A stretch of DNA of 64,000 nucleotides, from positions 124,001-188,000 of the forward strand of contig JYFJ02000032.1 in NCBI GenBank assembly GCA_000934665.2. Reading direction: 5' to 3'. This stretch comes from Catajapyx aquilonaris. Its lineage: Eukaryota. Made by a program: the position numbers and the translations under genes. This document shows, in pieces, positions 1 through 64,000 of the stretch. The notes beneath the pieces are model-generated. The model was given only the letters and a program-made list of their open reading frames with translations, searched no databases and was not told the DNA's origin. How positions within the stretch are numbered: the stretch's first letter is position 1; every line of letters begins with the position of its first letter.

Positions 1-3000
1 AAATAATGCATGTCCCTTTCGGATAGCGAGCCGGTCCCAGAACCAGTTTGCATACCGCGGGTGTTGCAGTTGTCACTTCCCGAGTTAACCCAAGTCACCT
101 GTACCGCCAGTGGAAGAGTTATGCGCCGACTTTGCACACCTTGTCACTAGAGCTGTTTCCAGTGTACTTGTCCAGGAGTAAATGGTTACAAATGTGAGCC
201 TGCTCGTCGTTGGGAGGTACGCGATTACCCAAAACAAAACCTGTGTCTGCCCATTTTGATGGTAATTAGTGCAAAAAATTGGGCAAATTCGCGTGATATT
301 TCGCCTTCCGTGTATGAGGTGATATCCCACCTTCTCATTTATGGAACCAGCCCCCCCTTTCGTATATGGTTTCATAAAAAGGGGGCTGGCTCAGTCACCA
401 TTTCCTTCCGGAGCTTGTTGTCGAAATCACCCCCTTCCATCATATTCTAGGCACAGGGTGGGGAGGCCAAAAGGGGAAGCATGAAGGGTGGGGATAGGAG
501 GAAAAATCAGCGTCCGTCATTCTGGTTCCAATTCATTTCCTCTTTTATCTTTTCCCCTCCGGTTGGTCCACATCACCCTTTTCTGCTGCCTTTGTGCGGA
601 CGCGTCGCCGTCAACTCGTGTCCATTTCCCCCTGCGCTGTTTTTCCTTCCTTCCTCTGCCCCCCCTCTATATGGCTGTATACCCTCCCACAAAACAAACC
701 CATTACATCATATCCGGACAGTGTATACCAACTGATAATATCCTAAGGGCACACAAAAATTGTGTCTTGCATATATACGGACGAGCACATGGCGGCCGGT
801 TGCTGGGGAGGGAACCGGGCAATCAGACACCAGGCATTTTCCCAGTAAATTTTCACTCTAATTATCGTGAAACAATAGGGTAATTTGTGTCAAGTGCGGC
901 TCCCACGCGTCTCCCCCCCTCCCTTTTTGGCCCGATAAAATTATGGATTTGGAAAACTGGGTTCGGTTCGAAGCTCACCAGTTTGCAATATTGTCACGCC
1001 TGTACTTGTAATTTCTGATACACCGTACATAATGAGGCAATGCTTTCGTTTGTGCTATGGACAGTGTAGCATGTGACAGGGAGGTTTGAAAGCATAAAAT
1101 CAGCTCATTTTTCTCCCCCTTTTTTCCATCCCCAGCAGCTAGAGCAGTTTTAAGGGAATGGTAACCATTTCTGGCTCTCTGGCCAAATGAAACAGTGCCA
1201 GTGCGCGAGTGAAAAAGCGAGCTCGTACATTTGGGCGTCCCTATCAGGAGCAGCTCGCTGTGTACGTTTTTTTTTTGCGCGTCCATTATCTGGGAACTTT
1301 TGAATAGGAAAAGGCCTCGGCGGAATCGACCTGTTGGGGGCTACTGATGGCCGTGCAATAACCGGCTCAAGAAATGCGTCAGGCCCAAAAGGCAAGTTCG
1401 AACGGCTTCCTGAGCTGTTATATCAGCACATTAATGCGCAGTAATTTTCGAGGTGCTTTCGCGTGGATAGCTAGGAATTTTGTCGGGGTAAATTAGTGGT
1501 CAGGTGCGAAAATCCGTGAGAAAGTAGCAGTTTATGCTCTTTCGGAGTGCGGGGTGCTCGAGACTAGTAATCATCCTCCTATCAAAAAAGCCGTGGCATG
1601 AGACTGAAATGAAATGGTGTCAACCGCGTGCTGCTTATAGGCTAAGACACCCGTCGTCAGCAAGGTGCAAAGAAAACATCTCCTGACAGGATCAATTAAT
1701 GTCTTGAATAATCATGTTACACTTTTGTAAAGATTCATCCGCCTCCCCCAAAAAGTTAAGAGCAACTCTGATCTTTCCAAGCAGGTTGGTCGTCTCCATT
1801 AAAAGTTTAGATAATCAACGCTTGGCGATAACTTTTTTGGGCTAGAAAAAAAAGTCGATGTCGCAAGACGGTTTCAGTTATGCTCTTTGATATACCAGGA
1901 GCAACTTTTCGAATAAATTGTGGCAGACTGGCGAACTGAAAAGAGCTATATTTACATCTGATGAGAGAGGAGAGGAGTGGAAACTATGTGCCCTATTGCA
2001 TTTATAATGGGAGGTGTTTGGTGTAGAAAATTGTCTGGGTATACATTTTCGAAACTCGTAGACTTAACTATTTATGGCAGCAGGCCTTCTCTTCAAGTGG
2101 GAAAGTTGGGTGGTTCCTCCACTGAACTTTGATTTGTTTTCAGGAGCCCTCTAAGAACTTGCCCTGGTAAACAGACGAGATAATTAGATGCCTTATTTGA
2201 ATATGTACGCTATAGGAATATCCCGCCAAGAGGGGAAAAAAGTATAGGACAGATTTAATATCCCGCAAGGAAACTTTTTAGCACATTTTCAGCTTCCTAC
2301 AATGAGCTGCTCTTAATGAACCGTAAATGCTTTGGAAAAACTTTACCTGGCTTATTTCAATAAGTTTAATAATTTGGCTACAAGCACTGTATATACTGTG
2401 TAGGCTATACTGTACAGTGAAGAGTGCAGAAAACTGTTAAGGATCTAACATGCGTTGGAGTGACGCCCAAATGTCTTACTTACAACGAAGGTACGCATTT
2501 AGTTCAGTTTTTTTGCGTTAACTTCTGTCTCCGCTCTATATCTACACAGACATGCAGCTCAGACCCCCCAAAAAATGCCCAAAATACATGTACCTTTACT
2601 TGAAGTTATGTATATTTTCATGGATCAAGCAAGGCTTAGGACGGCCCTAATGCATTAAAATGACGGCTCGTAAGACCGGATCCGCCGAGAATATTAATGC
2701 AAAAGCGTGCGGAACGGGCGAATCTGGTCAATTTGTGCATAAATATTAGATGAAAGAGGCGCACCCGTCTTAGCTAGAAATAGGTCGCAGGCCCAGGGTT
2801 TTTGCGAGAGAAAAAAGGCTTCCACTTGCGACTGGTTCGTGTCCCACGCCAGTATAACAAGGGTAGCTTTTAGGCTGCAGCAGTGCATCAATACCGGTGG
2901 TGTCTTGTAGTCCTCCGAAAGATTGGTCGCGTCTCGAAGAAGCGCCGGCGCCTAGGGCGTAAAATTCACGGGCCACTAACCTTTCGATGGAAAATGTCAC

Positions 3001-4541
3001 ATCGGGGGCGCTGGCTAATGGCTTGACGCCGCTAATCTCCAAGACAGCTCCCGGAGAAGAAAAGGAGAAGAAGAAGAGGAGGGCTTCACGTGCATTTAGC
3101 CCCAGCAGCGCATGCAGCTTCTTTTCCTCCAGAGTTAGAGAAGAAGAAAAAAAGAGAGAGAAAGAGAAAAGAGAAGGATGGCTTCACTTGGCAATGAATC
3201 CGGAGGAATCACATCTGGGATTCTGACGTGCCGCCAACCAAATGCCCTTCCAATGAAAAGAGGATTCGTCAGCCGAATCTTGTAGATCTGGTCTGTCGAT
3301 CTGACTCCCAAGTTCTCGCCTTGTTACGTCCCAAGGATTTTATGGCTTCTGGTGGCCTCCGGATGCTTGCAAGTCGCAAACCCACTGTAATTGGGTGCTA
3401 CAGGGGTGCACATAACTTACAGGTACAAGCCTGACAGACTGGCTTGATAGATACGTCAACTGCAATGAGCTAATTGCCGGAAGGGTAATCACTCGGGGAA
3501 ATCTGTTGGCGTCTGAGATCAGCGGAAATGTGGGCATTTCCTGAACTTGTCCTGTGCGACGTAATCACAGCCGATTATTTTGATGGGCGAGAAACGGAAG
3601 AATCACTCAGACGTATTCACGCAGCGTGTTTTCTCCTACCAATGGTGGATCCTACTGTGCATAATAATACAGTAACTCCGTAATGATGGAACCCTGGATG
3701 CGCTGTATAGAGTGGGCAAGTCGCGTGTGACGAACGCAATAAAAGAGACAGAAAGCGTGCTGCCATTATCATATAGATCCAGTCAGTGTTGAGGTCGGGG
3801 GCTGTTGGAGCAGTGTTGAAATGGGATTCGTGCCAAGCCTATCCGTGGAGATACTTACAGTGCGAGTCGAAATCCCGTCGTCAACCGTGATGGGTAAGTG
3901 AGGGAGCTCTGACAGATTTCGCAGCAGAAAACGGCCTCACTGTCCAATCTTCCGATAATGTCAGTCAGGAGGGCTACCATAGTAATCTGACCGCCGTCAT
4001 TGCGCAGCAGAACCCAAATAGAGCAACGGGGACTTCTCTTGGCTTAGTCTTAGTCGAACGTTTGGCTCGAGAGCAACGACTCCAGACGAGTGTATAGGTG
4101 TATAAAAATGTTGGCTTGCCAAAATTTCAGAAATTTTATTTTAGCCAATACCAGGATGAATCCGCAACATTTTTTTTCATTTTGACCTGCAATGTGACCT
4201 TTCAGAGGACAATATTATGATACGCTGTGGCCGCCTGTGTATTTATTAGTGGTCAACTTTATGCAAATTCAATTGTGCGGGACAATGCCGTTATGTAGGT
4301 AGGCATTACAGGTGTTAATTACATATGTGGCTGGAATTTGTAATCAGTGAGACCCCAAACACACTCACCGGAATATCAGTACGTTGCTTTATTATGTAGC
4401 GTTTAATTCAATTTTGGGCATAAATTACCCACTAAACATTTTGAATGGTTTTCATTCTCTGCATACTTTTTTGAGTGACTGTCGATTTTGCTGTCAATTT
4501 TTACTGATGATATTCTCACCCAAGTATTTATTTTTGTACGG

Positions 4542-4578
4542 TACTAACATGCTCCATATTTTCTCCTTGCAGGTAAGA
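4542..4578 (+). other. Candidate recursive splice site (ratchet point): branch point, polypyrimidine tract, AG|GTAAGA
   Basis: TACTAAC at 4542-4548 (branch A 4547, 25 nt before the junction), then atgctccatattttctccttgcAG (AG 4571-4572) followed directly by GTAAGA (4573-4578); no AG between 4525 and 4570. Confidence 0.7.
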
Positions 4579-4643
4579 GCCAATCCGTCACCACAACTAC
4601 CTTTTGTATCCCAGTCTCACGCAGTGTGACACCGCGTCAGAAA
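4573..4643 (+). other. Candidate 71-nt recursive-site (cryptic) exon
   Basis: Starts after the strong acceptor at 4572 and ends at a consensus donor GAAA|GTAAGT (GT 4644-4645). Open in only one frame (xKSQSVTTTTFCIPVSRSVTPRQK); length not a multiple of 3. Confidence 0.55.
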
Positions 4644-4770
4644 GTAAGTGCGTTAAAACGGCATAATCTTCCTCTGAAGAAGCAATTTTCGCAGCGAAAA
4701 TGTTCTCAAGACTTTCCTCATCCCTCGAGATGATTTCGAAGTCTCGCATCAGGCTTCTCAGCGTCATTAC

Positions 4771-4800
4771 CCTCCTCCTCCTCCTCCTCCTCCTCCTCCT
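4771..4800. repeat. (CCT)10 microsatellite
   Basis: Ten perfect CCT units read directly. Confidence 0.95.
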
Positions 4801-7800
4801 CTTGCTGCTGCGTTAAGCCTATTTGGTCTTGCACCACTCATCCTCCTATTTGCACAGAAATGACTCTTATTTATTGATCTCGCGAGAAAGTTGAAGTGTA
4901 GCCGAGGCGTGGTGTCAAAGCACGCAGAGCGATCCGCCTCCTGAATATGGATAGGGGCAAGGAAAAAGATTCCGGCTGGTTGGGGAGGGGAATGATTCGT
5001 GGAGCGTCGCGACGCCTTGTGACACCCTCGAAGCGACAGGGCGTCACGTTTAATGAAGGCCGGCAAGGGAATAGCCCAAGAATGATCAAACCCCATGCAT
5101 TAACATGGGCCTCACGGGCCTCTCTCTTGTTGTTCCAAGCCCTATGTGTGTGGCCAGTGGACATGGCAATCAGGCCTCTCTCTCTCTATATAGTCCGCCC
5201 CCTTCTCTGCAATCAGTGCACCACACAAGAGCAAACACACCGTTTTACACTGCTGACGAATGCCTTGTTCTATCGTGCTTGCACAACCCATCCTCCCTCT
5301 CTCAACCTACCTACTGCTATAGCTGACGCTGGCTCCAAAAGCACTCCTTTTCAGCACGAGGATGAGCAGATATATACCTAGGGGGGGCTGAGATGGTTGA
5401 AATTCCAGTCGGCGCGACTCGAATTTGCATTCATCTGGTAATTTGTCGCTTTAGTTTATCATATGGAATGAGTCGATCATTGCATTTTATGGAGGGGCGG
5501 CAATTGAACGACTTGGTCACTGCACCGCCCTGGATGTAATATTGAGGAGTTATGCATGTTGTAAGGCTGCATTGTATAAGGCGCCAGTGTGGTGGTGAGT
5601 TAGAGATGTAATATTCATTCTTGCATTCATTACTCGCAATTACAGCCCATCAAATGCATACACAGGCGTCGCAGTACTTTTTTTGGGACATTTTGGACGT
5701 CCAGACCAGGCTCATTAACACTTTACCATCAAGTTAAAAAATTTTACCACCACAATCGTACAACTTAATGAACCCATCAACACTGTTGTGCCCTACTATA
5801 ACTAGTGCTAATGACATTTCAGTTACGCTAATAGATTCAAGACAGTGAATATCACTAAAGGGAATATTTTGCTACTGGTACAGCATTAACCTACGGAATA
5901 AATAGTTTCGTTGTCCACGCAATGTCATCTAAAATGTGGGGGAAGCGTATAGGAATTTTTTCAATCCAAAAAGTGAGCATTGCAAAAAGAAATGTAGATC
6001 AAAATCAAGCCCACTTCCCATACCTTCGACTAGAAAAAAAAATGGCGAAGGGTCTCTCCTCCCCCGCCTCTTTTTTTATACATTCTGGAGCTCTTTCTTC
6101 GTCTTGGTTCGATGCGAGATCAATCAGGCTCTCTTCCTTGTCAAGCAGCTTCGCCCTGACTATGAGCTCCTCTTGGGCTGGGGGAAGATCTAATTATGAT
6201 GGGTTAGAAAGGCACGTCTCGGGAATGACGATTTATAACCCTCATGCATTCCCTATTTCCGCCGGTGAGCTCTTGCGGACTTTTTTTTTGCAACCTGGGG
6301 AGCTGTAATGCCCAGGTTCATCGGAAGAAAAGCTTCCAAGAATGGCATCCAGGAGACTCTGACTTAATGCATGGACTTGTCAGGGGTTTCCTCCACAAAA
6401 ATATTATTTGTATGAAGGTCGTGTCTTCGGGTATGGCCATAATAAAGCGGACTTCCGGAGGTCGATTCCATCCTGAGAAATAAGTGGTTTATCGCAGTGG
6501 ATGACCATCAGAGCTCTTAATTATGAGGATGGCTTCTGGAACAAAAGAGGTCGGAGGAGAAAAAAAAAGGCCACTATCTGCCACAAAAGGTGGGGAAGAG
6601 AGAGAGAGAAAAGTGGCACCCCATTTCTCCTTCGAGAATTGACAGGACGGAACATCGCAAAAAAAATCGGCAAGCGAGCAGGGACTTGTGAGAAGTTCCC
6701 GGCGAGGACGCCTCGTAAAAGTGATTCCTTCTTTCCTTGATGGCAGGACATTTGCGCTACTTTCTGGAGAGATTTTTTTTTCCTGAGCTGTTATTTTTTT
6801 TGTAGGAGTGTCCTTTCAACTTCCACCCTTCTTTTCACCCTTCCTTCCATTTGCTTTCTTCCGGAGACTATTCGCCACAATGTTTCGTCGCAATGCCCCC
6901 CCATCTACGCTTCCTGCTTCTGCGCGAAACATTCGTCACGATGTACCGGTCCCGTCACTTATTCCGTATAGATATTGACAAAATGGCACAAAAAAAATCT
7001 GCAAATTACCTTACGTATTCAGTATAAGGCAGGACGTGCCCTGTACGTAAAATCAACAAAACACAACGTCTTTTGCGGAAAGACACATTTTGCCTACTTT
7101 AAGTCCAATTTTTGCCCAGACTTGAGCGTATTTTATAAAATTTCAGGATAAATTGCAGAATAAATTGCGTTTTATTGGATGGGTCGAAATATAAATTCTG
7201 TTCAAATATATAGGGTGCTATTTCAAATGTGGAGTGGGAAAATCCACTCGAAATAATTTAGAGAGCAGAAATATTTCTAACAGAAAATTGGATTGGCGTC
7301 GCAGCGGAGGGCGTGTTTTTTTCAGTCTTATTTTGAGACAAAAATGGGTTTTTGGGCAAGGCCAGTAGGTCCTGCGCCATTTCTTTTTTAGCCACCTCCA
7401 GCTCCAATGGAAGAATTCGCTGTGATTTTTCCGACTGAAAGGTCCGAGAGGAAATAGGGTACGGTCGGTTAGGTCGCAGAAGGGAAATGCGGTTTGTCCA
7501 GACATAAATCGAGTCAAGTTCTCGGGCCAAAAAGTTTTCTGATGATTTTGAGCAGGCCTTGACCGTGTTTTATATACACAGCCCTGGGGCCCCCAAGGAA
7601 GTGTTGAGAGAGGCCCCCACAAAGAATCCTATTGATCCCAGCAGCCCGGTCCAGTCTGTAGGCTAGGTTTTTCCGGAGCAATAGTGCCGTCTGCGGGCCA
7701 TTCCCGGAATAAAAAGAAAAACTGCAAGTACATAAAGTTGGCAAGGGCTGTGGCCCGTATTGCTTACGGCGCGAAAAGCTCGCTTAGCTGGGTTTCTACG

Positions 7801-10800
7801 AAGAGCTTTCCTGGCGCTGTCGTTGCAAGATTGAAGACCGGAGAAATTTTAGGGGACGTCAATAGCATAAACCCGACGGTAGAGGACTGAAGAATTGCGA
7901 GCACATTCTCGCACATTATTAGGATTAATTGCGGCGTGTCTCGGAGGCGAAATGCGAGGGGTCAGACGGTCGACACCCGGACGTGTGAGTGCGTGTGTTG
8001 GGTTGGGGGGACACCAGAGCAGGAAAAATCTTAATGTGGAAAAAACGGGGGAATGCCCCCAGAGTGACATTTTATGACGGGGATAAAAATTTATTATTTA
8101 TTGGAGGTGTCGTAAAGGAGACGGGGCCTGTGCACGGGGCCAGAGTGATGGAAGTGGACACGCGAGGAGAAGAACCCGTGCTTCCAGACTCATCTAATCG
8201 ATGTGTGTGTAGGTATATAGGTGGTGCTGAGAATTCGACCAGACGTATATAACAAAGGACATCTTTTATTGCGCTGTTTTGCTGCGGTCAGCCCTTCTTT
8301 AGCGTCCAATGAATGGGGCGGACATTAAATATAGGGGCTGCTCAAAAGGTGAGGAGCCATTCACAAAAGGCGGACGTAGCCAAATGGCTGTAAGTCACAA
8401 GTTGAGCTGCTGTACACCTGTGCCACAGCCATTTCGATATAAATGAAAGTCGGTTGACATACGCACGCTATAGAAGTTGGCAATAATATTGAGGTACGTT
8501 ATTGGCATTGCAGCCTCTCTACTACTTAAACTTAATGATGCGGGTGGGACAAACTTCAAGAAATTGTCATTGGGAGTATCGGGTACCACATATGTGCCAA
8601 GTCCATTCATTGCAGTCCTCTTGCTTTGTGCAATGCCTTTTTTTATTGTGCGTTGAGGGCATGAGGTGTGGATATTATTTTGTTCCCGCCCAAGCCAAGC
8701 AATAAAGTGGCATAAAAATTCCGTCAAAGCACCCCCACAATGGAAGCCGGCTCTCAGTTTACCCCCTCTGATCGTATTACTTTGTGTGTGCGGTCACTTG
8801 CGAGCCAACGCCCATGAGGAACATTTGGCACTACATTTTATAGCCTCCTTGTGCTATGCAGAAAAGCATGGGGACATAATGACCCGCGAAAATCTGTGAA
8901 AAATACTATTTTTTTGTTGGGTGTGTTTTGAGGTGATTTCCATAGTCCGTGGACTCCCCTTGTGGGCCGAATGCACCTGTGTCATGCGTGGCTAATTTTG
9001 CGGGCAGGATGACGGACAGGAGGCGTGGTAGCGTCCTCTGAGCTAGAGATGTGACCCCCATCTGAAAGGGGCATCGCTGTTTTGCTAAAAACCGACTGAG
9101 GATTTTTTTTTTCCAACCCTTTAAAGTTGGCCCCGACAAGTCTTTGTCTGCTGGACCAAGATTTTAGTACGGTCCTGATTTTGAACTGGTCCAATACTGA
9201 GCTGGCCGGAAATTAATTTTACGCTGCTTCTGGCCACCTGCATTCTTAAAATAGAAAAGAAAATCATTTTGAGGTACAGCGACAGCATTTTTTTTTACGG
9301 ATGATGGATGATGTTCGTGAGTCACGCAAGTTGTAAGAGAATGATCCCAAAAGGTAGTCCCTCTTGGCGCTCTCATCACTGGACAGACACTGCTTGCAGC
9401 AGGGGAGCTTCATATTGGTCTCGTTGCTCAATGTCGCCAAAACTTGTTTGGGATTTCCAATGGCGGAAACTTTGTGGGAAGTCGAGCCTTTTGTTCTGGT
9501 TGTTCCCTCCGCGAAGCTTTCGGGATATAATTCCTAACTCAACCTCAGAATTGCATATAGTGTGTGCATCTGGAGCTCATCAAAATGAGCAAATCCGAAA
9601 ACCAACCTTCCCCCCCCCCTCACCCCATTCTGACGTGAGAGCTGGGGTTTGCAAAGGCTTCGAGCGTCATTATACTGGTTTCTGTTAATGATGTCGAGTC
9701 AAGCAGTGAACATGTATATGCATAAGGCTTCAACGTTGCGGGTTTGTATGTGTGAAGAGACCGGAATATCCGTCTTGGTTAGTTATGAAAGTGTAACGAA
9801 TGTATAGGCGAAAAGTTTCTATGACCACTAACTAAGTCACTTTCCAGAAAAAGCTGACTTCATATTAATTTGCTGATGATTGCATAGTGACAGGATACAT
9901 TTGTTTAAATTTTTTTTCTTCAGAAAAATGGAGAGGTGTTTACCAAATGTGTGGCAATAGGGCGGAGGGTGTGGATTTGCTCGCAATTTGTCATTCTTGC
10001 ACTTGGTCTGCAGTAGGAAGCGGCGAATTCCCCTTAATGAGCGACGGATTAGTAGAGGTAAGAGCCACTTTGCTGGATGGAATGGAAAGCATTAATCGAA
10101 TGGCGGATACTGGGGTCGTAGGAGGAGCAGCTTCCCCTTTTGGAAAGGAAGAGGAGGAGGAGGAGGAGAGAAGCTCACGTCCTCTAGTCTCCCCGTTTTC
10201 CTTCCTCCAACAAACCTTTCTCCTAGTCTGCTTCATTAATTAGCAACGTCTGAGAGGGCTGCGACAGAAATGTGCTCAAATCGAATTAGGCTCTAGAGTT
10301 TAGCCAAGTAAGGGAATTAAGTAGTTTAAAGTTCATTATTTAAAACCCAATAGTGGGTAAAATTGTCTAACTTTGTTTTCTGCTACACTCTTTTTCGCTC
10401 TCTCTCTCTCTGTGCTGCACTAATATTAGCTAGTACTAAAGGCGCAGTGAACTTTGAGGAAATCGTGCGGTGGGCTTACCGGGGCTTACTACACGCGACA
10501 GAAGGAAAGGGGCATGGCCAAATTAAATTTCGCTGCCAGGTGGCTCTGAGGCGAACCGAAACTTCCGGACCTCTGGCACGACGACGACGTTCGCAGCAAT
10601 TAAGGACTTACCACCAATCAGGGCTGAGATATTTCTTATCACATATACGTCGTGAACTGTTGAGTTTTCGACGTGTCTCCATACCTGTATGACATGACAC
10701 GATGCAAATTATTTCCCTGCAGAGCTGCAGCCTCTGAGGCAAGGGATTACAGATTGGTGGAAAAAGAGAGCTGTTGAGATGTGGAGGGAGGGATGATGTA

Positions 10801-13800
10801 ATGGAGCAGAGAGCGTTTCGGATAGAGCAAACATAATCGGGTAGATGGGCGTTGAAGCGGGTCATGATGGATGAAGAGCGTGCAAGTGAGGGAGGCTGCG
10901 AAAGAGGCTGCCTTTGCCTGCATGCAAATCTTGTCTGGAGCTGCTTCTGCTTTGCCGCACTGCCCTCTGGCCCTTTTCCCAGTCCATCCCTCGGGGGAAA
11001 ACAGAAAAGGAAGGGAGGGTTTGGGGCTGCCGGATAGAAAGAGAGGAGGAGGGGGGATAGAGGGGGAGGTATTAGGAAGCAGCAGGGTGATTACCAGGAG
11101 GGGATTTGACCAACTCATCAAGAGGGGGTGGAGGCTTAGATCTCTATGGTGACGGCGGTCCATCCATCAGACCCTGCAGGGTCTATATATATACACTGTA
11201 CTTTCCTAGTTCTGGTGAGGAGACGCTCTCTGCCGAGAGGAAACTGCTCCAAACAGATTTCCGGGCTCTTCAATTGGCGGCCCAATTACCACTACCTTCT
11301 TTCAGCATTAATAGCGACGGTTATTGCCCCTTCCCCTAATCCGCCTCAATTACCTGGCGTGTTGGAAGAAGGCTTTGCGCAATTAGCCCACCGCCTGTTT
11401 CACAGGGTAAATGCCGGCGGACATTTTCAAAGGTACTGCTACTTCGGCCAAAGTATGCCCGGAACTCTCAAAAGCTGCGAAATTTTCCCCTCCCCACGTC
11501 TCTCTCGGGGCCGTATTTACTGGAGACTTGGAGCTGCAAAAACTGAGCTATAAAAACGACATATTGCAACTGATGAGAATCGGGGCCGGATTACACCATT
11601 CATTAGAACTCATTAGGTCGGATTAGGGGCATAGAGTGCGTGTAACAGAGCAGTTTTGTTTTGACACTGTTTTCATATATGATCTATTTGGATTGCAGAG
11701 TGCTGTTGTGTGGCGCTGAAGCGCTACCGAAACCACACCCCAGCAGCGGGTGAGGTTTTCCAAAAAATTGTTTATACCTATAAACCGTGTTATCCGGTAT
11801 TGTAAATATTCCCCTACCATTCCCGGCCTTCATGCCGTTCTCGTTAAAATTTGGCGTTAATTAGGGCGTAATTAAAGAATACATTTGTGTGCCCCTGGTG
11901 ATGGGCAGTGTTATTCTTGCAGCATAAAAATGACTTATGATCAACTGTATAACTCAAATGAACATTCTCTGATTTAAAAAAAATGCAATTCAAATACACT
12001 TTGCTAATATTTATAGCGTTGGCCTGTACTAATGATGGTCATGGTTCACCTGTATGTGCTACTACAGTAGTCTATATTTTGACTCATTATCAAGCTGATT
12101 TTTATTCCAATTAATGTAAAATGATGCAAAAATGGAGACAATGAAGCTGCATTTTGCATGCTAGTTATTTCAAGTAATTTAGTAACAATAACCTCGCTGG
12201 TGTACGAGACACATTTACATTATTTAAAAATTTGCATAATGCCCCCCGCTAAACGTAATTGAGTTATCTGCAAAATTTTACTGATGAAAGTTGCATTCAA
12301 TTAGTTACACTGCAATAATAACGTTTTAAGTGCCAGAGAGTCAGAAATAACTAGTTTTACCTGGAAGCCCCACATGCTGATAGACTAATGATTGTTGGTT
12401 CCATGTGACTCTCCTGCAGTTAATAAGCATTATTATAGATATTTTGGGAGGAAATTAGTGTTATTTCTCTGACAGACAAACAACAGTGCAACTACACGAC
12501 AGATTGCAACTACTCCCTTGTTTCATGTTAGTCACATTAATTAGTAGCTTTGGCAGGATTCGGCAAGTTCTCCTTGCCACATCCCGCAGCATCTGACGCA
12601 TTCAGCCAGCCGGGTGATGGCAATCCGACGCACAAATCCGGGATTGGCACCGCAAAAGTCTTCAGGTTATCTCCGAAATGAGATCCTCTCTAGTCGGAAA
12701 TAAAATCCTCGCAAAATACTTCTCATGTCGAGGATTTGCTTCTTCCCTGGGATTTAAATCCTTTCGCGGGTGTCAACTCGGGCACACGCTGGAGTCCCGT
12801 AGTTTTTGTTTGTGACAAGAGCTGCACAGCACAACGGGGTCGAGAAGGAAAAGCGCCTCAAGCAAAGTCCACCGAGAGAGAGAAAGAGAGAGAGAATCCG
12901 GTTGGTGCTGTGTACAATCTCTGGGTGCCATCACCATGGGCTGTTGCTCCGCGTCCGACAAGTGAAACGGACGCACAAGCCTTCCTTCCAGCAGACATCC
13001 GGAATAATCTGGCCGCAACAGATGTCCCCGGTGTGTTTTTGTCTGAGTTTGCTGCCGCCTTTTCCACCGGTCCTGGCTTGCTGGAGAGAACAGCTCGCAG
13101 TTCGAGCAGCCCCAAGGAGGATTGGTCCATTAGCCGCAGCCCGCAGCATGAAGCGATGTTGAATAGGCCATCGGACAAGAGAATTGCTCCGGAGTGGAGT
13201 GGGAATTGGTTATCGTCCGCCTCGAGTGCCACTTCTTGGACTCCGGCCCGGTTCCTATACACTCACAGATGCCTGTCTATATACGACTGCCTTCTATATA
13301 AACTCCATTTTATGGCCACCCCACTCTAGGTCACTGGTCCGACTTGCTGCAATTTTCGATTGGTCTGAGTGGCACTTGGAATGCCTTCTTCATCATTCCA
13401 AAACCAAGTGCACGTTTCTCTGGGTTCCCCTCCCCAACTTTTGGTCCCCCTACCCCCCCCCCCCCCGNCCCCCCCCTGAAGGAAGAGATTGTTATTGATT
13501 AGCTGGTGGTGGTGGGGGCTTTTGATGTCATTCCGGCAGAGCTTTTACAGGGGGAGGTGCAGACGACAGGAATGATTGTTAGGTCGGTTCAAAGCACGTG
13601 CGCTTACTGCAGGGTGTTTCGTAATAATTCTAGAGCCAGCTTGTGTCTGTTACGTAGCCCGGATTTGCACGGATGTCAAGCACGATTGTGGCTGAGGAGG
13701 CTGTGCGATGGCAGCCGGATATTAATAATATCGTGCAGGGAGCCGATTGCCCACACTGGTCTGGGCTGTGTGCTGCACAATCAAGTCATCTTAACCAACA

Positions 13801-14260
13801 CGGAAAGCGCATGGCCAGGCTGAAGTACGGCTGGGTAAATCCAGGCTGACACTAATCCTCTTTCTGCCCGATGGCTGCGAAGAGGAAGCCAAAAAAGGTT
13901 TATTGTTGGGGGGGGAGGCCCGAATTGGTAAGAAGGGAACTAATTTATTGTAGTTGGGCTTGCTGCTCCTACCCCCCTCCACCACCACCACCCCCCACCT
14001 TTTGTTGGTCGGTTCTAAGAGGGGTGAGCTGTAAATCTGCGGGATTTCCGTGATTTACCTTTCATTCCGGAGGGTTTATGGCTTCAGAAGAGGGGGAGTG
14101 ATGGCCAATGTGGCAATCGGCAGCACGCGAATTCAGGTGTTAATGTTATCGCTGCTGCAGGCTCATTGTTAGGGCATAAACGCAAGACTTGCATAAGACG
14201 ATGCCACCACCCGCACCGTTTCCTTTGCTATATGGTAGATAGTGAGGGCTAGTTCAATCA

Positions 14261-14400
14261 GACTTTTTAACTGTCGGTTAATTGGTTGATTAGTCTAAAC
14301 TGGCTTTTAGTTAATCGGCTGATTAGCTTAAACTATCCGGTTAGTTAATTGGTTGATGGCTTAAACTGGTATGTTAGTTCGTAATCAGCCAATTAAAGTC
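14261..14400. repeat. Degenerate 33-34 bp tandem repeat (3 copies) with inverted-repeat ends; possibly MITE-derived
   Basis: Units GTTAATYGGYTGATTAGCTTAAACT...TTA start at 14277, 14310, 14344; 14382-14396 (TAATCAGCCAATTAA) is the reverse complement of the unit start; GACTTT (14261) and AAAGTC (14395-14400) form terminal inverted hexamers. Confidence 0.75.
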
Positions 14401-17400
14401 AAAATAATGCAATCCGTAATGCCGCTGTAAGCTGCAGGTGGCTCATAACTAACTGTTAAAAATAGAGGTAGAACCAGGTATATGAGTGAAGTGTTTGCTT
14501 TTAAAAATTATATGATAATGAAACAGTTATGTGTGGCTATGCAGCGGTTAGAAATTTTTTAGAAGTCAAATGGCGGTTCTATAAGAATCTTAATTTTATA
14601 AAACAGGTGTTCCCGTCGCTGTGGTCAGGTAAATGAATTACTATTCTGCTCAAATTCAGGTTGACGGAAATGTAATCCTGAACCGACCCACTTCAGGGCA
14701 GATTACAAAGGTCATTTAGAGCCTAAGTGGACAACTCCTCTTGCACCTGGCGATACCCTTTTAGCTGCTTGACTGACGCTTTTGGAATAAAATAGATCAA
14801 ATCTCAGCCTGCTGGTGATCCTTGGCATGATTCAGATGCATTTCTACCTGCTTGGTTAGAGAAAATTGTTGGTATTAGTGATCATCAAGGACAGTTAAAA
14901 TTCAGTGTGAGCCACGTGCGTAAACCAAAAATAGACTGAAATTGCACGTTCTTGCAAGTGTATTACTGTATTCATATTAACGACATTTTAACTATTAATG
15001 ATAACTCGACCCTGAACTTTTGTATAACTCGTAAGTAAGATTATTTTCTTTGTAATACGACCACTGATACCCGCAGTTGATCATCGTCTTTACTTCCCGC
15101 TAACAACAGATCGGCATCTTGTAACCCAGAATTGCTCTAGAAAGGCCATATGATGGTAATCACTACTGAGAGCACATTAAACCATACCTCGAAAAAAAAC
15201 TGATACAGATTTATGAATTTTACACGATCAAGCTGCGGAGGATACAAGCCAATAAATCGGAAACTAGGATTACATTCGATATTAATCGTATCATTTTTCC
15301 GTTATATGTAGTTAACCCTCTATCAGATTCTACCTGATATTTCCTCTGCCCTTTTACGGTGGGCTAAGTTAAAATAGGTTTTCCCCTAGTTTAGTAGCTG
15401 CCATGGCGCATCAAGCTCCCAGCATGATGTGTACAGATGGTGACGGCATTTCCAAATTCCTCTGCGCCGAGATTCCAATTACTAACTCGATTTTGACCCG
15501 GCATACCCTACTCGTCATAGGCCGAAATGCTGCAGCACTATTTAATCCATCATGTTGTCGAGGCTTCCCGTTGCTTGCTGCAAATGTCACTGTAAACTGT
15601 ATAGGGGAGTACGACCCTAGATTTGTTCCAAGTCTACACAGTTACGGAATAGTAAAATTTGCCATCTACCTTTTACGGCCACTAAAAAGAGGAAAGTTTC
15701 ATTTAACGAATGTCGCCGCCATCAAAACACTATAGAAGTTTCATCGCGGGTCATCGGAGTTAATCATTCCACGTCATTGCCATCGTTGCAAAATTCCCCA
15801 TCGGGGGTTTTGGCTTTGTTGTCACGTACAAAAGCCTTTCCAACAATTCCACATGCGCTCTTCAATTTGCCGGAAACGTAATGGCACAAGTTGGAGTTAC
15901 ACATGTCAGTTACACTGACAATCCCCGGACAGCAAACCACGATTGAAGCCAGCACTAGTTCTCTCAAAAAATTTCTAACAGGAAGCAACAAGTATTTCCG
16001 CTCTAATGTGACTGCATTATCCGGCAATTCTGGCTTCCACGTGTAATCCGGGGCCCATAGGACTCGTCTCCAGATTTCACACGCAGTAATCAATCCGGGC
16101 CTGTGTGCTGTATACCCAGACTAACTAGCCTTGTGTCCACAGCATTTCCCCCTGAAGGCGGAGTGACTCTCATCAAGGCGGCTGTGTCTTGCTGCTTTCT
16201 CGAGGGGTAGGGCGTTTGAATCAGTACTATCAAGCAGCCTCCATGCACGTCTAAGATGCAGCTTAATTAGATCACGGACTTTGGGAATCCGAGAACTTGG
16301 CTCTTCCCAAAGTCGCGAGTTCCGCTAGAGTTGGCTTGGCTCCGTGCTGAGCGCCACCTTAATTTCAAACCCTCCGATTCCTTCCGGGGAGGAGGAGAAA
16401 CAGACCAAGAGAGAAGGAAGGAAGGAAGGAAGGAACAGTAGATTGAGTGATGTAGGAAAAAGAACAGAGAGACGAAAAAGAGAGAGAAATCAGGAAAAGT
16501 TAATTTTTTTTTTGCGCCTGCACTTTGAGCATCGTAGTTTTTGCGAGGAATGAAGGATATAAAATGGACTCGTGGGGAATATAGAGGAGTCTGTGCTGTG
16601 TCTTTTGTCATGATTTTTTCCCCGCTTTCTTTCAGCACATTTGTTGCGTCATGAATGATTGCTGTTAGCAAGGTATTCTTTACAGTTCCTCCAGACATTG
16701 ATTCCGAGGAAGAATGAAAGCAATTTCTTCAAATTAAAGTTGAAAGGAACTGACTATTGCGAAGCATTAATCAAATTCCTGCTTCGACGGGCATAGATTC
16801 CTATAATCTAAAAATCGATTCTCCGTCGGCAAAGAAGATTTTCAGACTGAAAAGTATAGAGAAAGTTATCATTCCGGAAATTCTGGCTATATAGTTGGCA
16901 AAATGCTTTTGTTGCCAGTTACGCGGTAGATTATGCGATATATACTGCTGCATTATTTTAGTTCATTTTTGTGTACAGTCCGTACACTGCACATTTGCAG
17001 TTCTTTGTATAGGCACATGTCGCCATGCATCTTGTAGATTATAGTTATGCCTATCAGTATAGGCTTATATATAGCGTCGGATATATGCTGAATTTGTGCG
17101 ACTGTATATGACTAGAGCGAGTAAATTCAGCGTGGTTGGGACATTAATTGTGCCTCAATTAGTTTTAACGTGCACCACTGGTCTGAGCTTTCATTACTGT
17201 TTTTGACGAGTAAGGCCTCGTTCAGGTCGACCAGCGCTAATTAAATGACGGAAAATGGCCTTTACCAGGGTTGATTTATCGTCCAGTTTTCATTGTAGGA
17301 AGTCTTCGTGTCGGAGTTATTAAAAGCTCCGTGCAAGAACGCATGGAAATAAAATAAGTGAAACGTGATATAACGCATTAGTGAAGGAGGCGTTTCCGGA

Positions 17401-20400
17401 ATTCCACGAAATCGAAGCTTCGCCTAGGAAACCGTCGTTTATGAAAAAAAAAAGGTAGGGGGAAAAATCGAGTGATCATTCCTGTGTGGACTTGTCCCAA
17501 GTGAAAAATTTCTGCGTGATTCTTAGCTACGAATACTAATTATATCCCGGCACGATACGGAAAAAAAGTCACATTTATCTCCCGCATGTACATTTCCGGA
17601 GTCCGGTGGACAAGCTGTACTTTTAGGCCCGTAAAAAATTGGGACAAAAAGGTGCGCGTCAGCAGTTCACCATGGCGGGCAACTCCCACTTGGCAACACC
17701 ATTATTGCAAGCACAGTGTATATGTTATATACTGTATATTCCACTGAGCAACTAAATGACGACACCATCACGCTGCGACCAGGGCTTGCCGAGAACGCAG
17801 GAGGCCATTGTTGGCCCAACACCGCGCTATTGTTTCGACCCGGAATTTATAATGTGGACGCCATTGTGCAATATTGGTCTTCCCTCAAATTACTCTCCTT
17901 TTAAAAAGGACCTTATATAAAGTACTATACACAACAGGCAGTGCCGGAATCCCCTCTTGTAATTAAAAAGGGTGCGAGAATAATGACCTCGGTGATGCCC
18001 TCCCCATTCTTGTTTTCTGCTGAGCATCCCTCTGGACCTGCGGTATATGCTAGCCACCATATAAATATGTGCAGCAATATTTCATGATTCTCACGAAACC
18101 CCTGTCCAGCAGTGTGAACTTGGGTGGGGTAGAAGGAGTGGTCGCCAATGCTGCTGATATGTGGAAGAAGCTTGTCTGGAGGCAATAACTTCCAACTTTT
18201 GCCATGATTAGGACTCATAGTGTGGTTTAATTAGATTTATTTTACAACACATAATATAATGGCACACAGTGCGTACACGGGGAAAAAATAGCGGAGAGTG
18301 CACTATAGTTAGAGGCAAAACTTGAAAGCTTCCCTAGAGGGAAGCCGACATTCCCACGCTTACTGTGGCATGAAACAATTAAAAGGATAACTGTAGCACT
18401 TTTCCCTCAGGGCTATGGTGGTGGTACGGTGTGTAAGGGACGAGAGACCATTTCGAGGTTTTAGAGAGGGAGGAAGGGGGGATAAAAAAAGAGGAGAGGG
18501 GGCTGGAGGCGCAATGCACTCATGTACACGAGAGATTGTCTACACGAATCATGCGAGCTGGATATTCTAACTAAATTAATGGTCCCCACCATGTCGTGTA
18601 GCTCCATCACCCGGCAGCGGCAATAAAACCGATATGCCAGCCATGATAGCGGCACTTGAAGTGCATCCAAGTGCCATGGGAGGTGACCCACGCCATCTTT
18701 CTTCCTTTGTTTTAAGGATTAGCAATGGAGGACCGTGCACTTCCGATGGATCAAAAAAAAAAAGTCCAGCATATATCTTGGACTGATTTTTAGGACATAT
18801 ATACCAGCAGGGGAGGGGGGAAAAAAGGAAGAACATGTCACTCCTTCCCGGGAGTAATGAAGAAGAATGAGTCGTTTCGACAACCGATAAACAAGGTAGA
18901 TTTGTTCTTCGATCCTATCAGTTTTGATGGCGCGAGCTCCGACTCCATCAGTCCAACAGGTGCGAGATATTTCAGCTCTGAGCTGCCCAATTACGGAGGA
19001 CCTCCTGCAAGAAAAACTCGTTCAAACTAATTTGAGGTGCCTAACTTTCCTTGCCGTTCCATTCCTCCGCCTCGGCGACGTTTCTTGCAGTGACATTTCT
19101 CTTCCCCCCCCCCCCCCCCCNTCTCCATCCCACTACCTTCTTCTTTCGTTCTTTTTTTTCCCCCACCGACCCCAGGGGGACACTGTATATTTTCCCCCAT
19201 TTGTCATAGAAAAAGGAGAAGGAGAATTTTCAAACTTGCCCTTCCAGTAGGCTTGAAAAGAAACTCGGGGCTAATTTATATGGCCACTAAGCAGAGTAGG
19301 CATAATGGCCCATGCGGATGGCATGTGTACCTGACAAAAGTCCGGAGAATTTCTTGGTGGGTACTTCACTGCTGATGTCGGGTGTGAGTGATAACTATGG
19401 CGTTCCATGACTCGTACGGACCAAAAGGGTCCGGTATACCGGTGCCAGCAGGACGCTAATATAAAATGGTGCTTACCTTAGGGATATTTCGTGGGACCAA
19501 GACGGATGTTATTTATTTTTAGTGGACTTGCAGCACTCGGGAGAGATTTTTGTCGTCTTTCTTAACGGGTTGGAATTCTTGCCTGGCTTGCTCGGTCGAA
19601 ATCCATTGGGCCGAGATCATCTGTTTGTCCGCTTTACAGAAACAGATACAAAATTATTTCGGACCATAATGCGAATTTTTTGACAAAAAGTCATTTTGCA
19701 TTGCTGCGAGTAGCCGAATGATATTCAGTGGCCTGCAATTATTCAGCTCTCGGCGGAACGGACTTGGACTTTTTTTTTGTAACCATTTGGGTTGTGGTTA
19801 GGCCAGGCCCCCTTGGTTGGAATCCATGAGAGGGCATGATTAGGTGGGGGAAGCCACGGCATGTTCTCGACTTGTGACCCCTAAATTTCCAGCCCCAGGC
19901 AGCAGCAAAGAGAGGCCTTCTTCTACTTCTTCTCTCTGGTCTGCAGCTCACCTCGCAGCCTCGCCCTTTCCACCTGCTCCCATCTAGGGTTTTCCAGCCC
20001 CAGGCACGCGTTTCACCACGTGTGAGAATGATGGTCAACTTTCCTGCTCTGAAGCAGCAGCCAGCCTGCCAGTTCTGGAAATAACTCGGGGCTTTTCACT
20101 AGAATCACTAGAAAAACGGGCATTTCCCTAGAATAAAAAAGCAACTGCGGGGGCCATTATAACTTCCCCTGTAACGCTGCCAAGTTTTGCCAACTGGAAA
20201 ACTGGGAGTAATTAAATCTATCAAACAATTGGTCGGCATGCGTCATTTTCATGCAACACATACATACAGCAAGCCGCAATGATATTTGCATCCCCAATTT
20301 TTTAGCATGTGGTATCGCCCAAAAAAATACTGCATTACAGCGCCAACAGTCCAAATGAAATTACATCCAGCGAAATGGATAGTCTTGCTGCATATTGGTA

Positions 20401-23400
20401 CATTGATGGGGCCGTCACCCCAGCAAAATTTCGCTGCAACCAAAAATTATATTAGTTGCTATAGGTGTGGCAACATCGCACTAATCTGAGGGTGAATTTT
20501 TGCCACACCGTTGGACCGGCTGAATGGAGAAGTTCATCTAGAGTCCGGTGGCAAGAGCAAGTGGAAATAATTCCAAGAATGCAGGGGCAGGCTTGATGGG
20601 CAGGAACACCAAAGGCCATCAGCAATCAGCGCACGTGGGTTGCCGGCCAACCCACCGCGCCAATGAACAGCCCCACAACAGCATATAAAACTTGGAACGA
20701 ATAATTGAGATTCCGAAATATAAAGACACACACAAAAAAAAAATCTCACCCAGCTCTTATTCCTTAGGGTGCAGTTGAGCACATCTTCCAAGAGGAAAAT
20801 GGGGGAGCCTTTGGACCATTACTAGCGTCGTAAAGCCGAGCCCCGGATTATTGTTTGACCAAGAGTTCCCCCACTCCGGTCATTTTGAATTTAGGACCGA
20901 TTCACGTCCTATCCAGACCCTGTTCGGGATTTGATAAAACACACGATGGGACCAAAGCCGGAGCAAGCTTATAATAAAGGACCGCCATCACTAGGGGGGG
21001 ATTATCTATGCACCCCTGTCTTCCAAGTCGGATGTCATGGCGCCTCGTAAATTTAGTAATCAATAGAAATTATTCGGCTCCGGACCACGGGGGGTGATGA
21101 GCTGGACCCCCAACTTTTTTTTTCGTGGATCCCAAATTTATTTCGGGTAAATGCGTCCAGGAAAACACCGTAATTAAAATGTTGGATGAAAATTGACGCT
21201 ATATCATTATGTAGCGCGCGACCACTCTATCATTACACCAAACAGTATGATGTAATCACTCTGCACACTATTCGGTCAACAAAGGCCCGTCTCTTGTGTC
21301 AGGTAATTACAGGTCCAGTATAGCATGCGCGTCACTTGTAATCACATGTTCCGACTTGGAAACGTGACAGCCGGCTTGGAGACGGGACACCAGAAATTTG
21401 GGACCGGAAGACCCCTGTTTGATGTGGGTACCACCAAGAATGCGTCTCTGAGAAAACTTTTGAGGGGGGGGGGGGACCTATCCCAAGGGCAGATTTTTGT
21501 GGAACAGTGCAACAAGAGAAGTGGGCGCCTTTTGTCGCATAGGCTTCGTCGGGTTCGTGTGTCCGCATCTCCGGGTCTCATTGCACGCTCGGCGCCCAAC
21601 ACACGTTTCCCACATTAGCTTAATAGGCGCGACACTTGGGGACTCGTTGCAAACAAGTCGCCAACCGCGCCAAACGCGTCCGTCTCCGCTTGACATTTTT
21701 CATAACCGCCTTGTCTGCAGCTGGCATTTATATTCCTCTTTGAGAAGACTGCCTCGCTGTGGCTTTGCCCTGTGTACAGTACCCGTAACAATCCGGCAAA
21801 GGTCCGGACACATGATGTTCCTTTTTTCACATAGCATTAATGTAAGTAGGCAGAAGATAGACATGCGATATTCCTTTTTGCATTGTTCCTGTCTGTCCGA
21901 CTGTCCTTCTGTAATTGCGAAACTTGTTCGAGTAAGAGCGAGACTGTAGGCCTCTAATGTATGGTCGGAATGAACAAGGCTACTTTCAAGTTAGAGCCTA
22001 ATTACTCTTAGCCTGAGCTCTCAGAAGAAAGCGACGTTGAAATAATTGCTCTCTGCTATACCTGGCAGGATGATTGGCTGATTTGAATAACCAACAGTGC
22101 AAACATATTTGAATAAGCAGCTCGGAAATTGCTATTATTAAATGCATTACAGCTCATTTTAGTAACACATTGTGTACACACGTGTATTGATGAAAAACAT
22201 GGACTATAGACGTACTACTCTTCCAAACTCTGCATTTACTAAATAGAGGCGTAGCATCCAAGAGAGCGAGAACCTCCTGAACCTGTGCCACGACTCGGCT
22301 TCACCCCCAGTTAATTTTGGGGACTGATTATCCGTTACCCGCGAGATATATTATTTTAGGGAAAGCCATTTCTGGCGGCACACCTGCCGGGTTGTTTGCC
22401 ACGCCCATCTCCGGTAGGTAAATCTGGTGCATAATCGATGGCGGCGTCCTCATTAGTCGGCCTGATATTTCGGCCCAAAGTGATGACGATGTCGGTTTTG
22501 TTGCAGCAAGCAGCAGCTCCGGCCCTGCTGCTCTGAAAGTACAGGGTGGTACATTCACCCGAAGCCATGACACGAATATTTTGCGGAAAATTATGCATGT
22601 TAAAAAAAATATTTAATGGTGATGTCCTGATATTTCTGTCTATACATGTGTCGACTTGGGCTTCACCCTGTACAAGGAGAGCCCCCGTCTCCAATTAGAA
22701 ATATCTCTTGTCTGTGATCTAACAAGAAGCTGGAGGGGCGTTGCTGCTTCCTCCAGGGAACTTGCGTTTGGAGCTGATTGATGGCTAGTTTGCGTCGTGT
22801 CTCCAGACGGGTGGAGCCATACACCTGTAACCGCGCGTCTGGTTGTTAAAAAAGAAATGCTTAGCAGCCCCTGCTCCAATGAGGAAGCTGCGTCAGCTGA
22901 CACCGCCGATTGCGACAGGGTCCTAACGAAGGCTCTTAGGCGGCTGTAATGAGGAGGAAGTAAGCCGGTTGGGCCTCCATTGGTTCACCCAGCCTATATA
23001 TAAGACGGGAGGCCGTTTCCTCGGGCCAGCAAGGGCCGCAGCTGCGATTGCGGGGATTACCCGGCGTGGGAGAAGAGCCCAGCCGGATGCGCACCCGTGC
23101 AACTCTTTTTCGCAGGCATTGGCATAAACTAGCCAAAGCCACTTTAGGCCTGACAAAGGTGTCGTAATGCCCGGGAAAGGCGGTTTTGGTGGGTGTACGA
23201 TCGATGCCTACATCTACTAGGTTAACAGGAGCATGGGATGGAGAAAGAAAAAAGCGGTGGTTTGCCTACAGTCTACACACCCCGTTTATCGCATCAACCG
23301 AGATATGAGCGCGTGTAATCAATTATTCACACGCATGAACGAATACGAGGCGTCTCTGGAGGAGGGAAGTTGAGGCTGCGTATCATGATACGCCGCATCT

Positions 23401-23874
23401 CATCCGGGAGCCAACCAAATTTTTATGTGCGTTTTGGAGCTGGGGGTTTTGAGCAAACGCGGTGTTTCAAAGGCGAGCTTGATTGCAGATCTCTGATGCA
23501 GGCAGCCTCAGAAGGAAAGGGCAGTGCCGGCTCCAGATGTGGTTTCACAGTACCAATTGGCGTAGAAAGTTGCTCAATCAATATGTTGACCGAATATGTG
23601 TTCCCAACTTATGTGCGAACTGTGATTTGCAGAGGGGATCGATCCCAATAATGTTCTTGGGAGCGGAAGCGCGTCAGGATGCGGAAAACTAATTAAACAC
23701 TATCGTAAACTGTGTGTTCATGATACATGACAATAGCCGGACCCTCGTTGTTTTGATTCATTAGCAGCGTAACGGATTATCCAGTGACGATAAAGAGACG
23801 CTATCCAGGTGCATGGTCCATGGTTGCACATGTTTTTCATCCGGCGTCACACACTCTGTCTCTCTTTGTTGCAG

Positions 23875-23944
23875 ACGTGCTGCTGATGGCACTGCCGCTC
23901 TGAGACCCCGGCCATTGGAGAGCACTACTGGATTCAACGAACCG
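23875..23944 (+). other. Candidate 70-nt internal exon (non-coding/UTR or frame-shifting)
   Basis: Acceptor cacactctgtctctctttgttgcAG (AG 23873-23874), about 65 nt AG-free upstream with a CGTCAC branch-like motif; donor CCG|GTAAGT at 23945. Confidence 0.5.
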
Positions 23945-26900
23945 GTAAGTGAGCCTTTTGTTTCACATCGCACGTGGCCATACATCCCAGTATTACACGT
24001 GAACCCCCGGACCTTTTTTTGGGAGGCACAAGGGCGTGTACACATGCAGGACAATCGCAGGATGATTTGCATACTGCTGCAGTTGCAGTTCTTTAAGCGT
24101 GGGGTTTGTGGGTCGGAGAGATGGTATCTTGGGAAAGTAGCAAGGTGGAATAATCCGGGCAGAGTTCCCCCCGTAGTGGAGGCAAATTCTACCACCTCTG
24201 ACAGCCTTCGACTCCCCGGGAATCCCACCTACAAGGCGGAAATGTCCTGATAAGAATTCGATTAAGGAGCAGCTGAGTGGGCCACCGTTTTGCCAGCAAG
24301 AAGGTGCTGTATTCTTGCAGGCTTCACTGCGAAATGCAGCCGTGTTCCTCCTATAAAGGGAGAGATTGCATCACAACCCTTGTTACGTTCACTTGCAATC
24401 AGCGCAACAAACCTTACGTTGATAAGGCCTCGCATTATTCCAGCAACTGAACATTTTCGCACAATTTCTGAGAAAATTGCCTGGTTGAAAAACGCGACCA
24501 TCATAACAATTCACTGTCATACAACTCTATAGGCTCTAATAATTATTATTTTTTATCTGATTGTTTCCGGAGCTTTACCGCCATTACGTCCCCGTTTGAC
24601 AGGCAGTAATCACTTGCGTAGGGGACGTTGAGAGGCCGGAATAAAGCGATTTTGATATTGAATTATCAAGCGGGGACTATAGTGGGGTGTAAAAGTGAGA
24701 CTTGTAAACAGGCCCGAGTCTCCGATTTACGGGGCCGTAATGGAGCAACAGCAGCCAGCCAAGTCTATATTACCTCTGCACCGAGGGGACGTGTAATATA
24801 CGATCGCATTTGAAGTGGACCCTGCCGAGTGGCCAGAAGTGTCAGAATCAGTGATAGGAAGTAGATGTAAATTGACGAAGAGAGTGGGCCCCCGAGCTGC
24901 TGTGTGCGTATGTGTGTGTATATGCAGAAGGGCCGCACCCGGGGATCAAATGCAGCGGGCCTTTTTTAGTGACTAATGTTGCTGAGAGCATAAAGCGTGA
25001 ATAATTAGGTCTGCCATCAATACACGTGGAGCTGACTGGACTTTTGTTCCACCCACTCGCTTCAGCTGTTGGCATTTATATAGACGGTAAACCGCGATTC
25101 TTGGCTTCTCAAAATGTGCAAAAGCGTAACGAAGCCTTGTTTCCTAGTGGCCTTTAAAAACGTCGAGGCCCTGTATGCGAACCAAACGGATTGCTGGCGA
25201 CCGGTGTAGCAAAGTGTAATTAGCCCTGCATGTGCTGGCGTATATATCCAGTATAAAATATTTTTTTTGCGGAACACAGCAACAGCCAATACTAAAGGGA
25301 TACACCAGAAGGTACAAATCAATACCACACTTAAACCAGTCCAGGTAACTTCCCAAAAATAATTCGCAAAATTTTAGCTCCCATGCTGCGTTAGCAACTT
25401 CCATAATTGATATAAATTGAGCAAAAAGAGAGGCTAACTGGCAGTCTAATTCAGTCAGGTTCGGTTTGTGGCGAGCAAAGCGAAGAGTACATGCTGGCTT
25501 CGACCTTTCCCTTCCCATAAAAACTTGCGGCAAGTGCCCGGAACGCATTGACGTCAAGGCCTCTAGTCGGTGCTGCACAAGTCCTCTCCCGAAAAAGGTA
25601 TAGCGCGTCCCTCCGACTCCGGAGCATTTGTTCCACGGGACGTTTACGGCGTGAATTCTAGGCCTCTGCTTACCTTCAAATTGCCTCCACCCTTCGTGGA
25701 ATGAAGAAAAATGTGATGCTGGCAACCCGGGCGAATCAGTGTGCTTGCGGACCTGTCGCCTTCAGTCTTAGGCAAACTCCTCTGGAAATCCTGGCAGACA
25801 ATATTTTCATAACCTTTCCTTGACTTGCTGGGGGCTTCACCTGTCTCCCAGCCTTGGGAAGATCACACAAAGTGACTCATCCTCTGTGTTTAAAGAGGTC
25901 GCTTGTGTTGTTTCTTCTGGTTCAAAGCATCATTTACCCCTCCCACTTGTTATATACCTGGCCTTGTACGGACATGTTTCTTTGGAAAGGAACGCGTCTT
26001 ATACACAGGACACGACCTGACAAATGTTGGTACTGATAACTGCAACTCACATCTGGCGACACGGCCAATTGCTACTAGTCAGTCCTTATCATCCGGCCTG
26101 GTACCAACCTGTCGTGTAAATTCGCTTTAATTTTGACCGGCCCAATATTTTGTCATGTACAATGCATTATTTCTCAGCGAGTGACCAGCTCCAGATAAAA
26201 AAAGCGGGCTTGATAAACGCGAACAAGGGTAGGTTGCCCCACCCTGCTTGGAGCTGTTACACCGGAGGTAAAAAGAGGATGGTTGGTCCAGACAGCCTGA
26301 GAGTGTGACGTGCTGGGAGGGAAAAGTCAGGAGCAGCAGGAGAAGGCTATGGGACTGAGAGCTAGTTGCAGGATGAGCCCGGAATGATAATATTAAGCCC
26401 CATTAGGGGCAGAGTAATTAAGCGCTCTCCCGTTCTCATCCATGCGGGTCACGCCTTGCCTCTTTGCGGTCTGAATTCCCAAGAAGGCCGCTCAGAGCAG
26501 CCAAAGATCGTGTTCTCCGGGACTGATCCTCTGAAACAAATGAAATAACTTGTCCGTCATTCTCTGGAGGGGTTATAGCACGGATTAGAGTGAACGCCAT
26601 GTCTGGGAAAAAGGCTGGGCACATCGGGATCTACCTGTGGGAATACGCATGCGCGACTGGAGCGACTAATCCACCCCTGATGGATCAGTCATGTTTGACA
26701 TTGCTGAAGATCAACTCTAGCAGTTAGGCCCTCCCTGTATGGTTTTCTCACGATATCTCCACCCGAATTCACGCAGGAAAAATTATGGCTTTGTTCCAGT
26801 CTCCATTTCCAAGAGATAATTAAGTTGACTGTACTGATGCACTTGCCCTACATACACTGCCAGCTTGGGGAGTGGAGCTTTAAAAAAAACGCAGGCGTGG

Positions 26901-29311
26901 ACTGATAATCCGGCTAGATTTATAGCAGTTGATGTGCGAGATGATTAGCATCAGTGGTCGTAAATTGGCGGTGCAACTGAGAAGCGGTGGGCACCAGTAG
27001 GGGTATGGATAGGAGGGGAGTGTACATAGATTAGTCACTCACATTTGCAACTCTGGACCACGCCAGGGGCCAGAAAGAAATTAATCATCCATCATATTTT
27101 TAGGGGGAGGGTTTGAAACTGTGCCGGATTTAGTAGAGGGGGGGCATACAGATGATCCAAGTTTTCCGTCAATCTGGATCGATAGGTCATGGCATTGGCT
27201 TGCCTTGCATCTGTCCTCCCAACCTGGTTTTTTTGGGAAGGAGGGTGGTTGGGGGGGATATCTCGGGGGAACCTTCGGGCGAGAAGTACCACCGAAGGAC
27301 AGGATTAGGGACGCCTTCCTCCCATGAATGTTGGATTATCTTGGGGTAGGAACTGACCTGCCAACTTGGAAGCTGGGCAGGGACCGGACTTGGCATGAGT
27401 GATGATCTAGGATTTGGGTCAGATAGGCCGCCTCCGGCGTCGCTGCTTCGATTTGTTTCGCAAATGTCACTCGGCGGATTTCAGACCAGGCCAGAGAGAG
27501 ATGGGGGGAAAAGTTTTTTTTTGGGGGGGAAACAAAACTTACTTTCAAACAATGGGACTGGGGCTGGTCTTGTCCCAGGTTTAAATAAATCAGAATATAT
27601 CTGTTATCGGAATATCAATCAGCACACATCCAGACTTGCGGGAAAGCTCAATTTTCACATTTCCAAAAATGCATTTGACTAGATTTGACGGTGGCGGTGC
27701 ACACTGTATCATTTCGTCACAGTGAGTGACATATTGCATATCCCTCGATGTGTACCATGCCGCATGCAATCAATAGTGCGGAATTTTTTTGCAGTCACAG
27801 TCCTATTTTTTTCCATGGGGTCTAGACTATCAGAACCGACTGTGCTCAATTCATAAAAACACCGTTACATTATTACCTGTAAATCTTTCCAACACTAGGC
27901 GCCATGACTAATGATATTTGCCATTGATGTTCCCTTGTTGGGACGCCCACACTTTATGATTCAGATTCTTAGAACCAACAGGAAAAGGGCCAGAGATAAT
28001 TTTTTTTGTCAAGAATTCAGAAGCATGAAGGAGTTTCCAACATGTAATTAGGTGAACCTTACCAGAGTCTTGGTAACAACATAGTATGGCGTGCCTCCTT
28101 TTTTGGGCGCCTGTGTTATTATTTCACACCCTTTCTTTCCCCCCCCCCCTCACCGAAACCGCTTGGGCTTTTTTTTCTCCTTCTTGCAGTGCACTGGTAC
28201 ACAAAAACTGGTAAAACTTTCACGCTCTCATCAAGTTCATAGTCAAAGAACAGGGTGCGGAAGCTATAAATTATCGGCCATACATCACATGGATCGCGTG
28301 CGCTAACTCATCGCTCTGCCAATTAGCATTCAGGATGCTCGGTCACATATACTGGACCCTGAAGTTTGCAAAAGAAAAGCCGCAGCAGGAGCACACTGTT
28401 TGTATACATATACATTTCCAACCCTCGCCCTTCATTTGTGTCAAGCACAAGAAGTCCTTGACTCCAGGCGACAGGCATCTGCATCATGCGATGTGTACAA
28501 GGGGATTCCCAATTGCGCCTGTTCTCTCGAAGAATGTTTTTTTTTGGTCCTCCCGAATAATGCGCGTCCTGTTTGTACATATAGGACCGGGTCATTTCTG
28601 GACCCTTTGCGGTGCAGTTTGCATGGACCCAGGGAAGAGGAACGGGTCCACTTTGCAGTTTTTCACCCGAGACGCACTGCTGCACTGACTCGGGCGGCAA
28701 TCTTACCTGACACGGCCGTTTCTTGCACTTGACATTATAGTCCTAAACCCTTCTCTCTGTGTGGATATCGGACTTAAAAGCCGCGATCGTGCTGGGAGAG
28801 AGAGCGAGTGAGTGCTGGAGAAGATGAATAAATTACACCTCAGGTGCATTCAGAGCCTGGGTGCCGGTAATGTGGAAAATGTTTTACCGGTACGTGACAG
28901 CAGGCTAAATGGAGTTACTAATGAAGTCACATTTCATATGCAGATGTAAACCCCCTTGCAAAATGCCTGCAGACTCTTTTCATGATGGAACTGTGCTAAA
29001 CCCAGAAATGTCATAGCTAGCAGTTTCGGAGCGGCGGTAAAAAAGTAAAGAGGCAGCGGCGTCAGGGAAGAGCCCTGCCTTCCGCCACAGCGACAGGCAA
29101 GAGCCCCGTCTCTTCTTTGGCTTGTATGTCGGTGTGCTGATGCCTCGTCTGCCTGCTGCTCCACACTCCATTGCTGCAGAATCCGTCTCTTCAGGCCCCT
29201 TTTTAATGACCTTCTCTCCTTGCCTCATTTCCGAGCAGGAAATGTTATACCATCAGCTTTCCGTCCGCGTCGTCGCCAAACACAGTTCTACGAGCCTTGG
29301 ACGACTTCGCG

Positions 29312-29313
<2 letters not shown>

Positions 29314-29344
<31 letters not shown>
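29314..29344. repeat. (CT)n microsatellite, about 15 units
   Basis: Read directly. Confidence 0.95.
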
Positions 29345-29346
<2 letters not shown>

Positions 29347-32300
29347 AAGGGCTATAGGTTAATAATATATTGTTGATGCTTCCGGAATGATTGTACGCTC
29401 AGAATTTTAGAGGAAAATTGAATTAGACATGATGGCATGTTGTGGTTGTGGTCCGAAGTGGGTCCGGAAAGGTTTAGAGTAAATAAAACGAAAACCGACT
29501 TGTAAAATGTTGATGCGCCTCTCCTATTAAAAAATAACATTTGCCTGTAGTGCACCTGCTGGGACCATGTAAATCTGACCAAACTCATGTTCTGTCTGTA
29601 TACATGTAGAAATGTCCCTCAGATTATCTTCGAACGTAGGCGTACCTCTTCTCTTGCATGTTGTATCCTTTGGAGTGAAGGAGTCGTCCAATATGAAAAT
29701 AACTTCGGGCATATGTGATTGTCAGGTCTTATTCGTCTAGTGTCTAGTATTTCGTATATGTGCACTCATACGCCTGGAAAATTGTCATGCATAGACAAAA
29801 TCTGCAATCGCATAAAGAGGCCATATTTGCATTAGAATATCCGGAAGGAGTGCACATATTGCATTTCCCTCCCGCTCTATTTTATTTTTTTCCCCCCCAT
29901 GACATTACGGATTCAGAGAAATCTCTATTTATATTGGGGGCCAGCAGTGTCGAGAATGATAAAGTGAGTATATAGCCGAGAGGCTGGGTCTGTGCTGCTG
30001 AACCTAGATGTATCTTTGGTAGAAACAAGAGTCGCATCTGCCGTTGGAAACCTTTGTGGCTTCTGGCCAAATTCACTTGTTGCCCCGAGCGACCATTTTG
30101 GTCGGAACAACTCTTGTGGAGCTTGACGGTGTTTGCCTAGCAACTCCCGTGATTTCTGCATAAGTGAAATGAAAAGCGTATAGTTTGGCCAACTGCCATT
30201 TGGGGAACGCCCGCCTCAAACTGCAAAGGCGACCTTGCCGCAACAACAATGCCGCCCATCATCAAACTTCCATGCGGACTATTGTTGAACTTGCCGAATA
30301 CTATGGTTCCGGGTTCAATCGCAAATGTCAAAAGCACTGTCTATTAATATATAGATATCCCACTGCGGTCGTTTCTCTTTCATTTCCTGGTCATTTCCAG
30401 CACGCGACTTTGCCAACTGTTATCCCCCTTTGCAAAACCAATCGCTATAAAGTTCTGTTCCTTTATTTTTTCCTTTCCTCACCAAAAAAAGAGAAGCGAG
30501 CCGCGCACCTTGGAAGATAATGAGGTTATGAAGGAGTTTGAGGGTGCAAGTCCAAAACTTCCACTTGCTCAAAACTTTACTTAACACCTTTAAGCTTGCG
30601 GGGGCTTGGCGCCTTCAGGAAAGTACAAGTTGAGGCTCTGCGGGATCTCCGCCAGGCCCAACCCCTATCTCCAGTTTTCATGGGGCCAAGATTAGAGTCC
30701 TAAGACTCGGCGGCGTTAATAAAAGGCACGGGGAACGCAGCCTCTGGGCTCTCTATATGCGAGAAGAGGTATAAGGAATTGGAGCAAAGGCAAATAGCAG
30801 AGGACATGTCATTCGTTTCAAGAGGAATGGGGAAAATATGCTGGGCGACCTCGTGGGGGTCGGAATCTGCCTGTGGTTTAGGGGAATCGATCGAGCAGCC
30901 ATGGTATAGGTGCTGGGGGGTGTACGATTCACTCGTTGTCTATTTTAGGTGAGCGCCCAAAATCCCACACATGCACTCGACTCTTTGACCCGGGAATGAA
31001 CTGCGCCCTGTGTTGCGGCAAATTCGCGCTTGCCCACCGGCCCCATCCCAGGTCTTGTTGACAATTTATGGCACCCCTGTTCATATTTTTGGCGAGTCTG
31101 ATGGTCGGGGGGCGCCGCCTGTGTGCGTAGTGTGTTTTGGACAGAAATGTGCGGGTGTACTATAAAATACCACTTGAATAACGAGGGTTGAGTGCTCCTG
31201 CGGCATATGCTTCACCGCTGAGGAAGTGAACAGCAAGGGTCGTCTAACATACAGGACCATGTGGTATGGCGCAAAGAACCACCTCAGTAGTGCTCTTTAA
31301 GTGATGATCACTTAACATACTCCCTCTGTGCAAAGAACGATAAGTGGGGTGTTGACAGAGGCGACCATTTTGTCTATAAATAACAGCAATATAACAGATC
31401 GTGATTACAAGAATGATCCCCGCCCAACACTGTCTTTTGGCCCGCAAAAATCTATAATCTTCAGGGACAAATAAAATAAATCGCGCCAAGCCATAACCAT
31501 ATTTCTCGGCAGTATCCGATAGGCCCTCTAAATGTTTGATAACAGCCCCGTGCTCCCATCCCATCATGAAGCAGATGCATTCTTTATGGGGGCGATGCGG
31601 CCTGGAAAACATTGGATGGTCGGTAAGCAATGGCGAAGCGCGGCATAAAAATTGCATCGCCAGCCGTTTTCAACACTGCCAAGAGACATCAGCACTTGTC
31701 CTTTCCTTCTTTTCCATTGCGAAACAGTCTGAGAGACCTCCAGATATTGGAGAGGGCAAGGGAGGGGTCGAAGGCGGCAAAGTCGCAGCCAATCTATCAA
31801 AGTGGTGCGCCTCGGAAAAAGAAGGAAAAGTGCAGCCAGGATTTCTTTTTGTGTGTGTGTACAAGAGGTATTGGGGAGACCCGGCCCTCTAGGCATAGGT
31901 AGAAAGAGAGAGCTGGTTGGCTGTTGGAGTATAGGGAGGAAAAAGCCTCTCCAACGCCATCTGTACCCTGGTGCTACTCTGGGCTTAGAGTTGGAGGCGG
32001 CCAGACCGGCTTGCTCAGTCAGAGGTGGTCGGGGCCACGGGATGGGTCTCGGGTGTTTGGCCTTTGTGTTGCGGGCTCAGTACCGCTTGGACATTCTTCG
32101 GATTCGAACAACAGGTAGGATACATATATGTGAACAGTTCATTTACTTGTCAGTGCGGAATTATTATTCTGGGAGAGCCGGCACATTGAGGGAGCCGGCT
32201 TCACACACGGCCCGGGAACATATAATTTGCAGACATATCGGGCGGGAAATGAGCCTTGGCAGTGTAACGAACCGTATCGTTTGTGTGGTATTGGTACACG

Positions 32301-35300
32301 AAAAGTATTTTTATTTTAGCGCTCCCCCCCTCTACTCGACTTTGTTCGGCGTCAGTGCTCGTAAAGCAACACATTTTCTTCCTAACGGCCGGTTAATATC
32401 CATCCAGAATAGTTCCATTACATTCACCCCCGCCGCATTATTACTCCATGTGATTGGTCCGATTGACTTGCGATACATTGTGCATGTGAAAAGCAGAGAA
32501 AATCGCCCCCTCTAGAATTATGGGGACTACAGTTACATTCCATTATCCCCCACGAAGATTACAGGGGGGGAGGGGGTGCCTATACACGTAATCCCCTTTT
32601 GAGCCGCGATACATTTGGGCCAGAGTACCCGGGGCTGCCAATCGCAACTGAATCATCCGAGGCCAATATCGCTCGTCATCTAATGGTCGGTAAAGGCTTG
32701 CCCCACGATAGAGCCTTCCCCCCCAACCCCGAAATTGATGCCCAGCTTCGATCCGATCCATGCTGGGGCCCCCCCTCGTAACATCGATCCAATTTACACA
32801 TCGTTGTGATGACGGCCACAGCATGCTTATTTTTTCCCCCCAGCGGAGTATTAACTATGGTTTAAAAAAAATTGTGCAAGTGTAAAGGATCTGTTGTCGG
32901 TCGTTTAGCCGAATGTGTTAGGGCCATGTAAACGGATCTTCCAGTCGTACAAGTCCAAACAGGGTGATTTATTCTTGAGGGTTGGAGTCCCCTAAAAATC
33001 ACATGTCGTCCTTTTCTTTCGTGGGACACATTCGGTGCGACCCATCGTCATTATTTTTTTCGCCTAATTATCCGGCTGCAGGCAGTTTGAAGTATTTCGT
33101 AGTGAACTCGACAGAATTTGGGCGCTTTCTAGGTAATTACAAATGCGGATAATGCAAGAGTGCAAATGTGGACGCGTTCACATACCTTGGGAATTATGAG
33201 CGGCAATGTCAACCACATCATGGGGGCCATTTGCACTGTTTCATCGGCCCGAAGCGTATGCTATGTATATAAAAAAGCGCGTACACACACGCATGTTTCC
33301 CAGGCCTCGAGCGTTAAGTGCAATTTAACCCAATTTCCGGCTGTAATTAATCTTGGGTGTCACTCCTCAAGTGGTTTTGAAACCTCTAAAACTGGCAACA
33401 ATCGCATCGATTGTGATGTCCGCAGCTTCTTTTTTTTCAAAACCCGTGTATATTCGGGGGTTAAAATGTTTTGCAAAATCTCCAAGGGACGTAATTGTTA
33501 ATTAAGCTGTACATAATCTCGCCCCCGCAATTACCATAGTATTATGCAGCGGTAATTAAAACGGCTAGACCTTGACTACTGCGCCGGTTGTCAGGGCCTA
33601 GGGCTGACAGAAACCTGGCCGAAAATAGCTGACAGGTGGAGCTCCGCAATTTCTTTAAATATGCATCGGCACTTGCAGTTAATTGACACGTGAAATCTTG
33701 CGGATGTAATTAGAAGGGCTCGCGATGTCAAAATATGAAGCCGAGGGGTTATGAGGGCAATGAGCTCTCAAGATTGGTCCGGTCGTAAAAGCCAAGCGAG
33801 ATAGTTGCGTTACTGCGACTTTGGGAATTTAAAAAGCGCTCTTACTACAAGATAAGCTCATTTAGGTACATTTGCGTGGGGAATAGCACTTCAAATTTTA
33901 TTAAGGAAAATGTCAATTACCTCCACTTGTGCATCCATGGTGGGGACCACCCATTCAGGTGGACAAAAGCCCTTGACAGGTTGGCCTCTTTTGGCAAGTC
34001 AACAACGTCAGTTCTTCCCCCTGACACAATGCAGGCTGTGCGAGACACCCGGCCACAAACAAACAGCCAAACCTTGCGATGGTCTGTGACGGGGCTTCCA
34101 CTCTAGGATGGGTGGAAAAAAAAAGTACAGTACGTTCCGCTTGCATATTCAATGGGAAGACACAGCTTCGGCTGTCGGAGTGCTTCAGCCCCCATCCACT
34201 ACTACCAACCAGCCACCAGTTTCATTTCCCGGGCGTGGAAAGTTCCTTTTCAAAAAGTTGGGCCCATGGATAGAGTTTTGTCAGCAGTTTTCCCCCACGA
34301 CCGTGGCGGGCGTTCACACACAAAAGTAAAGTTGGCCGTAATTTAGAGCCTAATGAAACGAAAACGTACCTAACAGTAAAAAGTTTGGCGGGTCCCCGCG
34401 TTTCATTAACCGAAAGGTTGGGGGTGGATATACAATTTTTTTTAAAGGTGGTGACCAACTAGCGTTTGGACTTTTGCTTGTTCTCAATACCATTAATGTA
34501 GAGGGAGGGCGATTCAACAGGCTTTCCTTGGGCCATTTCAATGAGGCGTGAGAGCAAAGTTAACGCGCAAAGGTCCTTTCAAAGCCTTTGTCCACAACGG
34601 GTGGGCCTAGACACTTCAGGCAGCAGCAAAGCCTGTTGGGTTTACCGTGGACCGTCGTCCCAGCGGTTTACAGAGTCCCAAACTTTGTCTCATACAAAAT
34701 GCAAGCCCCCATCCGCGTGGACAAAATTTGATTGGGGAAGGGAAGAGTGTAGGCGTGAGGAGCTGGACACTCGACTTGACCTCTGGACAGCAGGCTTTCT
34801 CCGTTAGCTCAGGAAACGTCCACTTGGCTTCCTATTGACCATTCAGAAAAATGCGCCCTTTTGGTCACACCCGGCCGATTACTGCCGATTACTGCTGCAA
34901 AACCGGAATCCTCTCCATGTTTTTTTTTAAAGTATTATTTTTTAAGAAAAGATGCCCCTCACCCTGAGCTTCCACACGTACCATCTATGTGTGTGTGTGA
35001 CCCCCAAACTCCTTAAGGTGCCTCGGGGGCAAACTGAGTTAATTGCAGTGGTCGAGCTTCTCGAGCGTAAATCCAAGTGGCGACTATAAATCAAGGAGAC
35101 TTGATATTTGACTGTAATTGTAGGCTCGCGCCTTGGATTCTTCTGTATTATTTCTTGTGGGGGGAAAACAAGGGGTGGATAAAAAGGGAAAGCAAGGGGG
35201 AAATGTCAGTGACAGGCTAGTTGGCATAGTGTATGGGGGCAATAGGAACACCCAACCGGACCTCATTGCAACCAGCAGTGGGAGCTAGCTAGATAAAAAA

Positions 35301-38300
35301 AAGGAGGGGGAATGGTAGCAAGCCAGTTCCACCGGAGTTTCAGGCTCGTTTCGCAATGGCCAGCCCTTCAACCCAATGTTGCGGTTCTGCTCGTCTGCCA
35401 CCATAGTACCTGAAACCTGACGTCTTTATTGAAATGGGGGCGGGATGCGTGTACGTTTCGTGTCAGGTAAATGCAGGTCTTTTGGTGGAGGGAGAAACGG
35501 GGCACGAGGCTTCTGGATTTTTACATATGTTTTGCTCAGAATGGCGCTTCGTATATTGGGCGTAATGGAGAGACCTGAATAAGTCCTCAGAGTGTGCAAG
35601 AGTGTGCGCAAGAATTTGTCACACTCTTTGCCGACACAGCACGTTATATGGAGGCCCCGGCGTTGATTGCCGGTATTCTGAAAGAATGTCTAGGGTGCTC
35701 GAAAGGCGGCCTTTGTGTTCGGAGCAGTAATCCCATTGGACACAATCGACGGATAAGCATAATCCGGCCGGTTCCACGTATTCCCCCGGAGTGACAAACG
35801 GTGCATTATACCCGAATATCATGGCTGCCAAGCACTAGCCCTGACTTTTTCCCCCCTCCTGTCCCTCCGCCTCTTTCTCTTTTCTTTTGAAAATCCCAAA
35901 CTGGAAGACCTTCGTCTTGGTCAGGCATCCCTCCTTCCCAAACTTGCTTTCAGCCTTCATTTACTTCCCATTCAAGATCCAAGACTACCGTATCGCACGC
36001 TGGCTATTATCGACTTCACTGATTGACGTTTGGGGATATACGTGGGGTTCGCTTTATATGATGGGCACGACTTTTCTCTCCCTACATGCATTCTTGTGTG
36101 CACATGTGACAGGTGGTGGTTGCAGCCAAGTACAGGATGTGGCGTGTGTCCTTTAGTGGCCGTTGCTTCCGGTGTGATGCCATAAGTTGGACGCGGAGGA
36201 GCACTGGCTCTTGAACCTGGAGAGAAAAAAAAGAGTGCATTTCCTAGGATTCGGGCGTTAGTGATCGATGAGCAGATCGCCTGAAAGTATTGCGTGGGTA
36301 ATAGTTGGTAGGTGTGTACTTTTTCGCATGCCACAGGGAGGGTTTACTTCGGCGGAGGATTTGTCATGATTGAGCATTGGCCTAAATGACTCTGTTAGCA
36401 GCGGGGGATATACAATAGGAAGTCAATAACTGGAGCTCTCTCCGGTTCGGGGTTTTCGCCCTCGCTAAAGATCGCTCACTTTCTGGATACAAAAAAAGAG
36501 AAGTAAAATATTCGTGGGTGGCAGCCGAAACTTTCTGCACGTGAGTTGATTTTTCTTTCTGGGTAAACATGCCCTATACGCAACTATGTTTACATAGGTT
36601 ACTGTAATCGCCCATTTATTCCATTCAAGTTCAGATTGCGCGATAGTTGGGGTCGACATCGATTCGTCTGCCTAATACAGACATATGGCCAGTCTTGCAT
36701 GCGGAGATAATTTCTGGAAGTGCCTGTTTTTCATCCCACTGTAAAGTTTATGCGATTATACGGTTGAGAGATGCAATAATCTGAAATTAAATTAAGCGGA
36801 ATGTCTTCTACCTACAGAAACGATTTGTTTTGCTTTTCAATTTTGGGGTGACTGCTGGTGGTTGTCGAAGCGAGGGGTTTGAAGGATTTTATCAATCTGT
36901 TGAGACAAGCGCCTGAGTGGGACACTGCTGGGTTTGGTACAACATGGAACCCCCAAAAGCAGGAATTCCTGGAGGGGGGCACCCTTCTCCCTTCTTCTTT
37001 TTCGAAGGAAAAGCAGCCCCGCCCCTGAAGGTTTCAGCAGACGTCCTCCTCCTCCCTGGGATGATGGCAAAGGAGCAAAAGAGACGCCCCTTGGGGTCCG
37101 AGCCTAGTCTGCAAACGAGGCCTCTTTTGTGACCATCCCCGCAAGCAAAGGGAGGGAAAGGAAAACTCCGCAGGGGCATAATCCTCCGGCCCTTTTTTCT
37201 TCGGGGCGACTTTTCACACCAGCATGGGTCTTGTCAGAGGAGCAAAGGAGTGTGACGCCCCAAGCCCCGAAACTGGCTCTATCTACTCTATTCATATCCG
37301 ATTGCTGCGAACCCACAGGGGCTGCCTCTATTCTCTCCCTCTCTCTGGTGTGTGTCTCACCTGTCCTCACCTTTCAGGTCGCAAAACATGTGTACGCGCA
37401 GTTGGGAAGCGCTTCTCATAAAGCCCGCTTTTGTCCCAGATCGATCGTAATTTTCGATCGATTTGCACAAAAAAAAACAGGTTGTTGCGTTGTGACTGCA
37501 CGTGTCAGGCACACTTTGGGGGGGGGGGGNGGGGCTCTGAGTGCAGTTGTTTTCGGGGGCGGCAGCATCCCCCTATAGTAGCCTGCAGGTTGAAACCCTT
37601 CATGGTCACTGGCGAGGGACTCGGGGAACACAAACCACAAAAATGTGTCCTCTGTGAAATGCATTCTAGCAGGACCGTAACACTCGCTTGCTGCAAGAGC
37701 CGCCGTGTAAAAGATTGCACAGAATGTCACGGGACAAGGTGAACGAACTGCTTTGATTTAATTTTAGAGCGGGGGGTATGCCTATGCTGCACTGTAATAC
37801 AGCCAGGTCATGGAGGTGCACATTTTAATTTGCGCATTAATGATGTTCATCGATTTTTAAAAAAGAACATACCTGACCCTGCCAAGAGGCGTGTTTATCC
37901 ACCGGAGCTGTCTACCACCTTAGTTGACTTTGTTCTTCAGACGAAGTGTTTCAGACCTTTGGCGAGAAGGAGGCGAGAGTTAAGAAAACAGTCTGTTCAT
38001 GATGCTGCTAAAGTGGAAGCGAAAGTTTGAGTGCAGGACCAATCCGACCCCTTCCCCAACTGTACATGTCAATAAAAGTTTCAGACAAATATCTAGCTGT
38101 ACTTGCCTGTACTAGTTGCCAACAATCATGTGAGAGAAGAAAAAAAGTGATATGCTTTCAGAGTAGGGGCTGGGACGACGGGTATATACGGGATGCAGCT
38201 GGGGTAACGCCCAAAATAATGTGCTCAATAAGTGGGCTTGATTGATATTACCCCTCTTATTAAACCTCACAAAATTCTGCTCCGGAGCATTGACGCCCTA

Positions 38301-41300
38301 TTCATTGTGGGTGGGAAATGCCACAAGCGTGAGCGGGTTTGTCAAGCGAGGCTGACCGAAGAAACATTTACACGCCGTTGGTGTAGCAGGTCGCAGGTTC
38401 ATCCGGTTTGTTCATATTTGCCTGGTTATTTGTACTGCCGCGCCCATGAATTTAGCTGCATACTAAGGCAGCACCGAAGTAGCGTATAGAAAAAAAATTG
38501 AACGTCAGCATCGGAGGATGTTTCATATCAGAAAGACATGCAAAAATCAGTGTATTATGTCAAAACTATATTACATCCCTCAAAGAATTCCCCGACGAAG
38601 GAAAAGGTTTCAACTCCATCTTTTTCTGGAGACGTCACTGATTCTTCTTTGGTGTATGAAATTGACAGCCTGCATCATTTTGACAGCAGTTCTTCCGAGG
38701 AATTGGCAATATGCAAATCTCGGCAAGGCAAGACTCGGAGGGAAGGTTGCCGGGAAACTGGGAAAGTATTTGCAATATTCCGTCAGTCCGTTGTGAGAGG
38801 AAACCCCCCCATTCAAATCAAGCTGATCCAACGCGAACAGATACGTTGGTTCTCCCCCTTCCTTCCCTTAATTTAACTCAGCTTCAATATATGCGCAGAG
38901 AGAGCCTGTTACTATATACAAGTTGCCTTGTCACATGCCCCGCATTCTTGTCCCCTTCGTTACGCGGAATTTCCCTCTCCTTTATATCATTAGTGAATGA
39001 AATGACACCCCCAACTAAAAGTTGACGCGTTTGTCACCCGCCAGAATGGATCCATCTCGAGCTGCGATTACACGGCCAAGGCTTATTAGATAGGATGACG
39101 CCGAGTGTTTTACTTTCCGGATAAATAAAAGAGAAGGTGCCTGCAACTCACGATCAAGATGGCGGATTTTGGTGAGAGCAAAAATATTTTTTTTGTGCGA
39201 GTGTGTAGCGTTGCGGAACTAACGGATGTCTCAAAGAGTGCTGTGTGCGGAGTGTGACTGCATAAATCGTGTCATATCTGGACAGGCGCGGGAACAACGT
39301 TGCAAACCGCACGTGTGTGAAAGAAGCAATCGGTTCATAAAAAATGTATCAACACTGCCAAAAAGATTCGGGGCCACATAAGTGTGCAGGTGATGATACT
39401 TGGAGCATGTGTTATTTTTTATCCCTTTGCTAACAGCTGCCTTGACTTCTCCAGTGTCTCTTGGAGAATGCAAAAAAAGAGAGAGACGGTATCGGTATTT
39501 TAAGCAGGAGGGTCGGTGTCAGACGGTCTAGCAGAACAGATATGACAAGGGAATGCGCGTGCTTTGTGTTACGAAGGGAAACTTATTACAGGCAGGCAGC
39601 AGCGGTACCCTCAGATATTCTTGTTGACAACAACACACCTACTCTGTACTAGGGAGGGAGGGATAGTGTATAACACCCCCCCTGGTGCGTCGGCCCTGAA
39701 AAGAAAAATGTCATTCTAGGGGAGTTCATAAAGTTTGAAAAGCCAGCAGAATAGGCCGTTGTCCAGGATGGGTGACCGCCAGCGCCTTTCAACGGGACGC
39801 ATGGGCAACGAGGCGCTGTGCATCTTTTCGGCCATATATAAAGGCACCCAAAAAAGGCTGACTGGCCCAACAAAGAGGGACCCAGGTTTGGGATTCCAAC
39901 CGGCAAATAATGCTCGAAGAAGGGGAGAGAGAGAGAAGACTGATCGGGGTGGAGGAGAAACCCGAAAAATGCCTCCGGGGCACAGTTTTTGTCCGGGTTT
40001 TGCTTGCAGCCGGCTTTCGTGTGTGTATATATACAGTACAGTACTATAGGGAGGGATAGATGTGGCTGGTACAAAAGGAGGTTGCTCGGACCCCGAAGAG
40101 CAGTCCGTGGAGCGTGACCGGGCCTCCAGCTCGGGCTTTGGCAAAAGGCTTCCCAGCAGCAGCAACATCTCGGATCATTTGTTAGCTTTGTTTCTCTGGG
40201 CCTGTGTGACGAGTTCTGCTGTCATTTCCTGGCTCCCCCCGGAGATGCTTCGGAGCCCACGACTCTTCCCCGGAGCACCACTGCTATACGTATATACAGT
40301 TAGTTTGAGGCACTACAAAAATTCCAGGATTAATGATTGATATCCAGAGGCCCGCTTGGAGATGCTGTGCGGCCAACTTGAACGGACTTTTGGGTCTGCA
40401 TCAGCTCGAATTTATGAGTCTTAAGTCACTGGTAGTGTGCCAGCTTATTTTTGCGCGCATTGTCACAACCCATGTCAACATGACCGTTTGTAAGTCCGCC
40501 CAAATCGATTGACGACAAAACTGACAGTGTGTGCTCTATTTATCTCCGGGTTAAATGTATTTTTCAATAGCTTGACAGACGTTTTGGTATGGGTGCGAAA
40601 AAAAGCCGTGTCATCCGTCATGGGCATATATATTTATAACCTCCCGGTAGCAAGCAGCGGTGGCAAGAACAATGTGGAACGTGCATAATGCATGGTTGAA
40701 CGTCTCGGAGCCGAAACCAAGACACTGATGATGAAGAGCGTCTGGTGCAAGTTTCATGGGTCGCAGACGGGATGTTATCACTTGGAAAAAGGGAGGCAAT
40801 ATAAGGGACCTCTTCTTGCTATGCCAAACCACCGACTTCCTCTGTCTTCGTTTTTCCCCCCCGCATGGCTCACAGCTGCGGAGAAGCGGTCCAGTTTCCA
40901 TACGTGACTCAACAAGTGACACGTCGGAATGCCGGAGGATGATGGGGTAGTTTGCCGCTAAGTTACATTCGGTGACAAGGCGTCGGATGCATTGTTCCTG
41001 CACAATGAAGCCCCGCTCCTGCCACTGATTTATCAAAGGCACACACAATCCCCCCTTCGCCAGGCATGCTGCTGACGTGCTTTTCTGAACCGGGTAAAGT
41101 GCAGCCAAAAGTTTGGCTTGACATGATACGCGGTCCCAGGGTTGAAAAAAAAAAGAGTTGCAAACCGCAGCATTACGCCCGGATATTAATCATTTGAAAT
41201 GGGCCAACTGCTGCTACGTGCGAGAAAAAGGCCTACAACAAAGTTATAGCTTTCATTTCAACTGGAGCATTTTAATGCGCAGTGCTTAGAAGCTATACAG

Positions 41301-41445
41301 CCACTCCAGTGTTGAAATTTCATTTCCAACGGCTCCCCCTTTTAACCCCCCAACCATGTATGTATGCAAGGCACCCGCATTTTCAAAAGTGCTCTCTGCC
41401 TATTCAATACTTGAATAGCTTATCTGGTTCTAAACATTCTGCTTT

Positions 41446-41466
41446 TGTGTGTGTGTGTGTGTGTGT
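41446..41466. repeat. (TG)n microsatellite, about 10 units
   Basis: Read directly. Confidence 0.9.
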
Positions 41467-41597
41467 ATGTGCAGACCACCCAGTCGCAGTTGCTCCACAT
41501 ACCCGGGGGTTTATAGGGCGTTGGGCAATGGATGCGCGAATATCCATCACTTGTTTGTTTGCCAATCCTCAATGGGTATTGGCAAGGACCCCGGGAC

Positions 41598-41600
<3 letters not shown>

Positions 41601-41646
<46 letters not shown>
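41601..41646. repeat. (CT)23 microsatellite
   Basis: Read directly. Confidence 0.95.
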
Positions 41647-41648
<2 letters not shown>

Positions 41649-44600
41649 GGCGCAACTACACCCGGTGAGATGGTCCGGAATAAACGAGGCCCGAGTGTTT
41701 CCGGCGGATCGGACCTAATGCGTGCTCGTTACTCGAATAATCGGATGGGAATGCACGCAGCGGAGTCTCTGAGTGTATTGGCGTGTGGATGCGGGCCTAA
41801 TGGAGCCCATTCGAGTGAAAAGCAACCGGAGGAAGGGAGAGATTTTCTCCAGGCATATCTCTAAGGATGTTCCTGGATGCTGCTGGAAGGGATTAGAAGG
41901 ATCGAATCGCTAATTGATAGCTTTGGTTGGGCGACTAGACGACTCTACCAAACTAATTAGCTTAAGGAAGCATCTGCTTATGCCTCCAAAAATCTGGCGT
42001 CTGGAAAGGGCAGGACATGGCACTTGTAGAGTGTTGGGGGGAAATCTCTTAATCCCACTCACTTTGCCAACTTTTGGTGCAACGCACTTGGTGTGATCTG
42101 AGCCCAAAAGTTGTGGGGGCGACATGTGGGAACTTGTGAAATTTTATGAGGAGGAAACTGTGGGGCTGTATACAAAGGGTCATTAGCAAAGTTGGCTTAT
42201 TTTCGGGGGCGCCGAAAAAAAAATCGGTGACGTGTGCCAAATGAGCTCGATTTTTTTTTGGCCGGCTAAGTTCGGGGGGGAATCCATCATCGGCCGGTTA
42301 GTAGTTGTTGCACATGATCGGCTCCAGTTCCGCATTATTTAGCCTCCAGCGCCCATTATGTTGTTCAAAAAAATATGCGGAGGACCTTGGGGGATGCTCG
42401 CAGGTTGTATCTAGGCAATGGTCAAGGTCGTATTACATACTGTATACGGTGCACCGAGAGTAGAAAACAATATTTGAAGGCCTCTGGTGGTTTACGCCTG
42501 CCATGCATGCCTCCTGGTGAATCATAAAGCAGACTAGGCTACATACCTGTCAGGATAATTTCGAGGCCAGATGGCATGGTTGTATGACTCCAGAACTTTA
42601 AACATAATTATCCTCGCATTTAGACTTCCCGTTAAACAAAAGAGCTGCTTGGGTGGCCCTGAAATGTCAGGATAAATATAGCTCTGAACCCCGGCTCTTA
42701 ATTTTTTAACCGTTGTTACCATTGCTACCGTTACTGTCAGCATCTTCTAGAATGTAGCATGTATTGTATATAAATAAGATTCCCTGACTTTTGTCAATTC
42801 GCAGGTGACAGCCACCCGGTTTCACATGAAAATAATGGGCTGTGAAAAACCGGGCCTGTACACATCCATGTTAGGCACACCACGTGGGTACACGGGATTT
42901 CAGAAAACCAAGAAATACAAACCTATCGCTTCTAAAAATACATGCACGTGTCAGGAACCCGAAGACGTAAAAATATACGATCAGAAATCTTCCCGATATG
43001 GATCTTATGTCTCAACGCCAGCCTCGCCCCATCGACGAAAACAAGCCCAATTTTTTGCGTCACAACTCAAATGTAATTATTGTTTCAGCCTCCTTTCTGT
43101 TGATAAGAGGCCCGCACTACTTGTGAATAAATGCTCCCAAACTGTTTATGCAAATGGGCGATTTTTCCAGTTGGTCAGCTTCACTTTTTTTTTGTTGTAC
43201 ACAGCTGCAACGGTAGTTAGTGGAATCATCCGAGTCAGTCGGCTAAGAGTAGAATATCTGCAGGAATACAGCCCGAGGGACTCCGTGCCATATGGAGGTC
43301 ACGGAGCTCTTATCTTGGGGCAGGCGAACACCTCTCGTGTCCTTCTTTTTCCTTGACCCCTGGGGTCAAACCACCCATCCTCTCCATACGCGCGCATATT
43401 TGTAACACAGGGCCGGAGCTTCTCCCACGACCCTCAGCCACGACCTAGACTCGTGCGATTCGCATCATCGGTACCCAATCGGTCATTTCCGGGTTTGCTT
43501 TTTTGGAGGACTCCAGAAAAATCCCAAACCAAACATTCCCTTCTGAGGATTTCCCCCGGATTCTGCGGGATTCCCCAGAGTAGCCAGGAAAAGGAATCCA
43601 TTAGAAGGAAAGCGCAAATTTGCATTACATTCCACGTTTTTTTAGTGGGTGTGTGCGCGCGGTTTCCCTCGAGACCTTCCCTTTTTCTCAGAGCTTGCAA
43701 TATTTACCGGAGTACACTAGGTTTTAGCGTGTGTGCCGCCTTTTTTTCTCTTCCTTTTTAAACTCTGAACCCTCCCGTTCTGTGGGTGAGCGGCGTAAAT
43801 CACGACCGTTAAAACGGCGAGTCAGAACCAATTCGACTCTGTCGGGTACACGATGTGGGAAATTGCTGGCCCCCAGATCCCCCCCTTCGAAAAGTCTTAG
43901 GGGGTTTTTGGTGGAGAAGAGATGCTCACCTCAACCTTCACGTGGGGTCGCCAGCAAGTCACTGAACGGATTGAAAAGAAGCCTGGCAGAAAACGTAATT
44001 AGCGTGCTCGACTCTTACACACGGCCTCCAAAATGGGGGCTCCAAGGTTGATACACCGATTTTTTTATTTATTTTTTGCAAGTTCAAAATGACGTTGTGG
44101 AAATTTACAATTTGTAAAAATCATGTTATGAAACACCCTGTAGAGTGGTAAAAATTTGTCCGTTTCATAACCAAGGCGGCAGTAGCAATTTGTCAGTCTT
44201 AAGGAGTAAGGTGTGCAATTACGTCGAGGCCCGTGATTGAACGCCCTGTTTTTGCAAACTTTTTTTTTTGGAGCGGTTGGTGGGGGAGTGACGGGGGCCT
44301 AGTTTTGCGAGGAATTAAGGTAAGCGCAAGTGAACCTAAAGAAGCGACGTTTTTCCACGAAGGTAATCTGAGGAAGAAATAGGAAATGAAGCACTTCGAC
44401 ACTATTGATTGCTTTTTTTGCAGCGATGGGCCAAATAGTCTATTCGCCTAGGGTATTGCAGGTGTCATGTTCGACAGGTCGGATTTGCCGTCTGTGGGTT
44501 TACTACAAGTGGAGGACCCCCCTTTTTTTCTTATTTTTTGACGGCAGGCAAATAGCCTCCTTAGCCCAGGGGTTGGAGCAAAAGTGAAGCTTTGTAGGGA

Positions 44601-46524
44601 TCGGCTGGATCGATGCGGATTGCTTGTCGTTCGACAAGACTATATGAAAGCGCAGCAGCATCAGAGAACCTTGTGGACTCTCCCTTAATCATCATAAAAT
44701 TGTAGGGGATGCCATGAATCCAGGCGTCGCTCCTGCTTCTTGGCACACACAAGATAATCTTCAGATCATTTGCATTTCCTTTTTCTAACCATTATCCGGT
44801 CTCTCTTTTTTGCACCGGCAAAGGATGATCAATCTTGGTATTGGGACTTGTGTAATTAAAAACCAATCATGGCCTATCGTGCTTCTTGAGTTCAGATTAC
44901 AGGTTCTCGTGTGATGGCTTAGAATGGACCCTTAAAACACATCGATTCGCACATACTCTCCTTTGGATATATATTATACCCCTCCTGCTCATTAAAAAAA
45001 TAACGTGACGTGTCACTCATTAGGAGCCGAAATGACTTTTGAACGGGGTTTGTGCTTCCGCCTGTCGATTACTATGAAGCGGCGGCATGTTCTGAGGACA
45101 AAAGCGGTAGCGTGCTGTCATGCCTGTGGGTCAGAATACAATTATCTGTATCATTCTCATTTTTCACCTATTTTTCCTCCCACACCCCCCACAAACCCCC
45201 TCTGGCCATTGTTCATCTTTCTTTTGTGCCGGGGTGACATGCAGCAAAAATTTGTGACTGATGGTGGTTCATGAAACGTTATGTATGCCCTGTCGTTGCT
45301 TGCAGGTTGCACACGTTGCCACCCGAAACTCACCTGAATGAGACTCAGGGAAAAAAAACACCCAATTAATTACGCTGGCTGTTCATTGAATTCCAGCCAA
45401 CTGAATGCTGTGCCACAACCTTTTTGAACAGTTTTGGCGAATCACCTTGTGCAATATCGGGCCACATCACAGGGGTCAAAACACACTTTTTCAATGTTTT
45501 TCTGGCAGATTCGCCTAAACAAGCAGCAGGAAGTTGTCAATGTCACTAGACATTAACTTGGTAACACCCTGTAACCGTGCCAAGTAGTCACAAGTCAAAC
45601 AAGGGAAAGGTTGGCATGGCTCAGGAGAGATAAGACGGGCACGTGGTATGCGACGACTGTTTTAACCGACGTTGAAAGGGCCTGTAAGTCCACAGGGACA
45701 AAGCCTGGGAGGAGATGATGACCAAAGTTTAATAGGCAGGAATAGAGCGCTTAGCGTCATTTTACTGCTCGCCATTCAATTAGGCGTCCGAAACTGCGAG
45801 AGGCATTAGCCACCCTTAAATCCTCAAAGCGATTTCTTGCCGAAAACCGTACATTCTATATATTATATAGGTAGTCTGTGCGACAGTGTCCGGTCGATTC
45901 CTTGTGGCCGAATTTTAGTGATAAAACATCCATTCATTAGTGTGGATAGGGGGAAGGGAGGGGCACATGCCTAAGAGAGAATCCCGCCCATATAATCCCA
46001 ACATGAAACTGGGAGACGCATAATGAGACAAAGTGAAATCCCCCTTCCCGAACGGAGGCCTGTTTTCATTAGGGATATTCCTTGGGTAATAAATGAGTGA
46101 CAAGCGCGCAATTTGCCTGAAATCTTCTCCGGCCTCTAGGGGATGATTAGGTCCATGCAGAGTCAAATTACACGTCAATCTTCAGACGGAGGAGGGCGGA
46201 TTTCAAGAGAGATTCGGACCCACTTTGAGGCTGCTGCGTATACTGGTGACCCAAGCGGACGTTCGGAGAGGCTTTTTTTTAGATATATATCTGAGGGGGA
46301 AGAGGAAATAGCTGGGATTCCTGGCCAGACTTTATTGCAGCAGGTAGAGGCAAGAGATCCCAAGATGGTTCCTTTGGGATGCGGCTCCCGAATGTGCAAT
46401 CATGGCAGGAATGCAGTGGCCGGTATTGAATCATCTGCCAATGGAACTAATGAATTCTGCTTCCGGGAATAAACAGCATAGGTTCAATACAGCAGCAGCA
46501 GGTTTCGTTCAGACTGAGTGCTGC

Positions 46525-46548
46525 ACACACATACACACACACACACAT
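46525..46548. repeat. Interrupted (CA)n microsatellite
   Basis: cacacacatacacacacacacaca read directly. Confidence 0.85.
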
Positions 46549-49500
46549 CTCTCAGAGAAAGCAATATTGTAAGAAGAAGTCCACCAGGGGATTATACCTG
46601 GGACGCGGTTGCCTTTCGGTTGCTTCTCAAAAGGTTCAAGCAAACATTGACTCAGAACGGGGGAATGAAATGGAAGTTCAATCTAGAGGACTTTCCAAAC
46701 TCCGTGGGGCGGGGAAGGGAAGAAAACTCCCCCCCCCCCCTGACTGTGTGTGCACCCCCGTTTGAAGAGAGTACGAAGCCAAGGTAAGGAGGAAGGCAAG
46801 ACGACAGTGGGCTTCCTTCCTTCTACTCCTTCCAAAATAAAGGCTTCTGGATTTAATTTCTTTTCCACCGGAAAGAGTCAAGGAGGCTCCCGGATTCGAA
46901 TTGCAGATGACTTCGAGGAAGCGAGAAAGCGGATGACTCTTACTCATTTAAAAGATCGAAGCAGCTCAAGCACACACCCGGCTACAGTGTACGGAAGGTG
47001 TACTTGTATCGGAAAGATTTCGGAGACGTCTTGCCATTATTTTTTCCATCTTCTTTCAAGCCGAACAATAAGCAAGACATGAATTGCCCCACTTCTGGCC
47101 TCCTCGTTGATTTACAAGGTGAATGAGGCAATTTTGCGTCAAGTATCTGTGAAAGGAGGGGGTACATGAAGGCGATAAATTTACTGCCACTTTGGGGCCC
47201 CACAGCGAGTGCGGAGAGGTGTAGCGGTGGTTTTAGTCCTAAGGGGGAACGGTGTACAAATGCCTGGTCTTTATGACGCGATAATGACTAGGTCGGAAAA
47301 TGAGGAAAGCATTAGGATTTTTTGGAGGGATGAAAAGCGCAAATGGGTAGAAGTGGAGAATAAATCAAGACAGAATTGTTCGATTACAGTTGAAATCGAG
47401 CCTACTTATCAGGAACCGGGGAGGAGGCAGGGAAGGAAGCTGGAAATGGGGGAAATTTCTACACTATCTTGCCCTGGCACAACTATGGAAGAGTTGACTG
47501 CAGACAATGCCGAGTGAGAAAGAATCGCTGGATGTAAATTAGCGCCGAGGGAAATTGCCTGCGCTATTAACAATAAAAGCCACCTTTTTCCATTCTATGC
47601 ATGGTGAATGAGCGTGGCCCGCCCTCTTATCGTGGAAAACGTGGTGTCGAGCGTATTCTGTGCATTTGACACGCGTTTCATTAGGGTACCTAATCATACT
47701 TTTTTTTCACTTTACGATTTCAAGGTGCTGTCAAGTTACCTGCACCTGCATCCAACCTTAGCATTTTCAGGGAGAATATAATTTACAGGTTTTAAAGTCG
47801 TCGTAAAAACGGCATAGGCGGTTTCTCTCCGGCCTTCATCAGTTAGGGGGGAAGTGGGTGGTTGTAAAAAAAAGCGCTAATGTGTCACATGCTCAACCCC
47901 CTTTGGCAAGGTCCAGCTTGCGAATAAGGCGTGCCGATTAAGTCGGACATGAGTTTGCGCCTTGTAAATTTAATGCCCGATATGGTGGTGCAACTTCCTG
48001 CGAGAATGACCTCGGACTGTGTGTGAAAACTGAGGCTTATAATGCGGCCACTTTATAATTGCGATTAACATTGTTTATGAATCGCCACTGGGACAAGTAA
48101 TGCCTATGGGGGAGCCTTTTGCTTTATTTTTGCACGACCCATCTGATGAAACCAGCTCGCCGTGAAACCAATTAACAGATCAAAGAACCGGAACAATAGA
48201 AAGCTTCTTTGATTTGCTCGCGTGAGGAGCGGATAACACAGTTACATTAACGCGGAAATGAAATATGGCCATGGAGCCGTGTGAATTGAATTTTTATCTC
48301 GTTATAAAGGGTCAAGCGGTTTTTCAGTGAAAAAGAATGTGCCGTTGGATAGTACTCTGGTTGGTACAGAGTGGACAGGAATGTAAACCACTACATTATG
48401 GTTATTAGTTAGCATAAACTAGGATTTCGTTTGACGAAATTATTTTTTACTTTGTATCGTGGAAATATTTTGTACTATGTGCTCCAGTTTCAATTACTCC
48501 CCAGTGCACTGCTAATGTGCCAAGCATTTTTTTTTGTACACATTATATCCGCCTGAATTACATGTGGCCACAACCCAGTCCCTATCTCAGCTCATCAATT
48601 CTCAAAATCTCCCATCGAAATGTGACGCTCCAGGAACGCCTTTCTCCCGACTCGAATTTCCATTACCTTCTTACACATGCATATATTCTGGGTTTCCCCC
48701 CACCAGTCTTCTCGACCCCTGACCACCGACATCCCTCTGGAGAGTCTGTTGCACCTCCTTGAAGCAGAAATTAATCTTGGAATATGGGCAAAGGGAAAAG
48801 GAAGAAAAGCCGCAGGAGATTTTTTGGAGGGTAGTTCTCCTTGTCCGGAATCTCGTTTTGGGCAGCCGCTCTCGGCGGTTGGCCCAAATGGGGTTGCCGT
48901 GTCGAGCAAACTCGCAAAGAATCGATTTCTCGCCTTCTTCTTAGTTTCTCTCTCTCTGCGTCTTTTCCTCCCACTCTTGTGTACATACTCATTGAATTTT
49001 TTTTGCTGGGTCTTCCAGATTACGTTTGTAATCCTCCCAGGCTGGAAGAGCAGTTCATTAAGCGGCGGGGAAGACGGCTGGGATATTAGACCAGAAGGGA
49101 TGGTACCCTCCGACAATGCCACTTTTGGCCCCTCGGGTCCATCTTGAGGGGGCTTATAAATCCGCCTGTTGATGAGCTATGAGAGAAGCCGCGAATTGGG
49201 AGAAAATTAAAAGCCGGGTTTTTATCCCCGGCGAGAGTCTGACGGTGACGTGTCTCGTCAGAAGGAATTTGTTTCTTTGGAGGGGGGTTGGATGTTGGGA
49301 GCATTTGCCAGGAGTCGACCCGGTTGGCAATTACAACTCGCCAGCCATTCGCTTCTTGTCACCCGCTCTAAATCAAAGTATCCCCGAGGAAAAGGGGGGC
49401 GGTAATAGCATCGACTTGTTTGCAAGGCTGGCTGCATTCTTTATTCCCTGACGTGCCCAACCCCACTCTCCGTTTGTAACCCTGATCGGGTACTAAAGAA

Positions 49501-52500
49501 AAGTAATTCATATAAGGACTAAATCTTCTGGAAATGTACACCGTTAATGTTTCCAACCGAGTATATCCTGGCAGAGTCCGGCACATAATGAACCATGTTT
49601 CGGATGTGGTGCTTTTCTCCCTGGGGATTTAGCAAGCGCATAGCCACTATTATCCCTCCATGCGCTGTATATGCTGTGTAATTGCAGCTTAACATCAAGT
49701 GCTTTATATAGGCCGCAGCCTAGAGGGATAATGGTGCTGGCGGTGGAACTGCGAGGCTCTGCTGGGAGTGTTTCATGAACAAGGCCAGCCAGCCTCCCGG
49801 GCCTTTCATCTCTGAAGAAAACAAGACACTCCAGCAGCAGGCTCCCCATCTTTTCCTGGCACATACACGGCAAAATTCTCCGAGCGGAAAGGCCATAAAT
49901 CACCTAGCGATATAAGCCTTCCCTTTGCAGTAATGCTCTTAATTGGGCGCTGACAGGGTAGAGTGGCTTCAAATTTGTTATTTGATTGCGCCGAGGTGCA
50001 AATGGCTGTATCTCTCCAAGCACGTGCTGCCAGTATTAGCTCAAGTTCAAGGCTGGCTCGAAAGGTGTGGCACCTGACTTGAGGTCACCTACATGTCGTT
50101 CCTCTCTTTTTTTTAGCCCAGGAGTCTAGTACAGGCGCGTGTTTGCGACCACCGGAGTGTCGTTTCTCAGGAGACAAACGCTGTCTTTTAGCGGCGGGGA
50201 GCCAATAGGAAGGCGTGGATAGGGCCAGGGTTTTCCAGCAAATCAGAATAGATGTTCGGCAATCAAGCCCGAGTCGTTTCTGTAAAACTCTTCGCAGCCG
50301 GAGCCCAAACGACGTAAACATGCTGGACAGGAAGGAAATAGGATGGCAACGGCTTTCTCCAGGGTTTATGTGGACTTTCAAGGGGTCAGGACGCTACAGG
50401 GTAGTCCACAGGTGAACAAACATCAAGTACTTCCCTTACATCCCTGTGGAACCTGGCAGTGCACCACCCTGTACACACCTGTGTGTAGAGAGCCGACTTG
50501 CCGATGGGGTTTAGATTCTGCATGTCAAAGTGCGATTCTTGCACTCTTGAGGGAAATCAAGGATTTACGAACCCGACCATTCCCTGCTGAAAATAAACCC
50601 CTTTTGGAGAAGGAAGTGAAATCGAGAAGGTCTCCACGCTAGACCAGGAATCGCTGAATCCCGTCCCCATGCAGCACCACCGGAGAACTGTATATATGTA
50701 TAAAAAAAAAGAAGGAAAGAGAATCTTATATAAGGGAGCGGAAAAGGAGAGGAGAAGCTTACGAAGTGTGGTATGAGTGTCCTTTGTAGCTATCCAATAT
50801 AGCACCTGCCTGCGCTCAGGAAAATCACAAAGGAAACACGCAAAGTATACGAAGCGCGCATTTTTTTCTTTTGCAAATGCGTGGAGCTTGTAACACAAAG
50901 TACAAGGTATGAATGGAATTTTTTTGAGCTGCTGCACTGTAATTACCACTTTTTTTAAAAAATGCAGTTTCTGATGCTTATGTGCGGAAATATGAGGGTT
51001 GCTTTCGGCTACTTTGTATACTGATTCAGTAACTTTTTACATAGTGAACTCTTTTGTTTCTTGCAGTTTGTGTAACATTATGAAACACCTGTGTGTTTTT
51101 GCTTGTTGCACTTAATTTCACACACTAACTTGCAGGCCAAAAAAAACCCCGCGTGTTGCTTGCCGCCATCAAATATTTCAGCTAAGCGTTATGGCGGAAT
51201 GTCACCTGACAACGTGCTGGGAGTAATTACTCCGGGAAATAATTTGGAGCCAGGGGTAGATGTGTACCAGTTGGCAGCAGCAAAACCCAACCCACTGCTA
51301 GTCCTGGGGTACAGACGCCGGGAGACAGCACTAAAGATTCCAACCCGTCGCCCGTCAAGTCGTAAAGCGAAATATCCACGTATGTGAGCGTTGCGAAACG
51401 GTCCAAATTCAAGCTCGTTTTCACGCTTCGTAGCGGCAGTGGCCACTTGCGGCCCCCTTCAACTATTCCTAAAAGCCCTTTGGAAGACTCGGAGGATGTG
51501 GGAACACAAAAAAACGAAGAGAGAAGGAACGTAGAAGGTGGAAGCTGCAAACCCGGTTTAATGATTGCTTTAGCGGAGCTTTTCGTCACGGCCCACTTGT
51601 CCGTCCTTCCCAACACCGGATCCATCCTTTTGCCCCAGGGATTTGATTTTTTTTAAAGGTGGGTGGTGGTGGGGGAGAGGCCACCACCCACTGGTCCGTA
51701 TCTCTATCGTAGAAGATGCTACACGGATAGATTCGGTTTCGTAAACAAGGAGGAGAAAACTTGGTCCTGGATGCCAAAGGGTCACGTGCTACCTTCAGAT
51801 AAACCAAGATTGATGGGCGGCATCGCTCAGTCCGGCGGGGTCGCTGGAAAAGTAGAAGGTGGTAAAGCTTCACATTATTTCGGGACGATAGCAGAGGAAC
51901 TCTTATCGGTGGTCGCAACATGCCCTCGCTTTTTCCAAGTCATTCGGTCAACCGTCTGGTAAAAAATAAAATAAAAGCACTCACACTAGCTTATCCGGTG
52001 GGGGGAAATGATGAAATCAAAGCGTGCATAAAATCGTTACTTGAAGGTGTTCTCCCTCCTTCGAACAGGGCACAAAGTTTAATTATTTCTGTCGTCTCCT
52101 TTATTAGGCTCCCAAGTTTGGTAGGAAGGAAGAGGAGGGGGCCTGGCTGCTGGTTCCCGAAAGTGCGAATTAATATTCCAGAAAAGGGGGGGCCTTTCTG
52201 AGAAAAAGAGGGCGGCAGCAGCAGGCTTGGCAGCGGGATATGCAAAAAGGGCTAGGGGTGCCACTGATCAAAGAGAAAATCTGCCGTATCCTGCAGCGGT
52301 TGCTGTTGAAGTTCCTATATTATAAAGTGGCTAAATTTCGTAAAATAATTTTTACGCGGCGATTTATGATCACCGCTATTTTTTGAATAACGGTTCTTAA
52401 ATAACCGCGATTGGCCGTTTAGTTGGCTACACGGTCAGGAAATTGTGTTCTGAAGTGTGTAGGGGGTCCAGCCAGCATCCCTCGCACGCGCCTGCTTCGG

Positions 52501-53020
52501 CCGGGCGTGTAATTCGATGGGAACGGCGCCGGCAGATTAGGCGTCTCTCCCTTCCGGAGACCTCGGAATCCCCTTAGCCCTAATCCCATCTCGTTGCACG
52601 ACCCCCCCGAGGCCCCTCTTCTGCCTGCACCTTGCACGCCCACCACCTGCGTTATACACCACTCCTACCTTACAAAAATAAAAAAAAAGAGGAAAAGAGC
52701 GCACCGCCAATAGAATACCGAAAACACGCGTGATGTACATATCTCGCACGAAAAAAAAACGCCTCCTTATTTTGGTTTTACAAACACATCAGGCCGGTGC
52801 ACTTCATTTACACTGGAGATTTTTTTTTAACTCGATGCTAGTCATGCTGGAAAAAAAGATTTTGGGTGGTCCGAACGTGCTGGATGCTGAGCCAAGTTGG
52901 AACCATTACAGACGGAGCATATATATAACGTGGATCCACACACGCTTCGGGATTCACTTCCCATAAAACAGGGTCACCTGTCCGGCCTGCTGGTGTGGAC
53001 TACCGACTATTTAAAAAAAA

Positions 53021-53038
53021 CACACACACACACACACA
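53021..53038. repeat. (CA)9 microsatellite after an A8 run
   Basis: Read directly. Confidence 0.9.
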
Positions 53039-53363
53039 GGTGCGACCCACCGCTGGGAAACGCGTTTTATTCTCCCATGCCATGCCATCTAACTAGAACG
53101 CAAATGAATATTTGAACAATCTATATATTTCACTTTTTCGGGTGGTCCGGAGTAAAAGCCTGGGTGCGATCACCTATATACTTTGCGAGGAAAGATTTGG
53201 GCGGACCAAGCTGGGAGAGAATTGGTCATCGTTGGCGAGCGAGATGGACCACTGAGGTTGCCATGGCACCGTCTCTCTTCTTTTTCTCTTCTCCTTTGCA
53301 GTTCAATCTGGAAGCAGGTGCGGCTCTGAATTTTCCATGGCGCTTCTCGGTGCTTGCTTTCAG

Positions 53364-53382
53364 TCTCTCTCTCTCTCTCTCT
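53364..53382. repeat. (TC)n microsatellite, about 9 units
   Basis: Read directly. Confidence 0.85.
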
Positions 53383-55866
53383 GGGTTTCTTTTGCGGCTC
53401 CCAAACTACAGAAGCAAATCAACAGGTTCTCTCCTGTGAGTCGAGTCGCAGGTGAGAGAAGCTGGGAAGTCATTAAGCTTAGGTCACAGCGGCAAGGCAA
53501 TGAAGTTGTTTTTTCCCCCGACAGGTTGACGCATGGCAGCACGAATAATCCGCTAAAAATATTCATTACAAGTTCGGAAGATAATCATGATTATATACGC
53601 GAGAATAGTGTGGCATACCGCATTGCAGAATAATTTTCATTGCTCTGCTGACTGCATTGTTTGTAATGTGACTTAACGGTTGCTTTGCAGAGGATTATTA
53701 TTTCTACATGTTTAAAGACCTATTCAGTATTCACACGTCTGGCATCGTGTACTGTATAAGCCTATACAGTGCTCGAGGCCAGGGGCTGGGCAGATACTGT
53801 ACACTTTGAATCGCACTCCTTTGTAGCATACCGCGTTTCATTACCGCTCCAGCTTGGGCTTTGCATATTCCTTTAATCGGATAGGTTGATTTTTCATCAG
53901 ATTTTTTTGGGTGGGGGGGGGGATGGAATTGATTCTATACCTGTAACGATCATGCATTGATTACCCATTCTCATTAGAATTTTTCCGATCAAGTCCGCAT
54001 ATAGCTAGAGTTTGACATTTTTCCCCCCCTCTAGCTTTCCTGGAAATCGGAATGCGACTTTGTGCCGCACTAGGCTATCGGCAGACCTACATTTCAAGCC
54101 CTTTAAAGCTCGGGAATTAATATTACATGACTGGCATACTGACGCTCTCAAGCCTACATAAACAATGCCGGCGAAACTCCCGTCATTTAGAGGGAATCAA
54201 GAGCTGAGTTCTCTAGCCTATAATCAACTCTCATCCTGTATTTTGTGGGTGTACCAAACAAATCCCTCCTTGATTCCGGCCCCAATTAAAAAATCGTTTG
54301 ACGCGTCACTCATTGAAATTGCAATAATGTACTGTCATGCCACTGCAAACGGCCTTGCGACGATCTCCGTGTTTGCAACGCTGAGCAATTTCTACCCCTC
54401 TCCAACTTCCATTACCTGAGTGCTGCTTGTGTATGTTGACACGGCCTCCTCCGACTCGGAGAGCCTTAATGGTTCACCGGTGCGAAGATGGTTATAGAGT
54501 CTCCGTGCTGCCTTGGAGAGAGCGGTCACTTTGAGTACCAGCATCCTGTTTGATGATCTACTCTGTTTACTTCCTCCTGCAAGACCTTCCATGTATACTC
54601 ATTATCGGCTCGCGATTGGCATCCGGATTTCAAGGAGCTGCGTTTGCTTTAAGAAAAAAAGAAGAAGGCGTTAAATTCTTAGGGCAAGGAGGAGGCCAGG
54701 GCCGGAGAAAAGTGGCGTGGCAGTAATCTGGGCACATAATGGCCGAGATAAAGCGTCAATAGTCATTCCGAGAGGATGCTGCGAAGAAAAGCGCCAGTTT
54801 GCCAAATCGCCCTCCGCTTCCTTGGGCTCTGCCATTTCCCCTTCCACCTTTTTTTGAGGGGGCTGCATCTCTCTCCAAACGGTAGCTGCTTGCTGCCTAG
54901 GGCCTACCCTCGTTTTTTTTGGAGGAGAAGAAGAAGAGGAGGAAGAGGACGCCAAAGAGATGCGTCTCATTTCCTCATCATCGCTGCATCTCTTTCTGGA
55001 GATTGGATTGTGTGAAGAAACGGAGGGAGATGGAAGTGGAGGCAACGTCATGTGAGCCCCTGTTGAATAGACCACTTATGGAAGAGGGGGGGAAAAGTAA
55101 AGCTATTTTTTTTGAGGTTATCTCCCTAGAGGTTATAAACGCCGCGCCGTCTGCATTTTGCGAGGAATTGTACGCCAGTACCCACATTTTAGCTCTCATG
55201 TTTGTAATAATTAACGGACAGCAAATCCTTGGATTCTGTGATCACCTTCCGCGTATAGGTGAGTCATAGCCGGCAGGGGATGGGGTAAGCCCATAGCCAA
55301 CCCCCACAATCGATATCTCCGAGTCAATAGAGATCCGGCGCTCAAGAAAAAAAAACGGGGAGTGAAAAAAGGAAGAGTGTAATTCGATTTTTTCAATTTT
55401 TCCTTTTCCCTCCGTTTTTTTGTGCTTCTCCCTTTTGGACCATTCCTTCTTCTTCTTATCCAAGTGTGGCCGTCAGCGACGTGGGAGGGGGTTATGACTG
55501 GAGCTGCAAATGTGAGAGGGCGCGAATGAGGGAGCAGTATCGGGTTTGCACCCAGTGCTGATGGGAAAGATCCATTTTGGCATAAGGGTCCCGGATAAGT
55601 CTTGGCGGGGTGAAGAAAACTGGGATGGGGGGGAGAAGAAGAAGAAAAAAAAAAAGAAGACGCATATGCTGACACGGTTGCCCATATCTGGTGAAGGGGG
55701 GGGGGAGGTTTGGAAAAGGCAGTTTGGGTGTTAGGGTGGTGCAGATAAATTGGCCATGATGGATCAAGTGGCTGCTCGCATTTGGCATCGCCAGAAGTGT
55801 TGAGGAGGGAGGGTGGATTCATCATCTGGAATGTGGGCTTCATGAATAGATCATGTCTTCAGCAGG

Positions 55867-55952
55867 CCAAAGCGGTGATTTTTTGATTAAAAATTATTGC
55901 TGTTCAAAATAGCAGCGATTATCGCTATTGATGTGTTCAAAATAGCGGTAAT
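55867..55952. repeat. Short degenerate direct repeat (GTTCAAAATAGCRGYRAT twice plus one partial copy)
   Basis: GTTCAAAATAGCAGCGAT at 55902 and GTTCAAAATAGCGGTAAT at 55935 (33 nt apart); partial AAAGCGGTGAT at 55869. Confidence 0.65.
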
Positions 55953-57547
55953 TAATATCAGTTTTATTTTCCTGTGGATCGATCGAGCGTTGTCTATATC
56001 CTTGGCATTTTCACACGAGGTTTGGTGTGAGAAGTGTACGCAGTCGTCGGTTGCTATACCGGGCCGTGAGACACGCCGAGACTAACGAGTTTCCCGTGCG
56101 GATCCGTGTTACGGGAGTCTAATGGAGGCGATAGCGACCGGAATGCGAGCAGCTTGGAAGCGGTCAATGGCTTTTGCTGCTTCGGACCCTCCTAAATGGG
56201 TGGAGGACAGCGGAAAAGGGGGTCCTGTCCGTGGGACTGGACTACGAGACCATGACGATCGGATTCCCAAGATTCTGGAGAAGCGTAACCCCTTCTCTAT
56301 ACTATGCAAGCACGATCGAACCGCGGACTCGCCCATGGAGAGAACACACAAAAAAATTATGGATTCAGGGCAAAAAACGATACGCTCTTCAGCTGACAGA
56401 TCAACGCTAACTAACCACATCACCCACAACATGCCAGGCTCAAATTCGGCTCTCCAACAGCTCTTGTCTCTGCCTTGAATGCATTAGTTTCGTGCTCGCT
56501 TGATTCCGCGGCGTCCGGATCATGCTGGGCAGTTTCTTCCTTTATCCAGCCATGCCTTCCAAATGCGCAGGAAGCAAGCGTGACGCGGTGTCATTGGGAC
56601 CACGGAACCGGAGCGACTTCATGAAGACACCAACGGACTCTCTCCTCTATCTTTTTTTTTTTTTTGCCAATTTACCAGCAGGGGTGTGGGCCACTTTGTC
56701 ACCGTCACTGCCTCGACCATTTTTACTCCCGCCTCGACGACGGTTATTAGCTATTCTGGAGAGTCCAAAGGGGAATGGGAATTTTGTGGCCTTTAAAACA
56801 GTGCAGGTCACCCTCGGTGCTCTATTGTCCAATATTCCAAACACACATGTGCTAAAGTGTGCTGTCGACATTTTGAGAAAAAATTATTTGTAAATGTTGG
56901 TGGGTAGATGTAGCCTGAAGCAGTTGCGAGTATGTTAATGGGAATGGTACTGATGAGTAACATTGGTGTTAAAATTATTTAATTCTCCGGGCTGCTAATA
57001 GCTCGGCTGCCCCTAGAGAACACACATCCATAACTAGTGTCGGATTAAATAAATAAATAAACAGTGACAATATCTGTACAATCAGAGAGCAAACAGAATT
57101 TCCTCACTCTCGTACAATCGTGTATTTTTTTAAATAAATATGACCACTCCTTGTATTGGAGACACAAGGTGTTTCATTATGCACGTGACAAAAGATTGCT
57201 TATCAATTTGTCCCCGGATTACCCCCTCCCCTTTCATTGAACCGCGCTTATTAAGCTATGGCTTAGGGACCGCACCTAACAAGTCGTCTCTAGGGAGTAT
57301 TGTACTACACACATTTCACTAATCATTAAACGATGGTGTCATCAGCGACATGCTGCAAATGTAATACAAATTTAATCAGCTTTAGCAACGCACCGTACAC
57401 GTGGCATTCATTATGTCGCAGTTTTAATGATCATGTAATGAATGGGCAGATAACGAGCTCGTTACAACTAGTTATTGTTTACCCGATGCGGCGGTGGGAA
57501 ACCGAAATCACTAATTGTTTTCCCCCCCTCCTCTTGGTCCATTTCAG

Positions 57548-57586
57548 CTGCTGCTGACTCTGCTGGCAACAACAACAGTCTTGTTG
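57548..57586 (+). other. Candidate 39-nt frame-preserving microexon
   Basis: Branch CACTAAT 57509-57515; tract tgttttccccccctcctcttggtccatttcAG (AG 57546-57547); about 75 nt AG-free upstream; donor TTG|GTAAGT at 57587. Open in two frames: xAADSAGNNNSLV (phase 1) or LLLTLLATTTVLL (phase 0). Confidence 0.65.
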
Positions 57587-59830
57587 GTAAGTCCATCCTT
57601 CTTTTTGATCGTCATTAAAAATGGGTTGCAATGAAGTTCATTACATAATCCATGAATTTGATCGAAATTAACCTACGAATAGTAAGTATTGCAGTGTGTG
57701 AATTATGTTGGCAGTTCCTGCTGAGGTCCAGGGTCTGTGACCGTTTCTTTGTGGCCTTTTCGCGAATTCGCAATTTGAAAACAGTCCGGAAGAGAATGAA
57801 TAGTCCCGTGTCGCACCCTCTGACCGCACCTCTAAAACTTGTCAACACCTCTGGGGTGTTCCACTGGGGATTCCAAAGCGGGCCGAGCTGGGTCACAAAG
57901 GGTGTCGACGAGGGAAGGGCCCTGGGTTGACTCTAGGGGAAAGAGGAGAAATGGCTAGGGAAATCAATACAGGAACCGGAGGCAAACTCCACCGGCTTTT
58001 CTCTTTCACTAGGAAGCACATTCTCCTTCATTGAGCCTCCCCCTGTAGAATTCAATTTCCACTACCCTATATATCTGTTTTGGGTGTCTCTTCCTCCCTA
58101 CTCAGAACGACCGTCTGGCACTAGGAAATTGGGGGGGCTGATAGACCACTTTTTGAGCGGAGTGTCCAGCTCCCACAGTTGTCCCATAAATCCTGAGAGG
58201 TAGCTTTTAGGGTCCAGTAAGACCGAAAAAGAAAACCTAAGAGAGCCTCGTAAGAAGTGTACGATAACTATCTGGTCCTGTTAGTATATTTCCCCTCAGG
58301 CCCAATTATATGTTAAAGTCAAGTGTATGCAAAACCATGCATTGACTCATCTCTCTGATTTGCCAGCCTTAATTGTGACGGACACTGCCGCCAATTATTT
58401 AATACAAGCTCTCAAGTGGGTCTATTTAGGAGCGTCTTTTTGTGGGGGTCGATACCAAGGCTTCTTGAGAGAGCAGCAATGGCTGGTTTCGATCCACACA
58501 CGTGCTTTGGCGCATTCCTAAAACCAGGTCCCCCGAAAGTTGTTGGAACAAAAAAAAGGAGCAGTAGTAAGGAAACAAGGTTCGAGTTGGGAATAGGCTT
58601 GGGCTGGCAATTTGTGGCAGTCGGCAGTCAGCTCTTTTTGGAATACTCCCTGGCTTTTCTGCGGAAAAGCTCACTGGGAAGGACGTAGTCATATAGCACT
58701 GTGGGGGTAATTGGGACCCCCCCATAGGACCCCCAATAGGAAAAGTGGAGCGTGAGTGGAGCAAATTGCACCCGGTTTGCTGGCTGGAGTGTATGTCTCA
58801 TGAGAGCTAGTCGGGAAATTCACAACAATCCTGACCGGGCAACAGTTGGCGCTCAAACCCTCATTTCCTGGTTAGCAAGAATGCCCAACAAAACAGCAGA
58901 TGGGCATGAGCAACCGCCCACTCGATTCGTGACATCCTATTCCGGACCTAAACCTAGGCTACTATACTGCTACATAACATGCCTTCTTTCGCCTGTTGAC
59001 AGCTCGTTGCTTATTCGGTTCCGCATTAGCATAATTGCACCCACGAAACAAGATTTGGTTCATGACCTTTTTCGGGAAGAAGGGTTGTTGTCCTCCACTT
59101 TTTTTTTAAAAAAAACGGGCAAGATTCATATTTTGGCGGCGATAAAACGGAACCGTATCGATTGTATCGCCAGATGGTTTTGTTGTAGAGTGCAAAAATA
59201 ATCCGGTTGTTGGTAACGGAGGCGTTTCCCTTTCCCGGTGCTTGTTGGGGCCAAAGGGCGGCTGGCATCGGTGGGCAACACCTGCCCGGCACGAGTTTGC
59301 CCCCGCGCGACCCCCCTCATGTGTGCAGGCAGATGCGTTCATGTCGGATGGGAAAAATGGGCGTTTACATTTCTACCAAGAGTGAGCCAGAGAAACCCCT
59401 CTTTGCACTTCCCCCATGGCAGCAGCAGACCCACAAAACACTGCATGCTACACTTGTCAGGGGGATAACGGAAACTGGCTGCACCTAATAATTGGTGGTG
59501 CATGGGAACCGTCTCTTAGGAAACACCTAAACTACCGTGGCTAGCTGCAGCAGGTTGCCCATTTTTACACGGGGTTCTAATCCTCCCGTTTTTACGCGTA
59601 ATCGCCCTTAATTGCACACTAGAGATTTTTGCCATACTGCATAACCACTCACTTCCTCCTACCGATATTAAATTATCCGTCGATCACTAGTTTTTTTTGC
59701 TCCTGATGTGTGTATACAGCTCTGCCCAAAGTAGGTTGTTCACCCCAGCAACACATTGGAAGTTGCAAACTGTTGATTGTTCAGATAAACTAACGACAAC
59801 TCCATGCTAAGATTGTGCAATATTTAATTT

Positions 59831-59886
59831 ATCGAATTAATAATCGAAATATCATGCATCGAAATATCAATACAGTATATCGAATT
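59831..59886. repeat. Cluster of four ATCGAA(T/A)T short repeats
   Basis: ATCGAA at 59831, 59843, 59858 and 59879, including ATCGAAATATCA twice and TATCGAATTA twice. Confidence 0.7.
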
Positions 59887-62800
59887 AGTGTTGTATTTCA
59901 ATTTGGATTCGTTGAATAGATAGATATGGCACGTTCGTGCCCATTTCTTGACAAGTGCACCGTGTGGTCATAAACTATAAATCTGAAGGATTGAAACTGG
60001 GCCGAGTGGATGGTCAACAATCGATAACTAGAATGGTGGTGCGGTGGGCGCGTTTTGAGGGCTGACCATACGAGTGCAACCGAGACCACAGAGGCTGCGA
60101 ACGTGGGAAAGTTTTGAACTGGATCGGCGCCATCAGTGGGTCCTCGACATATAATGTGGATTTGAGTTTAAGTGGGGTTGCCTGCATGGAAATCCCCGCC
60201 GGAGTTGATTCAGTGAACATGGGAACTGGGGCGGAGTCCCCGATCATTAGTGTGCTGCTGCTGCTGGGGGAATGTGTCCCCCCCCCCCCCAACCACCACT
60301 CCCTCATTTCCTATCTTTTTAAGGGGGAGGTAGTTGCACACGGGGAGGTTTGGCTGGTTGGAAGCACCGGAGACTTTTCCCCCTTAGGCCTTTCCATTAT
60401 GTGCTGGAGAACAGGGAATTTCGTCCCTTTGCCACTCCAAGCTGAGTGGCTTCCACCGCTGTTTTCACGAGACCTGCTGACTCTCCTCTTATGCACTATC
60501 AGGACACAAAAATACTCGACCGTGTCCATGCATAGCAATAATTGCTCTCAATTACCTCTCAAATCCCTCCAGCAGTCCTTTGCAGTCCCCAACCACCAGT
60601 CTGATCAATCCGGCGTCTGTTTCCACGTGTTTCCACCCCTTCCTTTCCATCCCCGAGAGAGCATTATCCGGACTTCCACGACTTCATATATTGGACCACC
60701 AGGAGGACCGAGAGTGAACGCAGTTGAGGCAAAGTCCTGGGTGTGTGCCGGGGCTGCTCAATCTGGTAATCCGCCAGCGCCGTTTCAAAGTGCTCGTGTT
60801 ATGGGCCTGCTTTATGGGGGAGACCCAGTCCATGATGGGGAGTAGGGGGTGATTCTGCCAAGATGGTCGCAGGTCCCCCCCGCAGAAAAAGAGAAAAGGG
60901 GATTCCGACTGTGGCTCGAATTTTTACATCCATACTATTCAGGTCGAAGCTGACTGATAATCCTACCCAGCAACTTGCTAGAGGAGTGAATTTCAGGGCT
61001 CCCCTTCTCACTTCCAGCCCCGTTCTTTACGACCCCCTAAACTAATGAAACCGAGGCTAATTCGTGCTAGCGAGTAGCCATCACCAGTAATGCAGTGAGA
61101 GGCGCACTCCTGGTGTAAGAGGACTGGGGGGATTGGGGTTGGGGGGGAAACTTGCAAGGGAATTGCCTCCACAAAATGTACCCACTATAAGTGGATGGTC
61201 TCCTGGATTTTTTTTTTGTTTTAAAATTAACACGCTCAATACCGGGTTGTTTAATTATGATGCAGGCACCAGGGGATCATTTTATGTACAAAATTTGGAC
61301 ACTGGAGTCTCGTTTAGGAAATTTCGTGTTCCTCGCAGCTTATTTTATGGCAAACAAACTGCTAGTTTAAATTATTAATAAAACATCCTGATAATGTCGC
61401 AAAATCGATGATCGCCAGAATGTTGGTGCGGCTTTCACGTCATTCCCATTCTGCCGGAATGATGCACCAAGACACACGGTACGGCACTCTCCATGTCACA
61501 TCCTGTCATGGAGCAAACGCGCCCACTTTGTTTGCCGCGGTTGGACGGACTTCTCTCGCAGGCAAACTGCAAAAAACCTCCCAAAATATCGATGCCGATG
61601 AAAAGTATGCATGGAAAAGTTGATCCCCGTTTTTTTTCCCCCAACCCCAGGTAGTAAATCACGGAGCCGCACAAATCGAGAAGGAGAGAATCAAATCGTG
61701 TTGGGGAGACCCATAAAGAGGCGGAGGGAAGGAGAGAAAGAAGCTGAAAGTCACGGCGGTAAATGGAAAAAGGAGGGGTTGGGCTTCTTTCCCCCCCTCT
61801 CTTATGGTTCCGGAACCTTCGTCTTATATATTTTTCCCCTATGCCAGTACCCGGCTCCTTTGTGCAACGGGCTGTGCAAAATCCGGGAGAACCTTTTGTG
61901 AGGATCTAAGGAAGGAAACCCGCTTTACCCTCCTCGTGGTGGCCCACCCTTCCTTCCACCATTTCCACGTGGTGGACAGGCCTTCACCTAACAAGTGGAA
62001 CGAAGGGGATCTCAGGTGCTCTACTGCCAAATGATATATCCGGGGCAGATAATAGGTCATTACTAGAGATGTCTCGGCAAGTTTCTGTCGGCTAGGTCAC
62101 GGCGACAAAAATGAGGCTGGCCGTTAAAGAGCTCCTTTTTTTGCAGGGTTTAAGGTCGTTTCCTCCTTTGTTTCGCTACTCCCCACATTTTGCTTCATCC
62201 ACGGCCTCATCAAGAATTTATTTATTTCAAAGATTTAATAGGCCGCAGGCAGGGCAGCAGGGGGATAAATCATCCATAAGTTATGGGGTGACTTTGAAGG
62301 AAGAAGAACCGCCCGGATTTGGGGGATACCCTGGAGGAAATAGGGGGAGAAGAGAGAATTGGAGTGAACGTAGTTTGAATGCTTACAAGAAACCCCTTTT
62401 AGCCTGAATGGAGGGGCCTATTCAGGTAGAAAGAGCTGTCCATTGGTTGGGCCAATTTACATAGCCGAAGATAATTATAAAAGGCTCCAATGAGCATCGA
62501 GTATAGCAGCCAGTAAATTTTTGTGTGCACAGTCATCTCGTCAACGAACATGTAAAATATTTGGTAGCCGTCAAAGTAGCTCCATGTCGCAAATTGGCAG
62601 GCTAATCAGGTCACGTTAGGATGGGTCCCATTGAGCACCCAGACCCATGTTGACATCCAGTCTCGTTAAATCTCAAGACCGCGATGGCCATGCGATGCGG
62701 AAACCTGATGGATCCTACTTCCCTGCCAACCGCTTCGCCTGTGATGTGGCAGAGCTCTCAGAGAGAAAAGAGATCATTTTCAATGGGGTGGGTCCGGATT

Positions 62801-64000
62801 CGAATTGCGTAACTCAATGTGCGAGAAGCCTCTTCCGCTTGTAATGGCCTGGAGGTGTCGTCCTTAATTCCCATCGACGTCACCCCGGCATTTCCATTCC
62901 ATTCCTCATGATTATTTACCTGGTGTGAAAAGTGATGGTAAACATTGTGCAACAGTTACCAAGTCACGAAAAAAAAAAATCAGGCCAAGGTATTAAAAAG
63001 AGCTCGTAAAAATTCCGTCGTCACTCATCTTCAGTTTCGGAATGAATAAGTGTGTGTTCGCTTAATGAAAAATTGGGCGCCTTTCTCTCGCAAACGAACC
63101 GCTTTCATCATTGGTTGCTGGTTGATGCTGTAAGTCGCAATATTCATATTTTATCAACTCACTTTTTTCACTAGATGTCTTAATGGCAGGGTATCCACCG
63201 TAGATTCCTTTCCCCATCCTAAGGCTAACACGTAAAAATGTCGAAGAGTCGGAATTATAACGTTCGTTTTTCCCTTCCCCTTCCGTTTGTCTGGCCAAAG
63301 AGGATATCATCGAGGAGCGAAGACTTTTCATTTCGGGTGAAAGGATCCTCGTCACGCTCTTGTGGCTTCGAGACGGAATTAAGGCTGAAATATTATCGCT
63401 CGTTCTCTTCTTTTTCTGACGGAAAAAGGGGACTCTTTCCATTTTGGCGCCGGGGCAAAACTCCAGAGGTAATAATTTTGGGGGAGGAGTAAGGTTGTAA
63501 CCGGTCTTCTACTGATAGATTAATACTGGCCTAGACAGACAGAGCTGAAGCTTAATCGGATTTTTTGGAAGGGTCCGATCCACGTGCTTTTTTTCTCCCC
63601 CTCCGTATGATGCGATTCAATCCTGTGTTAATAAGGCTGGGGGTGATTCTCTCGAAGCTCTTTTGACTCAGTTTGCTTTGCGCAGGATTCCACGGCCGGC
63701 AAAAGACTTTTTGGAAGTTTGCCTTGGAGAAACGATGCGGTCGTTTCTCATTTTGATTGAACCTCGCCCCCTGCAGCAGCTCACTCTTCGAAGAATTCCT
63801 TCATCAATTGAATGCCTTTACCAGAGGAGCAAACTGATGACTTGTTTTCTGTTCCTCTTATTTTATTTTGGATCCAGAATGCAAATAGGCTTGTTTCATG
63901 TACACGTATATATAAGAGTCTGGGCCAGCAGAAGCGGCGGATGAATTAAGTGCTCTAAGCTACGTGATATTTTTGTCGGAGAGACCCTGATGTATCGATG

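Follow-up and report, generated by a model that had tools for sequence, protein, structure and literature searches.

We identified a candidate recursive splice site at position 4573 on the plus strand of a 64-kb stretch of genomic DNA (hereafter the window, meaning the whole stretch that was analysed). Judging from its anatomy, we put at roughly 0.55 the probability that this is an intronic ratchet point of the Drosophila type, with an RS-exon that is mostly skipped and a host gene on the plus strand. The candidate is probably a further instance of a well-described element and not a new kind of element. Fly ratchet points consist of a juxtaposed acceptor and donor, with a pyrimidine tract that is stronger than usual (Duff, 10.1101/006163), and the part of Shepard 2009 drawn on here cites Burnette 2005 for "zero-nucleotide exon" ratchet points. 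Cryptic RS-exons that mediate recursive splicing are the subject of Sibley 2015 and of Joseph 2018, both taken here from the sections of PMC8605326 that summarise them. An earlier, sequence-only reading of this DNA had given as general background that recursive sites are an acceptor fused to a donor and are defined through a short downstream exon that is normally skipped, and by the fly literature this background is right. The features of the candidate are as follows, with a slash marking the splice junction within a motif.

4525-4570, plus strand: AG-exclusion zone, 46 nt free of AG and containing the branch motif
4542-4548, plus strand: branch-site motif TACTAAC, with the predicted branch nucleotide A4547 at position -26
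4549-4569, plus strand: polypyrimidine tract, ATGCTCCATATTTTCTCCTTG, pyrimidines at 16 of 21 positions
4559-4568, plus strand: unbroken pyrimidine run TTTTCTCCTT, 10 nt
4567-4568, plus strand: TT at -6/-5 of the acceptor, by direct reading
4570-4572, plus strand: acceptor CAG (3′ splice site), with the junction at 4572/4573
4573-4578, plus strand: candidate ratchet-point donor GTAAGA, the 5′ splice site that would be regenerated after an upstream exon joins 4573
4573-4643, plus strand: putative cryptic RS-exon, 71 nt
4644-4649, plus strand: RS-exon donor AAA/GTAAGT, 71 nt downstream of the junction, which would define the exon

The TACTAAC, the AG-free tract, the CAG/GTAAGA and the GTAAGT 71 nt further on that the earlier reading had claimed are all present where it placed them. 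Read together, tract, acceptor and donor give TTTTCTCCTTGCAG/GTAAGA at 4559-4578, and between 4480 and 4575 AG dinucleotides start at 4523 and 4571 only. TACTAAC occurs four times in the 64-kb window, counting both strands together, and A4547 is the branch point that this motif predicts. No competing donor was found within the RS-exon (4573-4643), where even the best GT agrees with the consensus at no more than 5 of 9 positions. Stop codons interrupt frames 1 and 2 of the exon, while frame 3 is open for 23 codons. As had been claimed, including the exon in a coding region would change the reading frame, since 71 is not a multiple of 3. The predicted RNA fold of 4500-4700 was no better than those of shuffled sequences (z = +0.88).

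To place these features, we compared them with those of fly ratchet points. The likeness lies in the (Y)nTTNCAG/GTAAG juxtaposition, in the TT at -5/-6 and in the long non-coding setting. Whereas 43.8% of all fly introns carry TT at -5/-6, 196 of 197 fly ratchet points do so, and the branch points of these sites, usually an A, lie mostly between -36 and -21 (Duff, 10.1101/006163); the A at -26 here falls inside that range, as a matter of motif position. A perfect TACTAAC heptamer, in contrast, is not stated as a fly feature. Ratchet points of the fly type are further marked by a strongly conserved acceptor/donor core, as compared with other AG/GT sites in introns, and at the RNA level by split reads that join an upstream 5′ splice site to them, by sawtooth coverage and by recursive lariats. 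The 12-mer core TTGCAGGTAAGA (TTGCAG/GTAAGA) has 4 occurrences in the 539-row table of fly sites (Pai 2018 S1, PMC6110457), and among the 47 motifs from those rows that were examined by eye, all 47 have TT at -6/-5 and 23 have TTGCAG. With its A at +6, the candidate carries a form that is in the minority among fly sites: AGGTAAGA occurs 7 times in the 539 rows, whereas the commoner donor forms AGGTAAGT, AGGTAAGC and AGGTGAGT occur 37, 43 and 51 times, respectively (Pai S1, PMC6110457).

The putative exon was compared in the same manner. According to the parts of Joseph 2021 (PMC8605326) drawn on here, RS-exons are short (~50 nt, variable), generally out of frame and poorly conserved, and the exon at 4573-4643 resembles them in being short (71 nt here, ~50 nt in flies) and out of frame, and in having a donor at its downstream end. 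After an upstream exon ending in G, its ratchet donor would be the stronger of the two, which is also the usual order in that source; exon definition, donor competition and skipping at this locus are all read from the anatomy. The Ubx microexons likewise begin with GTAAGA (Duff, 10.1101/006163), so that the motif stands directly after the acceptor in both cases. However, Ubx mI and mII are expressed RS-exons of 51 nt, frame-preserving and conserved as coding exons in the account of Joseph 2021 (PMC8605326), whereas the candidate exon has 71 nt and stops in two frames. Poison cassette exons, which trigger NMD, offer a further parallel, as the 71-nt inclusion would similarly shift the frame of a coding region; this is a likeness at the level of sequence, and Joseph 2021 (PMC8605326) discusses how RS-exons and poison exons are connected.

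Ratchet-type sites have also been counted in other invertebrates. In the portion of Shepard 2009 used here, rates are expressed as sites per 100 kb of introns longer than 50 kb, on the sense strand vs its complement, and the enrichment of such sites on the sense strand ranges from 4-fold to more than 20-fold in five invertebrates.

Fly: sense 2.2, complement 0.10
Mosquito: sense 1.03, complement 0
Bee: sense 0.48, complement 0.12
Beetle: sense 0.81, complement 0.10
Sea urchin: sense 0.54, complement 0.07

At these rates, a ratchet-type site found in a long intron of an invertebrate is far more often the product of selection than an accident.

Next, we estimated how often such an arrangement would arise by chance. 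The bare 8-mer CAGGTAAG is found once per strand (at 4570 on the plus strand and 28709 on the minus strand) vs ~1.9 expected, which is chance level. Adding the tract changes this: YYYYYYTTNCAGGTRAG, which joins a tract to TTNCAG/GTRAG, has one match in the window and none in 100 dinucleotide-preserving shuffles, though with one mismatch permitted a match appears in 20 of 100 shuffles. The composite CTAAY..TTNCAGGTRAG..GTRAGT similarly has a single match in the window and 0/100 in shuffles. With element frequencies taken from 127,560 positions within the window, the number of composites expected per 64-kb window, both strands included, is 1.1e-5 with TACTAAC and 1.2e-3 with CTRAY. Among the single elements, TACTAAC is found in the 48 nt that precede a random position with a probability of 0.0013, a tract of at least 16/20 pyrimidines is reached at 3.2% of window positions, and a GTRAGT follows a random position at a distance of 20-160 nt with a probability of 0.039; tract and TACTAAC together have a joint chance of ~4e-5 per position. 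A YAG/GTRAG preceded by at least 16/20 pyrimidines was present in 4.7% of 300 Markov simulations, and the fuller composite in none of the 300. As the criteria were fixed after the site had been seen, the estimates given here are post hoc, but the margin that they leave is large.

We then scored 379 AG/GT junctions of the window (202 on the plus strand and 177 on the minus strand). A relaxed ratchet filter passes six of them, three per strand, so there is no plus-strand enrichment, and of the six, the junction at 4573 alone combines this with a branch motif and a donor downstream. It is the sole junction of the 379 with all parts. "Strongest signal in the window", the wording of the sequence-only reading, is a fair description. 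The next best plus-strand site, at 55259 (tatag/GTGAGT), has a poor tract and shows neither TT at -5/-6 nor branch motif nor downstream donor. The minus-strand site at 45333 (ttcag/GTGAGT) has a second AG 8 nt upstream, and is also without TT at -5/-6, branch motif and downstream donor. No second strong plus-strand ratchet point was found in the 59 kb downstream of 4573, so the candidate is without a companion over that distance; in flies, the host introns measure 11-133 kb and the removed segments 2.6-63.6 kb, with a mean of 18 kb (Duff, 10.1101/006163). When a 20-nt core of the site was used to scan metagenomes, the one match was an unrelated GC-rich contig without similarity in the flanks.

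We then examined the surroundings of the site for signs of coding sequence. In a Pfam scan of all 639 stop-to-stop ORFs of at least 50 aa, none reached the curated cut-off; there was one sub-threshold match (E 0.006, 16.4 bits vs a cut-off of 27). Codon-position periodicity did not exceed that of random ORFs in any of the 23 ORFs of at least 150 aa (all P > 0.13), and no Rfam family was matched in the window. Given the lack of a Pfam family, of codon periodicity and of an Rfam match, the window looks wholly non-coding. Long ORFs are more numerous than in a second-order Markov model, with 82 vs 57 +/- 7 of at least 110 aa and 5 vs 1.45 of at least 200 aa. This excess sits on both strands, often in overlapping ORFs, and probably reflects patchy composition, not coding. 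Two plus-strand ORFs have ~260 aa, one at 31733-32515 and the other at 60066-60845, the latter with P = 0.015.

The placement of the site in a long plus-strand intron, by the fly standard one of at least 11 kb, is putative, and an intergenic setting would also be compatible with a non-coding window. The putative host exons most likely lie outside the window, or inside it but unrecognised. Base skews were considered for strand assignment and dropped as ambiguous: the plus strand has T in excess of A (17,242 vs 16,663, a difference of 579), which is sense-like, whereas its excess of G over C (15,606 vs 14,486, a difference of 1,120) conflicts with a plus-strand sense, as the coding strand of invertebrate introns is reported to have more T than A and more C than G in the portion of the Drosophila skew paper used here. 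The cumulative GC skew climbs almost steadily through the 64 kb; transcription, replication or composition may underlie this asymmetry.

A repeat origin of the locus was ruled out, because the sequence is single-copy: each of three DNA runs, probably of the source sample, has one contig that spans 1-4761 unbroken and with even depth. Contigs of these runs reach at least 20 kb beyond the upstream end of the window. No variants are listed on 1-20000 from the DNA-run contigs, and the X5 contigs contact 1-20000 only at short low-complexity pieces.

From the anatomy, we infer every step of the following path. U2AF and U2 would bind the tract at 4549-4569, the TACTAAC with its A4547 and the acceptor CAG at 4570-4572, while U1 at the 4644 donor would define the 71-nt RS-exon across the exon. 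The upstream exon would then be ligated to G4573, and the first intron segment would be freed as a lariat branched at A4547. The ligation would rebuild a donor of the form xxG/GTAAGA, which is predicted to beat the weaker AAA/GTAAGT. RS-exon and remaining intron would next be excised together, and the mRNA would bear no mark of the step. If the 4644 donor were used now and then, 71 nt would instead be inserted and, within a coding region, cause a frameshift.

Donor strengths were compared by pairing with what we take to be the U1 5′ end motif. The ratchet donor forms a U1 duplex of -8.0 to -11.0 kcal/mol where the upstream exon ends in G, and of -9.5 to -11.0 kcal/mol where it ends in AG; the sequence CAG/GTAAGA itself gives -11.0 kcal/mol. 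The RS-exon donor AAA/GTAAGT gives -6.7 kcal/mol. Were the upstream exon to end in AAA, however, the ratchet donor would reach only -4.5 kcal/mol, weaker than the -6.7 of the RS-exon donor. The strength of the rebuilt donor is thus conditional, as it depends on how the upstream exon ends. Throughout, the comparison is one of crude U1 duplex energy, not of NNSPLICE scores as in Joseph 2021 (PMC8605326).

Several other explanations were weighed against a ratchet point. The 71 nt between the 4572 acceptor and the 4644 donor may be an expressed cassette or UTR exon of some mRNA or lncRNA, with the GTAAGA at its start either driving regulated skipping, as in Ubx mI/mII, or incidental. Acceptor, branch site and downstream donor would serve such an exon too, it would have one frame open for 23 codons, and it has fly precedents, including the Ubx microexons that begin with GTAAGA. 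In the reporter results given by Joseph 2021 (PMC8605326), moreover, the level of RS-exon inclusion differs, and donor strength predicts it only in part. The same source, in the parts used here, nevertheless counts fewer than 50 expressed RS-exons in flies vs more than 500 intronic ratchet points, and the exon at hand is not divisible by 3, has a stop in two of its three frames, is spanned by ORFs without a Pfam family and ends in a donor that pairs with U1 less well than the ratchet donor; an accidental GTAAG at the start of an ordinary exon would also be improbable. We therefore regard an expressed exon as unlikely. A chance motif without function, in DNA that is untranscribed or transcribed from the minus strand only, seems to us somewhat less likely again. 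It is favoured by the chance-level frequency of the core 8-mer, by the 20 of 100 shuffles that match the tract-plus-core pattern with one mismatch, by criteria set after the fact over very many scanned windows, by the equal number of relaxed ratchet-like sites on the two strands and by the plus-strand G>C, which in an invertebrate fits a minus-strand sense. The full composite, however, is absent from all 100 shuffles and expected 1.1e-5 to 1.2e-3 times per window, and the antisense or intergenic background is ~0.1 per 100 kb in the rates taken from Shepard 2009. TT, branch distance, AG exclusion, downstream donor and predicted donor order are independent features, and all agree. Both the chance explanation and that of a coding exon are weakened.

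The earlier reading had proposed a functional recursive site, and every part of this that can be read from the sequence was found; a function is plausible on this anatomy. It had also proposed that the 71-nt exon could act as a poison or isoform switch. Here the frameshift and the stops in two of three frames are as such a switch would have them, whereas fly data, in the account of Joseph 2021 (PMC8605326), suggest that most RS-exons are simply skipped. A working recursive site beyond Drosophila and vertebrates whose 71-nt exon is a regulated, frame-shifting switch, in which the strong yeast-like branch site and a near-equal pair of donors would enable regulated inclusion, is an improbable reading. 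Use of the site as a donor only is more doubtful still: it would be the 5′ splice site of an exon ending at 4572 or 4643, perhaps an unannotated first exon, or else an intronic U1 landing site that suppresses premature cleavage, and the acceptor-like features upstream would be incidental. This would suit the strong pairing of CAG/GTAAGA with U1 (-11.0 kcal/mol), the plus-strand frame 1 that is open over 4351-4626 and the 36 AATAAA on the plus strand of the window. It leaves unexplained the TACTAAC, the tract, the TT at -5/-6 and the 46-nt AG-free zone, of which tract and TACTAAC have a joint chance of ~4e-5, and the ORF at 4351-4626 has no Pfam family.

If the ratchet point is real, it would mark a very long intron, and the gene would probably be a developmental or neural one; fly recursive genes are enriched for these classes (Duff, 10.1101/006163). 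The site would also be a precise target. In fly kuz and Ubx, altering the ratchet donor forced inclusion of the RS-exon (Joseph 2021, PMC8605326, in the sections used here), and by analogy an altered donor at 4573 should force inclusion of the 71-nt frame-shifting exon. The candidate would further add to the evidence for ratchet points in non-fly invertebrates, which is mostly computational in the part of Shepard 2009 drawn on here. The general understanding of recursive splicing would be unchanged even then.

Finally, we note several minor features of the locus and the window. A minus-strand ORF at 4600-4812 overlaps the RS-exon and its donor; it is rather protein-like, with a possible 56-codon reading from an ATG, and its poly-R run, which precedes that ATG, derives from a (CCT)10 repeat. 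As a gene it was rejected: a search of 1.84 billion representatives gave no relative at E <= 0.001, and it has no Pfam family. The (CCT)10 is a perfect microsatellite at 4771-4801, ~125 nt downstream of the RS-exon donor, and the contigs of all three DNA runs break at it, between 4761 and 4815. Speculatively, pyrimidine-tract proteins with a repressive effect on exons could bind this CU-rich repeat next to the cryptic exon. The window contains three N (13468, 19121, and 37530), each within a long C or G homopolymer, and between the poly-C sites at these positions the contigs break or differ in length, with false joints. C or G runs of 10-17 nt are common across the whole window. There is also a 33-nt tandem repeat at 14277-14379 (3.1 copies, 73% matches), and (CT)n microsatellites are present at 29314-29344 and 41601-41646.

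Follow-up and report, generated by a model that had tools for sequence, protein, structure and literature searches.

Exon-like units and fused splice sites of the window

No protein gene was found in the 64,000-nt window (the whole stretch of DNA analysed). Its + strand carries three exon-like units, designated A, B and C, and five AG/GT fusions proposed as ratchet points, the first of which forms the start of unit A:

4542..4548, + strand: TACTAAC, a consensus branch site, whose branch A (4547) lies 26 nt 5' of the junction
4553..4578, + strand: candidate ratchet point, TTGCAG/GTAAGA; junction 4572/4573; pyrimidines 12/14; TT at -6/-5
4573..4643, + strand: unit A, candidate cryptic RS-exon; 71 nt, 3n+2, one open frame, no ATG
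4644..4649, + strand: RS-exon donor of unit A, AAA/GTAAGT; 5.9 bits
21297..21308, + strand: rejected ratchet site, TGTCAG/GTAATT; acceptor 0.1 bits, TG at -6/-5
23875..23944, + strand: unit B, ordinary exon candidate, TTGCAG ... CCG/GTAAGT; 70 nt, 3n+1, one open frame
30929..30954, + strand: borderline second ratchet point, TTTTAG/GTGAGC; GT at 30949; TT at -6/-5; pyrimidines 10/14
42799..42810, + strand: rejected ratchet site, TCGCAG/GTGACA; TC at -6/-5, acceptor 3.6 bits, donor -1.7 bits
55253..55264, + strand: rejected ratchet site, GTATAG/GTGAGT; acceptor 0.0 bits, GT at -6/-5
57548..57586, + strand: unit C, symmetric microexon candidate, TTTCAG ... TTG/GTAAGT; 39 nt, two open frames

The letters quoted for units A, B and C in an earlier note on this DNA, which placed all three on the + strand and each before a GTAAGT, were confirmed in the sequence. 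So were the four fusions downstream of unit A, for which we give the position of the GT (21303, 30949, 42805 and 55259) where the note had given the last base of the acceptor. The note had called A, B and C the best exon-like units; its list omits the + strand units at 53302-53451 and 9924-10057, which rank first and fourth in our exon scan. Its account of the reading frames holds, as no stop-free frame runs through a join of A to B, and unit C, with a length of 3n, keeps the frame. Unit B contains a five-codon mini-ORF from ATG to TGA, a branch-like CTAAT is found for unit C at 57511-57515, and units A and C are both open if entered in phase 1. Folding of the exons was no better than that of shuffled sequences (z 0.03, -0.83 and -0.06).

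Pfam was scanned with the stop-free frames that contain no N and are at least 69 aa long, and none of the 300 gave a match (300/300; outside this set lie five N-containing frames of at least 70 aa and some 670 frames of 40-69 aa). Rfam gave none in the window; the absence of such matches is as expected for an intron or a UTR. Protein searches with the stop-free stretches around unit B, unit C and 53302-53451 gave nothing at E<=10 among 25, 14 and 10 candidates, respectively. Five phmmer matches to the unit B stretch were rejected, each consisting of three to six matched stretches, repeat-protein-like, with summed scores. One of these matches, P0003, has 10 of 14 residues alike in a single stretch. 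No usable match came from the ESM Atlas, metagenome contigs contained nothing that fitted degenerate DNA patterns of B and C, no mention of the peptide motifs was found in the literature, a search for look-alikes of the window gave none, and none of the repeats of the window was informative. The window also holds no YPWM or homeodomain motif, and no Pfam domain or homologue pointed to a host gene.

The candidate ratchet point at 4573

Site 4573 is the top fused site (12.1 bits) among the 380 AGGT sites of both strands, and brings together a strong acceptor and a consensus donor, as a ratchet point does. In flies, TT is present at -6/-5 in 196 of 197 ratchet points, and most branch points fall between -36 and -21 (10.1101/006163); with its TT, its pyrimidine tract and its branch A at -26, site 4573 conforms to the fly pattern. 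GTAAGA serves as the donor at seven fly sites (Pai S1 Table). A 9-nt likeness of the start of unit A to one fly site of that table was dismissed as chance. Fly cryptic RS-exons are short, usually out-of-frame and followed by a downstream donor (PMC8605326), and unit A has all three traits.

By chance, 0.046 fused sites like 4573 are expected per window on both strands (0.009-0.04 per strand under a second matrix), 0.0013 if followed by a downstream GTRAGT and 0.00012 if a CTAAY branch site is added; the window was chosen among about 1289 of the genome, so that by arithmetic one or two chance modules without the branch site are expected overall. On the + strand, TTNYAG acceptors with pyrimidines of at least 11/14 form three pairs with a GTAAGT over 20-100 nt, versus 0.18 under a shift null (p 0.0004); the minus strand has no such pair. 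The p value is 0.0066 with at least 10 pyrimidines, 0.02 with at least nine and 0.006-0.14 over 20-200 nt; with a splice-site matrix it spans <0.001 to 0.56 across 32 settings, with no significant value at donor scores of at least 6. No significant strand bias is seen when strong acceptors are counted by themselves (e.g. 14 vs 9, p 0.41; 28 vs 16, p 0.096). AG-exclusion zones longer than the 48, 66 and 76 nt found here occur at 24%, 12% and 8% of the other strong acceptors, so that these zones lend weak support. T exceeds A on the + strand (p 0.016-0.03), in agreement with the fly sense strand, and G exceeds C (p about 0.0001), opposite to fly sense-strand introns, where C exceeds G (PMC5786239); taken together, the skews gave no clear direction of transcription.

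These figures bear on the possibility that all units are pseudo-exons, intergenic or within a minus-strand intron, the + excess arising from selection of the window and the thresholds. The lack of a homologue, Pfam or Rfam match would fit this explanation, as would pairing p values that shift with the threshold and a GC skew contrary to the fly pattern. However, we regard it as unlikely, given the very small number of modules like A, branch site included, that chance would produce per window, and given that TTNCAG, a strong tract and GTAAGT are common to three units on the + strand and to none on the minus strand.

The relative strength of the two donors of unit A raises another alternative. 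GTAAGA at 4573 scores 3.4 bits for its intronic part only, versus 5.9 bits for the downstream GTAAGT, but the full strength of the ratchet donor depends on the upstream exon end, and a consensus end would bring it to about 6.5 bits (arithmetic, same matrix). The stronger intronic part of the downstream donor counts against the ratchet reading, because in flies the ratchet donor is generally stronger than that of the RS-exon, with hth as an exception (PMC8605326). It would suit unit A as an expressed exon (of a UTR or lncRNA, or a poison exon) whose own GTAAGT wins and so keeps it in the transcript often or always; the region would then be a multi-exon non-coding or 5' UTR chain, A-B-(53302)-C, that re-splices little if at all. 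In Bx mutants of flies, the RS-exon donor wins over the weaker ratchet donor (PMC8605326), and within a UTR the failure of A and B to be translated together would be irrelevant. Yet ordinary exons seldom start with GTRAG (0.2% of the AGs in the window), the ratchet donor would score about 6.5 bits after a consensus upstream exon end, and flies have more than 500 intronic ratchet points versus fewer than 50 expressed RS-exons (PMC8605326); retention of unit A appears improbable to us.

Sites and candidate exons downstream of unit A

In the model of the earlier note, the window is part of a giant intron with a ladder of five ratchet points and Ubx-like re-splicing microexons. Such a ladder could count on unit A as a good ratchet point and on 30949 as a borderline one; on an excess of TTNYAG/GT sites with at least 10/14 pyrimidines on the + strand (four vs 1.39 expected, and none on the minus strand); and on the donors GTAATT, GTGAGC and GTGAGT, used at 21, 6 and 51 fly sites (Pai S1 Table). 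The chosen five sites are also evenly spaced (CV 0.20, p 0.013 against five random points, if unselected), with gaps of 9.6-16.7 kb that fall within the fly range (10.1101/006163). The claimed interval of 10-17 kb is thus true of these five, but selection can produce such evenness: an equally even subset arises with probability 0.15-0.42 when four sites are picked from 7-10 random candidates, and the five top-scoring + sites have a CV of 0.67. The even spacing can therefore stem from hand-picking.

Three of the four extra sites, 21303, 42805 and 55259, were rejected as ratchet points; all lack the TT at -6/-5 that is nearly invariant in flies, and among the 7674 AGs their acceptors take ranks of 189-653. 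None of the four extra + sites scores as high as 52668 or 45333 on the minus strand. Seven fused sites on the + strand and 10 on the minus strand score at least 2; as a set, the four extra sites are not more than chance. As units B and C also lack a GT start, we give the ladder of five very little credence: stepwise splicing on the + strand is supported by the sequence layout at one site, 4573.

Sites like 30949 are expected 0.05 times on the + strand, and this one combines TT with a consensus donor, as a ratchet point would. No downstream cryptic donor was found for it, the best GT donor within 25-120 nt scoring -4.9. A role for 30949 as a second, weaker relay in the 29-34 kb after unit B is a tentative proposal, possible but on the doubtful side.

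Unit B begins with ACG and unit C with CTG; because neither begins with GT, they would be unable to re-splice as Ubx m1 and m2 do and, judged by their letters, can only be ordinary exons, not RS-exons. The Ubx-like microexon chain of the earlier note is not supported, as unit A is donor-led but 3n+2, unit C is 3n but not donor-led, and unit B is neither. Nor is the single giant intron, which B and C, if constitutive exons, would divide. The Ubx intron is in phase 1, the phase in which units A and C are open, and C is symmetric; these points could suggest a Hox-type intron between hexapeptide and homeobox exons, with C as a 13-codon phase-1 linker microexon, A as a ratchet and B as a poison exon. 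Springtail Ubx and abd-A do have alternative linker lengths (PMC3910676; 10.1101/2023.12.01.564554). However, the phase agreement is weak, since C is open in two of three frames; no protein was found with the frame of unit C; and the known non-fly-type Ubx linker inserts are of 4-5 residues, none of which matches. Four motifs from units A-C had no match in a supplement with 17 panarthropod Ubx sequences, in which gaps or line breaks could hide one, and a scan of the window for microexons of 3-30 nt, as in short Ubx linkers, gave three weak candidates and no strong one. We consider a Hox linker intron very unlikely. A shade less likely still is its elaboration into a non-dipteran Hox linker intron with an independent Ubx-like control panel, in which A would be a regulated frame-shifting switch (through its competitive donor), 30949 a relay, B a poison exon and C an optional 13-codon linker.

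Proposed mechanism and comparison with known systems

The reading that we prefer, and hold to be somewhat better than an even chance, places the window in one + strand long-intron gene, with a ratchet point at 4573, B and C as ordinary exons and three of the proposed sites as chance; it builds on the observed layout and its excess over chance. There is probably one real ratchet point here, in a + strand long-intron transcript. The promoter and main coding exons of the host gene would lie outside the window. With transcription, the order of steps and the skipping of unit A modelled on Drosophila, an upstream exon would be joined to the acceptor at 4572, the GTAAGT donor letting the 71-nt unit A be recognised first as an exon. 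The junction would regenerate the GTAAGA donor, the use of which would drop the 71 nt, and the intron would continue as far as the following exon. The small units B (70 nt) and C (39 nt) would be ordinary exons, constitutive or optional, belonging to a 5' UTR or to an N-terminal region of low conservation; as exons, they would make the window several long introns, not one. The sites at 21303, 42805 and 55259 would be chance occurrences.

Drosophila and mammals offer well-described cases of recursive splicing. Among the matches listed, the only non-dipteran arthropod recursive site is that of locust NPF1, and 4573, if proven, would be a data point on the age of recursive splicing; a lone candidate site without a named gene changes little, and a genome-wide set would weigh more than one window. 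Like the site in the 230-kb NPF1 intron, 4573 is a motif-predicted recursive site in a non-dipteran arthropod; the NPF1 site has U2AF65 pull-down support (PMC8892266), whereas the evidence at 4573 is its sequence.

Ubx m1 and m2 are 51-nt exons, each starting with a donor (PMC8605326; 10.1101/006163). Like these, unit A starts with GTAAGA and is open in phase 1, and small exons are placed inside long introns. Unlike the frame-preserving m1 and m2, unit A is frame-shifting and B and C have no initial GT; the window, unlike Drosophila Ubx, is without Hox sequence. Compared with Drosophila ratchet points, unit A is longer (71 nt vs about 50 nt typically), the downstream donor equals or exceeds the ratchet donor in strength, and the site is predicted from sequence. 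The distance from unit A to unit B (19.2 kb) is close to the mean fly segment of 17,953 bp (10.1101/006163). In its fused acceptor and donor, its TT and the position of its branch point, 4573 resembles the Drosophila ratchet points with cryptic RS-exons (kuz, Bx, luna and Ubx-RP; 10.1101/006163, PMC6110457, PMC8605326), and unit A, short, out-of-frame and with a downstream donor, resembles the cryptic RS-exons themselves. The candidate at 4573 is thus likely a further instance of the already known fly-type ratchet points, with no ladder.

Exon-like units and the fused site of unit A

The sequence anatomy of the exon-like units is a matter of direct observation, and the letters quoted for units A, B and C in the earlier note are all present. 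Splice sites were scored with a position matrix built on approximate frequencies, and with a literal rule (TTNYAG plus a pyrimidine count) derived from fly data; counted by eye in one of the eleven parts of the S1 Table of Pai et al. (part 4), 47 of its 49 rows fit this rule (PMC6110457), and TT occupies -6/-5 in 196 of the 197 ratchet points (fused acceptor and donor, AG/GT) of Duff et al. (10.1101/006163).

Exon-like units (a slash marks a splice boundary)
Unit A, 4573-4643, +: TACTAAC at 4542-4548, tract, TTGCAG/GTAAGA at 4572/4573, 71 nt, AAA/GTAAGT; letters confirmed
Unit B, 23875-23944, +: TTGCAG, 70 nt, CCG/GTAAGT; letters confirmed
Unit C, 57548-57586, +: CTAAT at 57511-57515, TTTCAG, 39 nt, TTG/GTAAGT; letters confirmed
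53302-53451, +: 150 nt, TTGCAG acceptor, 14/14 pyrimidines, CAG/GTGAGA; top-scoring unit of the matrix scan
9924-10057, +: 134 nt, TTCTTCAG ... GAG/GTAAGA, three ATGs, no TT at -6/-5; matrix scan
43961-43930 and 28791-28707, -: best minus-strand units, 14.3 and 13.3 bits; within simulation range

Unit A is exceptional. It ranks first among the 380 AGGT sites of both strands (12.1 bits, matrix), and from the window's real acceptors and real hexamer frequencies 0.009-0.04 such fused sites are expected per strand. Under the literal rule a fused site is expected 0.046 times per window, a figure that drops to 0.0013 with GTRAGT 25-120 nt downstream and to 0.00012 with a CTAAY branch site too; over the ~1289 windows of the genome, arithmetic gives 1-2 chance modules without the branch site and ~0.15 with it.

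Unit A is stop-free solely when entered in phase 1, unit B solely in phase 2, and unit C in phase 0 or phase 1. That splicing A to B brings a stop, as previously claimed, holds in every frame of the joined units; B joined to C has one stop-free frame, but with two of C's three frames open this carries no information. The low-complexity 9-mer TGCTGCTGA is common to B (23878-23886) and C (57549-57557), near their 5' ends; it possibly reflects chance or a splicing-factor site of YGCY type. The unit at 53302-53451, absent from the earlier note, contains another acceptor, at 53364, and another donor (GTGAGT), at 53436; its single open frame includes an ATG with a hydrophobic run after it, derived in part from a CT microsatellite, and continues stop-free into unit C. 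Neither a homologue nor a Pfam match was found for it, and Pfam gave no match for 9924-10057.

Strand bias and coding content

The five best units of the matrix scan all lie on the plus strand, in the order 53302-53451, A, B, 9924-10057 and C, the last tying at 14.3 with a minus-strand unit. The proposal that the best units face this way stands for A, B and C, with the amendment that two others outrank C. At scores of at least 15 there are four units on the plus strand and none on the minus, where Markov simulations yield 0.69 (p 0.007); at 12 or above, p is 0.32. A circular-shift null over 32 settings gave p from <0.001 to 0.56 on the plus strand and never below 0.17 on the minus. On the plus strand, GTAAGT 20-100 nt from a strong TTNYAG picks out exactly A, B and C (3 against 0.18, p 0.0004); relaxing the tract requirement gave p 0.0066 and 0.02, and the looser donor GTRAG gave 0.03-0.30. 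No such TTNYAG-GTAAGT pair lies on the minus strand. Acceptor counts alone showed no significant bias between the window's strands. We read the plus-strand excess, at thresholds picked after the data were seen, as real but moderate.

A steady excess of G over C, seen in 24 of the 32 blocks of 2 kb (p ~0.0001), and a weaker one of T over A (p 0.016-0.03) suggest that 1-64000 is one long asymmetric domain. Fly sense-strand introns have C>G and T>A (PMC5786239): the plus strand agrees in T>A and is opposite in G>C.

The window is animal-like DNA of 47% GC with microsatellites and 3 N; at 14277-14379 lies a degenerate tandem repeat with a unit of 33 nt (3.1 copies, 73% matches). Rfam gave no match in the window, and Pfam none in any of the 300 N-free stop-free frames of at least 69 aa, a scan that left out shorter frames and five N-holding frames of at least 70 aa. 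Six-frame search of the window for Hox motifs yielded no [YF]PWM, WFQN or WF.NRR, and two RRRGR/RKRGR matches, both devoid of homeodomain context. Every route to host-gene homology from the units' exon residues was blank or spurious, which is weak evidence because the queries held just 13-49 exon residues, three of them padded with intronic flank.

The proposed ladder of ratchet points

The earlier note had placed unit A in a ladder with four further plus-strand AG/GT fusions. This ladder fails, as the four are outscored on the minus strand, by 52668 (8.9) and 45333 (6.6), and three lack TT at -6/-5; fused scores of at least 2 occur at 7 plus-strand and 10 minus-strand sites.

Further plus-strand AG/GT sites
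21303, +: rejected; TG at -6/-5, acceptor rank 619/7674
42805, +: rejected; TC at -6/-5, acceptor rank 193/7674; donor GTGACA, one low-confidence site in the fly table (PMC6110457)
55259, +: rejected; GT at -6/-5, acceptor rank 653/7674
30949, +: satisfies the literal rule, 10/14 pyrimidines, 0.05 expected on this strand; donor GTGAGC, six sites in the fly table (PMC6110457)
37378, +: TTNCAG/GT, literal rule, 11/14 tract, poor donor (GTCGCA), no good downstream donor
45306, +: TTNCAG/GT, literal rule, 10/14 tract, poor donor (GTTGCA), no good downstream donor

In the ladder's favour, TTNYAG/GT with good tracts occurs four times on the plus strand against 1.39 expected, and never on the minus. 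The even spacing of the five chosen sites would be significant if they were unselected (p 0.013) and is reachable through selection: sets of 7-10 random candidates contain a subset no less even with probability 0.15-0.42, and the five highest-scoring plus-strand sites have a spacing CV of 0.67. No downstream donor was found for 30949, a tentative ratchet point that we would sooner doubt than accept.

Comparison with Ubx and other Drosophila introns

The Ubx microexons m1 and m2 are each 51 nt long and start with a donor, GTAAGA (10.1101/006163; PMC8605326), whereas B and C lack an initial GT and therefore cannot regenerate a donor, so that a Ubx-like microexon chain is not supported. Nor is a single giant intron: should B or C be constitutive, there would be two or three introns at least in the window. 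Springtail Ubx and abd-A carry alternative linkers (10.1101/2023.12.01.564554; PMC3910676), and inserts in a 17-sequence Ubx alignment are fly-type, of 4-5 residues, or absent (PMC7616481); four motifs of A, B and C had no match in its supplement (PMC7616481), and the window contains no short linker microexon of the 4-5-residue type with strong sites.

We somewhat favour, from the sequence, a plus-strand gene with long introns that carries a single ratchet point, at 4572/4573, together with B and C as ordinary small exons and perhaps a second, weak relay at 30949. By analogy with Drosophila, we infer that the region would be transcribed and spliced stepwise; recursive sites are present in most fly introns >40 kb (PMC6110457). 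Unit A has the same layout as the Drosophila intronic ratchet point followed by a short out-of-frame cryptic exon (PMC8605326). It is atypical relative to fly in that its downstream donor scores higher (5.9 bits, matrix) than the ratchet donor does over its intronic part (3.4 bits), and the outcome of this competition depends on the upstream exon. The candidate ratchet point at 4572/4573 adds to an already known kind.
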